In this document: positions 1 to 64,000 of the stretch, piece after piece
Numbering within the stretch: position 1 is the first letter of the stretch
Layout: the number at the start of each line of letters is the position of its first letter
Source: Escherichia coli
GTDB lineage: Bacteria; Pseudomonadota; Gammaproteobacteria; Enterobacterales; Enterobacteriaceae
Reading direction: 5' to 3' (one strand)
Length of the DNA stretch: 64,000 bases
Assembly: GCF_013315695.1 (NCBI RefSeq)
Contig: NZ_CP054353.1
Program-made: the position numbers and the translations under genes
The notes under the pieces: model-generated
Database searches by the model: none
What the model was told of the DNA's origin: nothing
The model's input: the letters and a program-made list of their open reading frames with translations, nothing else

Positions 1-473
1 CAGCGTCAATCTACTGAATTTCGTTGTCAATCCAGAGGATTTACGCAAATTAACCGTCGATGTTTTACCTACCCTGCGAGTTAATTCCGAGCAGGCCTGA
101 AATACCTGTAGGGTGCAATTCCATATCACGCGATAGATTCTATTCATATAAACGCTCCATATACAAACAATACAGCCACGAAAGAGATGAGTCATCAGAC
201 GTTAAAAATGAAACTTATTAAGTTGTCAGAGGTCTGTATTGAGTGTTGGTTGGAGGTGGGAAGGTGTCAATTTGGCTAATTTGCTAATGCTTTCGAATTG
301 ATAGATTAAAAATTGCATAGTTCTTATTTTATTTAAAAATGAACCATGAGTTATTGTTGCTTAATAAGAAAAATATTTCTTTCAATAAGAAAATTACCAT
401 CATCATATTTAACAAAGAATAGCACTAATTGCTAAAAAAGAACTCTATTAAAACTCTTGGTAATGACTCCAAC

Positions 474-977
474 TTATTGATAGTGTTTTATGTTCAGATA
501 ATGCTCGATGACTTTGTCATGCAGCTCCACCGATTTTGAGAACGACAGCGACTTCCGTCCCAGCCGTGCCAGGTGCTGCCTCAGATTCAGGTTATGCCGC
601 TCAATTCGCTGCGTATATCGCTTGCTGATTACGTGCAGCTTTCCCTTCAGGCGGGATTCATACAGCGGCCAGCCATCCGTCATCCATATCACCACGTCAA
701 AGGGTGACAGCAGGCTCATAAGACGCCCCAGCGTCGCCATAGTGCGTTCACCGAATACGTGCGCAACAACCGTCTTCCGGAGCCTGTCATACGCGTAAAA
801 CAGCCAGCGCTGGCGCGATTTAGCCCCGACATAGCCCCACTGTTCGTCCATTTCCGCGCAGACGATGACGTCACTGCCCGGCTGTATGCGCGAGGTTACC
901 GACTGCGGCCTGAGTTTTTTAAGTGACGTAAAATCGTGTTGAGGCCAACGCCCATAATGCGGGCTGTTGCCCGGCAT
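474..977 (-). CDS. insB: IS1 InsB (transposase made as InsAB' fusion by -1 frameshift)
   Basis: 167-aa translation [25 protein letters not shown]... recognised as IS1 InsB; overlaps the insA 3' end in the -1 frame. Confidence 0.95.
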
Positions 978-1171
978 CCAACGCCATTCATGGCCATATC
1001 AATGATTTTCTGGTGCGTACCGGGTTGAGAAGCGGTGTAAGTGAACTGCAGTTGCCATGTTTTACGGCAGTGAGAGCAGAGATAGCGCTGATGTCCGGCG
1101 GTGCTTTTGCCGTTACGCACCACCCCGTCAGTAGCTGAACAGGAGGGACAGCTGATAGAAACAGAAGCCAC
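896..1171 (-). CDS. insA: IS1 InsA (transposition regulator)
   Basis: 91-aa translation [43 protein letters not shown]... recognised as IS1 InsA. Confidence 0.95.
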
Positions 1172-1453
1172 TGGAGCACCTCAAAAACACCATCATACAC
1201 TAAATCAGTAAGTTGGCAGCATCACCAAAACTCTTTTTCATTCATTTATGCCTTTAGGAATATTCGCTATAAAATAAGGGTTATGCTTAATGTTTTAAGA
1301 AAAATAGCAATTTCCCCTTGAATATAGTACTGGCGATGGAACGATGAATCTGCAAGCTGGCATTTAACAAGCCAGCTCTAAAAGAAGGGAAATAAGAATA
1401 ACTATACTCAAAAACTAACAGCCACGGTCATCATGATGTGGCTGTCAATGAAA

Positions 1454-3045
1454 CTATAACCCAGGCGCTTTCCATAACGACGTCGTCAGTCCATGATCAA
1501 CCAGCCCCAGCTGATCCTGATAAACTGCCTGCCACTTATCGCGTGAATCCTGATAAAGTTCATGCTTTTCCGGGTCTGGTGTGTGCGTCCGTTCCCAGCG
1601 AACCAGGCGTTCTCCGGTTTCTGCTATTGATGAAAAAATTCCGGCACCGACGCCAGCTGCAATGGCACATCCTAATGCGGTGGCTTCTTTGACTACCGGA
1701 ATATTGACGGGTAATCCCGAGACATCAGCGAGAATTTGACTCCATAATTTCCCTTTTGAACCTCCGCCAGCAAAAACCAGCGAGGTGGGATGAATATTCG
1801 AGAAATCAGCAATTTGCTGCAAGTTACACGCTGATACAATCGCCGCATTTTCTTCCAGCGCACGAAACAATGTCGCTTTGTTACATTTATCCGGGTCAAT
1901 GGACAAGTTAATAAAGGAAGGTGCGGCGTGATACCAGGTTTTAAAGCGCATTCTGTCGGAGAAGATCGGCATTACGCCCCACGACCCAGGCGGCACCCGA
2001 CTGGCCATCTCTTCCAGCAGCGTATAGGTGTCGATGCCTAAACGTTCGGCAATCAGTTTTTCTTCGGCACAGAAAGCATCGCGGAACCAGCGCATGGTGA
2101 GTCCGGTAAAAAAGCTTATAGATTCAGCTTGTACCATGCCAGGAATAACATGGGGATTAACGCGCACGTTCATTTCTGGGTCTGTCACCGGCGCGGCTAA
2201 GTTTACAACTTGCTGCCAGAATGTACCGCCAAGAACCGCGGTTTGTGCCGGACGGACAACGCCTAACCCCAGGCAACCAAGTTGCACGTCACCTCCTCCA
2301 ACGACCACCGGAGTGCCGCCTTCAGACCGCAGAGTTCCGCCGCTTGTGAACTTACCACGCCCAGCAATGTGCCGGTTTCTTTGACAGGAGAAAGAATATC
2401 GGCACGCAGGCCAGCCATATCCAGCAATGCAGGTTTCCAGTCACGGGTGGTTAGATCAAGAAGTCCCGTGGTGCCAGCGTTAGAGGGATCCACCGCCAGT
2501 TCGCCGCTGAGCATATAGGCCAGCCAGTCGCTGATCATGGTGATGGTCGACGCCTGTCGGTAGATATCGGAACGATGGTGCGCCAGCCAAAGTAATCTGG
2601 GGATGGCACTTAAAGCCAGCGTTTGTCCGGTCGCGCGATAAACTTCGTTTTCAAAGGTATTGTTGTGCAGTTCTTTAAGTTCGCTAACTTCGCGCGCCGC
2701 TCTGGCATCCACATTGGCGCAGGCCCAGATCGGTGTTCCTTCATTATTATATAAAACAATGCCTTCACGCATCGAACATGCCGAAACGGCAGCGATATAC
2801 TCCGGGGCTATGCCGGCGTTGTGCAGCGCCTGGTGCATACACTCACACGCCAGTTGCCAGTTTTTGTTGAGATCAAATTCCATAGAACCAGGAACGTCCG
2901 GTACTGCCAGGTGCCGCCACTCCGCCTGTCCCACGGCTATTTGATTGCCTTCCAGGTCGAATATCACAGCCCGAATACTTCCGGTGCCTGCATCCAGCGC
3001 CATCAGGTAGTACTTTGATTCTGAAGGGGTAAAGAGTCGAGCCAT
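1454..3045 (-). pseudogene. lsrK: Autoinducer-2 kinase LsrK, split by a 1-bp frameshift near 2316
   Basis: Two overlapping ORFs (2263-3045 = FGGY kinase N-domain, 1454-2308 = C-domain) in different frames; restoring one G in ...aaggcg-gcactcc... gives the continuous reading [23 protein letters not shown]. Confidence 0.8.
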
Positions 3046-3123
3046 TAGATTATCCTCGGCTTATGCGTTCTGTCTGTTCCTCTATACGTTCTCCATCATT
3101 CCCGGTAATAAGGCCATGCAAAT

Positions 3124-4077
3124 TTAACTACGTAAAATCGCCGCTGCTGTGTCCTGATCAGTAACCAGTGCGTTGATATAACCGCCTTTCATTGCAGCGG
3201 CAATTGCTTCGGCTTTATTTTCTCCCCCTGCCACGCCAACCCGGACGGGTATGGTCTTCAGCGCGCTTAAAGGTAAGCCAATCAGTTCGTTATGTATTTT
3301 GATATCCGTGACAACGTCACCTTTTGCATCAAAAAAGTAGCCTAAAATGTCGCCAACCGCCCCTTTTCGGCCAATCATTAACTGTTCGCCCTGGCTGATA
3401 TAACCGGAGCGAATGATCGTCGCGTCGTCTTGTTGACTCACGGCCCCAATGCCGACAATCGCCACATCCGCTGCTTGCGCGGCTAACAGAACATCTTTGA
3501 CGCAATTTTCATTTTTTAGCGTACGGGCAATGTCAGCGGAGGATGCCCGCAACGGAGCCGGAATAATATTCACACTGCACGCCGCGTTAAGCTGCCCGAT
3601 ACCCGTCATATAAGAACCGACGCCACCGGAGAGCGTGACCAGGCGAATTTGCTGTGACGAAATAAAACCACTTAAGCGTTGCAGCGTATTCATGATTGCC
3701 TCGCCAAAACCAATCGCCAGCATCTGTTGTGGTTGAAGTAAACTCATCAACATATGCGCCGCGCCTATCCCCAGTCGCCCGCCGACATCAGCATCCGCAA
3801 GCCCAGGGATCACCCGGACATGTTGCAGCGAAAACTGACGACGTAATTGAGTTTCATATTCCAGACAGCCTTCAAAGCGAGAATTAATCTGTACGCGAAT
3901 AATGCCGGACTGATGCCCTTTCTCCAGCAAGCGCGACACTTTCAAACGGGTCAGGCCGAGACGATCGCTGATCTCGCTCTGGGTCAGCCCGTCGTGATAG
4001 TAAAACCACGCGATCCGCGCGACCTGTTCTTCTTCACACATTCCCTGTTCTGAAATTGCCGAATCGTTGATTGTCAT
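3124..4077 (-). CDS. lsrR: LsrR, SorC-family repressor of the lsr operon
   Basis: 317-aa translation [51 protein letters not shown]... recognised as LsrR; divergent from lsrA. Confidence 0.95.
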
Positions 4078-4325
4078 AATTCATTCTTCACTTTGAACAT
4101 ACTTAAATCTTTAATGCAATTGTTCAGTTCTTGCGCATTTATATCTGTGATGGCAACCACAGTTTGACTCTATGAGCATGAACAAACGCAACCGTGAAAA
4201 TCAAAATAGCATAAATTGTGATCTATTCGTCGGAAATATGTGCAATGTCCACCTAAGGTTATGAACAAATTAAAAGCAGAAATACATTTGTTCAAAACTC
4301 ACCTGCAAAACTGAACGGGGGAAAT
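4078..4325. promoter_or_regulatory. lsrR-lsrA divergent promoter/operator region with a CRP-like site
   Basis: 248-bp AT-rich intergenic region between divergent lsrR and lsrA; TGTGA-N6-CCACA motif (tctgtgatggcaaccacag) near 4145-4160. Sites inferred, not tested. Confidence 0.5.
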
Positions 4326-5861
4326 ATGCAAACGAGTGATACCCGCGCGTTACCGCTACTTTGCGCCCGCTCGGTTTATAAACAGTATTCAGGAGTTAAT
4401 GTCCTGAAAGGCATCGATTTTACGTTGCATCAGGGGGAGGTCCACGCCCTGCTCGGCGGCAATGGTGCCGGTAAATCGACGTTAATGAAGATTATTGCCG
4501 GTATTACCCCTGCTGATAGCGGTACGCTGGAGATTGGGGGCAACAACTACGTCAGATTAACGCCAGTTCATGCTCATCAGCTGGGCATTTATCTCGTTCC
4601 CCAGGAACCGCTGCTTTTTCCAAGCCTGTCGATAAAAGAAAACATCCTGTTTGGTCTGGCAAAAAAACAACTCTCCATACAGAAAATGAATAACTTGCTG
4701 GCGGCGCTGGGCTGCCAGTTTGATCTGCATAGTCTGGCAGGATCGCTGGATGTCGCCGATCGCCAAATGGTGGAAATCCTCCGCGGGCTGATGCGCGATT
4801 CGCGAATTCTGATCCTCGATGAACCTACCGCCTCGCTTACTCCCGCCGAAACCGAACGTTTGTTTATTCGCTTGCGGGAGTTGCTTGCTACTGGCGTGGG
4901 TATTGTTTTTATCTCGCATAAGCTGCCGGAAATTCGCCAGATTGCCGACCGAATTAGCGTGATGCGCGACGGAACCATCGCCTTAAGCGGCAAAACCAGC
5001 GAACTGTCTACCGACGACATTATTCAGGCCATTACGCCAGCGCTACGGGAAAAATCGCTCTCTGCCAGCCAAAAATTATGGCTGGAATTACCTGGCAACC
5101 GCCCACAACATGCCGCGGGAACGCCGGTGCTGACACTGGAAAATCTGACCGGCGAAGGTTTCAGGAATGTCAGCCTGACGCTCAATGCCGGAGAAATTCT
5201 GGGCCTGGCTGGGCTGGTGGGAGCCGGACGCACAGAACTGGCCGAGACGCTCTATGGTCTGCGTACTTTGCGTGGCGGACGCATTATGCTGAATGGTAAA
5301 GAGATCAATAGATTATCCACCGGAGAACGTTTACTGCGCGGTCTGGTTTATCTGCCGGAAGATCGCCAGTCATCCGGACTTAATCTCGATGCTTCACTGG
5401 CGTGGAACGTCTGCGCCCTTACTCATAACCTTCGTGGATTCTGGGCGAAAACCGCGAAAGATAATGCCACCCTGGAACGATATCGTCGGGCGCTGAATAT
5501 TAAATTTAACCAACCGGAACAAGCTGCGCGGACCTTATCCGGCGGCAACCAGCAAAAAATCCTGATTGCCAAATGCCTGGAAGCCTCGCCGCAAGTATTG
5601 ATTGTCGATGAGCCGACGCGCGGCGTGGATGTCTCGGCGCGTAATGATATCTACCAACTGTTGCGCAGCATCGCCGCACAGAATGTGGCTGTGCTGCTTA
5701 TCTCCTCTGATCTCGAAGAGATCGAACTGATGGCAGATCGCGTGTATGTGATGCATCAGGGCGAAATTGCCCACTCTGCACTGACCGGGCGCGATATTAA
5801 TGTCGAGACCATTATGCGCGTTGCCTTCGGCGATAGTCAGCGTCAGGAGGCGTCATGCTGA
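4326..5861 (+). CDS. lsrA: LsrA, AI-2 ABC transporter ATP-binding protein
   Basis: 511 aa with duplicated ABC ATPase motifs ([17 protein letters not shown]); first gene of lsrACDBFG. Confidence 0.95.
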
Positions 5862-6883
5862 AATTTATTCAGAACAACCGTGAAATCACGGCACTGCTGG
5901 CGGTGGTGCTGCTGTTTGTATTACCCGGTTTTCTCGACCGTCAGTATTTAAGTGTGCAAACGCTGACCATGGTTTATAGCAGCGCGCAAATCCTGATCCT
6001 GCTGGCAATGGGCGCGACGCTGGTAATGCTTACGCGCAATATTGATGTTTCAGTGGGTTCGATTACCGGAATGTGCGCGGTGCTGTTGGGGATGTTACTG
6101 AACGCGGGGTATTCACTACCTGTTGCTTGTGTCGCGACTTTACTGCTTGGTTTGCTCGCGGGATTTTTCAACGGTGTCCTGCTCGCGTGGCTAAAGATCC
6201 CTGCCATTGTTGCCACGCTCGGTACATTAGGGTTGTACAGAGGCATCATGTTGCTGTGGACTGGCGGTAAATGGATTGAGGGATTACCCGCCGAACTGAA
6301 ACAACTCTCCGCCCCGCTGCTGTTTGGCGTTTCCGCGATTGGTTGGTTGACGATAATTCTGGTGGCATTTATGGCCTGGCTGCTGGCAAAGACGGCGTTT
6401 GGACGCAGTTTTTATGTCACGGGCGATAATTTACAGGGCGCTCGTCAACTGGGCGTTCGTACGGAAGCCATTCGCATTGTGGCATTTTCGTTGAACGGCT
6501 GCATGGCGGCACTGGCGGGAATTGTGTTTGCTTCGCAGATTGGTTTTATCCCCAACCAGACCGGTACCGGGCTGGAGATGAAAGCAATTGCAGCCTGCGT
6601 GCTGGGCGGCATTAGTTTGCTCGGCGGTTCCGGTGCGATCATCGGTGCGGTACTAGGCGCATGGTTCCTGACGCAGATCGATAGCGTACTGGTGCTGTTA
6701 CGCATTCCGGCATGGTGGAATGATTTTATCGCGGGCATGGTTCTGCTGGCGGTGCTGGTGTTTGATGGACGCCTGCGTTGTGCGCTGGAACGTAATCTGC
6801 GGCGGCAAAAATATGCCCGCTTTATGATGCCACCGCCATCCGTTAAACCCGCTTCGTCAGGTAAAAAACGGGAGGCCGCATAA
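5855..6883 (+). CDS. lsrC: LsrC, AI-2 ABC transporter permease
   Basis: 342-aa polytopic membrane protein; start overlaps lsrA stop; synteny. Confidence 0.9.
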
Positions 6884-7875
6884 TGCGTATTCGCTACGGT
6901 TGGGAACTGGCTCTTGCCGCACTGCTCGTTATTGAGATTGTTGCATTTGGTGCAATTAACCCGCGGATGTTAGATCTCAATATGTTGCTGTTCAGCACCA
7001 GTGACTTTATCTGCATTGGCATTGTCGCCCTACCGCTGACGATGGTGATTGTCAGTGGTGGGATCGATATTTCGTTTGGTTCGACTATCGGCCTGTGCGC
7101 CATCGCATTGGGTGTGTTGTTTCAAGGCGGCGTGCCGATGCCGCTGGCGATTATCCTGACGTTACTGCTCGGCGCATTGTGCGGGTTGATCAACGCCGGA
7201 TTAATTATCTATACCAAAGTTAACCCGCTGGTGATTACGCTTGGCACGCTGTATCTGTTTGCCGGAAGCGCCCTGCTGCTTTCCGGGATGGCCGGAGCGA
7301 CGGGGTACGAAGGTATTGGTGGATTCCCGATGGCGTTTACAGATTTCGCTAACCTGGATGTACTGGGACTCCCCGTTCCGCTGATTATCTTCCTGATATG
7401 TCTCCTCGTTTTCTGGCTCTGGCTGCATAAAACCCATGCCGGACGTTACGTGTTTTTAATTGGGCAAAGCCCGCGTGTGGCGGTTTATAGCGCGATTCCA
7501 GTTAACCGCACCTTGTGTGCGCTCTATGCCATGACGGGGCTGGCGTCTGCGGTCGCCGCTGTGCTGCTGGTATCGTATTTTGGTTCAGCACGTTCCGATC
7601 TCGGTGCGTCGTTTCTGATGCCCGCCATCACCGCCGTAGTGCTCGGCGGTGCCAATATTTATGGAGGTTCTGGTTCCATTATCGGCACCGCCATTGCGGT
7701 TTTATTAGTGGGATATTTGCAACAAGGTTTGCAAATGGCAGGAGTGCCAAATCAGGTGTCCAGCGCCCTTTCCGGTGCGCTACTTATCGTCGTTGTCGTA
7801 GGTCGTTCCGTTAGCCTGCATCGCCAGCAAATTAAAGAGTGGCTGGCGCGTCGGGCCAATAACCCATTGCCATAA
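6883..7875 (+). CDS. lsrD: LsrD, AI-2 ABC transporter permease
   Basis: 330-aa membrane protein; ATGA overlap with lsrC; synteny. Confidence 0.9.
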
Positions 7876-7886
7876 AGGATATCTTC

Positions 7887-8909
7887 ATGACACTTCATCG
7901 CTTTAAGAAAATCGCCTTACTTAGCGCTCTTGGCATTGCCGCAATCTCTATGAATGTGCAGGCCGCAGAGCGTATTGCATTTATTCCCAAACTGGTTGGC
8001 GTGGGATTTTTTACCAGCGGTGGCAACGGCGCACAACAAGCGGGTAAAGAGCTGGGCGTTGATGTGACCTACGACGGGCCGACAGAACCCAGTGTTTCTG
8101 GTCAGGTACAGTTGATTAATAACTTCGTCAATCAGGGCTATAACGCCATTATCGTTTCTGCGGTTTCGCCTGATGGCTTGTGTCCGGCACTGAAACGCGC
8201 CATGCAACGTGGTGTGAGAGTGCTGACCTGGGACTCTGATACTAAACCGGAGTGCCGCTCTTACTACATTAATCAGGGAACGCCCGCCCAGTTGGGAGGT
8301 ATGTTGGTGGATATGGCGGCGCGTCAGGTGAATAAAGACAAAGCCAAAGTCGCGTTTTTCTACTCAAGCCCCACCGTTACGGACCAAAACCAGTGGGTGA
8401 AAGAAGCGAAAGCGAAAATCGCCAAAGAGCATCCAGGCTGGGAAATTGTCACTACGCAGTTTGGCTATAACGATGCCACTAAATCGTTACAAACCGCAGA
8501 AGGAATATTAAAAGCCTATAACGATCTCGACGCCATTATCGCCCCCGATGCCAATGCCCTGCCCGCTGCCGCACAAGCCGCAGAAAACCTGAAAAATGAC
8601 AAAGTTGCGATTGTCGGATTCAGTACGCCAAACGTGATGCGTCCATATGTGGAACGCGGCACGGTGAAAGAATTTGGCCTGTGGGATGTGGTTCAGCAAG
8701 GCAAAATATCAGTTTATGTCGCGGATGCATTATTGAAAAAAGGATCAATGAAAACGGGCGACAAGCTGGATATTCAGGGCGTAGGTCAGGTGGAAGTCTC
8801 GCCAAACAGCGTTCAGGGCTATGACTACGAAGCGGATGGTAATGGCATCGTACTGTTACCGGAGCGCGTGATATTCAACAAAGAGAATATCGGCAAATAC
8901 GATTTCTGA
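7887..8909 (+). CDS. lsrB: LsrB, periplasmic AI-2 binding protein
   Basis: 340 aa with signal peptide ([26 protein letters not shown]) and periplasmic sugar-binding fold; synteny. Confidence 0.9.
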
Positions 8910-8935
8910 TGTGCATTACTTAACCGGAGTACGTT

Positions 8936-9811
8936 ATGGCAGATTTAGACGATATTAAAGATGGTAAAGATTTTCGTACCGATCAACCGCAAAAAAATAT
9001 CCCTTTTACCCTGAAAGGTTGCGGTGCACTGGATTGGGGAATGCAGTCACGCTTATCGCGGATATTTAATCCGAAAACGGGTAAAACCGTGATGCTGGCC
9101 TTTGATCATGGTTATTTTCAGGGGCCGACTACTGGACTTGAACGCATTGATATAAATATCGCCCCGCTGTTTGAACATGCCGATGTATTAATGTGTACGC
9201 GCGGCATTTTGCGCAGCGTAGTCCCCCCTGCGACCAATAAGCCGGTGGTACTGCGGGCGTCAGGTGCGAACTCTATTCTGGCGGAATTAAGTAATGAAGC
9301 CGTGGCGTTATCGATGGATGACGCCGTGCGCCTGAACAGTTGCGCGGTGGCGGCGCAGGTTTATATCGGCAGCGAATATGAACATCAGTCGATCAAAAAT
9401 ATTATTCAGCTGGTCGATGCCGGAATGAAAGTGGGAATGCCGACCATGGCCGTGACTGGCGTGGGCAAAGATATGGTGCGCGATCAGCGTTATTTCTCGC
9501 TCGCGACTCGAATCGCCGCTGAAATGGGGGCGCAAATTATCAAAACCTATTATGTCGAAAAAGGTTTTGAACGGATTGTTGCCGGATGTCCGGTACCCAT
9601 TGTTATTGCTGGCGGTAAAAAATTACCGGAGCGCGAGGCGCTGGAAATGTGCTGGCAGGCTATCGATCAGGGCGCTTCTGGTGTGGATATGGGGCGTAAT
9701 ATTTTCCAGTCTGACCATCCGGTGGCGATGATGAAAGCCGTACAGGCGGTGGTACACCATAACGAAACGGCTGATCGGGCATATGAACTCTATCTGAGTG
9801 AAAAACAGTAA
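8936..9811 (+). CDS. lsrF: LsrF, aldolase-like thiolase acting on phospho-AI-2 derivative
   Basis: 291 aa, DhnA/class I aldolase-like; position after lsrB. Confidence 0.9.
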
Positions 9812-9834
9812 CTGCGGATTTAAGGAGAAGAATT

Positions 9835-10125
9835 ATGCACGTCACACTGGTTGAAATTAACGTTCATGAAGACAAGGTTGACGAGTTTATCGAAGTTTTT
9901 CGCCAGAACCACCTGGGCTCGGTACAGGAAGAAGGCAATTTGCGCTTCGATGTCTTACAGGACCCGGAAGTGAATTCGCGCTTTTATATCTACGAAGCTT
10001 ATAAAGATGAAGACGCAGTGGCGTTCCATAAAACCACGCCCCACTACAAAACCTGTGTCGCAAAACTGGAAGCTTTAATGACCGGGCCGCGTAAAAAACG
10101 TCTGTTCAATGGATTGATGCCGTGA
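9835..10125 (+). CDS. lsrG: LsrG, phospho-AI-2 isomerase
   Basis: 96-aa antibiotic-biosynthesis-monooxygenase-like protein; last gene of operon. Confidence 0.9.
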
Positions 10126-10181
10126 GGCGAATTTATCAGTTTTATCTACACTAGGGGTAACGCGCTGACGGGAGTAAAAAT

Positions 10182-10940
10182 ATGTCTGACTGGAACCCCT
10201 CTTTATATCTGCACTTTGCCGCTGAACGATCGCGTCCGGCGATGGAGCTGCTTGCCAGAGTGCCGCTGGAGAATATCGAATACGTTGCCGATCTTGGCTG
10301 TGGCCCAGGTAACAGCACCGCACTGCTGCATCAACGTTGGCCTGCGGCCAGGATAACAGGCATCGACTCGTCTCCGGCGATGATTGCTGAAGCGCGCAGT
10401 GCTTTGCCAGACTGCCAGTTCGTGGAAGCAGACATCCGCAACTGGCAACCGGAACAGGCACTCGATCTGATTTTTGCTAATGCCTCACTGCAATGGCTGC
10501 CCGACCACTACGAATTGTTCCCTCATCTGGTTTCTTTACTTAATTCGCATGGTGTGTTGGCAGTACAGATGCCAGATAACTGGCTGGAGCCGACCCATGT
10601 GCTCATGCGCGAAGTTGCCTGGGAACAAAACTACCCGGATCGCGGGCGTGAGCCGCTGGCTGGCGTTCATGCTTACTACGATATTCTGAGTGAAGCCGGA
10701 TGTGAGGTCGATATCTGGCGAACCACTTACTATCACCAGATGCCGTCGCACCAGGCGATTATCGATTGGGTGACCGCCACTGGATTACGTCCGTGGTTAC
10801 AGGATCTGACCGAGAGCGAACAGCAGCATTTTCTTACGCGCTACCATCAGATGCTGGAAGAGCAATATCCCCTCCAGGAGAACGGACAGATATTGCTGGC
10901 ATTTCCGCGTCTGTTTATTGTTGCCCGCCGTACGGAGTAA
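10182..10940 (+). CDS. tam: Trans-aconitate 2-methyltransferase
   Basis: 252 aa with SAM-binding motif [12 protein letters not shown]; synteny after lsrG. Confidence 0.9.
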
Positions 10941-10943
10941 TTA

Positions 10944-11858
10944 TCACGTCAGCTGGTAATGGCGATCGGGAAGAATTTTCGCTGGAATTTCTGCTTCATC
11001 GTTCATCTGTAACAGGTCAATTTCAATAGCGTTGCAGATGGCATCCAGCGGTAAATCATTGTTTTCAGTACCGAAGGGATCTTCCAGTTCTTCCGCCAGA
11101 CAATCCAGCGAAATAAAAGTGTAGGAAATCAGCACAGAGATAAAAGGCGTCATGTAATGCAGATCCACGACCAGCGCGAACGGCAGCATGATACAAAACA
11201 GATAAACGGTACGATGCAAAATCAGGGTGTAGGCAAAGGGAATTGGCGTATAGGCAATGCGCTCGCAGCCTGCCAGAACCGCTGAAATATCATTAAGCCG
11301 ATCGTTGAGGCTAATAAACAGGATATCTGAAAGCTGCCCATTGCGGCGCTGAACCGCCAACCACTCCCCCATTATTAACAAGATGCGGTTAGCTGGAGAG
11401 TTCGAAGCCAGTACACGCTGAAGATCTTCAGTCTTGAGATAATGAGCCAGCACTTCCGCCTGTGGCTGTTTGCGTAATGTCATGCGTAAACAGTGGGCGA
11501 AGGCGATTTGCAGCCGGGCAAACTCCCTTACACTTGCCGAATCCGGTAATGTCGTTTTTACCTCGCGCAGTAACGACCGCGAGGCAATCATCAACTGCCC
11601 CCAAAGTTTTCGCGCTTCAACGTAACGGGCGTAACCGGCATTATTACGAAAACCAAGAAAAATGGCGATGGCGACACCGAGAATGCTGAACGGTGCGAGG
11701 GTGAATTTGATGCCCAAATGCGTGTACCAGGGCAGCATGAAAATAACAGCGATAGAAAAGAGAAAATTGAGTAGTAAGCGCGAGGATATCTTGGATAATA
11801 CTGAGCCGTGCCAGACAAAAATACGGCGCAGCCAGTGTTGTTGTGGACGAACAATCAT
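10944..11858 (-). CDS. yneE: Bestrophin-family membrane protein YneE
   Basis: ORF 10944-11909; likely start at MIVRPQQHWLRRIF (11858) giving 304 aa; polytopic membrane protein. Confidence 0.8.
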   Translation of the reverse strand: MIVRPQQHWLRRIFVWHGSVLSKISSRLLLNFLFSIAVIFMLPWYTHLGIKFTLAPFSILGVAIAIFLGFRNNAGYARYVEARKLWGQLMIASRSLLREVKTTLPDSASVREFARLQIAFAHCLRMTLRKQPQAEVLAHYLKTEDLQRVLASNSPANRILLIMGEWLAVQRRNGQLSDILFISLNDRLNDISAVLAGCERIAYTPIPFAYTLILHRTVYLFCIMLPFALVVDLHYMTPFISVLISYTFISLDCLAEELEDPFGTENNDLPLDAICNAIEIDLLQMNDEAEIPAKILPDRHYQLT

Positions 11859-12013
11859 GGTTATCTTCAGGCGTGGAAAAGTCGCCCTATTAAACGTGAT
11901 TACGATCACATTCTCAATACGCTACTTACAAATTACCTACAAGCTTACAACATTAACAGGCGCTGCATGTGACACCTGTTAATGATAAAGGCATATAGGA
12001 TGTTGTAACTAAT

Positions 12014-12050
12014 ATAGTAAAATAAGAAACCCGGTCGAAACCGGGTTCAG
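12014..12050 (-). terminator. Rho-independent terminator after uxaB
   Basis: Stem aacccggt/accgggtt followed on the minus strand by a T-rich run (tcttatttt). Confidence 0.6.
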
Positions 12051-12054
12051 AGTA

Positions 12055-13506
12055 TTAGCACAACGGGCGTACTGCTTCGCGCATCCCTTTTTCGAGAATC
12101 GCATCCAGGTCATTAGCCACCTGCTCGACCAGACCAGGCACTTGCGTCAGGTCCTGCTTCCAGTGGTCTTTTTCTGCCAACACAATCGCTACCAGTTCCT
12201 GGGTACCTATAACACGGTCACGATGCTGACTCCAGAGTTGCTGATAACGTTCCAGCCAGTGAGCATCGTCCTGTACCGGATATGTTTCTCCATTACGCTC
12301 ACCGCGATAGAACGCAATCAATGCCGCTAATGCGAAAGTAAGGCGCGCCGGAAGTGTGCCGTTTGCCTTCTGCCCTGCCAGTAGCTGCGGCAGGATGCGG
12401 GTACGGAACTTGGTCATACCGTTGAGCGCGATAGACAGCAGCTGATGCTTGATGTACGGGTTACGGAAACGCCCGGTGACTGCACTGGCGAAAGACTCCA
12501 GTTCATCGCGAGGCAAATCCAGAACCGGAATAATTTCTTCGTAGATGGCTTTCTCAACGAATGCGCAAATTTCAGCATCGTTCATCGCTTCACCTACGGT
12601 ATCCAGCCCTGCCTGGAACGCCACCGGCACCAGCGCGGTGTGTGCACCGTTGAGTATTGCCACTTTGCGTTCTTTATACGGTTTAATATCGTCAACAATC
12701 AGCACGTTGAGCGGATATTTGTCCAGACGCAGTTCAGTCGCTAAGGATTTCGGCCCCTGAATCACAAACAGGTAAAAGTGTTCAGCGGTGTCGAGGAAAC
12801 CATCGTGATAACCCAGTTCTTCTTCCAGTTTAGCCACTTCATCACGCGGATAACCGGTAACGATACGGTCCACCAGCGTAGAACAGAAGCTGTTAGCCTG
12901 ATCCAGCCATTGAATAAATGCTTCTGGCAGTGCCCACTCTTGCGCGTAGCGCAGCACCAGTTCACGCAGTGCATCGCCGTTATAGTCGATCAGTTCACAT
13001 GGTATGATGATCCAACCTTTATCCTGCGCTCCGTTGAAATGGCTAAAACGTTCGAACAGCAGACGGGTCAGTTTTGCCGGATAACTTACCGCTGGCGCGT
13101 CATCGAATTTATCGCCCGCATGGTAGCTGATACCCGCTTCGGTGGTGTTAGAGAAAACAAAGCGCATTTCCGGGTTGTGCGCCAGTTTCAGGAATTCATC
13201 GTATTCACTGTAGACGCTGATTTCACGATTAACAGAGCGAATCAGACGCGCGTCGCTGACCGCTTCCCCCTTCTCGTTCAGACCACGGATAATGGTGGTG
13301 TACAGACCATCCTGCGTGCTCAGTGACGGCGGGAATGAAGTTTCAATCGGACGAACAACGACCACGCCAGAATTCAGATCGGTGTGCTCATTCAGGAGAT
13401 CGATTTGCCAGTCAACAAAGGCGCGCAGGAAGTTACCTTCACCAAACTGAATGATACGTTCTGGATACTGTGCACCGGGAAAATCGCGACGATTTAGTGT
13501 TTTCAC
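12055..13506 (-). CDS. uxaB: Altronate oxidoreductase (tagaturonate reductase)
   Basis: 483 aa, mannitol-dehydrogenase family; sequence recognised as UxaB. Confidence 0.9.
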
Positions 13507-13733
13507 AATGGGTTCCCTTCTGATTAGTCATACAACCTGTTTGAATTGGTACGACAGGTTAGCAAACTTTAATACGCCGAACCCCTGTTTTGATCAACTC
13601 CTGATGATTAATGAGCAGTTTTATGAGAAAAGTGTGGCGCGGATCATGGTTTAATCGAGGAACTACGCCTTTTATTCGCTCAATAAAGTGGTAGAACACA
13701 TTCCATTTAAATCGCTGTGAATGAATAAAGATG

Positions 13734-15152
13734 TCAGACAACTTCCTCACCGTAACGCATAGTGCTGGTACGGTTGCGCCCATCTTTCTTCGAGCGATAC
13801 AGACATGTATCGGCTTCGACCATCAATTTATTAAAGTCATCGGTCAGCGTTCGGTACGATGCGCAACCACTACCGACGCCAATACTTACCGTGAGATAAA
13901 GCGTTTTTTGTTGCCAGGTGAACGGTTGCAGTTCAACGCCTTTACGGATTTTTTCCGCCATTAGCAGACCATCGACAGGATTCACCGATGGCACTGCAAC
14001 AGCAAATTCCTCGCCGCCCATTCGCGCCACCAGCCCCTTATCACCGACAATCTTCTGAATATGCTGGGCAAACACGCTTAACACTTTATCGCCACATTCA
14101 TGTCCATAGTTATCGTTAATGCTTTTGAAATAGTCGATATCAAGCAGCATGACAGTCAGATGTTGTGTCTGTTTCAGCGATGGACTTTTCAGCGCCTCAT
14201 AAAGACCGGACCGTGAGTAAACCTGAGTCAGAAAATCAAAGTCGGCTCGCAGCGCAACTTGCTTCATTAGCGAATTGATCGCTGCCACGCTAAAAGAAAC
14301 CATAATTGGGCATATCGCCATCGTGGCAATACCGAGACGTGCGGAGAACATTTCTGGAATGGAGAATGGCGAACCGACCGAGATATCAATCACCGAATTT
14401 GCCACCAGTACGATTTCCACCGCACCGGTGACAAAGGTCAACAGACATGTTACCTGCGGCGTATAGCGCACTGCACACCAGATTAATGCAGGCAGCGGGA
14501 ACGCCAGACTCCCCGCTCCGCCAATGACTACCGAGGCAATAACCGACACAATAAGCGCGATGGCGGGCATCATCTGTTCTGCTTTAAAGCGCGGCAGCAC
14601 TCCCGGAATAGCCAACGTCAGCATACAAGGCACGATCAACACGCCCGTTGAGAATTGCTCACTGAACCAGTCCGCAAGCAAAGGCCAGAAATCCAGACTA
14701 TCAATACTGACCGAACCAATCGCCCCGACAATAGCGCATAATAATGCGGCAATCAGACAGTAATTAAATAGCCGTAAGGCACTTACTGGCTCATACTTAT
14801 TTTTCCCCAAACGCTTATCCCGCACGACCAGTAAGGCGACGGTAACAATAAACATCATATTGGAGAAATTGATAGCCAGTGAAACCAGCCCCCATTCGGT
14901 GGTTATGGCATCATAAACCAGCATTGCCACATAACTGATCGCATAGTAATGCAGTCGATTAAGCCAGACATAGCGGGCAAACACCCCCGCCATTACGCCA
15001 TTCAGCGGCCAGAAAAGAGAAAGTTCGTGAACCAGCCGTAACTCTGCACCAATGAAATAGAACAGCGTGGTTAGCGCAAAAATAGCGATGCTATTACGTA
15101 GCAGATGACCTTCCAGGAACAAACGGAAAGTTGAAATGGGCTGTACATGCAT
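13734..15152 (-). CDS. dgcF: Membrane-anchored diguanylate cyclase DgcF (YneF)
   Basis: 472 aa; N-terminal membrane domain plus C-terminal GGDEF domain containing GGEEF. Confidence 0.85.
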   Translation of the reverse strand: MHVQPISTFRLFLEGHLLRNSIAIFALTTLFYFIGAELRLVHELSLFWPLNGVMAGVFARYVWLNRLHYYAISYVAMLVYDAITTEWGLVSLAINFSNMMFIVTVALLVVRDKRLGKNKYEPVSALRLFNYCLIAALLCAIVGAIGSVSIDSLDFWPLLADWFSEQFSTGVLIVPCMLTLAIPGVLPRFKAEQMMPAIALIVSVIASVVIGGAGSLAFPLPALIWCAVRYTPQVTCLLTFVTGAVEIVLVANSVIDISVGSPFSIPEMFSARLGIATMAICPIMVSFSVAAINSLMKQVALRADFDFLTQVYSRSGLYEALKSPSLKQTQHLTVMLLDIDYFKSINDNYGHECGDKVLSVFAQHIQKIVGDKGLVARMGGEEFAVAVPSVNPVDGLLMAEKIRKGVELQPFTWQQKTLYLTVSIGVGSGCASYRTLTDDFNKLMVEADTCLYRSKKDGRNRTSTMRYGEEVV

Positions 15153-15290
15153 TAATTATCTGTCCATACAATTGCGGATGGCAATTATCTCAACGTAATA
15201 AGTAAATTCTCATAAAGGATAGCATGTTCGCTGACAGCGGCGGCAAATAAAGATATCCTGGGAATGCTATTTTATCGTTTTCCGCAATTA

Positions 15291-15650
15291 TCATGGCTGA
15301 TTCATCTGTATAACCAACCAGTGATAGATTACCGCCACGATATAACGTTGTTGTTCTTCGCTTAACGAAACACCCTGCGGAATGTTATGCCACTTAGCCA
15401 GACAACCGCGACAACAGGTTGCAGTGGCGTGCTGAGCGATAAACACCGGATGCCCGCGCATGGGGGTTTGCTTACCGTCATTAGTCGGTAATGCCGGAGC
15501 AAGACGTTTAGCGACAAAATCTGCCGCATGTTGTTCAATGACTGGCGCGCCTTTCTCCAGACAATACTGACGCTCTTTCACACCCAAACGAAAGCGAGAG
15601 CGAAATTTTGAACGGGATAAACGCGCGAAGAGTGGATCGAGAGACTGCAT
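15291..15650 (-). CDS. yneG: Uncharacterised protein YneG
   Basis: 119-aa ORF immediately downstream of glsB, stop/start abutting; synteny. Confidence 0.75.
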   Translation of the reverse strand: MQSLDPLFARLSRSKFRSRFRLGVKERQYCLEKGAPVIEQHAADFVAKRLAPALPTNDGKQTPMRGHPVFIAQHATATCCRGCLAKWHNIPQGVSLSEEQQRYIVAVIYHWLVIQMNQP

Positions 15651-16576
15651 TAATAAACTGAACGCCCTAATTGTTTCGTCAATTGTTCAAGGACAGCAAT
15701 GCCCGCAAGCGAGTTACCGGCATCATCCAGTTCCGGGCTCCAGACTGCGATGGCCATTTCATGCGGAACAATCGCCACAATACCGCCACCAACGCCAGAT
15801 TTTGCCGGTAGTCCCACCCGCCAGGCAAACTCCCCCGCGTTCTGGTACATACCACTGGTCGCCATCAGCGCGTTAATTTGCCGCGCCTGCATTGGCGTCA
15901 CCACAGGTTCATCAATATGAATAGCTTTACCCTGATTAGCCAGAAAGACAAACGTCCGGGCCAGCTCTACACAGCTCATTTTCAGAGCGCAGTAATGAAA
16001 GTAGTTTTGCAGAACGGTTGTCACATCATGATGGAAATTGCCAAACGACTTCATCAGCCAGGCGATAGCCGCATTTCGCGCGGAGTGTTCAAATTCGGAA
16101 CGCGCTACCACCGTATCGTAGGAAATATCAGACACACCGCTTAAGCCGCGCACGACTTCCAGCATACGTTGCCGAGGAGCGCTTAATCGCCCTTGCAACA
16201 TATCGCAGACCACCAGCGCACCGGCATTAATAAACGGATTACGCGGAATACCCTGCTCCATTTCCAGTTGCACTAAAGAATTGAACGGTGATCCAGACGG
16301 ATCTTTGCCGACGCGTTGCCAGATTTCCTCTTCGGAGTAATGACGCATGGCGACAACGAGACTCAGCACTTTGGAAATAGACTGAATGGAAAAACGTTCT
16401 TGCGCGTCTCCGGCCTGAAAAAGCTGTCCGTCAACGGTACAGATAGCAATCCCCAATCGGGAACCGTCTACCGTAGCCAGCGCCGGAATATAATCCGCGA
16501 CTTTACCCTGACCAATGAGCGGCCGCACTTGCCGCAAGATGTTTTCTAAAATTGCATTATCCATGGCGACTGCCAC
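15650..16576 (-). CDS. glsB: Glutaminase 2
   Basis: 308-aa serine-dependent glutaminase family protein; synteny. Confidence 0.9.
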
Positions 16577-16639
16577 TTTCTACTCCTGGACCGCAGGTCT
16601 GAAAAGACCTGCGAGTATATCAGAGCTGAATATATAGCG

Positions 16640-18028
16640 TCAGACCCGGTCTTTCCACACCGTCTGGATATTACAGAATTCGTGTAAGCCAAAATGGGAA
16701 AGCTCACGCCCAAAGCCACTCTTCTTCACGCCACCAAAGGCCACTCGCGCATCGCTGGCACAATAACCATTGATAAACACCCCACCGCATTCCAGACGTG
16801 CCGCCATCTGTCTGGCCTGTGTTTCGTCAGTGGTAAAAATGGTCGCTGAAAGGCCGAACTCGCTATCATTAGCCAGTTCCAGTGCATGTTCTGCATCTTT
16901 CGCAATGGTGATTGCCGCAACGGGGCCAAACATTTCTTCCCGAAACGCGGTCATTTCTGGGGTAACATTCGCCAGAACCGTTGGCGGATAGTAGTTACCT
17001 GCCCCAGCCATCTTTTCCCCGCCCAGTAACAAACGCGCACCCTGCGCCAGGGTTTTCTCCACCTGATGATGCAGCTCATCACGTAAATCAAAACGAGCCA
17101 TTGGTCCGAGAGTGTTCTCTTCGTCACGGGGATCGCCCATTTTCAAGGCTGCCGCAGCTGCCACAAAACGTTCGGTAAATGCCGAAGCAATTCCCTCTTC
17201 GATGATAAAGCGTTTTGCCGCTGCACAAACCTGTCCGGTATTCTGATAACGTCCGGCTACCGCCGCTTTAACCGCCAGTTCCAGATCGGCATCGTTAAGC
17301 ACAATAAATGGATCCGAACCGCCAAGTTCCAGTACGCATTTTTTCAGTGCCGCTCCAGCCTGTGCGCCAATAGCCGCTCCCGCACGAACACTTCCGGTCA
17401 CCGTGACAGCAGCAATGCGCGAGTCTTTAATCATCTGACTGACGCCGTCGTTGTCGGCATTCAGCCAGCCATATACGCCTTGTGGGATACCCGCATCTTT
17501 AAACACCTGGGCAATGAGCTGTGCACAGCCCATCACATTCGGCGCATGTTTAAGTAAGTAGCCGTTACCTGCAAGAATGATGGGAACCGCGCCACGCATC
17601 ACCTGCCATAACGGAAAATTCCACGGCATAATCGCCAGAATTGTCCCCAACGGTCGATACTCAATAACTGCCTGCTGATTTTCCACCAGCGCAGGTTCCG
17701 CCTTCAGCATTGCCGGACCATGTTCTGCATACCAGTCACACAAATTCGCCGATTTCGCCACTTCAGCGCGCGCCTGGTTGATTGGTTTGCCCATTTCACG
17801 GGTGATCATTTGCGCCATTTCTTCGCTACGGACACGCAGAGCCTTACCGATATCACGCAGTTTTTCAGCACGATAATCTATATTTGTCTCGCGCCAGTCG
17901 CGAAAGCCTGCTGCCGCCAGCTGAAGTGCGTTTTCGATATCATCAGCGCCAGCCCACGGCAGCACAGAAAGTTGTTCACCGGTGGCAGGATTTATCGAAA
18001 TTGCATGAGTTGCCGGAGTAATGGTCAT
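16640..18028 (-). CDS. sad: NAD-dependent succinate-semialdehyde dehydrogenase
   Basis: 462-aa aldehyde dehydrogenase family; synteny (yneI). Confidence 0.9.
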
Positions 18029-18128
18029 CGGGGTATCTCCTTTATGGGTTATGGTAAAAAGATACGTAGATTTACTCTTGCTTGAAAATGAATAATATTA
18101 AGCCACTTATTCACGAATCGAGAATATT

Positions 18129-19010
18129 ATGGATCTGACCCAACTGGAGATGTTCAACGCGGTTGCCGAAGCTGGCAGCATTACCCAGGCTGCAGCAAAA
18201 GTGCATCGCGTGCCGTCGAATCTCACTACCCGTCTACGCCAGCTGGAAACAGAACTGGGGGTTGATCTGTTTATTCGCGAGAATCAGCGTTTACGTCTCT
18301 CGCCTGCCGGGCATAACTTTTTACGCTATAGCCAACAAATTCTCGCGTTAGTGGATGAAGCGCGGAGCGTTGTCGCTGGCGATGAGCCGCAAGGTTTATT
18401 TTCTCTTGGTTCGCTGGAAAGCACCGCAGCAGTACGCATTCCGGCCACGCTGGCGGAATTTAACCGTCGATATCCCAAAATTCAGTTTTCACTTTCCACC
18501 GGCCCTTCCGGCACTATGCTGGAAGGGGTGCTGGAGGGAAAACTGAATGCAGCGTTTATTGATGGGCCCATTAACCATACTGCCATTGACGGGATACCGG
18601 TCTACCGCGAGGAGCTGATGATCGTCACGTCACAAGGACATGCGCCAGTAACCCGCGCCAGTCAGGTTAATGGCAGTAACATTTATGCCTTCCGCGCCAA
18701 TTGTTCGTATCGTCGCCACTTCGAGAGCTGGTTTCATGCTGACGGTGCCGCTCCGGGAACTATCCATGAGATGGAGTCTTATCACGGAATGTTGGCCTGT
18801 GTGGTCGCAGGAGCAGGTATTGCGCTTATTCCGCGTTCTATGCTGGAAAGTATGCCGGGGCATCACCAGGTTGAAGCGTGGCCGTTAGCTGAGCAATGGC
18901 GTTGGTTAACAACCTGGCTGGTCTGGCGTCGTGGTGCGAAAACGCGTCCGCTCGAGGCATTTATTCAACTGCTGGATGTGCCTGACTCGGCAAAACAGGG
19001 TTACCAATGA
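18129..19010 (+). CDS. yneJ: LysR-family transcriptional regulator YneJ
   Basis: 293 aa with N-terminal LysR HTH; divergent from sad. Confidence 0.85.
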
Positions 19011-19087
19011 GCTATTTTTGATAGTTCTTGCGGCTAATATGCTCTATATAGTGATGTTCCGATGACTTATGACTATATGGGGCAAAT

Positions 19088-20203
19088 ATGGTTACGCCAG
19101 TAAGCATCAGCAATTACATATCTCTTCCTGATGATTTTCCCGTACGTAATATTGCACCGCAGGTAAAAGAAGTTTTAAAGGATTTCATTGATGCACTTAG
19201 TACAATAATATGTGATGAAGAGTGGCGCACGTCTTTAAACATCAACTCAGCCACAAAAAAGATATTTAATAACCTTGACAACTTATCATATATTCAGAGG
19301 ACTTCTTTTCGGGGTAACGACACGCTATACAATGAAAAGGTTCAGTTTAAACTCACTTATCCCGTCAAGAATGGAAGACACAAAGAAAATATTGAATTTC
19401 AGGTAGTAATAAATTTAAGCCCTATTTATTTAGATAATTTCCGCCATGATGGGGAAATTAATATTTTTTGCGCTCCCAACCCAAAGCCTGTCACTATGGG
19501 GCGCGTATTTCAGACCGGCGTCGAGCGTGTGCTCTTTCTGTTTCTGAATGACTTTATAGAACAATTTCCAATGATCAACCCTGGCGTTCCTATCAAAAGA
19601 GCGCATACGCCACATATTGAACCCCTGCATCCGGATCACCATACCGCTGCAGATTACATACGCCAGTTTGATTTGCTTGTCCTGAATTTTATCTCTCGCG
19701 GTAATTTTGTCATACTCCCCCGATTATGGAATAACTCTGAGGTTCACAGATGGTTCGGGAATAAAGAACCTAACTTGCTCACCGCTATTCTCGACATAAC
19801 GGACAGCGAATTAAAAGAGGATTTATTGCAAAGTCTGATGGATTCACTAGGTTCTAACAAACATGTACTACCCGAAGTCTGCATCTGCTTTTTATCCCTT
19901 TTAGCAGAACAAGATTTTCCACATTTTCAGGAGTTGTTTTTATTTTTCGCCAATATGTTATTGCACTATCACCAATTTATGAATCCCAATGAAAGTGATT
20001 TGATTGACGTGTTGATGCCAGCATCATTAAGTGATGATAAAATTATCAAACATATGGCGCGCAAGACCCTCAAACTTTTTGTAAAAAATGAAACGCCGCC
20101 AAAAGTTACTCATGAAGACCTGGTGAAAAACAGGCCTCGCTCCCCTGTCAGACCACCTATACCCGCAACCTCCAAAACGCCAGACCTCCCTGAACGTCAT
20201 TAA
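19088..20203 (+). CDS. yneK: Uncharacterised protein YneK
   Basis: 371-aa ORF at the yneK position; no recognisable domain by eye. Confidence 0.7.
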   Translation: MVTPVSISNYISLPDDFPVRNIAPQVKEVLKDFIDALSTIICDEEWRTSLNINSATKKIFNNLDNLSYIQRTSFRGNDTLYNEKVQFKLTYPVKNGRHKENIEFQVVINLSPIYLDNFRHDGEINIFCAPNPKPVTMGRVFQTGVERVLFLFLNDFIEQFPMINPGVPIKRAHTPHIEPLHPDHHTAADYIRQFDLLVLNFISRGNFVILPRLWNNSEVHRWFGNKEPNLLTAILDITDSELKEDLLQSLMDSLGSNKHVLPEVCICFLSLLAEQDFPHFQELFLFFANMLLHYHQFMNPNESDLIDVLMPASLSDDKIIKHMARKTLKLFVKNETPPKVTHEDLVKNRPRSPVRPPIPATSKTPDLPERH

Positions 20204-20352
20204 ACCGTGATGTGACCGACTCTCTGACGCGTGAAAGAATCAGCGTCAGAGAAACGGAAAACGCGATCCAGATCACAAATGCATTGTATTCACATCATTA
20301 ACCGTTTTAAGATCATTTCATCACTTTTTCGCAACTCACCCGATAATCTGTT

Positions 20353-21543
20353 ATGACAACAAACACTGTTTCCCGCAAAGTGGCGTGGCTACGGGTCGTT
20401 ACGCTGGCAGTCGCCGCCTTCATCTTCAACACCACCGAATTTGTCCCAGTTGGCCTGCTCTCTGACATTGCGCAAAGTTTTCACATGCAAACCGCTCAGG
20501 TCGGCATTATGTTGACCATTTACGCATGGGTAGTAGCGCTAATGTCATTGCCTTTTATGTTAATGACCAGCCAGGTTGAACGGCGCAAATTACTGATCTG
20601 CCTGTTTGTGGTGTTTATTGCCAGCCACGTACTGTCGTTTTTATCGTGGAGTTTTACCGTTCTGGTGATCAGTCGCATTGGTGTGGCTTTTGCACATGCG
20701 ATTTTCTGGTCGATTACGGCGTCTCTGGCGATCCGTATGGCTCCGGCCGGGAAGCGAGCACAGGCATTGAGTTTAATTGCCACCGGTACTGCACTGGCGA
20801 TGGTCTTAGGTTTACCTCTCGGGCGCATTGTGGGGCAGTATTTCGGTTGGCGAATGACCTTCTTCGCGATTGGTATCGGGGCGCTTATCACCCTTTTGTG
20901 CCTGATTAAGTTACTTCCCTTACTGCCCAGTGAGCATTCCGGTTCGCTGAAAAGCCTCCCGCTATTATTCCGCCGCCCGGCATTGATGAGCATTTATTTG
21001 TTAACTGTGGTAGTTGTCACCGCCCATTACACGGCATACAGCTATATCGAGCCTTTTGTGCAAAACATTGCGGGATTCAGCGCCAACTTTGCCACGGCAT
21101 TACTGTTATTACTCGGTGGTGCGGGCATTATTGGCAGCGTGATTTTCGGTAAACTGGGTAATCAGTATGCGTCTACGCTGGTAAGTACGGCGATTGCGCT
21201 GTTGCTGGTGTGCCTGGCACTGCTGCTACCTGCGGCGAACAGTGAAATACACCTCGGGGTGCTGAGTATTTTCTGGGGGATCGCGATGATGATCATCGGG
21301 CTTGGTATGCAGGTTAAAGTGCTGGCGCTGGCACCAGATGCTACCGACGTCGCGATGGCGCTATTCTCCGGGATATTTAATATTGGAATCGGCGCGGGTG
21401 CGTTGGTAGGTAATCAGGTCAGTCTGCACTGGTCAATGTCGATGATTGGTTATGTGGGCGCGGTGCCTGCTTTTGCCGCGTTAATATGGTCAATCATCAT
21501 TTTCCGCCGCTGGCCAGTGACACTCGAAGAACAGACGCAATAG
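20353..21543 (+). CDS. ydeA: MFS sugar efflux transporter YdeA
   Basis: 396-aa 12-TM MFS protein; synteny. Confidence 0.85.
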
Positions 21544-21545
21544 TT

Positions 21546-21572
21546 GAAAGGCCCATTCGGGCCTTTTTTAGT
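21546..21572 (+). terminator. Rho-independent terminator after ydeA
   Basis: Stem aaaggccc/gggccttt followed by a T-run. Confidence 0.6.
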
Positions 21573-22233
21573 GGTACGTTTTAATGATTTCCAGGATGCC
21601 GTTAATAATAAACTGCACCCCCATACATACCAGCAGGAATCCCATCAGACGGGAGATCGCTTCAATGCCCCCCTTACCCACCAGCCGCATAATTGCGCCA
21701 GAGCTGCGTAGACTTCCCCACAAAATAACCGCCACCAGGAAAAAGATCAGCGGCGGCGCAACCATCAGTACCCAATCAGCAAAGGTTGAACTCTGACGCA
21801 CTGTGGAGGCCGAGCTAATAATCATCGCTATGGTTCCCGGACCCGCGGTACTTGGCATTGCCAGTGGTACAAAAGCAATATTGGCGCTGGGTTCATCTTC
21901 CAGCTCTTCCGACTTGCTTTTCGCTTCCGGTGAATCAATCGCTTTCTGTTGCGGAAAGAGCATCCGAAAACCGATAAACGCGACGATTAAGCCGCCTGCA
22001 ATTCGCAGACCGGGAATCGAAATGCCAAATGTATCCATCACCAGTTGCCCGGCGTAATACGCCACCATCATGATGGCAAATACGTACACCGAGGCCATCA
22101 ACGACTGACGATTACGTTCAGCACTGTTCATGTTGCCTGCCAGGCCAAGAAATAACGCGACAGTTGTTAATGGGTTAGCTAACGGTAGTAACACCACCAG
22201 CCCCAGGCCTATTGCTTTAAACAAATCTAACAT
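21568..22233 (-). CDS. marC: MarC inner membrane protein
   Basis: 221-aa membrane protein divergent from marRAB. Confidence 0.9.
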
Positions 22234-22444
22234 TGGTGGTTGTTATCCTGTGTATCTGGTTTATCAGCGAAAAGTATAAGGGGTAAACAACGATAAAGTG
22301 TCACTCTTTAGCTAACCTTGCATCGCATTGACCAAAACTTGAACCGATTTAGCAAAACGTGGCATCGGTCAATTCATTCATTTGACTTATACTTGCCTGG
22401 GCAATATTATCCCCTGCAACTAATTACTTGCCAGGGCAACTAAT
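22234..22444 (+). promoter_or_regulatory. marO: marO: marbox, PmarRAB -35/-10 and two MarR operator sites
   Basis: marbox ATTTAGCAAAACGTGGCATC at 22347-22366; -35 TTGACT 22382-22387; -10 TATTAT 22405-22410; MarR palindromes TTGCCTGGGCAA (site I) and TTGCCAGGGCAA (site II) at about 22392-22403 and 22428-22439. Confidence 0.9.
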
Positions 22445-22879
22445 GTGAAAAGTACCAGCGATCTGTTCAATGAAATTATTCCATTGGGTCGCTTAATCCA
22501 TATGGTTAATCAGAAGAAAGATCGCCTGCTTAACGAGTATCTGTCTCCGCTGGATATTACCGCGGCACAGTTTAAGGTGCTCTGCTCTATCCGCTGCGCG
22601 GCGTGTATTACTCCGGTTGAACTGAAAAAGGTATTGTCGGTCGACCTGGGGGCGCTGACCCGTATGCTGGATCGCCTGGTCTGTAAAGGCTGGGTGGAAA
22701 GGTTGCCGAACCCGAATGACAAGCGCGGCGTACTGGTAAAACTTACCACCAGCGGCGCGGCAATATGTGAACAATGCCATCAATTAGTTGGCCAGGACCT
22801 GCATCAAGAATTAACAAAAAACCTGACGGCGGACGAAGTGGCAACACTTGAGCATTTGCTTAAGAAAGTCCTGCCGTAA
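22445..22879 (+). CDS. marR: MarR repressor (GTG start)
   Basis: 144-aa winged-helix repressor; sequence recognised. Confidence 0.95.
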
Positions 22880-22899
22880 ACAAAAAAAGAGGTATGACG

Positions 22900-23283
22900 A
22901 TGTCCAGACGCAATACTGACGCTATTACCATTCATAGCATTTTGGACTGGATCGAGGACAACCTGGAATCGCCACTGTCACTGGAGAAAGTGTCAGAGCG
23001 TTCGGGTTACTCCAAATGGCACCTGCAACGGATGTTTAAAAAAGAAACCGGTCATTCATTAGGCCAATACATCCGCAGCCGTAAGATGACGGAAATCGCG
23101 CAAAAGCTGAAGGAAAGTAACGAGCCGATACTCTATCTGGCAGAACGATATGGCTTCGAGTCGCAACAAACTCTGACCCGAACCTTCAAAAATTACTTTG
23201 ATGTTCCGCCACATAAATACCGGATGACCAATATGCAGGGCGAATCGCGCTTTTTACATCCATTAAATCATTACAACAGCTAG
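22900..23283 (+). CDS. marA: MarA AraC-family activator
   Basis: Translation [70 protein letters not shown]... recognised (ORF track begins 6 nt earlier). Confidence 0.95.
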
Positions 23284-23314
23284 TTGATAACGTGACAACG
23301 TCACTGAGGCAATC

Positions 23315-23533
23315 ATGAAACCACTTTTATCCGCAATTGCAGCTGCGCTTATTCTCTTTTCCACGCAGGGCATTGCGGAACAAACCACGCAGCCGGTTGT
23401 TACTTCCTGTGCCAATGTCGTGGTTGTTCCCCCATCGCAGGAACAACCACCGTTTGATTTAAATCACATGGGTACTGGCAGTGATAAGTCGGATGCGCTC
23501 GGCGTGCCCTATTATAATCAACACGCTATGTAG
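23315..23533 (+). CDS. marB: MarB periplasmic protein
   Basis: 72 aa with signal peptide; last gene of marRAB. Confidence 0.9.
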   Translation: MKPLLSAIAAALILFSTQGIAEQTTQPVVTSCANVVVVPPSQEQPPFDLNHMGTGSDKSDALGVPYYNQHAM

Positions 23534-23589
23534 TTATTGTCAGGCTCTGATCACAGAGCCTGACATCTCCGTAATATCTTTTTGAAGTC

Positions 23590-26730
<3,141 letters not shown>

Positions 26731-26782
26731 TTATCCTTAAGAGTGTAATAATTTCCTCCAGCTATCGCACTGGAGGAAAAAA

Positions 26783-27100
26783 TCAGGCATGGAGCTCTTT
26801 TCTTAATGAAATGATTTCCCTGGCTAAATCCTGGCATAATATTGCATTCATCAAATGATCCTGTGCATGTACCAGAATGAGATTAACTTTTATTTTGCCA
26901 CAGCCTTCATCCTGACTAATTAACGCGGTCTGAATCTTATGCGCCTGAAGACAGGCGGATTCAGAACTGGCCATTAGCTGAGTTGCGCCCTGCCAGTCTT
27001 TTTGCCCGGCACAACGTATGGCTTCCATCGCATCAGAACGGGCCTGTCCTGCGTTGACCAGTAACTCCATAACAAGTTCTTCATCTGCAAACATCAACAT
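26783..27100 (-). CDS. PTS lactose/cellobiose-family EIIA
   Basis: 105-aa helical IIA resembling ChbA. Confidence 0.8.
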   Translation of the reverse strand: MLMFADEELVMELLVNAGQARSDAMEAIRCAGQKDWQGATQLMASSESACLQAHKIQTALISQDEGCGKIKVNLILVHAQDHLMNAILCQDLAREIISLRKELHA

Positions 27101-27121
27101 CTCCTTCCTGTGTAAATGGCA

Positions 27122-28444
27122 TTATCCGTTAGTTGTTAAGTTATTGACCTTGTTGGCGGCAATAACAAAAGGTAAATAGATCATTGTCGCCACACCTAAA
27201 CATAAAAAACCCACCAGTAACGCCAGCCAGTTTCCCCCGGTTCCGAGGAAAGCAATTAAAGGTCCGGGCGTAGTCCAGGGCACGGCATAAGCAACCGGTG
27301 GAATAATTTCCATCGAAACAAAGAAGTAACCAATGGCACAGTTAACAATAGGAACCATAATAAACGGCACCATCATGATGGGGTTAAGTACAATAGGAAG
27401 GCCGAACATTATCGGTTCATTGATATTGAAAATACCGGGGATAAATGACATTTTTGCCAGATCACGGTATTCCGCACGCTTAGAAGCGATAAAAATAGCC
27501 AACAATAACCCCAACGTCATACCTGAACCGCCGCAGTTGGCGAATGCATCATTAATAGAAGTCCAGGTAATCGGATATGGCGCGCCCCAGGTAGTGCCGT
27601 GTTGAGCGACCCAGGAGAGATTCTCCAGATTAGCCTCAGAAAAAACAGTTTCTCGAATTGCCGAGGTGGTATTAGGTCCGTGGATCCCCAGCACCCACAG
27701 GAAATTACCCACAGCCCCCAGGATAATTACCGCAAAGATATTCGTTCCCATATGTTTGAGCGGCGTCTGGATTAATGTGTAAATGAGGTCGTTTAATCCT
27801 GCCGGGGATATCAGTGTCAGGCAATAATTAAGTGCGGAAAAGAACACCATGACAAAAAATATTGGCAATAAAACTTTAAATGAACGCGCTACCGCAGGAG
27901 GTACAGCTGCCGGCATCGTGATGGTGATTTTGGGGTTTCGAGCTAAGCGACAAAATATTTCACTGGTGATCAGTGCAACGATAACAGCAACAAATAACCC
28001 CTGCGCGCCGAGATATTTGGTCGTCAGGAATGCTTGCCCATCTATCATCTGATATGGCGTATATACAATAAAAAATGCTCCTATTGCCGTTAATCCGCAT
28101 AAAAGATCATCTTGCTCATAGCTAATCGCCATATTCCTGGCGACCAGGAAAGCAATCATAATTGACATGATATTTACAGAACCATTCATTACCGGAGTAA
28201 AAATAGCTTGTGCTTTTTCAAGGTTGGGGAAAACGCTGTTCAGATGCAGCAGCCCGGCAATAAAGCCGTCGGGCGATAATATGGCAAAGTTAATTAATAT
28301 AATTAATGAGCTTGCCATGATAATTGGAAACGTAAAAACGAATCCATCTCTCACCGCTGCAACATGTTTTTGTGAGTTTAACTTGATAGCAACTGGAACA
28401 AGAAAACGTTCCATTCCACGTTCGAATGAGGCCATTAATCCCAT
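27122..28444 (-). CDS. PTS lactose/cellobiose-family EIIC permease
   Basis: 440-aa polytopic membrane protein resembling ChbC/CelB. Confidence 0.85.
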   Translation of the reverse strand: MGLMASFERGMERFLVPVAIKLNSQKHVAAVRDGFVFTFPIIMASSLIILINFAILSPDGFIAGLLHLNSVFPNLEKAQAIFTPVMNGSVNIMSIMIAFLVARNMAISYEQDDLLCGLTAIGAFFIVYTPYQMIDGQAFLTTKYLGAQGLFVAVIVALITSEIFCRLARNPKITITMPAAVPPAVARSFKVLLPIFFVMVFFSALNYCLTLISPAGLNDLIYTLIQTPLKHMGTNIFAVIILGAVGNFLWVLGIHGPNTTSAIRETVFSEANLENLSWVAQHGTTWGAPYPITWTSINDAFANCGGSGMTLGLLLAIFIASKRAEYRDLAKMSFIPGIFNINEPIMFGLPIVLNPIMMVPFIMVPIVNCAIGYFFVSMEIIPPVAYAVPWTTPGPLIAFLGTGGNWLALLVGFLCLGVATMIYLPFVIAANKVNNLTTNG

Positions 28445-28527
28445 TTTTTATACCTGTTGTTTTGGATATTTATACATCCCAATAAAGCATGTATGCCATA
28501 TCCATTTTATGATGAGTGAAAAGTTAG

Positions 28528-29722
<1,195 letters not shown>

Positions 29723-29756
29723 TTAGTTCAGGTAATAGTTTAATAAAATTAGATTC

Positions 29757-30068
29757 TTACTCTTGCAGTAGTTTCATCGCAAATTCAAGAACTGCCTGTC
29801 CGTTCATGCTGCCATAGTCTTTCATCTCGATAACAGCTACAGGCATTTTCCCCTGTGCAACAGCTTCAATCTCTGGTTTCTGAAAGCGAACTTGCGGGCC
29901 AAGTAAAACAACGTCAACTTCGTTATTTTTAATTTTCCCTTTAGCCTCTGCAATCGCCAATGCGGAAATATTAACTTCAAGTGAAATAGCGTTAGCATGA
30001 TCAATCATACGTTTAACCAGCATACTGGTTGACATGCCCGCAGCGCAAACTAACAATATCTTTTTCAT
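29757..30068 (-). CDS. PTS lactose/cellobiose-family EIIB
   Basis: 103 aa with N-terminal MKKILLVCAAGMSTS phosphocysteine motif (ChbB-like). Confidence 0.85.
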   Translation of the reverse strand: MKKILLVCAAGMSTSMLVKRMIDHANAISLEVNISALAIAEAKGKIKNNEVDVVLLGPQVRFQKPEIEAVAQGKMPVAVIEMKDYGSMNGQAVLEFAMKLLQE

Positions 30069-30266
30069 ATTTTCCCTTACTGGTATATAACAGATTACAT
30101 TGTGTAAATATCATATCCCGCAGTAGCTATACGTCCTGGTACATTGATCACAGTAATACAGCACTAAAGTTGTTCAACATCAGGGTGATAATTAAACGAC
30201 TCGGCCATAGGATAAACCAATCAGGACTCAACTCCTTGTTTTCAATGGCTCTTAAAAGGTGCAAAA

Positions 30267-30965
30267 GTGATTTTTCAAAAGATTGCCCGCTTACTTAAAT
30301 CCGAGATCAATGGCTATTCATGGCATGTTGGTGATTTGTTGCCGTCAGAAGCTGAACTCGCTGTTCGTTATAATGTTTCGCGTAATACCCTGCGTAAGGC
30401 ATTATCCTTGCTGGAAGGCGAAGGAATTATTCATAGAAAGCATGGTTCAGGAACATACATTCAAAAAAAGAATTTTGTTGCACACATTGATCACATGAAC
30501 AGCTTCAGTGAAATTGCGCATAAAAGCGGCAAGGAGGCAGGAAGTCAGATTATGAAATTTGAAGTGCAGGATGCTTCTCCCCCTATTGCGACTGAGCTGA
30601 ATTTAGTGACTGGTGAGCAGGTTTATTACATAAAGAGACTGCGATTCATTGAGGATAATGCAGCACAATTAGAAGAAACGTGGATGTCAGTGGCACGTTT
30701 TCCTGATTTAACCGTAGCACATATGCAAAAATCCAAATTTTCGTATATTGAGAACGAATGCGGGATCAAAATCATTGGCACCTTTGAAACTTTCTCCCCT
30801 ACTTTTCCTACCCCAGAAATCGCCAGTATTTTACGGATCAGCCCACGGGATCCCATACTTAAAATTCAGACCCAGGCTGTGGACAGTAACTCTATTCCGC
30901 TGGATTATTCGTTACTTTACAGCAATATTTTCGAGTTCCAGGTAAAGTACTTTTTCCCGCGATAA
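30267..30965 (+). CDS. GntR-family transcriptional regulator divergent from the PTS operon
   Basis: 232 aa; N-terminal GntR HTH (LPSEAELAVRYNVSRNTLRKAL) plus UTRA-like effector domain; start codon uncertain. Confidence 0.75.
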   Translation: MIFQKIARLLKSEINGYSWHVGDLLPSEAELAVRYNVSRNTLRKALSLLEGEGIIHRKHGSGTYIQKKNFVAHIDHMNSFSEIAHKSGKEAGSQIMKFEVQDASPPIATELNLVTGEQVYYIKRLRFIEDNAAQLEETWMSVARFPDLTVAHMQKSKFSYIENECGIKIIGTFETFSPTFPTPEIASILRISPRDPILKIQTQAVDSNSIPLDYSLLYSNIFEFQVKYFFPR

Positions 30966-31009
30966 AAGCAGACGCACAGAGTGCTGACATCACATTCTGT
31001 GCGTATGGT

Positions 31010-31909
31010 TTAGCCTCTAACCTTTACCGCCTTACGCCACCGCAAGCCAAATACATTGATATACAGCCCGGTCATAATGAGCACCGCACCGAAAAATTGC
31101 AGACCCGTTAAGCGTTCATCCAGCAATAGTGCCGCACTTGCCAGTCCAACTACAGGCACCAGTAACGATAACGGTGCAACCCGCCAGGTTTCATAGCGTC
31201 CCAGTAACGTCCCCCAGATCCCATAACCAACAATTGTCGCCACAAACGCCAGATACATCAGAGACAAGATGGTGGTCATATCGATAGTAACCAGACTGTG
31301 AATCATGGTTGCGGAACCATCGAGAATCAGCGAGGCAACAAAGAAGGGAATGATTGGGATTAAAGCGCTCCAGATTACCAGCGACATCACCGCCGGACGT
31401 GTTGCGTGCGACATGATCTTTTTATTGAAGATGTTGCCACACGCCCAACTAAATGCTGCCGCCAGGGTCAACATAAAGCCGAGCATCGCCACATGCTGAC
31501 CGTTCAGACTATCTTCGATTAACACCAGTACGCCAAAAATCGCTAAGGCGATCCCCGCCAATTGTTTGCCATGCAGTCGCTCACCGAAAGTAAACGCGCC
31601 AAGCACGATAGTAAAAAACGCCTGAGCCTGTAACACCAGTGAAGCCAGTCCAGCAGGCATACCGAAGTTAATGGCACAAAAAAGAAAAGCAAACTGCGCA
31701 AAACTGATGGTTAATCCATACCCCAGCAGCAAATTCAGTGGTACTTTCGGTCGTGCGACAAAAAAGATAGCCGGAAAAGCAACCAGCATAAAGCGCAAAC
31801 CGGCCAACATCAGCGGTGGCATGTTATGAAGCCCCACTTTGATGACCACAAAATTTAGCCCCCATACGACCACTACCAGTAGCGCCAACACCCCATCTTT
31901 TCGCGACAT
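31010..31909 (-). CDS. eamA: EamA (YdeD) cysteine/O-acetylserine exporter
   Basis: DMT-family membrane protein; likely start at MSRKDGVLALL (ORF track starts 21 nt upstream). Confidence 0.85.
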   Translation of the reverse strand: MSRKDGVLALLVVVVWGLNFVVIKVGLHNMPPLMLAGLRFMLVAFPAIFFVARPKVPLNLLLGYGLTISFAQFAFLFCAINFGMPAGLASLVLQAQAFFTIVLGAFTFGERLHGKQLAGIALAIFGVLVLIEDSLNGQHVAMLGFMLTLAAAFSWACGNIFNKKIMSHATRPAVMSLVIWSALIPIIPFFVASLILDGSATMIHSLVTIDMTTILSLMYLAFVATIVGYGIWGTLLGRYETWRVAPLSLLVPVVGLASAALLLDERLTGLQFFGAVLIMTGLYINVFGLRWRKAVKVRG

Positions 31910-32103
31910 TCTACCGCCTCTGAATTTCATCTTTTGTAAGCAATCAACTTAGCTGAATTTACTTTTCTTTAACAGTTGATTCGTTAGTCGCCGATTACGA
32001 CGGCATTAATGCGCAAATAAGTCGCTATACTTCGGATTTTTGCCATGCTATTTCTTTACATCTCTAAAACAAAACATAACGAAACGCACTGCCGGACAGA
32101 CAA

Positions 32104-33291
32104 ATGAACTTATCCCTACGACGCTCTACCAGCGCCCTTCTTGCCTCGTCGTTGTTATTAACCATCGGACGCGGCGCTACGCTGCCGTTTATGACCATTT
32201 ACTTGAGTCGCCAGTACAGCCTGAGTGTCGATCTAATCGGTTATGCGATGACAATTGCGCTCACTATTGGCGTCGTTTTTAGCCTCGGTTTTGGTATCCT
32301 GGCGGATAAGTTCGACAAGAAACGCTATATGTTACTGGCAATTACCGCCTTCGCCAGCGGTTTTATTGCCATTCCTTTAGTGAATAACGTGACGCTGGTG
32401 GTGCTCTTTTTTGCCCTTATTAACTGCGCCTATTCCGTCTTTGCTACCGTGTTGAAAGCCTGGTTTGCCGACAATCTTTCGTCCACCAGCAAAACGAAAA
32501 TCTTCTCAATCAACTACACCATGCTCAACATTGGCTGGACCATCGGTCCGCCGCTAGGCACGCTGTTGGTGATGCAGAGCATCAATCTGCCCTTCTGGCT
32601 GGCAGCTATCTGTTCCGCGTTTCCCATGCTTTTCATTCAAATTTGGGTAAAGCGCAGCGAGAAAATCATCGCTACGGAAACAGGCAGTGTCTGGTCGCCG
32701 AAAGTTTTATTACAAGATAAAGCACTGTTGTGGTTTACCTGCTCTGGCTTTCTGGCTTCTTTTGTTAGCGGCGCATTTGCTTCATGCATTTCACAATATG
32801 TGATGGTGATTGCTGATGGTGATTTTGCCGAAAAGGTGGTCGCGGTTGTTCTTCCGGTGAATGCTGCCATGGTGGTTACGTTGCAATATTCCGTGGGCCG
32901 CCGCCTTAACCCGGCTAACATCCGCGCGCTGATGACAGCAGGCACCCTCTGTTTCGTCATCGGGCTGGTCGGTTTTATTTTTTCCGGCAACAGCCTGCTA
33001 ATGTGGGGTATGTCAGCTGCGGTATTTACTGTCGGTGAAATCATTTATGCGCCGGGCGAGTATATGTTGATTGACCATATTGCACCGCCAGGAATGAAAG
33101 CCAGCTATTTTTCCGCTCAGTCTTTAGGCTGGCTTGGTGCGGCGATTAACCCATTAGTGAGTGGCATAGTGCTTACCAGTCTGCCGCCTTTCTCGCTGTT
33201 TATCATCTTAGCGTTGGTGATCGTTGCTGCGTGGGTGCTGATGTTAAAAGGAATTCGTGCAAGACCGTGGGGGCAGCCCGCGCTTTGTTGA
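32104..33291 (+). CDS. ydeE: MFS transporter YdeE
   Basis: 395-aa 12-TM MFS protein; synteny. Confidence 0.85.
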   Translation: MNLSLRRSTSALLASSLLLTIGRGATLPFMTIYLSRQYSLSVDLIGYAMTIALTIGVVFSLGFGILADKFDKKRYMLLAITAFASGFIAIPLVNNVTLVVLFFALINCAYSVFATVLKAWFADNLSSTSKTKIFSINYTMLNIGWTIGPPLGTLLVMQSINLPFWLAAICSAFPMLFIQIWVKRSEKIIATETGSVWSPKVLLQDKALLWFTCSGFLASFVSGAFASCISQYVMVIADGDFAEKVVAVVLPVNAAMVVTLQYSVGRRLNPANIRALMTAGTLCFVIGLVGFIFSGNSLLMWGMSAAVFTVGEIIYAPGEYMLIDHIAPPGMKASYFSAQSLGWLGAAINPLVSGIVLTSLPPFSLFIILALVIVAAWVLMLKGIRARPWGQPALC

Positions 33292-33417
33292 TTTAAGTCG
33301 AACACAATAAAAATTTAATTCAGCCTTCGTTTAGGTTACCTCTGCTAATATCTTTCTCATTGAGATGAAAATTAAGGTAAGCGAGGAAACACACCACACC
33401 ATAAACGGAGGCAAATA

Positions 33418-33513
33418 ATGCTGGGTAATATGAATGTTTTTATGGCCGTACTGGGAATAATTTTATTTTCTGGGTTTCTGGCCGCGTATTTCAGCCACAA
33501 ATGGGATGACTAA
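33418..33513 (+). CDS. mgtS: Small membrane protein MgtS (YneM), 31 aa
   Basis: ATG preceded by RBS (aacggaggcaaataATG); translation MLGNMNVFMAVLGIILFSGFLAAYFSHKWDD; below the 60-aa cutoff of the ORF track. Confidence 0.85.
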   Translation: MLGNMNVFMAVLGIILFSGFLAAYFSHKWDD

Positions 33514-33540
33514 TGAACGGAGATAATCCCTCACCTAACC

Positions 33541-33580
33541 GGCCCCTTGTTACAACTGTGTACAAGGGGCCTGATTTTTA
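33541..33580 (+). terminator. Rho-independent terminator after mgtS
   Basis: Stem ggccccttgt/acaaggggcc followed by tgattttta. Confidence 0.7.
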
Positions 33581-33588
33581 TGACGGCG

Positions 33589-33705
33589 AAAAAAAACCGC
33601 CAGTAAACCGGCGGTGAATGCTTGCATGGATAGATTTGTGTTTTGCTTTTACGCTAACAGGCATTTTCCTGCACTGATAACGGATCGTTGACACAGTAGC
33701 ATCAG
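33589..33705 (-). ncRNA. mgrR: Probable PhoP-dependent sRNA MgrR
   Basis: Minus-strand unit between mgtS and dgcZ: PhoP box upstream, then terminator stem (plus 33597-33614) and U8 (plus 33589-33596). 5' end not determined. Confidence 0.6.
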
Positions 33706-33720
33706 TTTTCTCAATGAATG

Positions 33721-33737
33721 TTAAACGGAGCTTAAAC
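33721..33737 (-). promoter_or_regulatory. PhoP box (GTTTAA-N5-GTTTAA) of the mgrR promoter
   Basis: Minus strand reads GTTTAAgctccGTTTAA, a perfect direct-repeat PhoP box; it overlaps the dgcZ stop codon. Confidence 0.65.
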
Positions 33738-34622
33738 TCGGTGAATCACGTTTTGTTCGTCAATAAACATGCAGCGATTCCTTCCGGTTTGCTTACCCTC
33801 ATACATTGCCCGGTCCGCTCTTCCAATGACCACATCCAGAGGCTCTTCAGGAAATGCGCGACTCACACCTGCTGTCACGGTAATGTTGATATGCCCTTCA
33901 GAATGTGTGATGGCATGGTTATCGACTAACTGGCAAATTCTGATACCTGCACGACATGCTTCTTCATCATTAGCCGCTTTGACAATAATGATAAATTCTT
34001 CGCCACCGTAGCGATAAACCGTTTCGTAATCGCGCGTCCAACTGGCTAAGTAAGTTGCCAGGGTGCGTAATACTACATCGCCGATTAAATGCCCGTAGGT
34101 ATCATTAACCAATTTAAATCGGTCAATATCCAACAACATTAAATAAAGATTCAGAGGATCAGCATTGCGTAACTGATGATCGAAGGATTCATCAAGAACC
34201 CGACGACCCGGCAATCCCGTCAGAACATCCATATTGCTACGGATCGTCAGCAAATAAATTTTGTAATCGGTTAATGCCGCAGTAAAAGAAAGCAACCCTT
34301 CCTGAAAAGCGTCGAAATGCGCGTCCTGCCAGTGATTTTCAACAATAGCCAGCATTAATTCCCGACCACAGTTATGCATATGTTGATGGGCAGAATCCAT
34401 TAGCCGAACGTAAGGTAATTCATCGTTATCGAGTGGCCCCAGATGATCAATCCACCGACCAAACTGGCACAGTCCATAAGAATGGTTATCCGTTATTTCT
34501 GGCTTACTGGCATCTCTCGCGACCACGCTGTGAAACATACTTACCAGCCACTGGTAGTGGGCATCGATAGCCTTATTGAGATTTAACAAGATGGCATCAA
34601 TTTCCGTTGTCTTCTTGATCAT
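33732..34622 (-). CDS. dgcZ: Zinc-sensing diguanylate cyclase DgcZ (YdeH)
   Basis: CZB domain plus GGDEF domain (GGEEF); likely start at MIKKTTEIDAIL. Confidence 0.9.
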   Translation of the reverse strand: MIKKTTEIDAILLNLNKAIDAHYQWLVSMFHSVVARDASKPEITDNHSYGLCQFGRWIDHLGPLDNDELPYVRLMDSAHQHMHNCGRELMLAIVENHWQDAHFDAFQEGLLSFTAALTDYKIYLLTIRSNMDVLTGLPGRRVLDESFDHQLRNADPLNLYLMLLDIDRFKLVNDTYGHLIGDVVLRTLATYLASWTRDYETVYRYGGEEFIIIVKAANDEEACRAGIRICQLVDNHAITHSEGHINITVTAGVSRAFPEEPLDVVIGRADRAMYEGKQTGRNRCMFIDEQNVIHRV

Positions 34623-34876
34623 TGCCACTCCTTTTTCACAGTTCCTTGTGCGCGCTATTCTAACGGGAGAAAAGCAAAATTACGTCAATATTTTCATAGA
34701 AATCCGAAGTTATGAGCCATCTCTGAGATAACATTGTGATTTAAAACAAAATCAGCAGATAAAAAAGTGTTTAATTCTATAAATTAACTCTGCATTATCG
34801 CAATTAAAAGGATGACAAATAGCATAACCCAATACCCTAATGGCCCAGTAGTTCAGGCCATCAGGCTAATTTATTT

Positions 34877-35269
34877 TTATTTCTGCAAATGAGTGACCCG
34901 AACGACGGCCGGCGCGCTTTTCTTATCCAGACTGCCGCTAATGTTGATCATCTGGTCCGGCTGAACTTCTCGTCCATCAAAGACGGCCGCAGGAATAACA
35001 ACATTAATTTCACCGCTCTTATCGCGAAAAACGTAACGGTCCTCTCCTTTGTGAGAAATCAAATTACCGCGTAGTGAAACCGAAGCGCCATCGTGCATGG
35101 TTTTTGCGAAATCAACGGTCATTTTTTTTGCATCGTCGGTTCCGCGATAGCCATCTTCTATTGCATGAGGCGGCGGTGGCGCTGCATCCTGTTTTAAACC
35201 GCCCGGGTCATCTGCCAACGCATAAGGCATGACAAGAAAACTTGCTAATACAATGGCCTGAAATTTCAT
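34877..35269 (-). CDS. ydeI: YdeI, periplasmic OB-fold (BOF/YgiW-family) protein
   Basis: 130 aa with signal peptide; synteny. Confidence 0.85.
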
Positions 35270-35634
35270 ACTGACTCCTTAATTGCGTTTGGTTTGACTT
35301 ATTAAGTCTGGTTGCTATTTTTATAATTGCCAAATAAGATTACTGCCAATTGTTATAAGGCATTTAAAATCAGGCAACTAGCTGTCAAATATTCAGAGAA
35401 TTTAACTCACTAAAGTTAAGAAGAAGATTAAAGAGTCTTAAACATATTTCAGAATAATCAGATTTATAAATTTGAAAATTATTATAACGGAAGGGTATAC
35501 AAAAAAAGTAATTTTGCTGGCGACTGCGAAACGGCATTCGCATTAGCGGTGAAGTTTGCCCTCGCCCAGCTGCTGCAATTACTGCTATAACGAGGCTGGT
35601 CTGGCGATAAATCCAGGCCAGCCATTGGTTGTGT

Positions 35635-37680
35635 TTATACGTTCAAGCCACGATGTTGCAGCATCGGCATAATCTGAGGTGCCTTACCGCGCCATTGTCG
35701 ATACAGGCGTTCCAGATCCTCGCTGTTACCTCTGGAAAGGATCGCCTCGCGAAAACGCAGCCCATTTTCACGCGTTAATCCGCCCTGCTCAACAAACCAC
35801 TGATAACCATCATCGGCCAACATTTGCGTCCACAGATAAGCGTAATAACCCGCGGCATATCCGCCACCAAAAATATGGGCGAAATAACTGCTGCGATAGC
35901 GTGGCGGTATAGCAGGAAGATCCATATTTTCCGCCACCAGCGCCCGCAATTCGAAATCATCGACATCCTGCATTGCTTCGTTTTCTTCCAGGCAATGCCA
36001 GCGCATATCGAGAAGTGCGGCGCTAAGCAGTTCGCTCATCTCATACCCTTTATTGAACAGGCTGGCATTACGCATTTTCTGTTGCAGTTCGTCAGGCATT
36101 GCTGCCCCGCTCTGATAATGCCGGGCGTAGCGAGCGAATACCTGCGGATGCGTTGCCCAGTGTTCGTTGATTTGCGACGGAAATTCGACAAAATCACGCG
36201 GCGTGTTGGTGCCGGAAAGCGTGGCATAACGCTGGCGGGCAAAAAGGCCGTGCAGCGTATGACCAAATTCATGGAATAAGGTTATTACATCATCCCAGAG
36301 TAACAACGCAGGCTCCCCAGCAGCGGGTTTCTGATAATTGCAGACGTTATAAATTACCGGGTGCGTTTCATTCAGCGTTGATTGCTCAACAAAATTGCCC
36401 ATCCATGCGCCGCCGCTTTTTGAATCACGGGCGAAGAAATCACCGTAAAATAACGCCAGCCCCACACCATTATGATCAAAAATTTCCCACACACGAACGT
36501 CAGGATGGTAGACAGGAATATCAAAACGTTCGACAAACTTAATACCGAAGAGCTGATTCGCAGTCCAGAATACGCCTTCATTCAACACCGTGTTTAATTC
36601 GAAATAAGGCTTGAGCTGCGCTTCATCGAGATCGAATTTATCACGTCTTACCTGCTCGGCATAAAATGCCCAGTCCCACGGCTGCGCGCTAAACCCGCCC
36701 TGCTGCTTATCGATAACCGCCTGTATGGAGGCTAATTCATCGCTCGCACGTTGACGCGCCGCTGGAACAATTTCCCGCATAAAGTTGAGCGCTGCTTCTG
36801 GCGTTTTTGCCATCTGATCGGCGATTTTCCATGCGGCATAATGAGGAAAACCAAGCAGTTTCGCCTGCTGCGCGCGGATCTCCACCAGACGTTGAATGAT
36901 AGCGCGGGTATCATTGGCATCATTTTTTTCCGCTCGCATCCAGCCCGCAGTAAACAGTTTTTCACGCGTCGCACGATCGCGCATTTCGGCAAGCGCCGGT
37001 TGTTGGGTGGTATTCAGCAGCGGAATCAGCCATTTGTTATCCAGACCTTTCTCGCGAGCCGCCTCTGCCGCCAGCACAATCTCTTGCTCACTCATTCCTG
37101 CCAGCTGCGCGATATCGTTCACAACCAGACCGCCGGATTTATTTGCTGCCAGTAACCGCTGGTTAAACTGGCTGGTCAGGGTCGCAGCTTCTGTATTCAG
37201 TACTTTTAATTTTGCTTTATCAGCTTGCGCAAGTTTGGCTCCGGCAAGGACAAAACGTTGATGAATCACCTCCACCAGGCGGATGGATTCACTATCAAGC
37301 CCCAGGGATTCACGGCGCTGCCAGACAGCATCTACCCGCGCGAATAATTCACCGTTCAGATAGATATCATTAGCCAGTTCCGCCAGTTCAGCGGAAAACT
37401 GTTCATCAAGACGCTGTAATTCATCATTGGTATGCGCCGCAGTCATCGCAAAAAAGACGCTGGTAACGCGGGTAAGTAATTCTCCGCTTTGTTCCAGTGC
37501 CAGAATAGTATTGTTGAAATCAGGCGTTTGCGAGTTAAGCGCGATGGCAGTAATTTCTGCCCGCTTTTGCAGCATTCCCTCATCGAATGCCGGGCGATAG
37601 TGATGATTGGCAATTTGATCAAAATGGGGAGCCAGATACGGCAGTGTGCTTTGCACAAGGAAAGGATTCATTGTTGTCAT
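35635..37680 (-). CDS. dcp: Dipeptidyl carboxypeptidase II (peptidase M3)
   Basis: HEFGH zinc motif; likely start at MTTMNPFLV with RBS ggagaag (ORF track extends 66 nt upstream). Confidence 0.9.
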   Translation of the reverse strand: MTTMNPFLVQSTLPYLAPHFDQIANHHYRPAFDEGMLQKRAEITAIALNSQTPDFNNTILALEQSGELLTRVTSVFFAMTAAHTNDELQRLDEQFSAELAELANDIYLNGELFARVDAVWQRRESLGLDSESIRLVEVIHQRFVLAGAKLAQADKAKLKVLNTEAATLTSQFNQRLLAANKSGGLVVNDIAQLAGMSEQEIVLAAEAAREKGLDNKWLIPLLNTTQQPALAEMRDRATREKLFTAGWMRAEKNDANDTRAIIQRLVEIRAQQAKLLGFPHYAAWKIADQMAKTPEAALNFMREIVPAARQRASDELASIQAVIDKQQGGFSAQPWDWAFYAEQVRRDKFDLDEAQLKPYFELNTVLNEGVFWTANQLFGIKFVERFDIPVYHPDVRVWEIFDHNGVGLALFYGDFFARDSKSGGAWMGNFVEQSTLNETHPVIYNVCNYQKPAAGEPALLLWDDVITLFHEFGHTLHGLFARQRYATLSGTNTPRDFVEFPSQINEHWATHPQVFARYARHYQSGAAMPDELQQKMRNASLFNKGYEMSELLSAALLDMRWHCLEENEAMQDVDDFELRALVAENMDLPAIPPRYRSSYFAHIFGGGYAAGYYAYLWTQMLADDGYQWFVEQGGLTRENGLRFREAILSRGNSEDLERLYRQWRGKAPQIMPMLQHRGLNV

Positions 37681-37816
37681 TTTCTTCTCCTGAACGCGAG
37701 GTGTTCCATAGCGTAGGCTTACTGATAACGGAGTGCAATCTTGCAAACCAGTATTACCCGCTCTTAAGCATCACGTGCTATGTTATTGACACACAAAAGC
37801 GTTGAGGAACAGTGAG

Positions 37817-38563
37817 ATGATCGTTTTAGTAACTGGAGCAACGGCAGGTTTTGGTGAATGCATTACTCGTCGTTTTATTCAACAAGGGCATAAAGTTATC
37901 GCCACTGGCCGTCGCCAGGAGCGGTTGCAGGAGTTAAAAGATGAACTGGGAGATAATCTGTATATCGCCCAACTGGACGTTCGCAACCGCGCCGCTATTG
38001 AAGAGATGCTGGCATCGCTCCCTGCCGAGTGGAGCAATATTGATATCCTGGTAAACAATGCCGGCCTGGCGTTGGGCATGGAGCCTGCGCATAAAGCCAG
38101 CATTGAAGACTGGGAAACGATGATTGATACCAACAACAAAGGCCTGGTATATATGACGCGCGCCGTCTTACCGGGTATGGTTGAACGTAATCATGGTCAT
38201 ATTATTAACATTGGCTCAACGGCAGGCAGCTGGCCGTATGCCGGTGGTAACGTTTACGGTGCGACGAAAGCGTTTGTTCGTCAGTTTAGCCTGAATCTGC
38301 GTACGGACCTGCATGGTACGGCGGTGCGCGTCACCGACATCGAACCGGGTCTGGTGGGTGGCACCGAGTTTTCCAATGTCCGCTTTAAAGGCGATGACGG
38401 TAAAGCGGAAAAAACCTATCAAAATACCGTTGCATTGACGCCAGAAGATGTCAGCGAAGCCGTCTGGTGGGTGTCAACGCTGCCTGCTCACGTCAATATC
38501 AATACCCTGGAAATGATGCCGGTTACCCAAAGCTATGCCGGACTGAATGTCCACCGTCAGTAA
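37817..38563 (+). CDS. ydfG: NADP-dependent 3-hydroxy acid dehydrogenase YdfG (SDR family)
   Basis: TGATAGFG Rossmann motif and YxxxK; likely start at MIVLVTGA. Confidence 0.9.
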   Translation: MIVLVTGATAGFGECITRRFIQQGHKVIATGRRQERLQELKDELGDNLYIAQLDVRNRAAIEEMLASLPAEWSNIDILVNNAGLALGMEPAHKASIEDWETMIDTNNKGLVYMTRAVLPGMVERNHGHIINIGSTAGSWPYAGGNVYGATKAFVRQFSLNLRTDLHGTAVRVTDIEPGLVGGTEFSNVRFKGDDGKAEKTYQNTVALTPEDVSEAVWWVSTLPAHVNINTLEMMPVTQSYAGLNVHRQ

Positions 38564-38651
38564 TTTTTATACCCGGCGTAACTGCCGGGTTATTGCTTGT
38601 CACAAAAAAGTGGTAGACTCATGCAGTTAACTCACTCACAAGCAAGAACGA

Positions 38652-39338
38652 ATGACCGTCGAAACGCAACTTAATCCCACACAGCCTGTCAATCAGCAGA
38701 TTTATCGTATTCTTCGTCGCGACATTGTCCATTGCCTGATTGCTCCAGGCACACCGTTGTCGGAAAAAGAAGTTTCTGTTCGTTTCAATGTGTCACGCCA
38801 GCCGGTTCGTGAAGCCTTTATTAAACTGGCGGAAAACGGTCTGATTCAAATTCGTCCGCAGCGTGGCAGCTACGTCAACAAAATTTCCATGGCCCAGGTG
38901 CGCAACGGCAGTTTTATCCGTCAGGCCATTGAGTGCGCGGTGGCGCGTCGGGCGGCGAGCATGATTACCGAAAGCCAGTGCTACCAACTGGAACAAAATC
39001 TTCACCAGCAACGCATTGCCATTGAGCGCAAGCAACTGGATGATTTTTTTGAACTTGATGACAACTTCCATCAACTCCTGACGCAGATTGCCGACTGTCA
39101 ACTGGCGTGGGATACCATTGAGAACCTGAAAGCGACCGTTGATCGCGTGCGCTATATGAGTTTCGACCACGTTTCTCCACCAGAAATGCTGTTACGCCAG
39201 CATCTTGAGATTTTCTCTGCCCTGCAAAAACGTGATGGCGATGCGGTAGAACGTGCAATGACGCAACATTTGCAGGAAATCAGCGAATCCGTGCGCCAGA
39301 TCCGCCAGGAAAACAGCGACTGGTTTAGCGAAGAGTAG
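38652..39338 (+). CDS. ydfH: GntR/FadR-family regulator YdfH (RspR)
   Basis: 228 aa; N-terminal GntR HTH and FCD domain; synteny. Confidence 0.85.
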
Positions 39339-39515
39339 TTCATTTCCTCTCATCCCATCCGGGGTGAGAGTCTATTCGCCCCGCCTTATGGCTCATGCAT
39401 GCATCAAAAAAGATGTGAGCTTGATCAAAAACAAAAAATATTTCACTCGACAGGAGTATTTATATTGCGCCCGTTACGTGGGCTTCGACTGTAAATCAGA
39501 AAGGAGAAAACACCT

Positions 39516-39719
39516 ATGACGACCTACGATCGTAACCGTAACGCAATCACCACTGGCAGCCGTGTTATGGTTAGCGGCACCGGTCACACTGGCAAGATCC
39601 TGTCGATTGATACTGAAGGTCTGACCGCTGAGCAAATCCGCCGCGGAAAAACCGTAGTTGTTGAAGGTTGTGAAGAGAAACTGGCACCTCTGGACCTGAT
39701 TCGTCTCGGCATGAACTAA
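39516..39719 (+). CDS. ydfZ: YdfZ, small selenium-binding protein
   Basis: 67-aa ORF with strong RBS (aaaggagaaaacacctATG); synteny. Confidence 0.85.
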
Positions 39720-39726
39720 GCGTGTG

Positions 39727-39757
39727 AATGCCGCCGATGGCGGCATTGCTTTTTTTA
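39727..39757 (+). terminator. Bidirectional rho-independent terminator between ydfZ and ydfI
   Basis: Stem aatgccgcc/ggcggcatt followed by gcttttttt. Confidence 0.7.
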
Positions 39758-41215
39758 CTTCACGGAATATTTCGCCACGGTCGCTTTCGCACCATGCGCT
39801 AATAAAGACAAGTACGCTTCCGTCACTTTTGCAGTAAACAAGCTATTGTCTGGCAAATCATCACCAAAGATCGCCTTAATCGCCAGCAATGACTGGACGC
39901 GCGCTTTCCCTTCGGCACTACTTTGTACAGCCTTCTGAATAACAGGTAACAGTGGGTCACTGATTTCTATCGGATTTCCCTGTTCATCAACACCACCGAC
40001 ATAACGCATCCAACCTGCGACGCCCAGCGCCAGCAGATCGAACTTGCTGTCATGCGCCAGATGCCAGCGAACAGAATCCAACATCCGCTGTGGCAATTTC
40101 TGGCTGCCATCCATAGCAATCTGCCAGGTTCGATGACGTAGCGCCGGGTTGCTATAGCGTTCAATTAATCGGTTAGCGTAATCTTGCAAATCAACGCCCT
40201 GCACTTTCAACGTCGGCGCTTGTTCCTGCAACATCAAGGCATACGCTGCATGACGATAATGTTCATCTTCCATGCAGTCATTAATGTGCTGATATCCGGC
40301 AAGATAACCCAGATACGCCAGGAATGAATGACTGCCGTTGAGCATGCGCAACTTCATCTCTTCATAAGGCAGCACATCACTAACCAGTTCGGCTCCCGCT
40401 TTTTCCCATTCCGGACGTCCGGCAACAAAGTTATCTTCTATTACCCACTGGCGGAAAGGTTCACAGGCAACGCCAGCAGGATCGCGCACACCGGTAAGTT
40501 GTTCGATTTTCGTCAGCATATCCTCTGTCACTGCGGGCACAATACGGTCCACCATTGTTGATGGGAAAGTCACGTTTTCTTCGATCCATTGTGCCAGTTT
40601 TACATCAACAGCTTGCGCGTAGGAAGTGACAACGTCACGCATAACATGACCGTTTTCTGGCATGTTGTCACATGACATGACGGTAAATGCGGGAAGTCCT
40701 GCCGCTTTACGGCGAGCCAGCGCCTCGACAATCACCCCTGTTGCAGTTTTCGGCTGGTGGGGATTTTGAACGTCGGCAACGACCATCGGGTGATCGAGCA
40801 TTAACTGTCCGGTCGCCGGAGAGTGGAAATACCCTTTTTCGGTGATTGTCAGAGAGACAATCGCGATTTGCGGTTCACACATCGCAGCCAACACGGTTTC
40901 TAAGCCATCAATCTGTACGTGCAAGGCTTTTTTAACGACGCCAACGACGCGAGCCGTCCACGCATCGGCCGACATTTCCGCAACGGTATAAAGATTATCT
41001 TGCTGTTGTAAATCGGCAATTTGCTGTTCGCCGCCGATTAAATTGACCTCATAATATCCCCAGTCACTGAAATGTTTTGTAGCAAGAATATCGGCATACA
41101 CGCCCTGATGCGCACGGTGAAATGCACCAAAGCCTAAATGAACAATTCTTGGGGCCAGGTTATTACGATCATAAACAGGGAGCGTCGCTTTTGCTGATAA
41201 CAAATTATTTCCCAT
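39755..41215 (-). CDS. ydfI: Mannitol-dehydrogenase-family oxidoreductase YdfI
   Basis: 486 aa; mannitol DH Rossmann and C-terminal domains; synteny. Confidence 0.85.
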
Positions 41216-41303
41216 AACAATTCCTTAAATATAAATATGGCAAGCTACATGTTTTGTTATATGAATAAAAATCCCCTCTCCGGTAAGAGAAGGGATTGAG
41301 GAT

Positions 41304-42587
41304 TTAAAGACTTCTGGAAGGTTGCGCAGCTCTGACAACACGAAGTTGATCTTCCGCAGCGTCTTCCAGCGCACTTAAATCACGGTCTTTCACTTCTGGC
41401 ATTTTCAGCGCAGAGATTAAACCAATCACTGAATATGCCATGATCATAATGGCGATCGGATACCAGGATTCCGTCATGGTGCAGAAAATACCCGCCAGGA
41501 TAGGACCAAAACCGGAAGCGATAAGACCACCAATTTCTTTAGAAATAGCCATCCGGGTAAAGCGGTTTTTACAGCCGAACATTTCTGCCATGGTAATGTT
41601 TTCCAGAGCAAATAATCCCAGCACCGCACAGTTATGAATCACAATCAGTGCAACCATAATGGTGCTCGGGGCATAGCTTTTATCTACGATGATAGAAAGC
41701 ATTGGCCACGCCAGCACAATCGCAGAGGTATTCATAATAATATACGGGATCCGGCGACCTATTTTATCGGATAACCAACCAAGGAACGGAATGGTCATAA
41801 AGCCGAGAATCGAACTGATCATCAATGCATCTGTTGGAATTGCTTTGTTAAACAATAACGTCTGCACTAAATAGCCTGCAAGGAAAGTCTGAATTAAACC
41901 GGAGTTACCAGCCTGACCAAAACGCAGCCCTGTTGCCAGCCAGAAGGATTTGCTCTGGAACATGCTACCAGCAGGTGCAGGTTTTGCTGTCGGTTGGTTG
42001 CTGTCGTTAACCTTCTCAAAGACCGGGCTTTCTTTCAGATTCATACGCAACCAGATAGCAAAGACCATCACGACAACGCTCGCCAGGAACGGTATACGCC
42101 ATCCCCACGCCAGCAGTTCCTCTTTACTGAGAATGAAGAACATAAAGGCCCAGATTGCCGTTGCGCTTAAGGTTCCGCAGTTAGTTCCCATAGCCACAAA
42201 TGAGGAGATAATTCCGCGCTTACCTTTTGGCGCATATTCCGCCAGCATCGTACCGGCACCGGAAATTTCCGCGCCTGCCCCCAGCCCCTGAATAATACGC
42301 AGCGTCACCAGCAAAATTGGCGCAAACACACCAATTTGTGCATAGGTCGGCAGCACACCAATTAAGGTGGTACAGATCCCCATCATAGTTATGGTAATAA
42401 AGAGCACTTTTTTACGCCCGATTCTGTCGCCCATTTTGCCGAAAATAAATGCTCCGACAATACGCGCCACATAACCTGCACCGTAGGTTCCCATTGCCAG
42501 AATTAACGCCATTGCCGTTGATGATTCAGGAAAAAATATTTCATGAAACACTAACGCTGCGCCGAGCGAATATAACTGGAAATCCAT
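41304..42587 (-). pseudogene. ydfJ: MFS metabolite:H+ symporter YdfJ, 5'-truncated at the prophage junction
   Basis: 427-aa ORF begins MDFQLYS, i.e. inside the conserved N-terminal EWxDF region of this transporter family; prophage-side DNA starts immediately upstream. Confidence 0.7.
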
Positions 42588-43190
42588 AATTCACAGGTGT
42601 TTTTTCCCATCCTGTGGTTTCCTTGGCGTTTTCTAGGTTTTTTCAGATAGTTGCATTTTTTAAAAAGCATCCTAAGTTCGATCTCAGTGTCTATCTGGGG
42701 CCTATTTCTGTCCCATATATGCCCCAAAAAAACTCCTCAACAGATAAGTAGTTTTTTCATGGAGTTACGCGTAAAATCAATAACGGCTGGAAATCATTCA
42801 ATACTCGCACTATCGAAAAATTTACCAGCCAACCGCAGCACGTTCTTGCATAAGGCGTGTCTGCGGTTTTTCAACTATTCAGATACATCACTCCCATCAC
42901 ATTCATTCCTCCGCATCAAAGGCATATAGGCTATATCACCTTGATATTTTTCTTCTTCAGATAAAAACTGTTATCTATGTATACTTTTAAACCCAATCCG
43001 TGTAGAGTCTCTGCATAAGATAGTTTGCAGTTGCCACTTCAGCTTGCGCCATAAACCGCCTGATTTTTGCCGCCATCTGTTAGCATTCCTGTATACCTGA
43101 AACGACAATGTTTATCTACGAACTTTAAGAACACCCAGGATAAAAATTGTCAACTATATCATATATAACACATTACTAATTCGAGGCTAT

Positions 43191-43304
43191 ATGAACAGCA
43201 TACTGATAATCACTTCGCTCCTTATCATATTCAGCATTTTTAGTCATGCTCTAATAAAATTAGGGATTGGCATATCCAATAACCCAGACAAAACCGATGT
43301 ATAA
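43191..43304 (+). CDS. Candidate small hydrophobic protein, 37 aa
   Basis: ATG with RBS (cgaggctatATG); translation [37 protein letters not shown]; prediction only. Confidence 0.3.
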
Positions 43305-43372
43305 GTCAACATATCCTGAATCAGACATACAATATCGCAATGAAAATCAATAATATTTTAAGGAATATATTC

Positions 43373-43606
43373 ATGAAATCAAAAGACACCCTAAAGTGGT
43401 TCCCTGCGCAGCTTCCTGAAGTCAGAATTATCCTAGGGGATGCTGTAGTGGAAGTAGCAAAACAGGGAAGACCTATCAATACCAGAACATTGCTTGATTA
43501 CATTGAAGGAAACATAAAGAAAAAATCATGGCTGGATAACAAAGAATTATTACAAACAGCGATATCAGTTCTTAAAGACAACCAAAATTTAAATGGTAAA
43601 ATGTAA
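43373..43606 (+). CDS. ydfK: YdfK, prophage cold-shock-associated protein
   Basis: Translation MKSKDTLKWFPAQLPEVRIILGDAVVEVAKQGRPINTRTLLDYIEGNIKKK... recognised (YdfK/YnaE family). Confidence 0.9.
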   Translation: MKSKDTLKWFPAQLPEVRIILGDAVVEVAKQGRPINTRTLLDYIEGNIKKKSWLDNKELLQTAISVLKDNQNLNGKM

Positions 43607-43922
43607 TATAATAAACTTACTTTTTTATCATTTTTCCACTTTAACAACATTTTGCTCCACTTTTCCACGACCAAACAACTTGAAATCTGGTTAAAATAAC
43701 ACGCAACACTATTCTTCTTCCTTGAGTCCGCCCGGAACTCGAAAAACAAACCGAGTTAAAGCCATTTTTCACAAAATCGATTTTGGGTCTCACCAAAATT
43801 ACGGGGTTGCATACGCATTCGTTTATTTTCGAACGTGTACATACAAACATGCACAAAAATAATCAAAATTATTTTCTGAGATGCATTATGATATGAACAC
43901 CAATTTCGTATAGAGTCTCACT

Positions 43923-44513
43923 ATGTCTCGAATTTTTGCTTACTGTCGGATATCAACGCTGGATCAGACCACCGAAAATCAACGCCGGGAAATCGAAAGT
44001 GCAGGTTTTAAAATCAAACCTCAGCAAATAATCGAAGAACACATTAGCGGCTCAGCAGCAACCAGTGAGCGTCCTGGTTTTAACCGGTTGCTTGCTCGCC
44101 TGAAATGTGGTGATCAATTGATTGTGACAAAACTGGATCGCCTTGGTTGTAATGCAATGGATATCAGGAAAACAGTGGAACAACTGACCGAAACAGGTAT
44201 CAGAGTGCATTGCTTAGCATTGGGGGGCATTGACCTGACCAGTCCAACAGGAAAAATGATGATGCAAGTAATTTCAGCAGTCGCTGAATTTGAACGAGAC
44301 CTTTTACTTGAACGCACTCATTCCGGGATAGTAAGAGCCCGGGGCGCAGGGAAACGTTTTGGTCGACCACCTGTGTTAAATGAAGAACAGAAACAGGTGG
44401 TATTCGAACGGATTAAGTCAGGTGTAAGTATAAGTGCCATTGCCCGGGAATTCAAAACCTCGCGGCAAACCATTTTAAGAGCCAAAGCAAAACTTCAGAC
44501 ACCTGACATATAA
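43923..44513 (+). CDS. pinQ: Serine-recombinase DNA invertase (Pin/Gin/Hin family)
   Basis: 196 aa; N-terminal resolvase catalytic domain (YCRISTLDQ) and C-terminal HTH; prophage context. Confidence 0.9.
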
Positions 44514-44740
44514 AAAATAATCTCGGTGTGAGATGCCTTACGTCTTCCAAGCCCCCTTCCTTGCCGTAAATGGAAAGATACATCTAATTATAGAATTTAT
44601 ATGTTTTACCCTACGGCAGTGCTGGCCATTCAATATCCTGTGCAGTTGACGTATCAACACGGTTCAGCAACACCCGATACTTCTTCCAGGCTTCCCGCAA
44701 CGAGGTTTCTTCCTCCGTTGCATATACAGCTCACCTTTTT

Positions 44741-45034
44741 TCACCCACGATTAACCAACAGCCAGACCAGCAGACACGCCACCACCGGCACAGCAAAATC
44801 CATCAGGCTTGCCACATCCCACGCACGCGGATCAAAACCGCCCCACCACGGCATATTCATACGCTTGCCATGCCCGAACATTTCAATCCAGCGATATTCT
44901 GCCTGGGTATGTTCACGCGCAATGAAGAACGTACAACCAGCTATCGCCCCGTAAGCCCAGTTTCCGGTAAAAAGACCAACCAGTACCTGCGCAGCCACAG
45001 CACAAAGTGCATGAAGGAAAGGTGTTATATCCAT
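44741..45034 (-). CDS. Hypothetical small membrane protein, 97 aa
   Basis: Two hydrophobic segments flank a charged W/R-rich loop; start 11 nt after the stop of the 234-aa ORF. Confidence 0.5.
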   Translation of the reverse strand: MDITPFLHALCAVAAQVLVGLFTGNWAYGAIAGCTFFIAREHTQAEYRWIEMFGHGKRMNMPWWGGFDPRAWDVASLMDFAVPVVACLLVWLLVNRG

Positions 45035-45044
45035 TACGCCTCCT

Positions 45045-45749
45045 TTATCCGATATCGCTTCGGGAAACGGATAACAACTTTAATTCTGACTCAAGTTCAT
45101 CAACTCTTTCAGTCAGCTTCTGGATATGGTGAATCAGTGGAACAACCAGACGTTCGTACATTACACCTTCGGCAACAAGGCCATTGCTGGAAATGGTTTC
45201 CGGTGCATCATCTTCGTTGGCTGGTCGCCAGTGAACAAACTGAGGGGCAATTTCTCCTACTTCCTCGGCAATCAATCCATAGAATCCCCAGTCACGCCTG
45301 TCATTTTCGCATTGCGACCTGTACCACACAGGGCGCATCCTGAAAATGAGATCGGCGTGCTCTGAATCTATCGTCTCTACTGAATGTTTATAGCGGATAG
45401 ACGATGTTGACCGCAGCACAGACGAAATTGCAGGGTCAGGATTAAGATAAAGATTTGCCGCCGCTGTAGTTGTGCCCAATCCCCATAAATAAAACGCTTC
45501 ACGGCCAGTCAGCGGGTAAAAATCTCCGCCATAACGACCACTTTCCAGATCGTTCACTTCCACTTTGTTTTTCAGCTTATTATCAACTTCAGTTTTTGTG
45601 TATCTGGTGCTGATATCCTGCTTTGCACTGGCCATATCAGTCTGAAGCGTTGATACTTTTCCGTTAATAGAGGAAATATCTTCCTTTGCTTTACTAACAT
45701 CTCCCTTCAGCGTGGTGATGTCTCCCGGAATTACTGTTGATGTAGCCAT
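45045..45749 (-). CDS. Tail fibre/tailspike-like protein with C-terminal intramolecular-chaperone (peptidase S74-like) domain, 234 aa
   Basis: N-terminal coiled-coil-like region; C-terminal TSSIRYKHSVETID...GLIAEEVGEIAPQFV...YERLVVPLIHHIQKLTERVDELESEL resembles the autoproteolytic chaperone of endosialidase-type fibres. Motif-level recognition only. Confidence 0.5.
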   Translation of the reverse strand: MATSTVIPGDITTLKGDVSKAKEDISSINGKVSTLQTDMASAKQDISTRYTKTEVDNKLKNKVEVNDLESGRYGGDFYPLTGREAFYLWGLGTTTAAANLYLNPDPAISSVLRSTSSIRYKHSVETIDSEHADLIFRMRPVWYRSQCENDRRDWGFYGLIAEEVGEIAPQFVHWRPANEDDAPETISSNGLVAEGVMYERLVVPLIHHIQKLTERVDELESELKLLSVSRSDIG

Positions 45750-45758
45750 TTCTCTACC

Positions 45759-46040
45759 TCACATCCAGCCACGAAGTTGATGCTCAACAGCAACCGCGTA
45801 TTCATCGAATAATGACGATATTTGCGTATCCTTAATAATGCGCACGTTTACAAAATATCCATCTTCCTTAACACATACCGGTTCGCCATCTTCAGTCAGC
45901 TCTCCGGTTTCTTTGTACACGTTACCTATCACATCAATCAGAATATCATCCTGCATCGACTCGTCATTATAATAGCCAATACTTCCCATAAAGGCCGAAA
46001 AGTCGGCCCTGTCGGCAAATTTGAGTGTTAAATCTTTCAT
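45759..46040 (-). CDS. Hypothetical acidic protein, 93 aa, translationally coupled to the native stf stop
   Basis: ATG overlaps the TAA of the reconstructed stf reading frame (TAATG); no recognisable domain. Confidence 0.45.
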   Translation of the reverse strand: MKDLTLKFADRADFSAFMGSIGYYNDESMQDDILIDVIGNVYKETGELTEDGEPVCVKEDGYFVNVRIIKDTQISSLFDEYAVAVEHQLRGWM

Positions 46041-46246
46041 TAGATTGACTCCCCCATCTGAGCATCAGTCAATGCCTTGTGCCAAATACGCAGATTTCGA
46101 ACGTGTCCAAATAGGTGACGGTTGCCGGATGATGATTGACCACCAATATTAATGAAGCCTCCTGTATATTTGTGTTTTTTATAAGGAGAAAGGTGATGCT
46201 GCCAACTTACTGATTTAGTGTATGATGGTGTTTTTGAGGTGCTCCA

Positions 46247-46522
46247 GTGGCTTCTGTTTCTATCAGCTGTCCCTCCTGTTCAGCTACTGACGGGGTGGTG
46301 CGTAACGGCAAAAGCACCGCCGGACATCAGCGCTATCTCTGCTCTCACTGCCGTAAAACATGGCAACTGCAGTTCACTTACACCGCTTCTCAACCCGGTA
46401 CGCACCAGAAAATCATTGATATGGCCATGAATGGCGTTGGATGCCGGGCAACAGCCCGCATTATGGGCGTTGGCCTCAACACGATTTTACGTCACTTAAA
46501 AAACTCAGGCCGCAGTCGGTAA
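46247..46522 (+). CDS. insA: IS1 InsA
   Basis: Identical 91-aa InsA translation to copy A. Confidence 0.95.
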
Positions 46523-46944
46523 CCTCGCGCATACAGCCGGGCAGTGACGTCATCGTCTGCGCGGAAATGGACGAACAGTGGGGCTATGTCGGGGCTAAAT
46601 CGCGCCAGCGCTGGCTGTTTTACGCGTATGACAGGCTCCGGAAGACGGTTGTTGCGCACGTATTCGGTGAACGCACTATGGCGACGCTGGGGCGTCTTAT
46701 GAGCCTGCTGTCACCCTTTGACGTGGTGATATGGATGACGGATGGCTGGCCGCTGTATGAATCCCGCCTGAAGGGAAAGCTGCACGTAATCAGCAAGCGA
46801 TATACGCAGCGAATTGAGCGGCATAACCTGAATCTGAGGCAGCACCTGGCACGGCTGGGACGGAAGTCGCTGTCGTTCTCAAAATCGGTGGAGCTGCATG
46901 ACAAAGTCATCGGGCATTATCTGAACATAAAACACTATCAATAA
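46441..46944 (+). CDS. insB: IS1 InsB
   Basis: 167-aa InsB; one residue differs from copy A (G versus E near the C-terminus). Confidence 0.95.
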
Positions 46945-48379
46945 GTTGGAGTCATTACCAAGGAGAAACTACCTTAGCACCAATATTACCGTTAACCACA
47001 ACACACAATTCTCGACTTTCTGTGAATCTAAAGCCGATAATGCTTTTTCTCTCTGGTCGTTCTATAACGCTTTTATATTCTATTTTAGTGCCTTTACCAT
47101 TTGTAATGATTGCGCGTGCTCCCAAAGATGTATACCCCAAATACATATAACTTTCATCTGCAATTTCAGTTGTATCTCCCGTAGTGGAAATATTAAGAAT
47201 ACGTGCGCTACCTTCTTTGTTTGGCGATTCATCCCAATTGGTATTAACTTCTGCTAATGAACTAATAGCGGGATTGCACCAATTTAGAGAAATGGGGACC
47301 GTTACAATATCGCTGGCGCGTGTTACAGGGGATGCGCCTGTTATAATAAACGATGAAGCGCATGCCCCACCTTCAACTTGAGGGGTCGCAATATAAATAT
47401 AATCATCCGCGCCAGTGCCCACTCCTTTTGCCGGGGCATACTGAACCATTCCACCTATCATATTTTCTGTATCAAGTGCCTTAATTGTCGCCTCAAAAAA
47501 GATCCATTTGCTTGCTTCATCTTTAACAGCCCTTGCAGTAATGCGATTAGCGGCACCACCCGTCTTATCAATAGATAAATCTGTCGTATTTAAGTAAGCG
47601 TCACCTAAGAATGTGTAGGTAGAACCATCATAGTTTTCAAATCGTAATCGGCATCTTAAATTTGGAGTGCCACTTTGCACCCTGCATGATATGGTTACAT
47701 ACTTTTCTCCGCCTGTTACATCAAAACCTTTACTGCCGGAAACGGTTACTATGTTAATCGCTGAAATTTGCCCTACCATTTCTGGTTTTAATGTAAATTT
47801 TGCGTACTGGAATCCGAAATCATCTACACCTGATGCACTTAAGATCATATTTGACGACTTGTTCCATTTAGTCGGATTTGTTGAATTGATTAGCAGGTTA
47901 GTTCTTTGCCCCTCAATAAGCAGGCCATCACGTTCAAATCGTGGCTCGTCAATGGCAGCCTCTGTCAGCACACCAGATTTATTAATGTAAGTTGCTTTCG
48001 ATGCGCGTTTAAACTTTACAATCTTGTCGCCAGGCATTGTTATTTCATCGTCGCCAATAACAATTTTTTTATATGATGGCGAAAAGCCCGTAATCATATC
48101 CAGTGAATCATTAAACGGTATCCACACATCGGGCAACGGCTGCAAAACTTGTTTATACGGCTCCGCTGCCTGGCTTGCATACTCTCTGGCTGCGTCTTCA
48201 CTTGCTTTAGCTGCTGTCTGGCTTGCTGCCGATGCTTGCGCCGAGTTCGCCGCCGCAGTCTCGCTCGCCTTTGCGTTGGTTTCACTGGTTTTTGCTGCTT
48301 TTTGACTGTTAGCTGATGCAGTGGCAGAAGCAGCCGCCGCGCTTGCAGAACTGGCTGCGGCACTCTCGCTTTGGGCCGC

Positions 48380-48700
48380 TGCATCCTGACTGCTTTTCGC
48401 CGCAGTTTCACTGGCTTTGGCATTCGTTTCGCTGGTCTTCGCTGCCGTCTGGCTGGACTTTGCGTTAGTTTCACTCGTCTTCGCAGCTTTCTGGCTGTTA
48501 GCCGCAGCAGTTGCTGATCCAGCTGCTGAAGTCGCAGAACCGGCTGCCGCGCTCTCGCTTTGGGCTGCTGCAACCTGGCTGTTTTTTGCCGCAGTTTCAC
48601 TGGCTTTGGCATTCGTTTCGCTGGTTTTCGCTGCCGTCTGGCTGGACTTTGCGTTGGTTTCGCTCGTCTTTGCGGCTGTCTCGCTATTTTTCGCGTTGGT
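48380..48700 (-). repeat. Tandem 189-bp (63-codon) direct repeats inside stf
   Basis: gcagtttcactggctttggcattcgtttcgctgg... recurs at 48402 and 48591 (offset 189 bp); a more diverged copy lies upstream. Confidence 0.8.
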
Positions 48701-49229
48701 TTCTGATTTTTTGGCTGCTGTCGCGGAGTTTGCCGATGCAGTCTTTGAGGTCGCTGCCGCCTGTGCACTATTAGCTGCATTCGTTTCTGAGGTTTTCGCC
48801 GCGTTCTTCGATGATGCCGCTGCAGTTTCGGATTTCTTTGCCGCCGCTGCGCTCTGAGAGGCGGCTTCAGCGTTGCGTGCCGCTTCTTCCACCATTTCCT
48901 CAAAACGACGCAATGCCTCCGGCATGACATCATCTTCCGTCATGGCACCGAGAAAATCATTCAGCGTACCTGGTCTGGAACCTTCATAGACGGTAATGGT
49001 TCCGGCATGTGAAGGCGGAAAACCTTCAACCAGCAGGGTGACGCTGTACTGGCCATACTCAACATCCATGCTGTAACGCCCGGCTTCATCCGGATTTTCA
49101 GAGGCCACTGTGTTGACCAGTACCGTGGTGCTGTTACGCTTTGCCTTCAGTTGAATAGTGCAGTTCTGTATTGGTTTTCCCGCACCATCTTTCAGCACAC
49201 CTGAGATTTTTACTGCTGCCATATCCACT

Positions 49230-49262
49230 CCACAAAAAAGCCCGCCTGAACCGGCGGGCTGT
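49230..49262 (-). terminator. Rho-independent terminator downstream of lom
   Basis: Stem agcccgcc/ggcgggct; minus strand continues tttttgtgg. Confidence 0.7.
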
Positions 49263-49286
49263 CATAACACTGTGTTACCTGGCTAA

Positions 49287-49886
49287 TCAGAATTTATAAC
49301 CGACACCAACGATGAAACCGTCAGTGCGCCAGTCGCCACTGCCGGAACCTTCATAAGCAATATCAATGGCCACGGATTCGGTCGGGTTAAACTGCACGCC
49401 AGCCCCCCATGCCAGAGACGTGTCGCTGTGGCGACCGTCATCACTTCCGGTCAGCACATCGTGCGTTTTCCCCTTGTTGTCAGTTACGCGGATATAATCT
49501 CCGGAGAAAGTCGAAACACGGCTGTAAGCCATACCCGCCATCGCATACGCGCTGAACCATTCATTCACGCGCACAGACGGCCCCACCATCACGCTGAACC
49601 AGCGGTTACGCACGGAATCTTCATGCCAGCGGGTATCGCTGTAACGGGTAAGCTGGCGATTCTTGTCTCCTGCATAGCTGAATGACGTCACCATCCCCAG
49701 TGTGTCCGTAAACTCATAACGGTATTTCACGTTAATCCCGTTCAGATCATCGCTGCCGGGAACGTTCGTCGAGGCATGAAGATACCCCGCGCTCAGCGTG
49801 GACTGATGTTCAGATGCCCATGCAGGCGCACCGGATACGGCCAGACAAATGGCTGCGGAAAAAATGGCGGCACAAACTTTACGCAT
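49287..49886 (-). CDS. lom: Lom-like outer membrane protein (Ail/PagC/OmpX family)
   Basis: 199-aa beta-barrel with signal peptide; position between J and stf as in lambda. Confidence 0.9.
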
Positions 49887-49953
49887 AATTACCTCTCGCT
49901 TTTCTGCAATAAAAAAGGCGCCATTTCTGGCGCCCGTATATGGGTTATAAAAT

Positions 49954-50793
49954 TCAGCTGATACTGATGCCTGCGGTGGCTTTCTTCATCACCACAACCA
50001 GCAGATCGCTGATACTTGCTGTGGGATACCAGTCATTTACCAGCCATGCTGACACCGAAAACTCCAGCGTCATGTGACCGTGACCGGCAGGCATATCAAT
50101 AACGCCACTGTAAATCAGCGTATTATCCAGCGCGGTACGGTTATAAATTTCAGCACCGTTTTTCCGCACTATCAGACGGCATGAGGAGTAAATATCAGTA
50201 TGCTCTCTCTCATGTTTAGCGCCGCTGAATGCCACCGCCGGAATAACAATCTGCCGGTCAAACGGCTGATCGTCATAAACCCTGACGGTAATGGTCCCTG
50301 ATGGCCACCGTTCCGGTGCACGGGAGTCCCGGGGGAAAGCTTTGCCCACTGTTTTAACGAGATCGCCTTCAATCTGGTTCGCGGACAGTTTTCCCAGAAC
50401 CCGACAGTTCTCGTTAATCGTGACGTTGTTGAGCGTCCCGGAGTTCGCATTCACGTTACCACTGATATCCGCATTTTTAGCAGTCAGCTTTCCGTCCGGT
50501 GTCAGGGAAAATGCCGGTGGATTTCCACCACTGGTAATGGTGGGGGCCGTCAGGCGCTTCAGGAACACGTCGTTCATGAATATCTGGTTGCCCTGCGCCA
50601 CAAACATCGGCGTTTCATTCCCGTTTGCCGGGTCAATAAACGCGATACGATTGGCGGCAACCAGAAACTGACTCAGTTTGCCTTCCTCTGTATCCTCCAT
50701 GCTGAGGCCAATACCCGCGACATAATGTTTGCCGTCTTTGGTCTGCTCAATTTTGACAGCCCACATGGCATTCCATTTATCGTTGGCATCCTT
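49954..50793 (-). pseudogene. J: C-terminal 280 codons of tail tip protein J, N-terminal part deleted
   Basis: Translation ends like lambda J (...[36 protein letters not shown]); upstream boundary is the IS3-family terminus at 50794; no ATG start. Confidence 0.85.
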
Positions 50794-50801
50794 TGTAGTG
50801 G

Positions 50802-54127
<3,326 letters not shown>

Positions 54128-54142
54128 CGCTGACTCTCCGGA

Positions 54143-54883
54143 TTAACTGGCGGTGACGGTGATTTCTGCAACCGCAGCAAACTCACCATTACCGGATACA
54201 ACCGGAATGTTGACCTTGCCTGCAGCAACGCCGTTCACGGTGATGGTCATACCACTGACCGACACGGTGGCTTTTGTTTTATCCGCTGACACCGCACGGA
54301 AGCTCTTGTCGGTTGCGCCTTCCGGCTGGAAGGCCACGGTCAGCGTGGTGCTCTGCCCTTTCACTACGGAAGCACTGGCTGGCGTTACCGTCATGCCGGT
54401 GGCCGCTGTTACCGTGCTGCGATCTTCTGCCATCGACGGGCGTCCCACATTGGTGACCTTCACCGTGCGGGTGATCACTTCCTTCGCCGTCACCGCTTTA
54501 CCGATACTGCTGACCCAGCCACGGAACACATCGACCGTGCCGTTCGGGAAGCGGATTTTATAGGCACGGGTATCACCTTCATTAAACCACGCCAGCAGCG
54601 CCTGCTGCCCCTGCTCTCCGGGCATCCACGCCAGCGTGAAGCTGGTATCTCCGGCTGATTTCTGCCCCTGCCCGGTCGCAGTCCAGTCCGCATCCTCATC
54701 ATCGAGATAACTGTCGTCATAGGACTCAGCGGTCAGTTCGCCGGGCGTCAGGTCTTTAACTTTTGCCAGACGCGACCAGTCAACGTCTGAAAGCGGGTTC
54801 GCATAAGGGTCACCGCTCCCCTTATAAACCCACAGGGTGGTCCCGGCACCTTTCACCGGCATTACAGGATTTGGTACAGGCAT
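54143..54883 (-). CDS. V: Major tail protein gpV
   Basis: [45 protein letters not shown]... recognised as lambda V; C-terminal Ig-like domain. Confidence 0.9.
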
Positions 54884-54890
54884 AGCGTCC

Positions 54891-55286
54891 TCACATTTCA
54901 TAGGTAATGACATAAGTCAGATCGGCTGAACTCCACAGGCCCGCATCATCGTCGCGCCGGTAGTCATAGCCACTGGCCACCATACTGGTGATCAAATCTG
55001 ACAGTGCCGGGATATCGCTCATCACCGGATAAATCCGGGACTCCATCCACGAATCCAGCTCTGAATCCGGCACCTGAGCAGGCAGGAAAACTTCAATATG
55101 CAGCTCCGCCTGCCAGGTATCGCTGTCCAGCTCTTCGCCCGTGTATTCAGCGCCGGTGAGATAAACGGCAATTGCCGGAAAATCTTCCTCATCAAAAACA
55201 GCGGGGCGACCATCAAAAAGCGTCGCCCCGGTGTCATGCTTCTCCAGTGCATCCAGTACGGCTGCACGGAGTTCAGTATGTTTCAT
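54891..55286 (-). CDS. U: Tail terminator gpU
   Basis: 131 aa, [43 protein letters not shown]... recognised as lambda U. Confidence 0.9.
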
Positions 55287-55861
55287 CGCTTTATTACCAT
55301 TCTCAGTTGATGCTGCAGCGCATAGCCCAGCTCTTTCGGAAGACGCTCACGCCGTATCCGTTCAATATTCTGTTTAAACGCCGTGGTCAGTGGCACCGCC
55401 ATCGGGATTTTCACCACATCAATGGGGTAACGGTTTTTCCCGGCCACACGCTGCATGACATGCCACCGGCCATTTTTCAGTTGCTGAATAAACGCGCCGG
55501 GAATACGACGGTTTCCCACCACAAGCACGCTGCCGCCACCTTTCAGGGATGAACGCTGCCCCTTTTTACGACGCCTGCGTCGGGACAGGACAACCCGCGC
55601 ATTACCCAGCTTGATTACGGGCAAATCCCCCCGGTTAACCTTGATTCTGGCCTGCGGATTTTTAACCGTGGCCCTTTTCAGCCTGGCCCTTTCCTTTACC
55701 AGTTTCCGGCGTACCTTTGTCTCACGGGCAACCTGTGACGCCGACTGCGATATCGCGGATGAAGCAACGCGGTTAATGGCCATTGCGGCGGCACCAGGCA
55801 CCGCCGTTTTGCTGATACGGCTGAGGTTTTCAACGGCCTGCTCAAGACCCTGTATGGCCAT
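55283..55861 (-). CDS. Z: Tail completion protein gpZ
   Basis: MAIQGLEQAVENLSRISKTAVPGAAAMAINRVASS... recognised as lambda Z; start taken as the ATG at 55861 in the second copy of a 43-bp duplication. Confidence 0.85.
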   Translation of the reverse strand: MAIQGLEQAVENLSRISKTAVPGAAAMAINRVASSAISQSASQVARETKVRRKLVKERARLKRATVKNPQARIKVNRGDLPVIKLGNARVVLSRRRRRKKGQRSSLKGGGSVLVVGNRRIPGAFIQQLKNGRWHVMQRVAGKNRYPIDVVKIPMAVPLTTAFKQNIERIRRERLPKELGYALQHQLRMVIKR

Positions 55862-55914
55862 ACATCCCCCTTTCAACGGCCTGCTCAAGACCTTTTATGG
55901 CCATACATCCCCCT
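55829..55914 (-). repeat. 43-bp tandem duplication spanning the gpZ RBS and start codon
   Basis: 55829-55871 and 55872-55914 match at 41 of 43 positions; each copy carries aggggg-ATG-tATGGCCATA. Confidence 0.85.
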
Positions 55915-55915
55915 T

Positions 55916-56269
55916 TCAGCGGCGACGGTTAACGGCAGGCGGAACGCCACGCCCAAGCCAGAGATGACAGCTTCCGCCATCATCCGGCGATACCCGGTCT
56001 ATCCAGAAGTTTTCCTCACCGATGGTCAGCGTGTCTCCACGCCGCAGCTGCCGCACCTCATCAGTCCGGACAAACAGGGACGGGCTGGAGCCTTCAACGC
56101 GCACGCCCTGTCCGGCATAGCTGATATTTTCAGGGTCATCAAAAACACCACGTATTACTGCGCCGGACTGCTCACCGGATGTCATGGTGGCTGACGTTCC
56201 CATGTACCCGCGTATCGTTTCATCGGCGCGGGCAATGGCAGCATCGAACAGGTTATCGAAATCAGCCAC
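55916..56269 (-). CDS. FII: Head-tail joining protein gpFII
   Basis: 117 aa, MADFDNLFDAAIARADETIRGYMGTSATMTSGEQSG... recognised as lambda FII. Confidence 0.9.
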   Translation of the reverse strand: MADFDNLFDAAIARADETIRGYMGTSATMTSGEQSGAVIRGVFDDPENISYAGQGVRVEGSSPSLFVRTDEVRQLRRGDTLTIGEENFWIDRVSPDDGGSCHLWLGRGVPPAVNRRR

Positions 56270-56280
56270 AGCGCCTCCCG

Positions 56281-56676
56281 TTATTGCATTCTGGCCAGGC
56301 CACGTTCTGTCATTTCAGCTGCCACACCGGCAGAGACACGGAACGCCGTTCCCGGCAGCACAAATGCCACAGCCTCATCCCGCGTGGCGTGAAGTGCATC
56401 AGTATGCAGCGTCACCAGTGCCACAACCGTGACCAGATCAGCCGTATCAGTCACGGTATCCGGCTGCGCTGATACAACCTCATTTTCATGTCCGGTCAGC
56501 GCATTTTCCGGGCTGACAGATGTGTCCTGACCGGCAGCGTCATCCGTGTCATCAAGCTCCTCTTCCAGCTCTGCCACACGGAGCACCAGTTCTTCTTTCG
56601 TCCCCGTCAGGCTGACATCACGGTTCAGTTGCTCACCCAGCACCTGAAGACGGGCAATCAGTTCATCTTTCGTCAT
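56281..56676 (-). CDS. FI: DNA-packaging protein gpFI
   Basis: MTKDELIARLQVLGEQLNRDVSLTGTKEEL... recognised as lambda FI; ORF track extends further upstream. Confidence 0.85.
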   Translation of the reverse strand: MTKDELIARLQVLGEQLNRDVSLTGTKEELVLRVAELEEELDDTDDAAGQDTSVSPENALTGHENEVVSAQPDTVTDTADLVTVVALVTLHTDALHATRDEAVAFVLPGTAFRVSAGVAAEMTERGLARMQ

Positions 56677-56717
56677 GGACTCCTCCACAAAGAGAAAATG
56701 GCCCCGAAGGGCCATGA

Positions 56718-57743
56718 TTACGCCAGTTGTACGGACACGAACGCATCAGGGTCAGCCAGCAGCATCAGCGGTGCTGACTGAATCATGGTGAACTCACGCG
56801 CCGGATCGCCGGTGGTCACCCAGTTTTTCGGGTAGCGGGCAGAAGCGTTAATACCTTCGCGCTGTGCGTCCGCATCCTGAATGCAGCCATAGGTGCGCAG
56901 ACCGCGTGCCTGAGTGTTCCCCAGCACCATCGTGTTGTCCGGAAGGAAGTTCTTTTTGACGTCGTTTTCCACGTACTGTCCGGAATACACGACGATCGCC
57001 GTATCGCCATACATCCCCTTATAGGACACCGCTTCGCCCAGGTCTTTTACCGCTGTCTCCAGCTCGGAATGAGAGCCGCGACGGGTATCCAGCTTCTCCC
57101 TGACGGCTTTGAAGGAACGGAACAGCGCCCAGCCTTTCGGATCAAACACGATGATATTCACCACGCCGCTGGCGTTCAGCGCATAGGCTTCGATATCGTC
57201 GGTCGGGTCATACGTGGACTTGTCACGCTTGCTCCACTCCGTACCACCGGACTGTGTGATGTTGTTCGCCGCACTGCGGCCCATATCCACTTCAACCGGA
57301 TCGAAGGCTTCACCGGTCATGGTGTATTTGCCCTTAAGCACGGCAGAAACTGCCTGCATCTCTTCGACCTGAGCAATGGCCAGCTCTTCGTCTCGCATGT
57401 TCTGCATGATGATGCGACGGCGGCGGTAAGCCGGGTCCGCCAGATTCTGCGGATCTTCATCCGGCAGGCGACGCAGGGTCATCTGCGGATTCACCTCATG
57501 CTTCGGCTTGACATATCCCGGTGTAAATTCAGAGGTGGAGCCGCCACGGGAGCGGATAACCTCACCGGAAACAATCGGCGAAACGTACAGCGCCATGTTT
57601 ACCAGTCCCGGAATTTGTGAGAGATAGACTTTCTCCGTGGTGAAGGGATAGCTCTCACGGAAAAAGAGACGCAGAAACAGCGGATCAAACTTAAATTTCT
57701 GCTCATTTGCCGCCAGCAGCTGGGCGGTTGTGTACATCGACAT
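56718..57743 (-). CDS. E: Major capsid protein gpE
   Basis: MSMYTTAQLLAANEQKFKFDPLFLRLFFRESYPFTTEKVYLSQIPGLVNMALYVSP... recognised as lambda E. Confidence 0.95.
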   Translation of the reverse strand: MSMYTTAQLLAANEQKFKFDPLFLRLFFRESYPFTTEKVYLSQIPGLVNMALYVSPIVSGEVIRSRGGSTSEFTPGYVKPKHEVNPQMTLRRLPDEDPQNLADPAYRRRRIIMQNMRDEELAIAQVEEMQAVSAVLKGKYTMTGEAFDPVEVDMGRSAANNITQSGGTEWSKRDKSTYDPTDDIEAYALNASGVVNIIVFDPKGWALFRSFKAVREKLDTRRGSHSELETAVKDLGEAVSYKGMYGDTAIVVYSGQYVENDVKKNFLPDNTMVLGNTQARGLRTYGCIQDADAQREGINASARYPKNWVTTGDPAREFTMIQSAPLMLLADPDAFVSVQLA

Positions 57744-57798
57744 AAAAAAATCCCGTAAAAAAAGCCGCACAGGCGGCCTTTAGTGATGAAGGGTAAAG

Positions 57799-58131
57799 TT
57801 AAACGATGCTGATTGCCGTTCCGGCAAACGCGGTCCGTTTTTTCGTCTCGTCGCTGGCAGCCTCCGGCCAGAGCACATCCTCATAACGGAACGTGCCGGA
57901 CTTGTAGAACGTCAGCGTGGTGCTGGTCTGGTCAGCTGCAACAGCCAGAATGCCAACGGCAGCACCGTCGGTGGTGCCATCCCACGCAACCAGCTTACGG
58001 GTGGCGGTGTCAAGCATCAGCGGAGTCATTGCAGGCGCTTTCGCACTCAATCCGCCGGGCGCGGTTGCGGTATGAGCCGGGTCACTGTTGCCCAGCGGCT
58101 GGTAATGGGTAAAGGTTTCTTTGCTCGTCAT
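57799..58131 (-). CDS. D: Capsid decoration protein gpD
   Basis: [41 protein letters not shown]... recognised as lambda D. Confidence 0.95.
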
Positions 58132-58140
58132 AAACATCCC

Positions 58141-59440
58141 TTACACTGGTGTGTTCAGCAAATCGTTAACGGCATCAGATGCCGGGTTACCTGCAGCCAG
58201 TGGTGCCGGTGCACCCTGCATCAGACGATCCAGCGCAGTGTCACTGCGCGCCTGTGCACTCTGTGGTGCTGCGGCCAGAATGCGGCGGGCCGTTTCCACG
58301 GTCATTCCGGGGGTTTCTGCCAGCACGCGCGCCTGTTCTTCGCGTCCGTGAGCCTCCTCACAGTTGAGGATCCCCATAATGCGGCTGTTTTCTGCCGCAA
58401 CCGCTGCGGTGATCTGCGTGTTCACGTCCGGCTGCGCCGCGCTGGCGTTTTCGCCCTCCGTCGCTTGCACCACGTCAGTAACGTCAGCCTGCGAAGCGGT
58501 GGCTGAAACAGTTGTTGATTGAGTCTCTTTGGTCATTCGCCCTCCTGAGAGACGGGATTTACGTGCATCCAGTGCATCACGCATGACGGTGATCGCATCG
58601 GTGCTGTTAACAAGTTCATCAGCCAGTCCGGCATCAATGGCCTCCTGACCGCTGTACACTGCAGCCTCGGTATCCAGCACAGCCTGCACGGACAGGCCGG
58701 TATATGCCGACACCTTCTGCGCAAACATCCGGCGGGTTGCATCCATCCGGGACTGCAGTGTCTCCCGGACGTCATCCGGAAGATGGCTGTAGGGGTTGCC
58801 ATCCACCTTATGGCTGCCGCTGTAAATCAGCGTGATTTCCACGCCCTGTTTCTCCAGCGCAGCACCGTAATTACTGTGAGCCATCATGACGCCGATGGAG
58901 CCTGTCCGGGCGGTCTGCGTGACCAGACGCCGGGAGGCGGCACTGGCAAGCAGCTGACCTGCGCTGCAGTTCATGTCATTGGCCAGCGCCCATACCGGCT
59001 TTATGTCACGCACACGGGCGATGATGTCAGCGCAGTCAAATGCCCCTGCCACCATCCCGCCTGGCGTATCCATATCGAGCAGAATGCCGTCCACCATCGG
59101 GTCGCTGGCAGCCTGTTGCAGACGGGCGATAATGCCGTTGTAACCGGTCATCCCCGAATACGGCTGCAGCGCCCGCGTCCGGCTGACCAGCGTGCCGGAC
59201 ACCGGCAGCACGGCGATGCCGTTCATGACCTGATAACTGCGGGCCTGCCGTGGTCCGTCATCATCAACGGATAACGCCAGCGCCGCGGGTGCCTCTCCGG
59301 CAGTCAGGCTGTCGCCGGATACCGCATCCGTCAGGCGGCTGATCCCAAGCTGGCCTGCAAGCGCACAAAAGAAAACCCGCGCATAGGCGGGTTCAAGCAT
59401 CAGCGGCTCATTAAAGGCCATACTGGTAATATGCGGGAGA

Positions 59441-59460
<20 letters not shown>
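58141..59460 (-). CDS. C: Capsid maturation protease gpC (scaffold Nu3 nested in frame at its 3' end)
   Basis: S49-family ClpP-like domain; start set at the GTG aligned with lambda C (VTAELRNLPHI), overlapping the B stop by 20 nt. Confidence 0.85.
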
Positions 59461-63141
<3,681 letters not shown>

Positions 63142-63167
<26 letters not shown>

Positions 63168-63687
63168 TCAGCAACCCCGGTATCAGTTCATCCAGCGCGG
63201 CTGCTTTGTTCATGGCTTTGATGATATCCCGTTTCAGGAAATCAACATGTCGGTTTTCCAGTTCCGGAAAACGCCGCTGCACCGACAGGGGGATCCCGTC
63301 GAGAATACTGGCAATTTCACCTGCGATCCGCGACAACACGAAAGTACAGAATGCGGTTTCCACCACTTCAGCGGAGTCTCTGGCATTCTTCAGTTCCTGT
63401 GCGTCGGCCTGCGCACGCGTAAGTCGGTGGCGTTCGTACTCAATAGTCCCTGGCTGGAGATCTGCCTCGCTGGCCTGCCGCAGTTCTTCAACCTCCCGGC
63501 GCAGCTTTTCGTTCTCAATTTCAGCATCCCTTTCGGCATACCATTTTATGACGGCGGCAGAGTCATAAAGCACCTCATTACCCTTGCCACCGCCTCGCAG
63601 AACGGGCATTCCCTGTTCCTGCCAGTTCTGAATGGTACGGATACTCGCACCGAAAATGTCAGCCAGCTGCTTTTTGTTGACTTCCAT
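63142..63687 (-). CDS. Nu1: Terminase small subunit gpNu1
   Basis: 181 aa, MEVNKKQLADIFGASIRTIQNWQEQGMPVLRGGGKGNEVLYDSAAVIKWYAERD... recognised as lambda Nu1. Confidence 0.95.
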
Positions 63688-63877
63688 TGCTCATTCCACG
63701 GACAAAAACAGAGAAAGGAAACGACAGAGGCCAAAAAGCTCGCTTTCAGCACCTGTCGTTTCCTTTCTTTTCAGGGGGTATTTTAAATAAAAACATTAAG
63801 TTACGACGAAGAAGAACGGAAACGCCTTAAACCGGAAAATTTTCATAAATAGCGAAAACCCGCGAGGTCGCCGCCCC
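63688..63877 (-). other. cos: cos site: cosB between Nu1 and cosN, cosN 12-nt cohesive-end sequence at 63866-63877
   Basis: Minus strand reads GGGCGGCGACCTCGCGGGTTTTCGCTATTTATGAAAATTTTCCGGTTTAAGGCG (lambda left end); the preceding ...CGATCCGACAGGTTACG matches the lambda right end. Confidence 0.9.
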
Positions 63878-64000
63878 GTAACCTGTCGGATCGCCGGAAA
63901 GGACCCGAAAAATGATAATAATTATCATCTACATGTCACAACGTGCATCTACGCCATCAAACCACGTCAAATAATCAATTATGACGCAGGTATCGTATTA

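Follow-up and report, generated by a model that had tools for sequence, protein, structure and literature searches.

Two IS1 insertions in inverted orientation bracket a very probably un-inverted 45-kb segment of the Escherichia coli terminus

Textbook features of Escherichia coli genomes include IS1 copies whose target duplications are intact and pairs of insertion sequences that are latent substrates for inversion. Inverted IS1 pairs can also form composite transposons, and those of the Tn9 and Tn1681 type are IS1-flanked. One source (PMC5009759) puts the rate of IS–IS recombination, all pairs taken together, at 4.5e-5 per genome per generation, and states that an inversion makes no new flank-to-IS junction. 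Rearranged fork traps have been described in S. flexneri, S. boydii and E. coli IAI39, EDL933 and SMS-3-5 (Goodall et al. 2021, PMC8347550). Here we describe a stretch of 64,000 nucleotides of an E. coli chromosome (the window; contig NZ_CP054353.1 of assembly GCF_013315695.1), in which two IS1 copies, A and B, bracket about 45 kb. We consider it highly probable (about 0.9) that these are two independent simple insertions, that copy B is recent, and that the segment between them is un-inverted and in its ancestral orientation.

Copy A occupies positions 459–1226 on the minus strand (768 bp; IRR at 459, IRL at 1226; insA at 896–1171, insB frame at 474–977), and copy B positions 46192–46959 on the plus strand (768 bp; insA at 46247–46522, A6C frameshift site at 46498–46504, insB frame at 46441–46944), so that the inverted arrangement reported by the first-pass annotation holds. 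A repeat finder returned one inverted pair, 456–1226 and 46192–46962, of 771 nt, the 3 nt beyond the 768-bp elements being a chance CTT/AAG extension. The terminal inverted repeats, GGTGATGCTGCCAACTTACTGAT and GGTAATGACTCCAACTTATTGAT, match at 18 of 23 positions; both reading frames, insA and insB, are intact, as is the A6C slippery site. Pfam recognized InsA (PF03811, PF12759) and the IS1 DDE transposase (PF03400, E about 1e-78), all three scoring well above the cut-off. Both copies, thus, have the length, terminal repeats, insA/insB' organization with A6C and 9-bp duplication of the IS1 family; the copy A locus in record NZ_LR898874.1 is annotated as an IS1A-family transposase with a programmed frameshift (PGAP 'IS1-like element IS1A family transposase').

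When compared directly, the two elements differ only at IS1 position 722 (99.87% identity). The annotation had claimed a difference of at least one InsB residue, and the alignment gives exactly one, Gly/Glu: InsB of copy B reads ...KVIGHY... at window position 46913, while copy A carries at position 505 a rare allele that changes Gly to Glu near the InsB C-terminus (...KVIEHY...). An exact 57-mer of the copy A allele was found in 3 of 8,305 IS1-bearing records, and the Pfam score is 3.7 bits lower with this substitution. The sequence of copy B is canonical. Since the single difference lies 47 nt from the IRR end, it is uninformative on past crossovers between the copies.

Each copy is flanked by a direct 9-bp duplication of its own, read from the flanks: AAAACTCTT at 450–458 and 1227–1235 for copy A, and AAGGAGAAA at 46183–46191 and 46960–46968 for copy B. 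On re-inspection both duplications matched at 9 of 9 positions, as had been reported from the first reading (a chance of about 4e-6 in either case). Both targets are rich in AT, at 76% and 67%, compared with 51% AT over the whole window. Copy A lies between genes, lsrK on one side and an ESPR autotransporter gene on the other. Copy B cuts a prophage tail-fibre gene (46955–49228, minus strand) about 143 nt ahead of its original stop; the last ~47 codons are lost, and the reading frame now ends ...VVSPW within the duplication and the IS1 end. The prophage concerned is Qin-like and was already defective.

Comparison with relatives separates the two insertions in time. In the closest complete genome, E. 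coli MSB1_4I, which has 3 mismatches to the window in 28.5 kb, the same site holds copy A, in the canonical sequence of our copy B, and site B is empty. Relative to this sister, the window has copy B and an IS5 as clean insertions. In MS 21-1 both sites are empty and the segment is collinear; AAAACTCTT occurs there only once at site A, as does AAGGAGAAA at the empty site B of MSB1_4I and many other genomes. Among 5,426 complete E. coli genomes none carried IS1 at site B, many being empty there at 100% flank identity. The independence of the two insertions, proposed from the duplications, is thus borne out by a sister that has copy A and lacks copy B. On this reading, copy A is the older insertion, common to MSB1_4I, which later gained its rare private G to A change (InsB Gly to Glu); copy B is a recent, lineage-private insertion, derived from a canonical IS1 rather than from the present copy A allele. 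IS1 is abundant in this setting: relatives carry dozens of copies, MSB1_4I having 4 in 203 kb and at least 40 in the chromosome. The IS5 (28528–29722, minus strand; 1195 bp, duplication TTAG), between the PTS IIB and IIC genes, is a further lineage-specific IS insertion besides the IS1 pair, and the window also contains an IS30 nested in an IS3.

The same observations bear on two other ways in which such a pair can arise, both of which we regard as having almost no chance of being correct. Copy B could have come from copy A by intramolecular replicative transposition, that is, by duplicative inversion; IS1 is able to transpose replicatively, and PMC5009759 describes a bias of new insertions to sites nearby. 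That event, however, would leave the segment inverted, with the target duplication divided between the copies. We rejected it in view of the separate direct 9-bp duplication at each copy and of the collinearity of the segment with relatives; moreover, the duplication of copy A pre-exists in MSB1_4I. Alternatively, the two IS1 and the intervening 45 kb could have inserted as a composite transposon, a unit that inverted IS1 pairs are able to form. This, too, we rejected: the outer flanks are AAAACTCTT on one side and AAGGAGAAA on the other rather than one shared duplication, and the interior is not passenger DNA but core chromosome, found at the same place without IS1 in MS 21-1. The acquisition of the copies at different times likewise argues against insertion as a unit.

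The bracketed segment (1236–46182) is in native order and orientation, as judged from collinear alignment with MSB1_4I and from the annotation of the near-identical record NZ_LR898874.1. It contains lsrK (frameshifted), lsrR, lsrACDBFG, tam, yneE, TerC, uxaB, glsB, sad, ydeA and marCRAB, followed by a cellobiose-type PTS operon (with the IS5), eamA, ydeE, dgcZ, dcp, ydfG, ydfI and ydfJ', and ends in the defective Qin-like prophage with ydfK, pinQ and tail-fibre genes; the lsr-mar-prophage content read from the bare sequence agrees with the annotated record. GC skew on the plus strand is −0.040 across the segment and is also negative beyond it. The replication terminator TerC lies within the segment on the plus strand (11993–12015, ATATAGGATGTTGTAACTAATAT), opposite to the dif strand, as in MG1655 (MG1655 per PMC8347550); the first-pass annotation had missed this terminator close to dif. 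The order of the genes, the GC skew, the KOPS polarity and the way TerC faces are those of the native arrangement.

The A–B pair is a potential RecA-dependent substrate for inversion, between whose copies no homologous recombination appears to have been fixed. The copies have not exchanged their duplications reciprocally, and the segment is not reversed relative to genomes without the IS copies (site B in MSB1_4I, both sites in MS 21-1). This collinearity upholds the earlier claim that no IS1–IS1 inversion has been fixed. A recombinant junction at site B was not found among the 5,426 genomes, the sole partial match being H31 (93% identity, in two separated pieces). Matched duplications exclude odd numbers of inversions and stay compatible with an even number or with a minority inverted subpopulation. 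We think it improbable, nevertheless, that an even number of inversions has taken place, or that the segment flips in the population, the assembled state being one of two interconverting isomers. Two inverted 768-bp repeats of 99.87% identity suffice as a substrate for RecA, inversions mediated by IS1 are on record (PMC4173774), and such inversions leave no junction signal (PMC5009759). Against this stand the low summed rate of IS–IS recombination given in PMC5009759, the orientation of the segment, which is the ancestral one, and the youth of the pair, copy B being absent from a sister with so few mismatches.

Confidence in the orientation of DNA that lies between two near-identical 768-bp repeats can go no further than the long-range information in the assembly allows. 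The orientation could, in principle, be a choice made in assembly (for example, a reference-guided one), given that short reads cannot resolve orientation between 768-bp inverted repeats (PMC5009759). We judge this slightly less probable still than repeated flipping. The window runs unbroken through several full-length IS (two IS1, IS5, and IS30 nested in IS3), as assemblies from long reads typically do, and the native GC skew and TerC orientation fit the assembled state.

Inversions between IS copies have been fixed in this lineage. In MSB1_4I the region lies inside two nested fixed inversions, one between an IS4 pair (about 131 kb), running from ydeQ to fumC/fumA, and one between an IS2 pair (about 88 kb), running from ydeT to prophage exo, and in both the IS4a/IS4c and the IS2L/IS2R pair the target duplications are reciprocally swapped. 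The duplication test thus does detect inversions in this lineage. dif lies within both inversions and has stayed between TerB' and TerC, with TerB and tus now on the other side of dif. That the DNA between the IS1 copies is not inverted calls for no particular explanation: the pair is young, and recombination of any one IS–IS pair is rare.

We considered whether selection might, in addition, actively maintain the un-inverted state. dif was not found within the window; we placed it from MSB1_4I and MS 21-1 (the wider context from MSB1_4I), and in MSB1_4I it lies 5,494 bp to the left of copy A. Two KOPS octamers fall in the segment, both on the minus strand and pointing leftward, to dif (8557–8564, GGGCAGGG; 23666–23673, GGGAAGGG). 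The window has 3 KOPS, against 4.8 expected by chance, and all are on the minus strand, a number too small for a statistical test of polarity, so that only the uniform strand is informative. An IS1–IS1 inversion would flip TerC and the two KOPS and so would probably be disfavoured. It would begin about 5.5–6 kb from dif, which would then lie beyond the innermost pair of Ter sites. Selection would then act against the exclusion of dif, the reversal of KOPS polarity beside it and the flipping of TerC, which would place dif beyond the innermost fork trap. The location of TerC, two KOPS and the nearby dif is consistent with such selection, as is the inclusion of dif, still between TerB' and TerC, in both inversions fixed in MSB1_4I.

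Several observations, however, make a contribution of selection beyond the pair's youth unlikely. The segment has only two KOPS, the first ~13.6 kb from dif as placed from the sister; the engineered intra-Ter inversion Inv(dif-ydfE) is tolerated provided that dif remains at the junction of polarity (PMC2585057); arrangements with a flipped TerC occur in Shigella (PMC8347550); and youth alone accounts for the observation. More speculative again is the fuller proposal that the pair is unrecombined through selection and not through youth alone, in a lineage which has fixed two dif-including inversions and for which an IS1–IS1 event would be the first to exclude dif, turn TerC on its own and leave dif beyond the innermost trap. 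Under this proposal, which we doubt, the two nested inversions may leave KOPS convergence intact while the fork trap shrinks to about 55 kb, from TerB'/tus past dif to TerC, and such strains would, if it were true, provide a test in nature of the rule requiring dif inside the innermost pair of Ter sites.

Returning to the reading we favour, two independent insertions with copy B recent, the finding is known biology, routine for a young IS1 pair. Its modest value lies in the context: the pair brackets TerC beside dif, and the sister shows an IS-remodelled terminus with dif inside the innermost trap. The locus, therefore, offers a handy natural setting in which to ask which inversions of the terminus are tolerated.

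The two elements are of the IS1A/IS1B type of E. coli K-12, B and Shigella, with which they share the 768-bp length, the 23-bp imperfect repeats, insA/insB', the A6C −1 frameshift, the 9-bp duplications and the preference for AT-rich targets; we found no structural difference, and copy A alone has the rare InsB Gly to Glu change. Like Tn9 and Tn1681, the locus has DNA bracketed by two IS1, but it lacks a shared outer duplication, has a 45-kb core interior, and acquired its copies at different times. The substrate, two inverted copies of one IS, is the same as that of the IS1–IS1 1.49-Mb inversion of LTEE Ara-1 (PMC4173774) and of the IS4 and IS2 pairs of MSB1_4I; the MSB1_4I pairs, however, show reciprocal exchange of duplications, whereas the IS1 pair does not, the recombination not having happened. 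The rearranged fork traps of S. flexneri, S. boydii and E. coli described by Goodall et al. (2021; PMC8347550) belong to IS-rich lineages in which Ter sites are flipped by terminus inversions and dif lies inside the innermost pair of Ter sites, a pattern that MSB1_4I fits. Those arrangements are fixed, whereas the IS1 pair of the window holds only the potential for one, and that one would put dif outside the innermost pair.

The two inverted IS1 copies are the sole long inverted pair that a repeat scan found in the window (456-1226 and 46192-46962; the match runs three bases past the elements, a CTT/AAG extension that arose by chance). Reading of the ends and base-by-base comparison gave 768 bp for both: copy A occupies 459-1226, with its transposase genes on the minus strand and IRR at 459, and copy B occupies 46192-46959 on the plus strand. 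Both agree with canonical IS1 in their terminal inverted repeats, insA and insB' frames, A6C slippery site and Pfam domains. As the first-pass annotation had described, each copy is flanked by its own matching 9-bp duplication, AAAACTCTT on both sides of copy A (450-458 and 1227-1235) and AAGGAGAAA on both sides of copy B (46183-46191 and 46960-46968), and re-inspection found no mismatch at either copy. AT content is high at the two targets (76% and 67%, versus 51% for the window). The annotation had also counted at least one differing InsB residue; alignment of the copies revealed exactly one differing position, nt 722 of IS1 (505 and 46913 in the window), through which InsB reads ...KVIEHY... 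in copy A and ...KVIGHY... in copy B. The observation holds in all its details.

Homologous recombination between two IS copies in inverted orientation trades a flank of one for a flank of the other, so that the duplications end up swapped; those of the IS1 pair are not. Two other IS pairs, in the closest complete genome, MSB1_4I (NZ_LR898874.1), served as a positive control and show exact reciprocal exchange. IS4a (2,542,115, plus) has GTCCCCAGGGAG on its left and CCGCCCTTCGGGG on its right, and IS4c (2,674,171, minus) has CCGCCCTTCGGGG on its left and GTCCCCAGGGAG on its right; likewise, IS2L (2,581,150, plus) lies between CCTCA and AAATG, and IS2R (2,670,135, minus) between AAATG and (C)CTCA. 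Matched duplications are retained in that genome by the third IS4 copy, IS4b, and by copy A. The bracketed segment (1236-46182) is collinear with MSB1_4I and, IS copies aside, with the relative MS 21-1. GC skew is negative both in the segment (-0.040) and in the DNA to its right (-0.080), and the KOPS in the window (3 of 3) are on the minus strand. [quoted passage not shown] Unswapped duplications, collinearity, GC skew and the strands of KOPS and TerC all agree with the earlier proposal that no IS1-IS1 inversion has been fixed; at the level of sequence the un-inverted reading is supported, although an even number of flips would leave no trace. Since IS-IS inversion makes no new flank-to-IS junction (PMC5009759), the assembled orientation hinges on reads longer than the IS.

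That the two insertions are independent, as had also been proposed, is borne out by other genomes. Among 5,426 complete E. coli genomes, none was found with IS1 at site B, the insertion point of copy B, and many have that site intact with 99.7-100% identity; MSB1_4I has copy A at the identical site; and in MS 21-1, with flanks 99.9% identical, both sites are empty and a single AAAACTCTT is present. Because copy A is common to MSB1_4I and the site B insertion is not, copy A was in place before the lineages of the window and MSB1_4I parted, and copy B came after. The sequence of copy A in MSB1_4I equals that of copy B in the window, and the copy A base is one of only three mismatches between the first 28.5 kb of the window and MSB1_4I (from 2,589,001). 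The copy A allele, whose exact 57-mer occurs in 3 of 8,305 IS1-bearing records and which cuts the Pfam DDE_Tnp_IS1 score by 3.7 bits, is a rare private change; the template of copy B was thus canonical IS1, not the present copy A. IS1 is abundant in the lineage (4 copies within 203 kb around the locus and at least 40 places on the chromosome of MSB1_4I), so nearby inverted pairs are expected by chance. Copy B cuts some 47 codons off the 3' end of a tail-fibre gene, in a prophage whose tail genes were already broken by an IS3-family element, itself host to IS30; its insertion was probably neutral.

Besides copy B with its 9-bp duplication, the window differs from MSB1_4I by an IS5 (1,195 bp, 28528-29722, duplication TTAG) and, in the prophage part, by an additional 189-nt repeat unit and clustered mismatches; together with the three mismatches in 28.5 kb, these differences identify the window as coming from a sister isolate of MSB1_4I. 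The annotation of MSB1_4I confirms the content between the copies: lsrK (frameshifted), lsrR, lsrACDBFG, tam, uxaB and marCRAB, followed by a cellobiose-type PTS operon, eamA, dcp, ydfG and ydfJ', and, last, the terminal part of a defective Qin-like prophage. For lsrK, the autoinducer-2 kinase gene (1454-3045), MSB1_4I has an identical sequence, in which the annotation gives a frameshift, and AI-2 processing is probably defective in the lineage. Between the 3' end of lsrK and the 5' end of an autotransporter gene (window ~150-1450), IS1 has inserted repeatedly: other genomes have IS1 ~100 bp from site A with the duplication GAGTTATTG, one has an IS1X2 isoform just a few bp from that site, and further genomes have copies within the autotransporter gene; one copy adjoins a deletion. 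The IS5 is full-length, with its transposase on the minus strand, and lies between the IIB and IIC genes of the cellobiose-type operon (IIB, IIC, IIA, porin, 6-phospho-beta-glucosidase); it is absent in MSB1_4I and all close relatives, and could be polar on, or activate, the downstream genes.

In the prophage, the tail-fibre gene contains a tandem 189-nt repeat (48251-48628; two units, 82% identical) in its Ala/Ser/Thr/Lys-rich part, where the window exceeds MSB1_4I by 189 nt. Roughly 160 mismatches to MSB1_4I within 48000-61500 are clustered at ~48.0-49.0, 54.5-57.5 and 59-61.5 kb, a pattern suggestive of exchange with other lambdoid prophages, by gene conversion or mosaic recombination, rather than of point mutation. 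A pinQ-type serine invertase gene (~43919-44509), beside tail-fibre and tail-fibre-assembly remnants, is what is left of a programmed site-specific inversion system, within the bracketed segment and ~1.7 kb from copy B.

The native state requires no special cause and is unremarkable given that in mutation-accumulation lines all IS-IS pairs together recombine ~4.5e-5 times per genome per generation (PMC5009759) and that the IS1 pair is only as old as a very recent split. An IS1-IS1 inversion would probably be costly. With dif 5,494 bp left of copy A (its position in MSB1_4I), TerC and two KOPS would be reversed, and dif, not included in the inversion, would end up outside the innermost Ter pair. 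The dif activity zone extends ~10 kb to each side of dif, and non-permissive flanking KOPS lower XerCD/dif recombination 23-32-fold (PMC2680272); relocation of dif past terB lengthened doubling time (PMC8347550). Against a strong cost, however, just two KOPS would be affected, and cells tolerate Inv(dif-ydfE), an inversion engineered within Ter, if dif stays at the polarity junction (PMC2585057).

Overall, the observation is confirmed and its interpretation supported: this is an ordinary IS1 insertion pair in an IS-rich E. coli, its biology already known, and of mild interest for its position alone, bracketing TerC beside dif, in a lineage whose terminus has been remodelled. MS 21-1 has a K-12-like order (ydeP, ydeQRS, usher, dif, hipB, autotransporter, lsrK ... 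ydfJ', prophage, exo, xis, int, rspB), relative to which MSB1_4I has two nested fixed inversions (2,542,115-2,675,601), as seen from reciprocally swapped target duplications and split genes. The IS4-pair inversion (~131 kb) reaches from ydeQ to the intergenic region of fumC and fumA, and the IS2-pair inversion (~88 kb) from ydeT, an usher gene, to the exonuclease gene of the prophage; dif is within both. Three further IS1 copies of MSB1_4I lie near the locus: those at 2,521,783-2,522,550 and 2,680,995-2,681,762 have mismatched flanks and adjoin truncated genes (dosP; uidC/uidB), which indicates IS1-associated deletions, and that at 2,558,843 has a matched duplication, CAAAGGCGG. As a net effect of the inversions, the block holding the window's sequence retains its native orientation, and the rspB...tus-fumC block (TerB, now at 2,546,025, and tus) has come to lie, reversed, on the opposite side of dif. 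The innermost trap, TerB' - dif - TerC, is ~55 kb, and KOPS still converge on dif. The MSB1_4I terminus thus obeys the published rule that dif stays between the innermost Ter sites, and is similar to the case of IAI39, with its relocated terB/tus (PMC8347550).

Follow-up and report, generated by a model that had tools for sequence, protein, structure and literature searches.

The lsrK gene in the analysed stretch of Escherichia coli DNA is very probably a genuine, vertically inherited loss-of-function allele, which would leave the rest of the lsr operon repressed, and the IS1 element that lies beyond it very probably came later and independently. The window is the whole stretch of DNA that was analysed, 64,000 nucleotides of contig NZ_CP054353.1. 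As a frameshift the lesion is already known, since the RefSeq annotation carries this label: PGAP annotates lsrK as a 'frameshifted' pseudogene in both of the complete genomes MSB1_4I and AF3. The features of the locus in the window are the following.

1454–3045, minus strand: lsrK pseudogene, autoinducer-2 kinase of the FGGY family, with a 1-bp gap against the lsrK of strain MS 21-1 and annotated by PGAP as 'frameshifted' in MSB1_4I and AF3
2316–2317, minus strand: site of the 1-bp deletion, at the end of codon 243 and the start of codon 244 (alignment column 744; gene positions 729–730)
2263–3045, minus strand: N-terminal ORF, native residues 1–243 followed by 17 out-of-frame residues and TAG (from the ORF list)
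1454–2308, minus strand: C-terminal frame, native residues 247–530 from the GTG at 2308 or 254–530 from the GTG at 2287 (from the ORF list)
3124–4077, minus strand: lsrR, the repressor gene, intact and cotranscribed with lsrK, which lies downstream of it (317 aa; 619 bits against the NCBIfam LsrR equivalog, cut-off 486)
4326–10125, plus strand: lsrACDBFG, divergent operon with six full-length ORFs (from the ORF list)

The window lsrK spans 1592 bp on the minus strand, against 1593 bp in the normal gene. As reference we used the lsrK of MS 21-1 (1593 bp, 530 aa), the closest intact allele among 5,426 complete E. coli genomes. In the MAFFT alignment the two lsrK regions differ once in 1621 bp: one G is missing from a coding-strand GGG, which appears on the plus strand as CCC reduced to CC at 2316–2317, and the coding strand is changed from GGCGGGCAC to GGCGGCAC. 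The sequence-only reading had proposed a single-base frameshift inside 2300–2325, with the two halves of the gene in different frames overlapping at 2263–2308. The same overlap is found in the ORF list, the alignment to the intact MS 21-1 gene places the lesion at 2316–2317, and the continuous reading obtained by putting the G back is identical to the reconstruction proposed there. The 530 codons are divided into a 260-aa N-terminal ORF, which opens with the normal LsrK start, and a C-terminal ORF of 277–284 aa, which closes with the normal ...SLWKAPGL. The break comes after codon 243, and is followed by 17 out-of-frame residues and a TAG at 2263–2265. The window lsrK is a pseudogene in the sense that its frame is disrupted against intact orthologues in real DNA.

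Elsewhere the locus is undamaged. lsrR and lsrA, C, D, B, F and G encode proteins of the standard lengths of 317, 511, 342, 330, 340, 291 and 96 aa, so that the description of lsrACDBFG as otherwise intact holds for all six ORFs, and lsrR is annotated as intact in the near-identical MSB1_4I record. The lsrR gene, the control region between lsrR and lsrA and the lsrACDBFG operon are identical to those of MS 21-1, except for a mutation in the MS 21-1 lsrB at window position 8395. The defective gene also occupies the genomic context of a true lsrK, downstream of lsrR and divergent from lsrACDBFG. In E. coli K-12, where every lsr knockout was tested, the lsrK mutant fails to internalise AI-2 (Brito et al. 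2013, PMC3595036). Without LsrK there is no phospho-AI-2 inducer and no expression of the LsrB receptor, which makes the cells blind to AI-2, and natural strains defective in lsrK are predicted to be blind in the same way (PMC3595036). By analogy with the published K-12 genetics, the lack of phospho-AI-2 would keep LsrR on the lsr promoters, the bound repressor would hold the intact lsrACDBFG at a basal level, and the strain would still release AI-2 but neither import it nor respond to it via Lsr. This repressed but intact operon, as proposed from the sequence alone, appears the best-supported model, because lsrR, the control region and lsrACDBFG are all intact. Entry routes for AI-2 other than Lsr exist, as far as they are cited in PMC3595036 (Pereira et al. 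2012); signal entering by such routes is not trapped in the absence of LsrK.

At the protein level, the restored, ancestral LsrK matches the NCBIfam LsrK equivalog NF008187 with 998.5 bits (curated cut-off 528 bits) and covers profile positions 2–521. The match of the N-terminal ORF is 421 bits and confined to positions 2–235 of 521, that of the C-terminal ORF is 534.6 bits and confined to positions 245–521, and among the ORFs of the window no single product spans the model. Judged by these matches, the DNA is an lsrK gene, yet no protein predicted from it is a complete LsrK. The product of the MS 21-1 allele is near-identical to the crystallised E. coli LsrK (PDB 5YA0), and the Pfam domains of the intact protein are FGGY_N at residues 13–260 and FGGY_C at residues 298–467. 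No polypeptide of the window carries FGGY_N and FGGY_C together with the aspartate of the GGGD motif, since the frameshift separates the two domains. The N-terminal product has most of FGGY_N (domain I), and contains neither the GGGD motif nor any part of domain II. Asp253, the aspartate of this motif, sits 10 codons past the break and is absent from the N-terminal product. It aligns with Asp233 of the E. coli xylulokinase 2ITM, a position which we take to be the catalytic base of FGGY kinases. The LsrK structure paper assigns the binding of the sugar substrate and of HPr to domain I and that of ATP to domain II (PMC5983913). Because the catalytic Asp253 and the ATP-binding domain II are both missing, the normally started, truncated LsrK is predicted from its sequence and the family architecture to be unable to phosphorylate AI-2.

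The deletion is shared with close relatives. An 80-mer across it has exact matches in two of the 5,426 complete RefSeq genomes, MSB1_4I (NZ_LR898874.1, 2589001–2653000; rectal swab, Australia) and AF3 (NZ_OZ547117.1; blood culture, UK), and the window, which is distinct from both, is the third assembly with the lsrK deletion. Over about 42–45 kb of backbone the window has 5 mismatches to MSB1_4I and 7 to AF3, whereas over about 45 kb MS 21-1 (NZ_CP146670.1) shows 23 mismatches to the window and 25 to AF3. Since these counts stand at 5–7 against 23–25, the frameshifted genomes form a tight clade with MS 21-1 outside it; and because the lsrK of this outside strain is intact, the intact gene is the ancestral state and the deletion is derived and inherited. 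Clade members differ by only 0–2 SNPs in the 10.8 kb around lsr, and the clone is therefore young. An ancestor of a near-clonal E. coli lineage very probably lost one G from the lsrK GGG run, and this lineage includes the window strain, MSB1_4I, AF3, KTE69, KTE143, an NCTC strain and hundreds more of the public assemblies. The window and MSB1_4I differ by 3 mismatches in the first 28.5 kb; in addition, the window has one IS5 and one IS1 more than MSB1_4I, and its prophage segment is more diverged.

The loss of lsrK is common in E. coli, and the lsrK of the window represents a very ordinary and well-described kind of pseudogene. At least 80% of lsrK is retained in 4,170 of the 5,426 complete genomes (77%), and most of the gene is gone in the other 23%. 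The state of lsrK was also read in 60 genomes taken at even intervals: the full gene was found in 47, one of them with a frame-breaking span of 1591 bp, partial matches were found in two, and only a remnant of 36–38 bp was left in eleven, including ST131 and APEC O1. Functional LsrK was lacking in 23 of 40 natural strains studied earlier (Brito et al., PMC3595036). The same work deduced that the lsr operon was inactivated independently at least eight times, attributed 6 of 34 lsr pseudogenes to small indels of 1–2 bp, described IS elements adjoining decaying or inactivated lsr operons, and found the trigger lesion mostly unidentifiable, as later deletions erase it (PMC3595036). The locus in the window resembles these natural lsr pseudogenes of E. 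coli and Shigella strains (Brito, Rocha, Xavier & Gordo 2013, Genome Biol Evol 5:16) in the loss of lsrK with luxS kept, the small indel route, an IS near the locus and the predicted loss of AI-2 internalisation and sensing. Most of the operons described there suffered large truncations, whereas in the window a single base is the sole lesion and the intact ancestral state is present in a sister strain. The window lsrK allele itself was not found in the literature searched.

Engineered lsrK deletions have reportedly been made in E. coli K-12 and in Salmonella, by Xavier & Bassler in 2005 and Taga et al. in 2003. On re-testing, lsrK deletion mutants leave AI-2 in the medium and show no lsr induction (PMC3595036). 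The window shares with the engineered strains the absence of the kinase together with intact lsrR and lsrACDBFG. The engineered mutants are clean deletions, whereas from the window a 243-residue N-terminal fragment of domain I, to which HPr binds, could still be made.

Close relatives, themselves natural isolates, carry lesions of the same inactivating class in the same lsr locus, located at other sites and arising as separate events. Deletions of 1–2 bp in lsrK occur in 13E0780, where a different single base is lost, and in UTAK-12. AF3 has suffered a further deletion, 2,361 bp long, which takes out lsrB, lsrF and lsrG along with the 3' end of lsrD (window-equivalent 7785–10145), with 4–5 bp of microhomology. 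MS 21-1, in which lsrK is intact, has its own lsrB nonsense mutation W170*, a G to A change at window 8395. Transporter lesions of this locus slow AI-2 uptake in K-12 knockouts without abolishing it (PMC3595036). In the NCTC clade genome GCA_900448625.1, lsrR appears split by two 1-base insertions in T6 and A4 runs (window-equivalent 3511 and 3705), which could be further decay or PacBio homopolymer errors. We treated this split, with both insertions in homopolymers, as a possible long-read error and not as a second lesion.

It is possible, though unlikely, that the same lesion was favoured by selection and not by drift, the strain being a 'cheater' that produces AI-2 and no longer pays for its uptake. 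Inactivation of lsr has been argued to be non-neutral and recurrent (Brito et al., PMC3595036), and of the only three positions at which MS 21-1 departs from the window across the 9 kb of lsr, two are independent inactivating hits (the lsrK deletion and lsrB W170*). The subsequent loss of lsrD'–lsrG in AF3 and the other lsrK indels of 13E0780 and UTAK-12 point in the same direction. However, lsr knockouts in monoculture show small or no fitness effects (PMC3595036), and the fixation of one clone requires no selection. Three of about five loss-of-function events in 45 kb fall within the 20% that is lsr, for which a rough binomial test gives p ~0.06 on tiny numbers. The clade holds five SNPs in lsr genes, four of them nonsynonymous by hand translation, which are too few to judge selection. 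The lsr lesions hint at selection against Lsr function, on numbers that are far too small to establish it. In a more specific and rather doubtful version, selection would have favoured the frameshift as the founding mutation of a clone of AI-2 'non-consumers' that circulates among human gut and bloodstream isolates. The frameshift would then be the isolated trigger mutation, the AF3 deletion of lsrD'–lsrG its follow-on decay and the MS 21-1 lsrB W170* a parallel hit; in an exotic variant of this version both halves of LsrK would be made and some function kept, for example by the HPr-binding domain I fragment.

The preferred reading, an inherited loss of kinase function, also has to be weighed against residual activity of the two halves. 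Nearly all clade members seen have kept the remainder of lsr undamaged, with lsrR and the promoter region; this fits a recent lesion, and would equally fit residual LsrK function. One sequence element bears on the translation of the second half.

2292–2299, minus strand: internal Shine-Dalgarno-like GGAGGAGG at codons G250–G252, 4–7 nt before the GTG at 2287 (read from the sequence)

The C-terminal fragment might be made, given this strong Shine-Dalgarno-like sequence, and GGAGGAGG with GTG 2287 seems the only plausible route to such a fragment, which would start after Asp253. The element is at the same time part of the normal coding sequence of the GGGD motif. Gene callers on public contigs take the 277-aa C-terminal version that starts at GTG 2287. 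For a split but functional kinase, translation would have to restart at GTG 2308 or 2287, close to the TAG at 2263, and the C-terminal fragment so made would have to associate with the N-terminal one and phosphorylate AI-2 together with it. The 46-nt overlap of the frames does put terminating ribosomes near two in-frame GTGs, GGAGGAGG stands 4–7 nt ahead of GTG 2287, the gene callers prefer this start, and the remaining operon is intact in most clade members. Nevertheless we consider such a kinase very improbable. The break lies within FGGY_N (13–260), where there is no domain boundary; the fragment from GTG 2287 begins at residue 254 and lacks Asp253, while GTG 2308 is preceded only by a weak AAGG 10 nt upstream; and LsrK profile positions 236–244 are contained in neither fragment. 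To our knowledge, no natural FGGY kinase is made in two pieces. The intact operon is explained by lack of time, the clade being near-clonal (0–2 SNPs per 10.8 kb).

That the G was dropped by a homopolymer miscall, with the true lsrK intact, has only a negligible probability. Long-read errors are most often single-base indels, and the NCTC clade genome mentioned above has two error-like single-base insertions in the T6 and A4 runs of lsrR. The affected run in lsrK, however, is just 3 bases long, and the identical deletion is found across assemblies, laboratories and platforms. Across NCBI, ENA, JGI and Logan, 1,099 index blocks and at least 644 contigs hold the exact 260-aa product; among its carriers are metagenome scaffolds, an NCTC strain and the Illumina-era drafts KTE69 and KTE143. 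All nine fetched loci bearing the truncated product show the split into 260 aa and 277 aa, and all twelve clade assemblies examined, the window counted, are in the deleted state. A miscall in a 3-base run is ruled out because the same split recurs across many public contigs, and we rejected a sequencing artefact because the deletion is common to independent assemblies. The caveat of a homopolymer error, raised when the frameshift was read from the window, is thus settled in favour of a real frameshift by two independent complete genomes and at least 644 contigs.

The idea that some cells regain LsrK through a programmed -1 ribosomal frameshift, slippage during transcription or a G that is reversibly gained and lost is almost certainly wrong: although the lesion falls in a short mononucleotide run, neither a slippery heptamer X XXY YYZ nor a homopolymer of at least 5 was found in 2263–2440, the 178-nt zone where a -1 shift yields an uninterrupted product, the tract itself is GG, and all twelve clade assemblies examined carry the deletion. 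Runs of 2–3 bases are far shorter than the lengths known to slip. We rejected programmed frameshifting, slippage and phase variation because there are neither slippery sites nor long runs.

Beyond the 3' end of lsrK lie two further features.

1414–1449, minus strand: stem-loop right after the lsrK stop, followed by UUAGUUUUUG (RNA fold -19.9 kcal/mol, z = -3.8 against shuffles)
459–1226, minus strand: IS1 of 768 bp, not part of the lsrK lesion, with the 9-bp target duplication AAAACTCTT at 450–458 and 1227–1235

The hairpin is predicted to be the likely lsrRK terminator; a simple consensus terminator scan omitted it, and a U-rich tail is present. The IS1 noted in the sequence-only reading is real, although its distance from the lsrK stop codon is 227 bp and not 220 bp; the start of an ESPR autotransporter gene follows about 311 bp downstream of it. 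No IS1 is located within the lsrK gene, promoter or transcript, as the element lies beyond the predicted terminator hairpin at 1414–1449. Among the twelve frameshift-carrying assemblies compared, the window counted, the IS1 is present in six and absent from six; AF3 lacks it. Because just half of the frameshift carriers have it, the IS1 is a later arrival in a subclade and irrelevant to lsrK; as cause or modifier of the lsrK defect it was rejected by its position and its distribution within the clade. The 5' end of the ESPR-type autotransporter gene lies at window 1–147, and its promoter may be affected by the IS1. In MSB1_4I and AF3, an IS4 and autotransporter barrel fragments with the annotation 'partial' come after this coding region. 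In the clade member OZ040295.1, from 11573 onward, a TonB-dependent receptor gene and others replace the autotransporter gene past the IS1, a junction that suggests an IS1-mediated rearrangement or deletion.

Other mobile elements are found elsewhere in the window. An IS5 of 1195 bp occupies 28528–29722, with a 326-aa transposase ORF on the minus strand (28674–29654), imperfect terminal repeats GGAAGGTGCGAA... and the 4-bp target duplication TTAG. MSB1_4I, AF3 and MS 21-1 all lack this element, which lies between the IIB (29757–30068) and IIC (27122–28444) genes of a cellobiose-type PTS/porin/6-phospho-beta-glucosidase operon, where it could exert polar effects on the genes downstream or change their expression. 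The carbohydrate porin gene of AF3 has a 1-bp frameshift that might be an assembly error, and in MS 21-1 a deletion of about 205 bp frameshifts marC (window-equivalent 21784–21988). A second IS1 (46192–46959; 768 bp, one mismatch to the first, opposite orientation, 9-bp junction overlap) sits inside a gene annotated in MSB1_4I as prophage tail-fibre N-terminal domain, and the site is empty in MSB1_4I, AF3 and MS 21-1. The part of a lambdoid (Qin-like) prophage at 48440–64000 is 98.97% identical to MSB1_4I (158 mismatches in 15.6 kb), whereas the backbone is ~99.99% identical; the contrast suggests that the prophage has recombined or been replaced in strains that are nearly identical elsewhere.

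The significance of the lsrK frameshift beyond strain bookkeeping is small. The one mildly interesting point is that the clone shows the first lesion of lsr operon decay in isolation: the trigger lesion can be identified here because the single-base deletion is the only defect of the locus. The lineage gives an order of events, with the kinase lost first, a transporter-gene deletion next and IS traffic nearby after. Work on quorum sensing, biofilms or gut competition with MSB1_4I, AF3, KTE69, KTE143 and their relatives should expect AI-2 production with no import or response through Lsr. For studies of 'labile signal reception', the clade and MS 21-1 offer a natural pair whose lsrK differs by one base, and the repaired and frameshifted alleles would provide an isogenic comparison for the advantage of losing AI-2 uptake.

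Follow-up and report, generated by a model that had tools for sequence, protein, structure and literature searches.

Where does a gene for a zinc-regulated diguanylate cyclase end, and where does magnesium control begin, when a PhoP-like direct repeat lies across its stop codon? The question arises in a 64-kb stretch of Escherichia coli DNA, here called the window, in which small PhoPQ-controlled genes abut dgcZ. The locus is the already-described E. coli magnesium-stress cluster mgtS–mgtT–mgrR beside dgcZ; it belongs to the core of the species, being found in 5416 of 5426 complete genomes. All of its genes had been annotated and published before, and they are textbook members of the PhoPQ regulon. 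The gene order is ydeE - mgtS - mgtT >< mgrR - dgcZ, with mgtS and mgtT on the plus strand and mgrR and dgcZ on the minus strand (Table 1). Comparison with mgrR and mgtS of MG1655, the check proposed in the original prediction, gave an ungapped alignment at 99%, with mgtS, mgtT, mgrR and dgcZ annotated there at matching positions. NCBIfam equivalog models recognize MgtS, DgcZ and YdeE. Control of the cluster by PhoPQ is taken from the literature, with which the prediction agrees. The best overall explanation, and one in which confidence is high, is that of a known locus with two facing PhoP-activated promoters, back-to-back terminators and a dgcZ gene co-directional with mgrR. The plus-strand promoter would give mgtS and the overlapping mgtT, and the facing minus-strand promoter would give MgrR. 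In published Term-seq data, the two units end at terminators 13-20 nt apart (33576 on the plus strand, 33596/33589 on the minus strand).

Table 1. Features of the mgtS–mgtT–mgrR–dgcZ locus, in window positions
Feature	Positions	Strand	Basis or remark
Predicted PhoP box of mgtS promoter, AATTCA-gcctt-CGTTTA	33317..33333	+	Read from sequence, conservation
Predicted mgtS -10 hexamer, TAATAT	33346..33351	+	Inferred; 12 nt after proximal CGTTTA half-site
mgtS (yneM), 31-aa membrane protein	33418..33513	+	ORF, NF033842, RefSeq annotation, codon-position variation
mgtT, 34-codon ORF	33513..33617	+	ORF; annotated b4775 / WP_212734532.1
mgtS intrinsic terminator	33541..33579	+	Hairpin 33541-33571, T-run 33575-33579; inside mgtT ORF
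mgrR rho-independent terminator	33589..33615	-	Scan, stem conservation, Term-seq; antisense to last 29 nt of mgtT
mgrR, 98-nt Hfq-dependent sRNA MgrR (Rfam STnc560)	33589..33686	-	Rfam, MG1655 alignment, fold
mgrR extended -10, TGcTACTGT	33693..33701	-	-15..-7 relative to 5' end 33686
Conserved predicted PhoP box of mgrR, CGTTTA-acatt-CATTGA (half-sites 2 + 3)	33711..33727	-	Cross-genus conservation
Extra distal half-site 1, aGTTTAa, contains dgcZ stop	33732..33738	-	With half-site 2 forms perfect repeat
dgcZ (ydeH), zinc-regulated diguanylate cyclase	33732..34622	-	NF007380, RefSeq; directly upstream of mgrR, same strand

The 31-codon mgtS, translated as MLGNMNVFMAVLGIILFSGFLAAYFSHKWDD, had been proposed as a gene lying below an ORF cut-off, and it is one. 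It matches NCBIfam NF033842 ('protein MgtS', equivalog) over residues 1-31 of 31 with 80.6 bits against a cut-off of 35, is annotated by RefSeq and is identical to the RefSeq MgtS (YneM) protein, with the 31 residues and single hydrophobic helix of that family. Its variation falls mostly at third codon positions (0.26, versus 0.05 and 0.03). According to the literature, MgtS raises MgtA levels and intracellular Mg2+, and expression of yneM/mgtS depends on PhoP. Upstream of mgtS, 29 unique sequences drawn from several genera share the arrangement rATTCA-N5-yGTTTA, then a gap of 12 nt and a -10 of the form TAnTAT, which is conserved as TAATAT or TACTAT. A 17-codon ORF further upstream (33365-33418), joined to mgtS by a TAATG junction, was rejected as a conserved gene: its ATG is E. 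coli-specific, being ATA in E. whittamii and absent elsewhere. At the other end, the terminator region (33500-33600) folds with -29 kcal/mol (z -3.4), and the published 3' end at MG1655 1622804(+) maps to 33576.

The gene list of the original prediction was right for mgtS and MgrR and missed mgtT (b4775), which lies in the same interval. Its ATG overlaps the mgtS TAA by 1 nt (TAATG), and the ORF runs through the mgtS terminator to end antisense to the mgrR terminator. MgtT is published as a translated small protein of an mgtS-mgtT operon; the full-length product has been detected by tagging, and neither deletion nor overexpression of mgtT gives a phenotype. The protein shares 33 of 34 residues with that of K-12, at the same length and with the same 1-nt TAATG overlap; the one difference, T15 here and V in K-12, falls in the loop of the mgtS terminator hairpin. 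No NCBIfam model exists for MgtT. Across genera, conservation extends from the start over about 14 codons, and the length varies from 7 to >47 codons. As a conserved protein, MgtT was rejected: only the start and the hairpin-encoded residues are kept, and the third-position bias is weak compared with that of mgtS.

On the minus strand, the identity of the 'probable MgrR' is now firm. Rfam model RF01407 (STnc560) matches in full (1-214) at 33720..33507 with 280.2 bits against a gathering threshold of 55 and an E-value of 4.9e-64; a literature search joining STnc560 with MgrR found nothing. The ungapped alignment to b4698 of MG1655 leaves 97 of 98 nt identical, at an orthologous position between mgtS/mgtT and dgcZ. 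Locus, strand, neighbours, terminator and seed are those of K-12 MgrR, and the sole mismatch is nt 4, which is C here and U in K-12, C being the state in most other genera. The predicted stem-loop and U8 run exist: an 8-bp stem ACCGCCGG-TTTA-CTGGCGGT occupies 33615..33596 and the U8 run 33596..33589, the first U of which pairs in the stem. The published Term-seq end at 1622824(-) maps to 33596 with a score of 2.4e6. The stem is conserved in 27 sequences with one compensatory pair. RNAalifold on these 27 sequences recovered the terminator only, the 5' stem-loop being too divergent to align; this stem-loop folds in the single sequence, and no covariation is claimed for it. The whole RNA folds with -25.9 kcal/mol (z -2.9). 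Columns A45-G75 are invariant in the 27 sequences (at least 12 genera), 21 nt of them being the retrieval pattern itself. The published single-stranded pairing region is U55-A68 (PMC6239178). MgrR represses eptB, ygdQ and other targets through Hfq-dependent pairing, and its PhoP-dependent, low-Mg2+-induced expression and Hfq dependence are likewise described in the literature. Pairing with these targets would proceed via the invariant UAUCCAUGCAAGCA region.

The prediction also needs revision at the promoter of mgrR. The perfect repeat GTTTAA-N5-GTTTAA is present as GTTTAAGCTCCGTTTAA at 33737..33721 (-), the sole match in 64 kb where shuffled sequences lead one to expect 0.01. It overlaps the dgcZ stop as claimed, the TAA at 33734..33732 (-) being the last three bases of the distal GTTTAA. 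The spacing of about 120 nt between box and terminator was a fair estimate, with 106 nt from the end of the box to the stem and about 125 nt to the U-run. The 5' end of the RNA (33686, the RefSeq MG1655 annotation transferred via the ungapped alignment) is 35 nt downstream of the repeat, so that MgrR does not begin at the box. With a PhoP box taken as a direct repeat having at most 2-3 mismatches to the consensus (T/G)GTTTA-N5-(T/G)GTTTA (PMC7667037), the perfect repeat qualifies: AGTTTA-agctc-CGTTTA differs from that consensus at 2 of 12 positions and occurs nowhere else in the window. However, the box conserved across genera sits one helical turn downstream of it. This second pair, CGTTTA-acatt-CATTGA, has 4 mismatches of 12 in E. 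coli and about 2 in Enterobacter-type promoters; it is present in all genera aligned (about 30 genera/species) and ends 12 nt before the -10. Alignment gives the pattern GTTTA-N6-rTTkA, a 12-nt gap and TGnTAnnnT. When counted on 53 unique enterobacterial promoters, the TG, TA and final T of the -10 are 92-100% conserved at fixed spacing; the counting anchor imposed part of half-sites 2 and 3, and the independent evidence is the -10 and the spacing only.

Relative to the annotated 5' end, half-sites 1 and 2 span -51..-35 and half-sites 2 and 3 span -41..-25, only the latter pair covering -35. E. coli PhoP boxes are described at the -35 region. The conserved geometry points to CGTTTA-N5-CATTGA (-41..-25) with the extended -10 as the core PhoP site of mgrR. 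Both promoters, that of mgtS and that of mgrR, lack a recognizable -35 and have 12 nt between the end of the PhoP direct repeat and the -10. Similarly, canonical E. coli PhoP promoters carry a direct repeat of 11-nt period over the -35 region and no -35 hexamer. They differ from the mgrR promoter of Escherichia, in which three phased half-sites occur (four in E. albertii), and in which the best-matching pair, placed a helical turn farther upstream than is canonical, overlaps a stop codon. A sigma-70 scan of 33200-33900 found no -35/-10 promoter, which is no more than expected for activator- and PhoP-dependent promoters and hence uninformative.

What lies upstream is dgcZ. DgcZ matches NCBIfam NF007380 (equivalog) with 519.5 bits against a cut-off of 256, aligned over 1-296 of 296. 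A stop-loss allele (TAA>TTA, +7 codons) carried by the GTDB E. coli representative was considered and set aside as a rare variant, since it occurs in 0 of 5426 complete genomes. A terminator scan detected nothing terminator-like from the dgcZ stop to the start of the mgrR terminator (33615), and the single minus-strand terminator downstream of dgcZ is that of mgrR. As dgcZ is co-directional with mgrR and lacks a terminator of its own, its transcription must extend across the mgrR promoter, and the dgcZ mRNA probably ends at the terminator of mgrR. A reading slightly favoured on this evidence is that dgcZ transcription passes through the mgrR promoter to the mgrR terminator and yields an mRNA with MgrR as its 3' UTR. 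Promoter occlusion, a PhoP roadblock near the dgcZ stop and PhoP-independent release of MgrR by processing could follow. The 46 nt between the stop and the MgrR 5' end probably leave Rho too little room to act ahead of the intrinsic terminator, and a dgcZ-like ORF in Citrobacter likewise ends 15-37 nt upstream of the box. The Term-seq table holds no 3' end assigned to dgcZ, which neither shows nor refutes read-through. Against this reading, the literature searched pairs mgrR with dgcZ just as neighbours and mgrR with ydeH nowhere, and most genera have mgrR without dgcZ upstream, which places any coupling outside the conserved biology of MgrR.

Some small RNAs, DapZ among them, are transcribed from a promoter of their own that lies at the 3' end of the preceding gene, with which they share a terminator. 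The mgrR gene would resemble this type, in that its promoter begins at the stop of dgcZ or immediately past it, on the same strand, and one terminator would serve both genes. In contrast to the DapZ type, MgrR is also kept in many genera that have no dgcZ upstream of it. It is therefore an sRNA gene in its own right, which dgcZ adjoins in Escherichia and Citrobacter, and not one derived from a 3' UTR.

A more tentative proposal concerns the distal half-site, which in Escherichia is a further phased upstream unit built from the last sense codon and stop of dgcZ (GTT TAA). By this proposal, half-sites 1 and 2 (-51..-35) are the functional PhoP site of E. coli, or all three half-sites are bound cooperatively; in the cooperative variant, mgrR would be unusually sensitive to PhoP-P, and in either variant the dgcZ stop codon would lie inside a working operator. 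With 2 of 12 mismatches versus 4 of 12 for the conserved pair, the distal pair is the best consensus match in the mgrR promoter and could be the stronger PhoP site in E. coli. A 34-mer spanning all three half-sites is exact in 5224 of 5426 complete E. coli genomes (96%), and the box-breaking stop-loss allele is absent from them. In E. albertii, an extra 11-nt unit, one helical turn long, keeps the stop-codon GTTTAA in phase, the dgcZ stop lying again within GTT TAA, and makes four units. MgrR is described as induced at merely moderately low Mg2+, and other promoters are known whose PhoP boxes lie beyond -35 in the upstream direction. The published account of an mgrR-lacZ fusion does not give the upstream limit of its promoter fragment. 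On the other side, half-site 1 positions carry at most 0.32 bits across the 53 promoters, and genera without it keep the remaining promoter intact, many with the same degenerate ATTGA third half-site. Moreover, GTT TAA encodes the final Val and stop of dgcZ, an ending that three Escherichia species keep as RV*, so that its conservation is explicable by coding constraint. Judged by the alignment, the half-site over the dgcZ stop is Escherichia-specific, with no conservation outside this genus; it may add PhoP affinity or be neutral.

Less probable still is a role for the plus strand, in which PhoP-driven read-through past the mgtS terminator would carry the full mgtT ORF and give a transcript complementary to mgrR and the 3' half of dgcZ, through which PhoPQ would be tied to the levels of MgrR and/or DgcZ. 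The mgtT stop (33617) lies 41 nt past the mapped mgtS 3' end, so that the tag-detected full-length MgtT requires such read-through. Antisense to dgcZ there is also a published region of Rho-dependent termination, at 1623270(+) or window 34042, with a Rho score of 2.83 (p 6.5e-8). Yet the 800-nt upstream counting window for this site takes in mgtS itself, the reads are few (164 upstream and 43 downstream) and the mgtT phenotypes noted above are nil.

The original prediction suggested that dgcZ and the PhoP-driven sRNA are transcribed convergently and that this could couple the cyclase gene to PhoP. In its favour stood nothing but the physical overlap between repeat and dgcZ stop, and strand assignment refutes it: dgcZ (33732-34622) and mgrR (33589-33686) are in tandem on the minus strand, where their co-directional transcription cannot collide. 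The convergent partners of mgrR are mgtS and mgtT. Published data do contain a form of convergent transcription onto dgcZ, but its source would lie on the plus strand, on the side of mgtS, and is not the mgrR promoter. At the level of method, a 31-codon gene and an sRNA, both missed by ORF cut-offs, proved recoverable from sequence alone; the strand logic and the overlapping small ORF were what went wrong.

Beyond the known locus, it is tempting to consider, as a long shot, that the Mg2+/PhoPQ and zinc/c-di-GMP modules of Escherichia are physically wired together at the dgcZ/mgrR junction in three ways jointly. The dgcZ mRNA would end at the mgrR terminator with full MgrR as its 3' UTR; the dgcZ Val-stop would be recruited as an additional PhoP half-site in helical phase, E. 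albertii having two such extra units, which would place PhoP-P on the end of dgcZ; and translation of the poorly conserved mgtT through the mgtS hairpin would set antisense read-through over mgrR into dgcZ, where Rho would stop it. If this were true, what matters would be that mgtT is translated, and not the protein that results. If real, the role of half-site 1, the dgcZ mRNA carrying MgrR and the mgtT-controlled read-through would connect magnesium sensing directly, in cis, with c-di-GMP signalling.

The ydeE-mgtS-mgtT-mgrR-dgcZ region is a core E. coli locus, matched in 5416 of 5426 complete genomes with a 701-nt query. It is already known, and the original prediction named it correctly. 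Window positions 33280-33760 align without gaps to MG1655 (99% identity), and both mgtS and mgrR of that strain fall in the predicted interval. RefSeq annotates ydeE, mgtS, mgtT and dgcZ here, and MG1655 carries in addition the ncRNA mgrR (b4698), on the minus strand between mgtT and dgcZ. MgtS, DgcZ and YdeE pass the NCBIfam equivalog cut-offs, MgtS being the short ORF that had been proposed. For dgcZ, a mechanical ORF list starts at a GTG two codons upstream (34622-34628, minus strand; 298 aa), while RefSeq and the NCBIfam model start at the ATG at 34622 (296 aa). Elsewhere in the window, isrC (RF01387) gives a full-length Rfam match at 53084-53206 (minus strand; 145 bits versus a gathering score of 39).

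Features of the mgtS-mgrR-dgcZ region, in window coordinates
Feature	Position	Strand	Basis
mgtS	33418-33513	+	31-codon ORF; MG1655 coordinates transferred via ungapped alignment
mgtT	33513-33617	+	34-codon ORF; MG1655 coordinates transferred via ungapped alignment
mgrR	33589-33686	-	MG1655 coordinates transferred via ungapped alignment
dgcZ	33732-34622	-	MG1655 coordinates transferred via ungapped alignment
Predicted conserved PhoP box of mgrR, CGTTTA-acatt-CATTGA	33727..33711 (-41..-25)	-	cross-genus layout
Predicted extended -10 of mgrR, TGcTACTGT	33701..33693	-	cross-genus layout
Predicted PhoP box of mgtS, AATTCA-N5-CGTTTA	33317-33333	+	conserved layout
Predicted -10 of mgtS, TAATAT	33346-33351	+	12-nt gap after box

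Independently of that alignment, Rfam puts STnc560 at 33720..33507 (minus strand; 280 bits versus a gathering score of 55). Because this match encloses the mgrR interval, the two names stand for one RNA here, and the match, with the position of b4698, confirms the identification first proposed as a probable MgrR. In the fold of the 98-nt RNA (-25.9 kcal/mol, z -2.9), a 5' stem-loop is followed by an open A-rich stretch and then the terminator, an 8-bp GC-rich stem-loop at 33615..33596 with U8 after it. According to the literature, mgrR and mgtS are convergently transcribed under PhoPQ control, and both are directly activated by PhoP. In Enterobacteriaceae bacterium RIT691, mgrR is duplicated, with seed matches at 1437 and 3031, 1.6 kb apart. 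The conserved PhoP-box promoter precedes one copy; the copy that adjoins mgtS has another upstream sequence, in which no good box is seen (4 mismatches). Two contigs with non-enterobacterial labels, a MAG labelled Caldithrix (L007) and one labelled Chryseobacterium (L052), carry an enterobacterial mgrR/mgtS locus, which looks like contamination or mis-binning; the L007 proteins are 97-100% identical to those of E. coli.

The perfect GTTTAA-N5-GTTTAA repeat proposed as the PhoP box is real. It occurs as GTTTAAGCTCCGTTTAA only once in the window, at 33737..33721 on the minus strand (0.01 expected from shuffles), and the dgcZ TAA (33734..33732) does lie within its distal GTTTAA. MgrR does not begin at the repeat; its annotated 5' end lies 35 nt further downstream. 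Promoters were compared at 67 loci from species-representative genomes, retrieved by the MgrR seed pattern and spanning Escherichia, Citrobacter, Salmonella, Enterobacter, Lelliottia, Leclercia, Kosakonia, Pluralibacter, Phytobacter, Yokenella, Huaxiibacter and Silvania. Their layout is constant, in alignment and in alignment-free counts over 53 unique promoters: yGTTTA-N5-yrTTkA, a 12-nt gap and an extended -10 TGnTAnnnT, whose TG, TA and final T reach 92-100% conservation at positions that the anchor did not impose. The conserved box is therefore made up of the repeat's second half-site and a more degenerate third. This box spans the -35 region, the location described for PhoP boxes in E. 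coli.

The first half-site, over the dgcZ stop, is well fixed within E. coli, an exact 34-mer with all three half-sites being present in 5224 of 5426 complete genomes. A contribution of the perfect pair to PhoP binding is nevertheless rather unlikely. Some room is left for it because its match to the strict consensus in E. coli is better (2/12 mismatches versus 4/12 for the conserved pair), but the first half-site, perfect in E. coli and E. whittamii only, carries at most 0.32 bits across genera (53 unique promoters), and its conservation is explained equally well by the Arg-Val-stop with which DgcZ ends, itself conserved. This extra half-site may still be functional. In E. albertii (L004), the promoter has an additional 11-nt unit (GTTTAACAGCT AGTTTTGCGCT GTTTAACATCT ATTGAG), so that four phased units, against three in E. 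coli, precede the mgrR -10; they lie about 110-66 nt before the seed match at 8853, and dgcZ likewise ends there in the most distal GTT TAA. In the draft genome of E. coli SCPM-O-B-8794, the dgcZ stop is changed from TAA to TTA; dgcZ would gain seven codons (LAPFNIH), ending at a TGA inside the third half-site. This allele was found in none of the 5426 complete E. coli genomes.

The mgtS promoter has the same layout as that of mgrR, kept in 29 unique sequences. Its 5' leader contains a motif (TTAAGGTAAGnGAGGAAAC, about 33371-33390, plus strand) strongly conserved in alignments of Escherichia, Citrobacter and related genera. A 17-codon ORF (MKIKVSEETHHTINGGK, then stop; 33365-33418, plus strand) overlaps the mgtS ATG with its TAA, forming a second TAATG junction; its ATG is E. 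coli-specific, being ATA in E. whittamii and absent elsewhere. It may be the 'CDS58' reported upstream of mgtST by PIRT-seq.

The original gene list was right for mgtS and MgrR and overlooked mgtT, inside the same interval. The mgtT ATG shares one base with the mgtS TAA (TAATG), and the last 29 nt of mgtT overlap the mgrR terminator in antisense. The literature describes mgtS-mgtT as a PhoQP-dependent operon and MgtT as a small protein, tagged and detected, with no phenotype upon deletion or overexpression. In published MG1655 Term-seq data (Adams et al. 2021, supplementary file 1), 3' ends at 1622804 (+), window 33576, and 1622824 (-), window 33596, the second at the mgrR terminator and with a very high score, indicate that the two units end back-to-back. 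The former lies in the T-run after the mgtS terminator hairpin (33541-33571, RNA fold), through which mgtT runs. As this major mgtS 3' end is within mgtT, 41 nt short of its stop, full-length MgtT needs terminator read-through.

The coding signature of mgtT is weak. At all loci that have mgtS, the overlapping ATG and about the first 14 codons of mgtT (MNGDNPxPNRPLVA) are kept, but ORF length ranges from 7 to >47 codons across genera. Variation in mgtS is concentrated at third positions (0.26 versus 0.05 and 0.03), whereas mgtT codons 2-9 vary at all three (0.15, 0.22, 0.28) and stops occur at codon 9 or 15 in 13/34 unique sequences, so that the peptide looks weakly constrained. The two mgtS terminator hairpin arms encode NRPLV and KGP, and the mgrR terminator, read as its reverse complement, encodes the Escherichia C-terminus GEKKPPVNRR; RNA elements largely dictate the MgtT sequence.

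Convergent transcription had been proposed to couple dgcZ to mgrR, which is impossible, since both are on the minus strand, in tandem. The dgcZ stop is 46 nt from the MgrR 5' end. As a terminator scan found no terminator-like site between this stop and the mgrR terminator, we infer that dgcZ transcripts cross the mgrR promoter and end at that terminator. On the plus strand, the Rho table of Adams et al. 2021 places a Rho-dependent, bicyclomycin-sensitive termination region opposite dgcZ, at 1623270 (window 34042; Rho score 2.83, p 6.5e-8), which suggests that some transcription crosses mgrR into the 3' half of dgcZ. Such antisense RNA, the only supported form of convergent transcription onto dgcZ, would originate from the mgtS side. 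Convergence of mgtS with mgrR is found in Escherichia, Citrobacter, Salmonella, Kosakonia, Pluralibacter, Phytobacter and Yokenella; no mgtS was found within 1.8 kb of mgrR in Enterobacter, Lelliottia, Leclercia, Silvania and Huaxiibacter. A dgcZ gene precedes mgrR in Escherichia and in some Citrobacter only; in the latter, the dgcZ-like ORF stops 15-37 nt short of the box. The dgcZ junction is, judging from this distribution, lineage-specific and outside the conserved biology of MgrR.

Follow-up and report, generated by a model that had tools for sequence, protein, structure and literature searches.

In Escherichia coli MG1655 a gene, ydeJ, stands between ydeI and dcp, and the lack of any such gene in the corresponding interval of the DNA analysed here raises the question of whether ydeJ was lost or was never there, how widely the short interval is shared, and whether the sequence that remains has a role of its own. 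The window, meaning the whole 64,000-nucleotide stretch under analysis, is E. coli chromosome, as judged from its open reading frame (ORF) listing and from comparison with annotated genomes. The gap between ydeI and dcp extends from 35270 to 35634 (365 bp), with the dcp stop codon at 35635 defining its right edge. Its G+C content is 36.2%, compared with 49.3% for the entire window, and it contains no ORF of 60 aa or more, the longest being 52, 47, 41 and 38 aa. The length, base composition and ORF list agree with the initial annotation, which had described an AT-rich 365-bp spacer without an ORF of at least 60 aa. The gene order around the gap, based on the ORF listing, annotated genomes and Rfam, is as follows.

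32104-33291, plus strand: ydeE, followed by mgtS and mgtT
33507-33720, minus strand: MgrR
about 33732-34622, minus strand: dgcZ
34877-35269, minus strand: ydeI, intact, encoding a 130-aa YdeI/BOF-family periplasmic OB-fold stress protein; left neighbour of the gap and counterpart of MG1655 b1536
35270-35634: the gap
35635-37680, minus strand: dcp, intact, encoding peptidyl-dipeptidase Dcp; right neighbour of the gap and counterpart of MG1655 b1538, followed by ydfG and rspR

The same arrangement is found in strain GF131, which is 100% identical to the window over the 1.5 kb from 34600 to 36100 and in which the PGAP annotation places ydeI and dcp (2046 bp) at the equivalent positions.

Several other features of the window are worth recording. 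MgrR, an Hfq-binding sRNA, is represented by a full-length match to the Rfam family STnc560 (33507-33720, minus strand; 280 bits, E = 4e-65) and just as in MG1655, lies on the strand opposite mgtT and overlaps its 3′ end. An island at about 23600-30950 separates marB from eamA, two genes that lie only about 30 bp apart in MG1655, which does not carry the island; by collinearity with GF131 its content includes a GntR regulator, PTS IIB, IIC and IIA components, a carbohydrate porin and a 6-phospho-beta-glucosidase. An IS5 copy (28528-29722) with a 326-aa InsH transposase (28674-29654, minus strand) sits between the PTS IIB (29757-30068, minus strand) and IIC (27122-28444, minus strand) genes of a cellobiose-type PTS operon, and probably uncouples PTS IIB from the downstream genes. 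IS5 is absent from this site in GF131 and likewise in MSB1_4I and NZ_OZ547117.1, the latter two showing 100% identity apart from the insertion. An IS1 copy (459-1226; InsA at 896-1171 and InsB at 474-977, both on the minus strand) lies between lsrK and an autotransporter gene and is absent from that position in GF131. Beyond ydfK and pinQ, from about 45050 to 64000, the window carries tail and head genes of a lambdoid prophage at the site that Qin occupies in K-12; collinearity with GF131 is only partial here, with 94-98% identity and gaps at about 45-48.7 kb and 50.6-53.3 kb.

In the MG1655 record, ydeJ (b1537; 519 bp, 172 aa, plus strand, 'PF02464 family protein YdeJ') lies between ydeI (b1536) and dcp (b1538), in an interval of 837 bp. 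The order ydeI-ydeJ-dcp, which the initial annotation had expected for MG1655, is thus borne out by the record, and the short spacer of the window is not shared by that strain. Aligning the window jointly with MG1655 and N64, in combination with exact string matching, locates the breakpoints. The 475 bp absent from the window correspond to MG1655 1,624,737-1,625,211 and comprise 36 bp upstream of the ydeJ GTG start and, from the start onwards, 439 nt of coding sequence (146 full codons). What survives, besides intact ydeI and dcp, is about 239 bp of the spacer, the end of ydeJ with its stop codon, and a hairpin, distributed over the gap as follows.

35270-35510, unstranded: retained divergent spacer of ydeI and ydeJ, AT-rich, about 239 of the 275 bp of MG1655
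35510/35511: deletion junction, ...ACAAAAAAAGTA joined to ATTTTGCTGGCG..., from the three-way alignment and string matching
35511-35590, plus strand: 3′ remnant of ydeJ, consisting of the last 26 codons and the TAA stop (35588-35590), with no start codon
35594-35623, unstranded: G+C-rich hairpin with an 11-pair stem, in which 8 pairs are G-C, and a loop of 8, from a scan for terminator-like structures; also present in MG1655 and N64

At the junction, neither the alignment nor string matching detects inserted or foreign DNA, and microhomology is at most 1 bp. Nor does this point show any remnant of an IS, a terminal inverted repeat or a target-site duplication, and both flanks run straight into homologous sequence. 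The flanks are about 98% identical to MG1655, which is ordinary between-lineage divergence, and in the alignment the retained spacer differs from its MG1655 counterpart only by SNPs, one 3-bp indel and one 1-bp indel.

The identity of the fragment to the right of the junction is clear from its reading frame. The plus-strand frame ending at 35590 reads ...NFAGDCETAFALAVKFALAQLLQLLL up to its stop codon, and the C-terminus of MG1655 YdeJ reads ...HFAGDCETVLALAVRFALAQLLQLLL up to the same stop. At the nucleotide level the remnant matches the 3′ end of b1537 at 76 of 80 positions (95%), in frame and collinear. The CinA-like tail without a start codon that had been noticed in this frame therefore matches the C-terminus of MG1655 YdeJ. 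Three of the four differences are non-synonymous, a proportion compatible with relaxed constraint, in numbers too small to carry weight. In MG1655 YdeJ the Pfam CinA domain (PF02464) covers residues 19-171 and profile positions 3-155 of 155 (E = 9e-48), while the 26-aa fragment alone matches no Pfam family. The window contains no full CinA domain (about 155 positions) provided with a start codon, and a functional gene of the CinA/PncC family (NF002972) is absent from it. Compared with b1537, the window has the same site between ydeI and dcp, and a like stop codon and hairpin, but it has lost 439 of the gene's 519 nt, together with the start codon and the ribosome-binding region. Since the start codon and these 439 nt are gone, no YdeJ protein can be made. 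The hairpin separates ydeJ from dcp, which is convergent with it; it has been kept in the window and probably terminates transcription in both directions.

The remnant is already recognized by automated annotation. PGAP calls a pseudogene of 81 bp at the equivalent of window positions 35510-35590 ('incomplete; partial in the middle of a contig; missing N-terminus'), and annotates such a remnant in GF131, 20Ec-P-124, SMS-3-5 and N64. These four genomes share the exact 24-mer spanning the junction. In SMS-3-5 (ECSMS35_RS29765), GF131 (ACHP5R_RS11250) and 20Ec-P-124 (CPZ02_RS29450) the 81-bp remnant and the junction are as in the window and both ydeI and dcp are intact, so that these strains carry the same allele; only SNP-level differences, at 98-100% identity, distinguish them from the window. 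The loss of ydeJ is an ordinary difference in gene content that is already annotated in RefSeq. A full-text search of the literature found no paper describing the deletion seen here, among results partly dominated by papers that do not mention ydeJ.

The distribution of the deletion was examined in 5426 complete E. coli genomes by means of three sequence searches. The locus is present in 5418 of the 5426, and at least 80% of window positions 34600-36100 is covered in 4297. The 475-bp segment missing from the window was found in 3618 genomes, and a 120-bp query across the deletion junction found the junction in 1800, of which 1795 have at least 80% query coverage. Because 3618 and 1800 sum to 5418, the number of all genomes with the locus, the two states are mutually exclusive and account for every one of them. 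The ydeJ deletion is a common, lineage-wide polymorphism; its carriers make up about 33% of complete genomes, and the reference strain SMS-3-5 is one of them. The proposal in the initial annotation of a strain-specific deletion holds with respect to the deletion itself, given the 475 bp missing by alignment to MG1655, and fails with respect to strain specificity, given a junction found in 1800 of 5426 complete genomes. Over the 8.3 kb of backbone surrounding the gap, identity to MSB1_4I and NZ_OZ547117.1 is 100%, and the nearest well-known references to this backbone are SMS-3-5 and a strain named 'ST648', both of which carry the allele of the window and probably belong to phylogroup F.

A second deletion allele has been built on the first. 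Strain N64 has the same ydeJ junction and, in addition, a nested deletion of 505 bp that corresponds to window positions 34966-35470 (1778-1986 in the N64 segment that was compared). The second junction, ...GGTCCGGCTGAA joined to TTTGAAAATT..., has a 2-bp microhomology (AA). This deletion takes the first 101 codons of ydeI, that is its 5′ two thirds, together with 201 bp of the spacer, and leaves a 90-bp 3′ remnant of ydeI. Carriers include N64, which is a CSF isolate, O4:H5 CU532-9 and SF-468. In the window the second junction is absent, and the 130-codon ydeI and all of 34966-35470 are present. The double-deletion allele thus has a ydeJ junction and remnant identical to those of the window and a truncation of ydeI that is its own, and the shared first junction implies that it was derived from the window-type allele. 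The window-type allele, with ydeI intact and ydeJ deleted, accounts for approximately 690 genomes (13%) and the double-deletion allele for approximately 1100 (about 20%), both being figures obtained by subtraction, as pieces of the 120-bp double-deletion junction query lying no more than 560 bp apart are joined, with the result that both alleles score 100% coverage.

Taken together, these results make it almost certain that the gap was produced by an old deletion of 475 bp, shared by descent or recombination, that abolished YdeJ and left ydeI and dcp intact. Since the CinA domain spans residues 19-171 of the MG1655 protein and the tail in the window is in frame with the K-12 stop codon and terminator, the fragment is the residue of a formerly complete single-domain gene. 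A shared origin is supported by the allele counts (3618, 1800 and 5418) and by the identical junction 24-mer in four independent genomes. The deletion deprived the 172-codon ydeJ of 439 nt, its start codon and its ribosome-binding region, and the resulting allele has since reached much of the species, whether by inheritance or by recombination. The nested 505-bp deletion came later, in about 20% of genomes, taking with it the 5′ two thirds of ydeI.

The event behind the first deletion was probably a single illegitimate recombination or replication-slippage event, as suggested by a junction without IS sequence or inserted DNA and with no more than 1 bp of microhomology; a junction of this kind, with 1 bp of microhomology, does not reveal the molecular mechanism itself. 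Deletion by a mobile element, either as an IS-mediated adjacent deletion or through IS excision, is very unlikely. Active-looking copies of IS1 and IS5 are present elsewhere in the window, and IS-adjacent deletions may leave no trace after loss of the element, both of which count in favour of such an origin, but the junction has none of the IS remnants, inverted repeats or target-site duplications that would point to one and its flanks are directly homologous.

The deletion left most of the regulatory sequence between ydeI and ydeJ in place. The spacer at 35270-35510 should hold the promoter region of ydeI, and probably also the former ydeJ promoter. In K-12, RcdA is reported to bind the spacer between ydeI and ydeJ and to activate ydeI under some conditions (PMC3535384). 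The RcdA box TTGTNNACA has only one match with one mismatch in the retained spacer of the window, and one in MG1655, which is too little to be informative. As most of the spacer is retained, regulation of ydeI is probably unaffected. Two sigma-70-like matches occur in the gap, compared with 1.4 expected by chance, which is no more than in shuffled sequence. At E ≤ 1, Rfam identifies no family in the gap at 35270-35634, and the only credible match between 33000 and 38000 is that of STnc560/MgrR at 33507-33720.

The lost protein belongs to the same CinA/PncC family as PncC (YgaD), an active NMN deamidase encoded at a different locus (TIGR00199 and NF002975 matches). E. coli YdeJ has been described as a non-functional, catalytically inactive single-domain paralog of PncC with substitutions in the catalytic and phosphate-binding blocks (PMC3855486). 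The Salmonella ydeJ promoter is active and responds to supercoiling, and deletion of the gene raises negative supercoiling there, for which reason the product, a supercoiling modulator, has been renamed RdsA (PMC7387798). The naming of YdeJ in databases is uneven. The MG1655 record uses 'PF02464 family protein', while PGAP and the NCBIfam equivalog NF002972 name the protein '2-oxo-tetronate isomerase', an activity (EC 5.3.1.35) that has been assigned to b2739, a protein unrelated to YdeJ (PMC12506659). The isomerase label may be a misannotation now propagated across thousands of genomes.

The Salmonella observations bear on the possible consequences of the deletion. There is a slim chance that the loss of YdeJ/RdsA, followed by that of ydeI in about 20% of genomes, is non-neutral and shifts supercoiling homeostasis or envelope-stress behaviour in the lineages concerned, or that the combination of promoter, tail and terminator constitutes a new short transcript. 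It is highly unlikely that the remodelled spacer now yields a novel short transcript or micro-ORF that is functional in its own right, or that the loss is adaptive in extraintestinal lineages through supercoiling control. The retention of the upstream spacer and the terminator hairpin, the frequency of the allele (33%), and the supercoiling phenotype of the Salmonella deletion together with its active, supercoiling-sensitive promoter (PMC7387798) could be read in this way. Against these stand the absence of an Rfam match, the chance level of the promoter-like matches, the lack of any ORF longer than 52 aa or of one that looks conserved, and the mostly non-synonymous differences of the remnant from K-12. 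Furthermore, approximately 1100 genomes have gone on to lose 40 bp of the retained spacer together with ydeI, which points to decay of the region.

The opposite polarity, in which K-12-like strains acquired ydeJ by insertion into an ancestrally short spacer, accounts for the existence of two allelic states but is exceedingly improbable. The final 26 codons of ydeJ survive in the window, in register and followed by the stop codon and the terminator, and because the CinA domain reaches residue 171, an insertion would have required an in-frame fusion to a pre-existing domain end. Nothing resembling a mobile element flanks the 475 bp of MG1655, and ydeJ is present in Salmonella (PMC7387798). The polarity is based on the remnant itself and on this published Salmonella gene. 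Scans of species-representative genomes for the ydeJ tail, with a degenerate 38-mer that matches the window locally and with a plain 22-mer that is invariant in the window, MG1655 and N64, returned 0 loci, a result that is not taken as absence; the collection should include an E. coli genome, in which a SNP may have altered the 22-mer, or the site may have escaped the scan. The probability that an error of assembly or sequencing in this genome created the gap is practically nil, as the same junction recurs in 1800 independently assembled complete genomes and the surrounding 8.3 kb is 100% identical in MSB1_4I and NZ_OZ547117.1.

An old deletion of ydeJ, carried by a third of complete genomes, shows that the gene is dispensable in E. 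coli. This dispensability bears on the function of an inactive PncC paralog, and strains with the double deletion are also without the YdeI stress protein. The nested deletions of 475 bp and then 505 bp are clean markers, each probably of single origin, that order the three allelic states of ydeI-ydeJ, and both could serve as PCR or in silico markers of lineage. As the locus is polymorphic, results obtained with ydeI and ydeJ in K-12 should be transferred to other strains with caution.

Follow-up and report, generated by a model that had tools for sequence, protein, structure and literature searches.

The boundary of a Qin-type prophage inside the Escherichia coli gene ydfJ

Introduction

Where does the chromosome end and the prophage begin at the ydfJ locus of an Escherichia coli strain, what kind of event made the boundary, and what has become of the interrupted gene? 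Phages commonly integrate at this gene, also in K-12 (PMC8112680), and integration of the prophage Qin causes loss of the promoter and a 28-codon truncation of YdfJ (PMC6379469). Both the truncation of ydfJ by 28 codons and the role of ydfJ as a phage integration site are already published.

Here, we analyze a 64,000-nucleotide stretch of E. coli DNA (hereafter 'the window'), in which an ORF for an MFS transporter abuts an AT-rich segment leading to ydfK and pinQ. An initial annotation, made from the sequence of the window, had interpreted this arrangement as integration of a phage into ydfJ at the Qin site. We compared the junction with intact ydfJ, with the junctions of other prophages, and with the attP sites of free phages, and we consider the origin of the junction and the state of the truncated gene, ydfJ'.

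Results

The transporter ORF begins inside the first transmembrane region

The host flank of the window is collinear (dcp-ydfG-rspR-ydfZ-ydfI-ydfJ'; Table 1). From position 42590 to the end of the window, all DNA is prophage: an attP arm, ynfT, ydfK, and pinQ, followed by tail, head, and terminase genes. Comparison with the intact gene reveals that the ydfJ' ORF comprises residues 29-455 of the 455-aa MHS/MFS transporter YdfJ. The ORF matches TIGR00883 (metabolite/H+ symporter) from profile position 7 with a score of 453.5 bits, above the family cut-off of 443.45 bits, and matches Pfam MFS_1 with a score of 128.6 bits. The alignment to MFS_1 begins at profile position 33, versus position 2 for the reconstructed 455-aa YdfJ, indicating that the ORF begins inside the conserved first transmembrane region, in agreement with the initial annotation. 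Specifically, residues 1-28 are missing, and a complete first transmembrane helix is absent. The in-frame upstream translation reads '...KKHL*IMDFQLY...', with a stop two codons before the ATG, indicating that no N-terminus is encoded beside the ORF; an intact N-terminus directly upstream of position 42587, which would speak for an uninterrupted gene, is absent.

Table 1. Features of the window, with the evidence for each assignment.
Feature	Coordinates	Strand	Description	Basis
ydfG	37802-38563			ORF tool; annotated CDS in MSB1_4I
ydfH/rspR	38652-39338			
ydfZ	39516-39719			
ydfI	39755-41215	-		
Terminator-like hairpin	41270-41297	-	Between ydfJ stop and ydfI start	Consensus scan: 12-pair stem and T-rich tail, pattern match only
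ydfJ'	41304-42587	-	427 aa, 5'-truncated MHS-family MFS transporter gene	ORF list, PGAP flag, reconstruction, profile coverage
att core GAAATCCATAA	42579-42589	.	11 bp, crossover site, holds ATG of truncated ORF	
Phage attP arm	42590-42750	+	Side away from int (lambda P arm equivalent)	Common to all phages integrating at ydfJ
Candidate integrase arm-type sites	42709-42717, 42720-42728 (direct); 42696-42704 (inverted)			Motif TG(C/T)CCCA(A/T)A
ynfT	43191-43304	+	37-aa small-protein gene, YnaM/YnfT family	Annotated in 100%-identical genome and K-12
ydfK	43373-43606	+	Cold shock protein YdfK, prophage accessory gene	Annotation, ORF
pinQ	43923-44513	+	Serine recombinase, DNA invertase family	ORF, annotation
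Prophage body	42579-64000, continues past window end		Tail-fibre genes, lom, truncated J, IS3/IS30 cluster, tail and head genes, portal, terminase, nohA	
IS1	46192-46959		Inside prophage	
IS3/IS30 cluster	about 50.8-53.2 kb		Inside prophage	

Flanks are exchanged reciprocally at an 11-bp core

We aligned four kinds of site: the window junction; the uninterrupted ydfJ of strain SMS-3-5; the far junctions of K-12 and isolate AF3; and attP of phages Tritos, HannyBb, mEp460_ev081, and PhiR42_1. Alignment with uninterrupted ydfJ, which the initial annotation had suggested as a check, placed the att core at 42579-42589. The core sequence, GAAATCCATAA, is identical in the window junction, both K-12 junctions, SMS-3-5 attB, and attP of HannyBb, mEp460_ev081, and PhiR42_1; the Tritos attP core has one base different (GAAATGCATAA). 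The flanks are exchanged reciprocally, exactly at the core. On the ydfJ strand, the core reads TTATGGATTTC and encodes Phe-Met-Asp-Phe, at about codons 27-31, and the ATG of the truncated ORF, within the core, is native Met29 of YdfJ. The att of EHEC PPydfJ phages has been given as 18-19 bp (PMC8112680); the difference from the 11-bp core defined here probably reflects a differing core definition or differing phages.

The prophage of K-12 MG1655 provides both halves of the interrupted gene. The cryptic prophage Qin is annotated at 1632277-1652745, and the start of the annotated feature coincides exactly with the core. The 427-aa ydfJ is located on one side of Qin, and a 36-aa 'ynfP' is located beside rspB on the other side. 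The product of ynfP, read on the minus strand, starts MTIEKHERSTKDLVKAAVSGWLGTALEFMDF, and the product of the window ORF starts MDFQLYSLG; joining the two at the common GAAATCCATAA yields a continuous 455-aa protein. In SMS-3-5, rspA, rspB, ydfJ, and ydfI are co-directional and lie in this order, with 57 bp between rspB and the intact ydfJ (1,368 bp, 455 aa). In both K-12 and AF3, the 28 codons missing from ydfJ' are located at the opposite prophage end.

The window junction matches the K-12 Qin left junction base for base and has its crossover at the core, which bears out the proposed integration into ydfJ at the Qin site. We conclude that window positions 42579-42589 are almost certainly one recombinant att junction of a Qin-type lambdoid prophage, made by integrase inside ydfJ; no observation speaks against the junction itself.

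The notion that the 427-aa ORF, which has an ATG start and is a plain CDS in the K-12 annotation, is the true full-length gene, with the AT-rich 0.8 kb as its native regulatory region and with no interruption, has next to no probability, being refuted by the 2,011 empty-site genomes that have 84 further in-frame nt joined directly to rspB, by the SMS-3-5 gene, and by the four-way att alignment, with the 0.8 kb 98.0-99.9% identical to free phage DNA beside int and with the missing 28 codons at the other prophage end. A non-specific origin of the junction, through IS-mediated deletion or illegitimate recombination rather than through integrase, could be envisioned in a prophage full of IS elements (IS1 and an IS3/IS30 cluster in the window; IS2 and ISNCY further on in the prophages of relatives). 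However, the junction contains no IS end, its breakpoint is the exact free-phage attP core and is common to 3,168 genomes and K-12, and a reciprocal junction exists. A non-specific origin is thus exceedingly improbable, and is effectively refuted by the four-way att alignment.

A tyrosine integrase with arm-binding and catalytic domains almost certainly recombined attP with attB inside codons 27-30 of ydfJ across the 11-bp core; judging from the integrase domains and from the lambda paradigm, integrase bound to the arm sites and the core probably catalyzed the exchange. The junction present in the window corresponds to the P-arm side of the prophage (PPydfJ in the EHEC literature), or attR in lambda terms. 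The exchange left the first 28 codons of ydfJ, together with upstream rspA-rspB and any promoter serving them, on the far side, beside int and about 45.7 kb away in the nearest relative, and left the remaining 427 codons beside the phage arm. In this configuration, ydfJ' has presumably lost its promoter and is presumably non-functional or poorly expressed.

The AT-rich segment is a phage attP arm followed by ynfT

The segment between the core and ydfK, positions 42590-43372, has a GC content of 0.369, versus 0.493 for the whole window and 0.470 for ydfJ, and GC content drops to 0.31-0.41 across roughly 42500-43850, ahead of the pinQ ORF. The initial annotation had described 0.8 kb of AT-rich, non-coding DNA leading to ydfK-pinQ. 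The AT-richness (GC 36.9%) and the position ahead of ydfK-pinQ stand, but the segment is not wholly non-coding: ynfT lies inside it and accounts for 114 of its 783 bases. The ynfT product is identical to K-12 YnfT and matches NCBIfam NF041477 with a score of 63.9 bits (cut-off 35).

All 783 bp match Tritos, HannyBb, PhiR42_1, and mEp460_ev081, full length, at 98.0-99.9% identity. In all four free phages, the segment is contiguous with the core and is preceded by exo, xis, and int; ydfK and a gene for a pin-type invertase come next in three of the four records, and the PhiR42_1 record stops within ydfK. The arm itself is 99.6-99.9% identical to free-phage DNA contiguous with the core, int, and xis, and is about 78% identical to the corresponding DNA of Stx2a phages and prophages at ydfJ. 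One block of the arm, TGTCCCATATATGCCCCA, is invariant among P arms that are otherwise about 22% diverged (Stx2a-phage arms).

The int-side attP arm has two tandem copies of a motif, TG(C/T)CCCA(A/T)A, at a distance of 11 bp, and the window-side arm has three copies. These sequences may be integrase arm-binding sites. In a k-mer search, the size of the motif family did not exceed that in shuffled sequences (6 of 30 shuffles reached the same size), and the sites therefore stay candidates, which we retain because they are conserved in diverged arms.

Rfam scans of 41000-45000 and of 42590-43372 yielded no match at the gathering score (there was a weak CssrB-like match, at 28.7 bits versus 76, and a mir-263 match at chance level), indicating that the AT-rich segment matches no known RNA family. 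RNA from the plus strand of 42575-42725, a region located downstream of int in the free phage, is predicted to fold with z = -2.45; a sib-like retroregulator was considered for this region and was dropped, there being no canonical terminator. A 92-aa ORF at 42651-42929 had no match in an NCBIfam search and was treated as non-genic.

The closest relative has int and the lysis genes at the far end

Megablast searches of 5,426 complete E. coli genomes identified two sequences that are 100% identical to the window over 41000-44600: isolate AF3 (OZ547117.1) and strain MSB1_4I (LR898874.1). The order in MSB1_4I is a ydfJ pseudogene, then ynfT, ydfK, pinQ, and tail-fibre genes. AF3, the closest complete genome, matches 44000-64000 at 99.8% identity with 96% coverage. 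The tail-fibre, lom, J', tail, head, portal, and terminase genes between pinQ and nohA take up about 17 kb of the window, and the sequence stops in nohA/terminase (ORFs 61242-63167 and 63142-63687). The AF3 prophage continues, in order, with ynfO, ydfO, gnsB, cspI, rzpQ, rrrQ, essD, cspB, cspF, ydfT, relBE, hokD, dicC, dicA, dicB, an IS2-split exo, xis, and an intact 426-aa int, and terminates at a second copy of the core abutting the ydfJ 5' stub and rspB, for a total of about 45.7 kb. In this prophage, int, xis, and the lysis genes (essD, rrrQ, rzpQ) are located about 24 kb past the equivalent of the window end, by rspB. The nearest relative thus supports a location of int and the lysis genes outside the window.

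The 426-aa AF3 integrase is 99% identical to the Tritos integrase and contains Arm-DNA-bind_2 and Phage_integrase domains; an integrase with this two-domain, lambda-Int-like organization should need arm sites. In these relatives, the integrase gene is located beside the core (Tritos, HannyBb, mEp460_ev081, and PhiR42_1) or beside rspB (AF3). MSB1_4I has lost the int end through an IS2-linked rearrangement, which has fused the prophage to the ydeT-ydeR fimbrial region; an intact int end is therefore not to be assumed for the element in the window. The element in the window is presumably unable to produce phage particles.

Searches of Pfam and NCBIfam with ydfK yielded no match. For pinQ, there are NCBIfam invertase and resolvase matches, every one below the equivalog cut-off, and a search of the window with a consensus for hix/gix-type invertase crossover sites yielded 0 matches; we propose no invertible segment beside pinQ.

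The site is occupied in more than half of complete genomes

To define the occupied site, we used a 301-bp probe across the junction and required a match of at least 80% of probe length. The junction is present in 3,168 of the 5,426 complete E. coli genomes (58%), a count that includes EHEC strains in which the arm is of the DinI type and identity is about 90%. The empty site, defined by the reconstructed rspB-ydfJ attB with a match of at least 80% of length, is present in 2,011 (37%). On the host side, the window differs from K-12 by 2.2-2.6%; on the phage side, across 42590-44513, divergence is mosaic, at 0.4-2.7%.

ydfJ' is probably a remnant, and less likely an active gene

Because native Met29 is encoded within the core, a translatable ORF of 427 aa survives integration, and a transporter lacking half of TM1 could be made from Met29, from a phage-side or read-through promoter, and could retain some activity. 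The ORF is uninterrupted over 1,284 nt. Compared with the truncated K-12 allele, it has 27 synonymous differences and 1 non-synonymous difference (pN/pS 0.011), and, compared with the intact SMS-3-5 allele, it has a pN/pS of 0.051. The 427-aa form is now entered as a CDS in K-12 RefSeq ('putative transporter YdfJ'). Weak hints come from two data sets for K-12: a ydfJ knockout was among the azithromycin-resistant strains in one high-throughput screen (PMC9405208), and ydfJ RNA was altered on DicC induction in RNA-seq.

Other observations point away from a living gene. The low pN/pS equally fits divergence that is older than independent, recent integrations, and such integrations are plausible because active phages with the same attP exist. 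Because integrations may be independent, and because the prophage side is mosaic, pN/pS and the divergence profile are uninformative about post-integration selection on ydfJ'. A scan of 41200-44000 for promoters and terminators identified 8 promoter-like sites, versus 7.7 expected from shuffles, with no minus-strand site in the roughly 770 nt preceding the ydfJ' ATG, and thus does not argue that a promoter carried by the phage drives ydfJ'. Inspection by eye of the sequence just 5' of the ATG revealed nothing resembling a Shine-Dalgarno sequence, TM1 and the conserved N-terminal motif are cut, and PGAP calls the gene a pseudogene in this lineage ('incomplete; missing N-terminus' in MSB1_4I). 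We therefore consider it unlikely that ydfJ' yields an active transporter, and distinctly unlikely that the truncated 427-aa transporter is both produced and selectively maintained in the approximately 58% of E. coli genomes with a prophage here.

If truncated YdfJ were kept, the effect of integration on the rspAB-ydfJ-ydfI sugar-acid locus would be to reshape it, not merely to inactivate it. The rspAB/ydfJ-ydfI cluster is reportedly linked to L-gulonate and D-mannonate catabolism. In the literature on ydfJ or rspB with gulonate, we found no documentation of the substrate of the transporter. Any function kept by the truncated transporter, and by the split rspAB/ydfJ-ydfI cluster, would be of modest interest.

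Discussion

Mapping of the junction fixes the prophage boundary at 42579-42589 and shows that ydfJ of this strain lacks its 5' end. A long, IS-damaged relative of K-12 Qin is present, at a site where more than half of sequenced E. coli have a prophage. Beyond correct annotation, the significance is small: the boundary is an ordinary, previously described prophage boundary.

The element in the window is a longer relative of Qin, not the K-12 remnant. The element and K-12 MG1655 Qin (Kim) share the core, the junction, the 28-codon truncation of ydfJ, and the gene order ynfT, ydfK, pinQ. Unlike the element in the window, K-12 Qin is a 20.5-kb remnant with an stfQ-nohA deletion/fusion, without tail or head genes, and with a broken intQ. 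The element in the window, in contrast, keeps lom, part of J, and tail, head, portal, and terminase genes, and has IS insertions of its own. Its nearest complete relative, of about 45.7 kb, has intact int and xis, also unlike K-12 Qin.

PPydfJ prophages of EHEC/STEC (O157, O26, O145, O177; with effector genes such as nleC and nleG) use the same integration gene and the same core, and their P arm is 78-90% identical to the arm in the window, the invariant block included. Unlike the element in the window, they have DinI-like and T3SS effector genes by the junction, in place of ynfT-ydfK-pinQ. Tritos, HannyBb, mEp460_ev081, and PhiR42_1 have a contiguous attP with the same core (Tritos one base off) and the same 783 bp; their genomes, deposited as free phages, are 45-49 kb long and have no IS features in the stretches examined near att, whereas the copy in the window is integrated and IS-damaged.

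Phage lambda provides the paradigm for the proposed exchange. Lambda attP has the layout xis-int-core-arm, with a short core and long AT-rich arms, and lambda integrates in the gal-bio intergenic region. Phages integrating at ydfJ have the same layout, a short core with long AT-rich arms, and an integrase with an N-terminal arm-binding domain and a tyrosine-recombinase domain. They differ from lambda in core sequence and in target, which is inside a gene here and between genes in lambda.

Rac in ttcA and e14 in icd, both in K-12, are, like the Qin type, site-specific integrations at a host gene end that is altered or duplicated: e14 integrates at the 3' end of icd, with 163 bp duplicated as pseudo-icd', and integration of Rac merely alters the TtcA N-terminus (PMC6379469). 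In contrast to e14 and Rac, the Qin-type phage does not replace the 28 codons that ydfJ loses. Rac carries the paralogous genes ynaM and ynaE, as well as pinR.

In the host flank, the annotated ydfG CDS of MSB1_4I is 747 bp, and the true ydfG start therefore probably lies a few codons inside the ORF listed in Table 1.

Insertion sequences and loss of tail genes

The tail region of the prophage is interrupted by a cluster of IS3- and IS30-family elements, made up of a fragment from the IS3 family, one intact IS30 transposase gene, and a further transposase fragment. This cluster occupies the position expected for the N-terminal part of gpJ and for the tail genes that reach back as far as the tape-measure gene. 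The sole J remnant is a C-terminal piece, and it is accompanied only by the tail assembly genes from T onward. Because only these genes remain, the prophage is probably unable to make tails.

Approximately 150 bp before its 3′ end, the long side-tail-fibre gene carries a complete IS1 insertion, with the 9-bp target duplication AAGGAGAAA on either side of the element. Since the closest complete genome, AF3, covers only 96% of positions 44000-64000, this IS1 copy is probably missing from the closest genomes. Near the start of the window lies a perfect terminal inverted repeat of IS1, which points to a second copy of the element, distant from the ydfJ junction.

Features of the prophage and its surroundings in the window
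Feature	Position	Strand	Size or score
IS1 terminal inverted repeat	~1204	-	
CssrB match	42834-42971	-	28.7 bits
TTCGAACGTGTACA-like motif	43827-43848		
IS009 match	44645-44743	-	65.7 bits
TTCGAACGTGTACA-like motif	45907-45923		
TTCGAACGTGTACA-like motif	46095-46109		
IS1, complete	46192-46959		768 bp
J C-terminal piece	49954-50805		283 aa
IS3/IS30 cluster	about 50802-53238		
IS30 transposase, intact	51772-52923	+	
Tail assembly genes, T onward	53289 on		

Variation at the att core and the int-proximal end

The far junction of AF3 (OZ547117.1; L004, about 20080-20095) reads GAAATCCATAAAATTC, versus GAAATCCATAAATTC in both K-12 MG1655 (L003, 22747-22762) and attB. AF3 carries one extra A immediately after the core, a difference that comes either from a sequencing error in the homopolymer or from a genuine indel in the 5′ stub of ydfJ. 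The attP core of the free phage Tritos (L006, 3490-3500), GAAATGCATAA, differs by one base from attB and from the three other free phages, and this mismatch, if real, would fall within the crossover region.

In the near-identical strain MSB1_4I (L002, 33035-38172), the prophage is present without its int-proximal end. In its place, the truncated exo gene lies directly against IS2; beyond this come a fimbrial usher gene, also truncated, together with ydeS and ydeR, and then IS4 and fumB. This order suggests that an IS-mediated inversion or deletion removed int, the 5′ stub of ydfJ, and rspAB from the position they normally occupy.

Repeats near pinQ and sub-threshold Rfam matches

A TTCGAACGTGTACA-like motif occurs three times, twice in direct and once in inverted orientation, flanking pinQ and the small tail-fibre modules. 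The motif is unlike the hix/gix consensus used here, and a search of the whole window with that consensus gave no match.

An Rfam search of the 783-bp AT-rich segment between the core and ydfK yielded a weak match to the Shigella sRNA CssrB (E = 0.0009), scoring far below the gathering score of 76 and resting mainly on a 3′ hairpin, CGCAG-CACG...CGUG-CUGCG; Qin-like DNA may hold a diverged homologue of this sRNA, or the match may be due to chance. A match to IS009 (E = 8e-14), likewise under its gathering score (117), overlaps the tail-fibre assembly gene remnant just downstream of pinQ.

Follow-up and report, generated by a model that had tools for sequence, protein, structure and literature searches.

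YnfT, a conserved 37-residue protein with a predicted membrane helix, is encoded at the tail-fibre-adjacent end of the Escherichia coli prophage Qin

The ynfT gene at the end of prophage Qin

We analysed a stretch of 64,000 nucleotides of Escherichia coli DNA (NCBI RefSeq assembly GCF_013315695.1, contig NZ_CP054353.1), hereafter called the window. On its plus strand an open reading frame (ORF) of 37 codons begins with an ATG at position 43191 and closes with a TAA stop ending at 43304 (43191..43304), as seen in the sequence and in the ORF list. A Shine-Dalgarno sequence, GAGG, can be read on the same strand at 43183..43186, 4 nt before the ATG. A first-pass annotation made from the sequence alone had proposed a 37-amino acid ORF with a plausible ribosome-binding site at exactly these positions, and every element of that proposal was recovered. 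The assignment as a coding sequence (CDS) draws on the ORF list, the RefSeq annotation, family HMMs and dN/dS. The ORF had also been placed in the AT-rich end of a prophage just upstream of ydfK. This agrees with the surroundings: GC content is 0.32–0.37 over approximately 42900–43950 against 0.45–0.53 on both flanks, and ydfK (43373..43606, plus strand), which encodes the 77-amino acid cold-shock protein YdfK and is the downstream neighbour in lambdoid phages, starts at 43373 after a spacer of 68 nt. About 600 bp upstream of the ORF, the truncated host gene ydfJ (41304..42587, minus strand), labelled 'MHS family MFS transporter YdfJ, incomplete, missing N-terminus' in RefSeq, marks the junction between chromosome and prophage. 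The 'cryptic prophage Qin' feature of K-12 begins at the position that matches this junction.

An ORF of this size is not exceptional in such DNA. In the 1.3-kb prophage end at 42588–43922 we counted five ATG-initiated ORFs of at least 37 amino acids, compared with 3.6 ± 1.7 in first-order Markov (Markov-1) simulations. The length of the ORF alone is within chance expectation. Because 37-codon ORFs are expected by chance in this region, its reality depends on other evidence, namely conservation, family membership and published experiments.

A megablast search with positions 43000–43700 found a match in 2807 of 5426 complete E. coli genomes (about 52%). There the annotation reads 'ynfT: YnaM/YnfT family protein', and RefSeq places ynfT at this position in thousands of genomes. 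In strain 300709 (NZ_CP025903.1) the ynfT CDS equals the window ORF base for base and sits between truncated ydfJ and ydfK/pinQ. In K-12 MG1655 (NC_000913.3), ynfT is b4748 of the cryptic prophage Qin, at matching coordinates, and a twin gene, ynaM (b4744), adjoins ynaE/pinR in the Rac prophage. The window protein is identical to both K-12 YnfT and K-12 YnaM. At the DNA level the ynfT region of the window, which comes from a non-K-12 strain, is 98.1% identical to MG1655 Qin, and its ynfT carries the three synonymous bases of the Rac copy. The K-12 and window genes thus share the protein, the position between truncated ydfJ and ydfK, and the same neighbours (ydfK/ynaE, pin and tfa), with no difference of substance.

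The protein matched Pfam PF23676 (YnaM) with 96.2 bits against a cut-off of 27 over residues 1–37 of 37, and NCBIfam NF041477 (NF041477.1) with 63.9 bits against a cut-off of 35 over residues 2–34 (profile positions 1–34). It also matched PHROG 35882, a family of unknown function. Membership of the YnaM/YnfT family is borne out by these HMM scores, by a helix and tail in a protein of 37–39 amino acids, by the orthologous position in Qin and by purifying selection on the frame. The identity of the ORF with ynfT, a known gene of the cryptic lambdoid prophage Qin, is virtually certain. The candidate ORF of the first-pass annotation is a genuine small coding gene, but it is not new: RefSeq and UniProt both contain ynfT, Pfam and NCBIfam each have a model for it, and detection of the protein dates from 2018.

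That detection came from VanOrsdel et al. (2018), who identified small proteins by chromosomal SPA-tagging and immunoblotting and in whose table the exact 37-amino acid sequence appears twice, once as ynaM (ynaE/ttcC) and once as an ORF between ydfJ and ydfK at 1632890–1633003, called 'ynfQ' (PMC6001520). Both ORFs were unannotated positives in a tetracycline ribosome-profiling screen (PMC6001520). Epitope tagging and ribosome profiling, which the first-pass annotation had suggested as checks, have therefore already been published with positive outcomes. Weaver et al. found the level of YnaM-SPA to exceed that of most newly detected small proteins, but in their retapamulin and Onc112 data YnaM lacked a ribosome peak at the start codon (bioRxiv 511675). 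Tagged YnaM was abundant in LB rich medium without cold shock and comparatively high in both growing and stationary cells, with no growth defect reported. Published work thus establishes that E. coli K-12 makes a stable protein from the ynfT ORF.

Between −52 and +22 relative to the ATG, the Qin and Rac copies of K-12 do not differ (L002, 2338–2414, and the Rac counterpart in L003), so ribosome footprints at the start site are not uniquely mappable. Loss of multi-mapping reads is a plausible reason for the missing retapamulin and Onc112 peak.

The y-ome paper lists ynfT among uncharacterised genes and has the Qin cluster begin at 1632890 (PMC11551758). Our literature search on ynfT and ynaM returned no paper giving a function, localisation, binding partner or phenotype, and a study of small proteins under Mg limitation does not mention ynfT (PMC11429745). 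The names in use are in conflict, as the table of the discovery paper gives 'ynfQ' for K-12 1632890–1633003 where RefSeq and the y-ome paper give ynfT. At present ynfQ denotes another Qin gene, one induced by cold shock, and literature or expression look-ups by name may therefore return the wrong gene.

Conservation of the reading frame and a predicted membrane helix

A comparison with Salmonella phage 118970_sal3 was informative for the coding status of ynfT. The ynfT-ydfK block of this phage is 79% identical at the DNA level, and its copy of ynfT keeps all 37 codons. By the Nei-Gojobori method, ynfT showed a dN of 0.099 and a dS of 0.92 (omega 0.107), compared with omega values of 2.05 and 0.83 in the two off-frames, both of which contain stops. 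Homology sets in only 49 nt before the ATG. At the nucleotide level the ORFs agree at 81% of positions, against 60% for the spacer to ydfK, 51% for those 49 nt and 34% for the sequence still further upstream. The start context, GAGG followed by ATATATG, is kept while the sequence around it has diverged. Five changes in the Salmonella copy fall within the invariant tail of the protein, at G25, I26, S29, N31 and T35, and all are synonymous. The three differences between K-12 Qin and Rac within the ORF are likewise synonymous and in third positions. Of 40 E. coli matches taken at even intervals along the ranking, 39 have ynfT annotated as an intact CDS. These substitution patterns indicate that the peptide sequence is under purifying selection. 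The first-pass annotation had named conservation of the frame in related prophages as a check, and the frame is indeed kept, both in the Salmonella phage and in the alignment of 19 sequences described next.

The family is narrow. A profile search of 1.84 billion representative proteins yielded just 24 matches, mostly fragments, with two full-length relatives of 38 amino acids. When one genome per species was scanned with a degenerate motif, the YnaM/YnfT family turned up in Escherichia and Citrobacter only, and named cluster members add Enterobacter to its range. From the two 38-amino acid relatives and their cluster members we built a family alignment of 19 sequences, reaching down to 41% identity. 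The Citrobacter and Enterobacter members (e.g., WP_423362766.1 and WP_286088348.1) are 38–39 amino acids long and only 41–46% identical to YnfT, yet they keep the hydrophobic helix and the invariant tail K-x-G-I-G-x-S-N-N-P-D. In full, they share with YnfT one hydrophobic helix followed by A-x-[IV]-K-[LIV]-G-I-G-[IL]-S-N-N-P-D-[KR]-x-D. A20, K23, I26, G27, S29, N30, N31, P32 and D36 are invariant across the alignment, and G25 and D33 are nearly so. The sequence of the helix varies among homologues yet stays hydrophobic; the polar tail is the most conserved part. The alignment and the synonymous changes together define a conserved juxtamembrane and tail motif at codons 23–37 (43257..43301, plus strand).

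In phage genomes, a tblastn search with the 37-amino acid protein against the phage collection gave no match, probably through low-complexity masking. A DNA search in distant mode found 18 phage records matching the ynfT region, and the ynfT-ydfK block is present in isolated phages including HannyBb, Tritos, Turner, Kati, 2H10 and mEp460_ev081. In several human isolates of E. coli (genomes H1–H7; e.g., NZ_CP045277.1, 2331288–2332765), an IS1 insertion splits the ynfT-ydfK stretch. There the match comes in two pieces together with an 'IS1 family transposase', and ydfK appears twice in one record.

The first-pass annotation had described a single transmembrane helix with a polar tail. Helix and tail are both supported, and the membrane location stands as a prediction. 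The predicted transmembrane helix spans codons 4–22 (43200..43256, plus strand), where the 19-residue Kyte-Doolittle window reaches 2.52 at residues 4–22; homologues give 2.46–2.64. AlphaFold2, run on the family alignment, returned one helix over residues 2–30, with pLDDT values of 93–96 in the first 20 residues and 58 in the tail. From these models we consider it very probable that YnfT is anchored in the membrane. According to the positive-inside rule, positively charged residues flanking a transmembrane segment tend to lie on the cytoplasmic side. Near the helix the protein carries charge only at the invariant K23 and in the D33/K34/D36 tail, which under this rule weakly favours a cytoplasmic C-terminus. 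With so few charges on either side of the helix, the topology read from the sequence is ambiguous.

Prophage neighbourhood and transcription of ynfT

The window was compared by blastn with the K-12 Rac locus (L003), and K-12 Qin was likewise compared with Rac. A block at 42829..44722 (not assigned to a strand) is shared at about 99% identity with the Rac prophage end and comprises the terminator, ynfT/ynaM, ydfK/ynaE and pin. Its left edge is a hairpin with a U-run (42831..42871, plus strand), identified by folding, which forms an intrinsic terminator bounding the module upstream. The hairpin has a dG of −20.7 kcal/mol and a z-score of −3.89, and none of 200 shuffled sequences was as stable. 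It is bulged and followed by UUUUU, and a simple terminator scan missed it. It is also the only piece of the block that is found in HK97, mEp460 and phi458 as well. In phage HannyBb the hairpin stands 292 nt downstream of int, across the attP region, an arrangement that we take to be that of the lambda sib/tI retroregulator.

The hairpin should insulate ynfT from upstream transcription, and the promoter of ynfT should therefore lie between approximately 42872 and 43185. Promoter-like matches occurred at chance frequency (seven found against 5.7 expected), and none could be assigned to ynfT. Genomic SELEX predicted an RpoD promoter 'for ydfK' with the sequence TTCCCA-16-GATAAT (PMC3946193). Considered as a candidate for ynfT, it was rejected, as it maps inside ydfJ at 42185 and is thus uninformative on ynfT.

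Two sub-threshold RNA matches were seen on the minus strand of this prophage end. At 42834–42971 Rfam gave a match to CssrB (RF02799), an sRNA that Northern blots of Shigella flexneri show at about 180 nt; the score is 28.7 bits, where the gathering score is 76. The alignment is good only for the 3′ hairpin of the model, which is the terminator hairpin at 42831–42871 on the other strand. Judging from this alignment, the Shigella CssrB 'sRNA' may derive from a related prophage-end terminator region. Just past pinQ, at 44645–44743, there is a partial match to Rfam IS009, with 65.7 bits where the gathering score is 117. Beyond 44722 the window no longer resembles either K-12 Qin or Rac, suggesting that the Pin-invertible tail-fibre segment is present there as another allele or in another orientation.

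Downstream of ynfT, the 68-nt spacer (43305..43372, plus strand) was examined by terminator scan and by comparison with the Salmonella phage. The scan detected no terminator-like site, and a promoter-like site at 43306–43333 is not conserved in the Salmonella phage. For these two reasons ynfT and ydfK are likely co-transcribed in lambdoid phages. An 88-amino acid ORF that starts from an ATG at 43340 (43340–43606, plus strand) includes ydfK, and some phage records annotate this long form, among them that of HannyBb with a 267-nt CDS. The extension is not conserved in the Salmonella phage, and the calculated monoisotopic mass of the 77-amino acid YdfK, 8772.80 Da, matches the value of 8772.78 from top-down mass spectrometry (PMC5594050). 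The ydfK start at 43373 is therefore correct. Like ynfT, ydfK is constrained relative to the Salmonella phage (dN/dS 0.079). Searches with YdfK itself matched neither Pfam nor NCBIfam families, nor PADLOC models, and the closest solved structure was not significant, with a PDB E-value of 0.32. The neighbour therefore offers no hint of what YnfT does.

Intact lambdoid phages show the order int, attP region, hairpin, ynfT, ydfK and pin, followed on the other strand by the tail-fibre assembly and tail-fibre genes. The distant homologues are found at Mu/P2-like prophage ends (Baseplate_J, Mu Gp48), where they flank the tail-fibre assembly gene on its outer side and are convergent with it; one of them adjoins an Acyl_transf_3 gene. 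Near the Citrobacter and Enterobacter homologue loci we found neither a ydfK relative (tblastn) nor pin. As the distant homologues occupy tail-fibre-adjacent ends without ydfK, it is the slot and not the link to ydfK that is constant. This constant feature is an accessory ('moron') slot at the att-proximal, tail-fibre-adjacent prophage end, and the linkage to ydfK is confined to lambdoid phages. In the Citrobacter portucalensis prophage end (L008), a 68-amino acid ORF lies between the YnaM-like and acyltransferase genes (4165–4371, minus strand), and similar DNA is present in a second locus (L009). With its …AIDGEFRIKRY… stretch this ORF seems to resemble the C-terminal region of UmuD/S24-peptidase proteins and is probably what remains of a gene.

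Possible roles of YnfT

Our best explanation overall, held with high confidence, is that the ORF is ynfT and encodes a predicted single-pass inner-membrane protein, most likely of moron type, which would be expressed by the prophage in the lysogen. The protein would consist of one N-terminal hydrophobic helix (approximately residues 3–24) and a short polar tail, G-I-G-x-S-N-N-P-D-K/R-x-D. The gene would be transcribed from its own promoter downstream of the terminator hairpin and, in lambdoid phages, probably on one transcript with ydfK. The juxtamembrane K23 and the SNNPD tail may contact a host or phage membrane protein, and YnfT would then resemble small single-pass membrane regulators, or lysogenic-conversion or exclusion factors, and not a toxic pore. 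We are more tentative about this part of the proposal, and rate a modulator or lysogenic-conversion mechanism at somewhat below an even chance.

MgrB, AcrZ and MgtS are small single-pass inner-membrane regulators of E. coli. YnfT is like them in having fewer than 50 amino acids and a single predicted transmembrane helix and in being stable when SPA-tagged. Unlike them, it is prophage-borne and not part of the core genome, and the Pfam scan showed no sequence relationship. With ynfT/ynaM, an uncharacterised small protein of the y-ome is encoded in about half of complete E. coli genomes and is kept under purifying selection even in cryptic prophages. To what was known of it, the present analysis adds the conserved tail motif, the consistent tail-fibre-adjacent position across unrelated prophage types and a likely multi-mapping explanation for the negative profiling result. 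Tail motif and position provide handles for functional study of ynfT.

The close association with ydfK raises the question of whether the two genes act together. YnfT and YdfK could form a two-gene, cold-inducible prophage cassette in which a membrane peptide and a soluble 77-amino acid protein are co-transcribed and serve one pathway. The genes are neighbours on one strand, separated by 68 nt in which no terminator-like site occurs and the promoter-like site is not conserved; the pair is kept in Qin, in Rac, in at least ten isolated E. coli phages and in one Salmonella phage; and purifying selection is similar on both (omega 0.107 for ynfT and 0.079 for ydfK). YdfK and YnaE are, moreover, cold-shock proteins that were detected after refrigeration (PMC5594050). 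However, the homologues in Citrobacter and Enterobacter prophages have no ydfK relative in the locus, so the link is not obligatory, and YnaM-SPA is abundant in LB without cold shock. We regard the cassette as decidedly unlikely. In a different relation to ydfK, ynfT could be a leader or upstream ORF that controls its neighbour through translation alone, the peptide itself being without function. Cold-shock genes often have long regulatory 5′ regions, and ynfT lies directly upstream of ydfK with no terminator between them. An unconstrained peptide always coupled to ydfK is not what we observed: omega is 0.107, five changes in the invariant tail are synonymous, homologues exist without an adjacent ydfK, and the tagged protein is stable and abundant. 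A leader role is thus very improbable.

The first-pass annotation had also suggested a toxin-like peptide. YnfT would then be a type I-like toxin acting against the inner membrane, with an antisense RNA or mRNA structure keeping it repressed. Like members of the Hok/Gef, Ldr, Ibs and TisB families, some of which are prophage-encoded, it is a small hydrophobic peptide. In being small, hydrophobic and prophage-borne it recalls the Hok/Gef peptides in particular, and Qin carries hokD. Antisense transcription across ynfT could start from a weak promoter-like site on the minus strand (43382 to 43355), but this site scores 9/12 and such sites occur at chance frequency. The suggestion found no support in the remaining results. 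In the Pfam scan at E ≤ 0.1 only PF23676 (YnaM) was returned and no toxin family, and the protein matched none of Hok/Gef, Ldr, Ibs, TisB, ShoB or DinQ. There is no Rfam family over the ORF, and its folding is no better than that of shuffled sequences (z −0.37 on the plus strand and −0.52 on the minus strand), so neither a small RNA nor an unusual mRNA structure is signalled, although a novel antisense RNA lacking structure would escape these tests. Type I toxins are tightly repressed, whereas the chromosomally tagged protein is comparatively abundant during growth and in stationary phase, and it is the polar tail and not the helix that is most conserved. A toxin is accordingly improbable. Least of all does the ORF appear to be a product of chance in AT-rich DNA. 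Although the count of five such ORFs is close to the simulated 3.6, conservation, family membership and published expression (including PMC6001520) have already refuted this reading, whose probability we consider negligible.

Within the preferred reading of YnfT as a moron-type membrane protein, a more specific role can be formulated. As a membrane-anchored peptide that travels with tail-fibre modules, YnfT/YnaM could serve in lysogenic conversion or superinfection exclusion, a role that we consider unlikely on balance. PADLOC defence models gave no match for YnfT. The K-x-G-I-G-x-S-N-N-P-D tail would in this case bind an inner-membrane protein that is used by incoming phages or is important in cold adaptation. 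If true, such a role would explain why the same att-proximal, tail-fibre-adjacent slot is occupied in unrelated lambdoid siphoviruses and Mu/P2-like myoviruses, and why ynfT is intact in the decaying cryptic prophages of half of all E. coli.

Follow-up and report, generated by a model that had tools for sequence, protein, structure and literature searches.

The E. coli prophage gene pinQ as the probable recombinase relic of a decayed Tn3-family transposon

The gene pinQ, located near the end of a Qin-type lambdoid prophage of Escherichia coli, is probably the tnpR of a decayed Tn3-family transposon that was stranded in the prophage, where it has no substrate in cis and probably has impaired catalysis. 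The origin and anatomy of the gene are apparent from its sequence and that of its flanks, and we infer that PinQ is catalytically weak and has a regulatory role. The analysis covered a 64-kb stretch of the E. coli chromosome (hereafter, the window) in which the prophage adjoins ydfG-rspR-ydfZ-ydfI-ydfJ', and the comparison was extended to plasmid-borne homologs, to related phages, and to complete E. coli genomes.

A preliminary description of this DNA took pinQ for an orphan invertase of the Gin/Pin type, a premise that did not survive the protein alignment. PinQ is only 35% identical to Gin of phage Mu and 38% identical to PinE of e14, versus 77 to 83% identical to tnpR-type recombinases encoded beside Tn3-family transposases or on plasmids, such as those of plasmid pS84-1 (NZ_OY757127, our locus L009; 83%) and of plasmid NZ_KY706108 (locus L011; 79%). 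Among themselves, Gin, Hin, Cin, and PinE share about 60% identity or more, and they are mutually substitutable. A total of 1,858 plasmids, the majority of them from Klebsiella and Escherichia, encode homologs sharing 60 to 85% identity with PinQ, and homologs occur in many genera. Among proteins of solved structure, the best match to PinQ was the invertase Gin (105 bits, E = 2.7e-29), while the similarity to the gamma-delta and Tn3 resolvases was much lower (phmmer, 82 bits, E about 2.5e-22). Since Gin is the best structural match, the transposon clade of PinQ appears to be nearer to the invertases than classical TnpR is, and the core of subsite I in this clade (AAACC-GGTC-GGTTT) resembles the invertase core (AAACC-NN-GGTTT). 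Biochemical work on resolvase activity is not known to us for any protein of precisely this clade.

We then looked into the genetic context of the homologs. A scan of genome contigs with strict peptide patterns yielded 10 loci, a sample that is sufficient for the comparison of res sites and not for a broad phylogeny. The E. coli plasmid NZ_KY706108 carries a complete, unnamed Tn3-family element of 6.7 kb (record coordinates about 70093-76815), composed, in this order, of a 38-bp terminal inverted repeat (GGGGTCCGCTTGGAAAACGGAAATTATCCCACGCTAAG; at 1824 in L011), a divergent gene for a 995-aa Tn3-family transposase, a 160-bp intergenic region, the recombinase gene, three passenger genes, and the second inverted repeat (at 8509). 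The start of the divergent tnpA (MPRRQILS…) also adjoins the homolog in three further loci (L010, L014, and L015), and pS84-1 harbors a solo copy of the recombinase gene with the terminal repeat. A literature search based on Tn5403 and on the terminal-repeat sequence gave no usable name for the transposon, and the surroundings of a 61%-identical homolog in Erwinia phage LS-2018a displayed no informative repeat structure.

In all close homologs examined, three dyad subsites made of TGTCCGAAA/TTTCGKACA half-sites are located directly upstream of the recombinase gene, an arrangement that we take to be the res architecture of Tn3-family resolution systems. The half-sites are separated by 8 bp in subsite I and by 14 bp in subsite II, and subsite III has a short spacer and ends about 20 bp before the ATG. 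The DNA upstream of pinQ aligns position by position with these three subsites, but it is eroded. The remnant of subsite I, the crossover site (43810-43835, plus strand), reads CATACGCAT-tcgtttat-TTTCGAACG, where positional homology to L009-L016 gives TGTCCGAAA-8 bp-TTTCGGACA as the intact subsite of the relatives, and the remnant of subsite II (43850-43881, plus strand) reads TGCACAAAA-14 bp-TTTCTGAGA, with CG dinucleotides mutated in both half-sites. The two remnants score 3.7 and 4.3 bits, respectively, versus 29 to 32 bits for intact subsites. An intact three-subsite res was therefore not found directly upstream of pinQ, subsites I and II being indistinguishable from background. Homology to the plasmid copies also defines a promoter-proximal remnant (43887-43912, plus strand), in which a -10-like TATGAT (TATAAT in the plasmid copy) precedes the region of subsite III. 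The right half-site of subsite III, TTTCGTATA (43904-43912; 13.2 bits), is the only well-kept half-site of the res remnant.

The homology to the transposon copies continues through the gene and past its end. In blastn comparisons with the window, it starts at 43866 for L009 and at 43843 for L015, and the DNA of the window and that of pS84-1 are 83% identical over 43866-44552, a span that reaches from the res subsites next to the promoter to the terminal repeat. A degenerate Tn3-family terminal inverted repeat (44522-44556, plus strand) begins 9 bp after the pinQ stop codon and agrees with the transposon end at 26 of 38 positions, with a 3-bp gap; in pS84-1, the 38-bp end likewise begins 9 bp after the stop codon of the recombinase gene. 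The alignment score at 44522-44556 was reached by none of 20,000 random 41-mers drawn from the window. In an unguided search of the whole window, the best terminal-repeat matches lay elsewhere and were at the null level, so that the match is significant only at the expected position. Since the unguided search does not single out 44522-44556, the assignment rests on position together with sequence, and on this basis we read the segment as the remnant of a transposon end and not as a functional end. No tnpA was detected at the locus, as tblastn of the L011 transposase against the window gave nothing better than an E value of 0.29. The pinQ locus shares with the TnpR/res modules of Tn3-family transposons the order of res, recombinase gene, and terminal repeat, but it differs from them by the absence of a transposase gene and of a second terminal repeat, by the erosion of res subsites I and II, by the 12 changes (including a 3-bp deletion) in the terminal repeat on the pinQ side, and by its embedding in a phage genome next to ydfK and tfa. 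The suggestion in the preliminary description that Pin may be a relic is thus right in one respect; with a decayed res site and a decayed terminal repeat in its flanks, pinQ would be the relic of a transposon and not that of an invertase.

We propose that a Tn3-family transposon was captured by an ancestral lambdoid phage of the Rac/Qin type, in the interval from tfa to the attachment site, and then decayed. The leftovers would be the recombinase gene, the promoter with an eroded res, and a terminal inverted repeat that is eroded as well, the transposase half being gone. According to this proposal, pinQ was never paired with an invertible fiber cassette, so none would have been lost. PinQ is expected to lack a substrate at the locus because subsite I is degenerate, because there is a single res remnant, and because the window contains no invertase-type site; therefore, no rearrangement of the region is expected.

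We then analyzed the sequence of the PinQ protein, which consists of a Resolvase domain (PF00239; residues 4-144, E = 2.5e-36) and an HTH_7 domain (PF02796; residues 147-190). Both domains are shared with the TnpR proteins of Tn3-family transposons, as is a near-identical recognition helix. The gene had been described as full length, and we agree, given the uninterrupted ORF and the presence of both domains, with the caveat that codon 76 replaces a conserved catalytic arginine. The nucleophile Ser11 is present (codon 43953-43955), and residues Y6, R8, S10, Q14, Q19, R45, D67, R68, and E118 of the Tn3/gamma-delta resolvases all have equivalents in PinQ. The motif LDRLGR reads LDRLGC in PinQ, and its Cys76 (codon TGT at 44148-44150) occupies the aligned position of R71 in gamma-delta resolvase and of the corresponding arginine in Gin. 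Arginine occupies this position in all 11 other aligned proteins (nine homologs of the PinQ clade, Gin, and PinE) and in the recombinant and plasmid-type cluster representatives, and cysteine is found in K-12 PinQ, in PinR, in a 2,148-member cluster, and in one sister prophage lineage (P0009). With respect to the complete catalytic set (Y6, R8, S10, D36, R68, and R71 in Tn3 numbering), PinQ deviates from its clade at R71 only; D36 is replaced by Glu in the whole clade, and the other residues are present. Sequence and spacers of the half-sites also distinguish PinQ from the Tn3 and gamma-delta systems, with which it shares a position directly downstream of a multisubsite res, here a remnant. 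In Tn3 resolvase, R71 ranks among the six most critical residues, and the R71A and R71K variants gave no detectable resolution in vivo and cleaved DNA about 1000-fold more slowly (PMC2794168).

The substitution rates point to a gene that is under some selection. The dN/dS ratio was 0.15 for the pair of PinQ and its nearest plasmid copy, L009, and 0.37 when the two Cys lineages were compared, versus 0.04 to 0.07 among the transposon and plasmid copies, which makes the PinQ/PinR values 3 to 8 times higher. This pattern is one of relaxed constraint and not of neutral drift. Some function is under selection, given that thousands of genomes have an intact pinQ ORF and that dN/dS is below 1. PinQ retains its fold, its nucleophilic serine, and a DNA-binding helix nearly identical to that of the transposon copies, and it has lost one arginine required for catalysis. 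DNA binding would then be its most likely present activity, with residual autoregulation at the kept half-site between the -10 element and the start codon. PinQ may also bind related sites elsewhere, and at best it would carry out slow strand exchange.

Rightward from the prophage end, the gene order in the window is ynfT, ydfK, a 316-bp spacer, and pinQ, followed on the minus strand by a tfa remnant, a fiber module, stf, lom, and J. ydfK encodes a YnaE-family cold-shock protein (43373-43606, plus strand; ORF annotated in the 100%-identical record NZ_CP118407) and is situated upstream of pinQ (43923-44513, plus strand; uninterrupted ORF of 196 aa) on the same strand. The ydfK-pinQ module is conserved at the prophage end, being present also in Qin, in Rac, and in five phages. 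The tfa remnant (44611-44721, minus strand) corresponds to the C-terminal 37 codons of a tail fiber assembly gene of the tfaQ/tfaR type, as judged from its translation, from our alignment A1, and from its annotation as a pseudogene in NZ_CP118407. In alignment A1, homology to Qin, Rac, and mEp460 ends at about 44721, where a different fiber module starts. This module (44741-46191), defined by ORFs, domain matches, and the NZ_CP118407 annotation, is entirely on the minus strand and comprises a 97-aa ORF (44741-45034), a 234-aa fiber protein with an S74 chaperone domain (45045-45749), a 93-aa ORF (45759-46040), and the 3' end of the side tail fiber gene stf (46040-46191). Within stf, we found an IS1 (46192-46959, plus strand) with 23-nt terminal inverted repeats and the insA and insB ORFs, which is absent from the otherwise identical NZ_CP118407. 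The 5' portion of stf (46960-49228, minus strand) encodes a lambda Stf-type N-terminal domain (PF08400, E = 6.8e-67). All fiber-related neighbors of pinQ are thus on the minus strand, in line with the preliminary description, which had placed them on a single strand.

The same layout recurs in phages and in other genomes. Proteins 99 to 100% identical to PinQ are encoded in 11 phage records, five of which we examined (mEp460_ev081, 2H10, Tritos, Kati, and PhiR63_1). All five share the order J, (lom), stf, tfa or a fiber module of the window type, a converging pin gene, a ydfK-like gene, and att/int. In Tritos and PhiR63_1, it is the same type of fiber module as in the window that adjoins pin. 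The fiber genes of the five phages are complete and also on one strand, and none of these phages has a second fiber cassette. A collinear ydfK-pinQ-tfa3' block was found in 2,677 of 5,426 complete E. coli genomes. Since five phages and about half of the complete E. coli genomes share this layout, we conclude that no fiber cassette was lost.

We then searched for crossover sites of the gix, pix, hix, and cix types with a position-weight matrix of half-sites. The gix sites (gixL and gixR of Mu) and the pix sites (e14 of K-12) in the matrix were read from sequence, e14 pixL being CTCTCGAAAACC-TT-GGTTTGGGAGAA and pixR being TTCTCCCAAACC-AA-CGTTTATGAAAA, and hix and cix half-sites were added to them. 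No full site of these types (12+2+12) was found in the 64-kb window, where the best score was 5.2 bits, versus 19.7 to 31.5 bits for known sites; shuffled windows gave a mean maximum of 9.8 bits, above the best score of the window itself. An inverted-repeat search revealed no convincing pair bracketing pinQ. The reported lack of a pair of inverted crossover sites is therefore confirmed. The two weak gix-like half-sites mentioned along with it do exist as strings, and their resemblance to gix is at the level of chance. The upstream string (43740-43761, plus strand; exact match) has a full-site score of -18 bits, and the downstream one (44692-44713, within the minus-strand tfa remnant) scores -23 bits. 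Their 8-mers, AAACCGAG and CGAGGTTT, occur three times each in the window, versus about two expected. The downstream string lies in coding DNA, that of the tfa remnant, where Qin, Rac, mEp460, and 2H10 have CGAGATTT instead, so that the match depends on one window-specific SNP. Both half-site matches are noise. We also considered that the two motifs might be products of an ancient inversion between pix and a pseudo-site, and we rejected this idea because both are far below background; the window-specific SNP in tfa and the homology to tfaQ, which runs 18 bp beyond the center of the downstream motif, are further evidence against it. Since the relic would derive from a transposon, gix-like sites are the wrong target in any case.

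The view, close to that of the preliminary description, that PinQ is a Gin/Pin-type fiber invertase whose adjacent cassette and crossover sites were deleted during prophage decay can draw on the gene name, on the adjoining tail fiber genes, on the similarity to Gin, on the PHROG label "DNA invertase", and on a fold (small serine recombinase) and a partly similar half-site core (CGAAAC/AAACC) common to PinQ and the Gin/Hin/Cin/PinE invertases of Mu, Salmonella, P1, and e14. We nevertheless regard it as very improbable. Besides its low identity to Gin and PinE, PinQ has no 26-bp crossover sites and no alternative fiber cassette at its locus. In Mu and e14, the 5' end of the invertase gene abuts the invertible segment, whereas it is the 3' end of pinQ that faces the fiber genes, the gene converging on them instead of diverging from an invertible segment. 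Its flanks hold remnants of res and of a transposon repeat and none of pix, and the five phages with complete fiber genes have the same layout and no second cassette. No invertase-type site above 7.3 bits was found at any of these loci, versus 30 bits for the e14 and Mu controls, and none of the loci examined had a relative more than 70% identical to PinQ beside an alternative fiber cassette flanked by inverted repeats. Just as improbable is a PinQ that works as a resolvase on its own upstream site, for example, by reducing phage-genome dimers or tandem double lysogens to monomers. The order of res followed by the recombinase gene is kept, tandem lysogens or circular dimers would supply two directly repeated copies, and the module is retained in sequenced phages. 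These points are countered by the background-level scores of subsites I and II, by the fact that none of the prophage copies examined retains the left half of the crossover site, and by the missing catalytic arginine.

A stronger alternative comes from the peer-reviewed study of Kirigo et al. (2025), who reported an inversion in trans of the 1,797-bp e14 P segment by K-12 PinQ, which yields a chimeric StfE2 that blocks the adsorption of phage T2 (PMC12529663). In that work, survivors of T2 infection that overproduced PinQ carried the inverted P segment, pCA24N-pinQ raised the inversion from 30% to 88%, deletion of pinQ lowered it, and the effect of PinQ was abolished by deleting stfP, stfE, or e14 (PMC12529663). 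T2 infection induced pinQ/pinR 14-fold, and no inversions were seen in Qin or Rac (PMC12529663). PinR was reported to be 99% identical to PinQ (PMC12529663). The PinQ of the window is essentially the same protein as that of K-12, with coding differences only at residues 3 and 158 (alignment A1), and it occupies the same locus with the same neighbors on the att side; the K-12 protein is treated in that study as an e14 invertase, whereas the window has a different fiber module, an IS1, and no e14, which lies outside it. The study does not mention Tn3, uses "resolvase" and "catalytic" only when introducing serine recombinases in general, and is silent on the missing arginine.

PinQ may accordingly be seen as an active invertase in trans that recognizes the pix sites of e14 and flips the 1.8-kb P segment, a local target being absent by design. 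The overproduction and deletion data argue that PinQ is not inert, and a CGAAA(A)C core is common to the outer half of pixL (CTCTCGAAAACC) and the half-sites of the PinQ clade. With this shared core and the Gin-like structure match, a cross-recognition of pix sites by PinQ is not absurd. However, PinQ was overproduced only in pinE+ backgrounds, according to the strain list, and a pinE deletion mutant was locked in the noninverted state although pinQ and pinR were intact (PMC12529663). PinE therefore appears to be necessary, and direct catalysis by PinQ is not separated from an effect through PinE. PinQ also lacks the R71-equivalent arginine, the central spacing of the crossover site is 4 bp in its clade versus 2 bp in pix, and e14 is outside the 64-kb window. 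We thus consider direct inversion in trans to be unlikely, although it is the most serious competitor of the transposon relic. The remark in the preliminary description that Pin may act in trans agrees with the published claim for K-12 PinQ and e14 insofar as an effect in trans is concerned, whereas direct catalysis by PinQ was not isolated there. A further and more doubtful idea is that PinQ/PinR is a catalytically crippled ex-resolvase kept by phages and hosts as a DNA-binding "pseudo-recombinase", which would bias the PinE-catalyzed inversion of the P segment via pix-like half-sites or by pairing with PinE. If this were true, one recombinase relic would regulate the switch of another prophage.

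As a Tn3-family relic, pinQ would belong to a familiar kind of element, and the locus does nothing unusual; the transposon ancestry of pinQ and the Cys76 substitution were not found in the literature searched, which also contained no relevant paper linking pinR with Tn3 and resolvase. pinQ/pinR is present in about half of the complete E. coli genomes and is routinely annotated "DNA invertase", and a new class of antiphage defense was built in 2025 on PinQ as an invertase (PMC12529663). If pinQ is a stranded resolvase, this annotation should be corrected, the sites to seek are of the TGTCCGAAA type and not of the gix type, and the reported inversion in trans needs a pinE-free control before being called direct. 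The "missing invertible segment" would then be no puzzle, as it would never have existed.

Two repeats seen around pinQ were judged to be due to chance. A 17-nt inverted repeat (43832-43848 and 45907-45923) belongs to a set of 70 comparable pairs within 7.4 kb and is missing from phages that carry other fiber modules. A 12-nt direct repeat, TTTCGAACGTGT (at 43827 and 46095), would bracket pinQ and the fiber module; the right half of subsite I is part of it, and it occurs only together with the fiber module of the window. Its local alignment score has a p value of about 9e-4 per 101-mer, which corresponds to roughly one match of this kind by chance in each window. Lastly, the pin gene of one prophage (L023) is a mosaic with a plasmid-type 5' part and proximal res and with the arginine present, which shows that prophage and plasmid copies have recombined.

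Homology ends abruptly within tfa, at 44721/44722. The final 37 codons of the tfa remnant are of the tfaQ/tfaR type, and past this point lies a different fibre module, which comprises a 97-aa ORF, an S74 fibre protein, and a 93-aa ORF. Position 44721/44722 is a module-swap junction, and we found a fibre module of the same type next to pin in the phages Tritos and PhiR63_1. The side-tail-fibre gene stf is split by a 768-bp IS1 with 23-nt terminal repeats (46192-46959); the record NZ_CP118407, otherwise 100% identical, is without this IS1 and has an intact stf of 801 aa. On the other side of pinQ, ydfJ (41304-42587) has lost its 5' end where it meets the prophage boundary and is annotated in NZ_CP118407 as "missing N-terminus." This truncation shows where the Qin-type prophage has its attachment-site junction.

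The pin gene of a prophage in GCA_910593615.1 (locus L023, 5840-6591) is a mosaic: its proximal res and about the N-terminal three quarters, with an Arg at position 76, are of the plasmid/transposon type, and its C-terminal tail and downstream flank are of the PinQ type. This mosaic structure points to recombination between prophage and plasmid copies. In Erwinia oleae (locus L013, contig83, 1299-2649), two recombinase genes of the PinQ clade diverge from each other, back to back, and are separated by two res-like sites. Many Klebsiella pneumoniae plasmids of 170 to 350 kb (plasmid hits H82-H93) carry an unannotated copy of the PinQ recombinase, 75% identical and truncated to residues 1 to 170; it was probably left behind by the decay of a further element of the same transposon family.

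The conserved ydfK-pinQ spacer contains a perfect 14-bp palindrome, CAAAATCGATTTTG (43772-43785), directly upstream of the res remnant and adjoining the first motif of the preliminary description (43740-43761); about 4 perfect palindromes of this length are expected by chance per 64 kb. An exact 12-nt direct repeat, TTTCGAACGTGT, has one copy that makes up the right half of subsite I of res (43827-43838) and another within the stf coding sequence (46095-46106). It was found only together with the window's fibre module, and about one alignment with such a score is expected per window.
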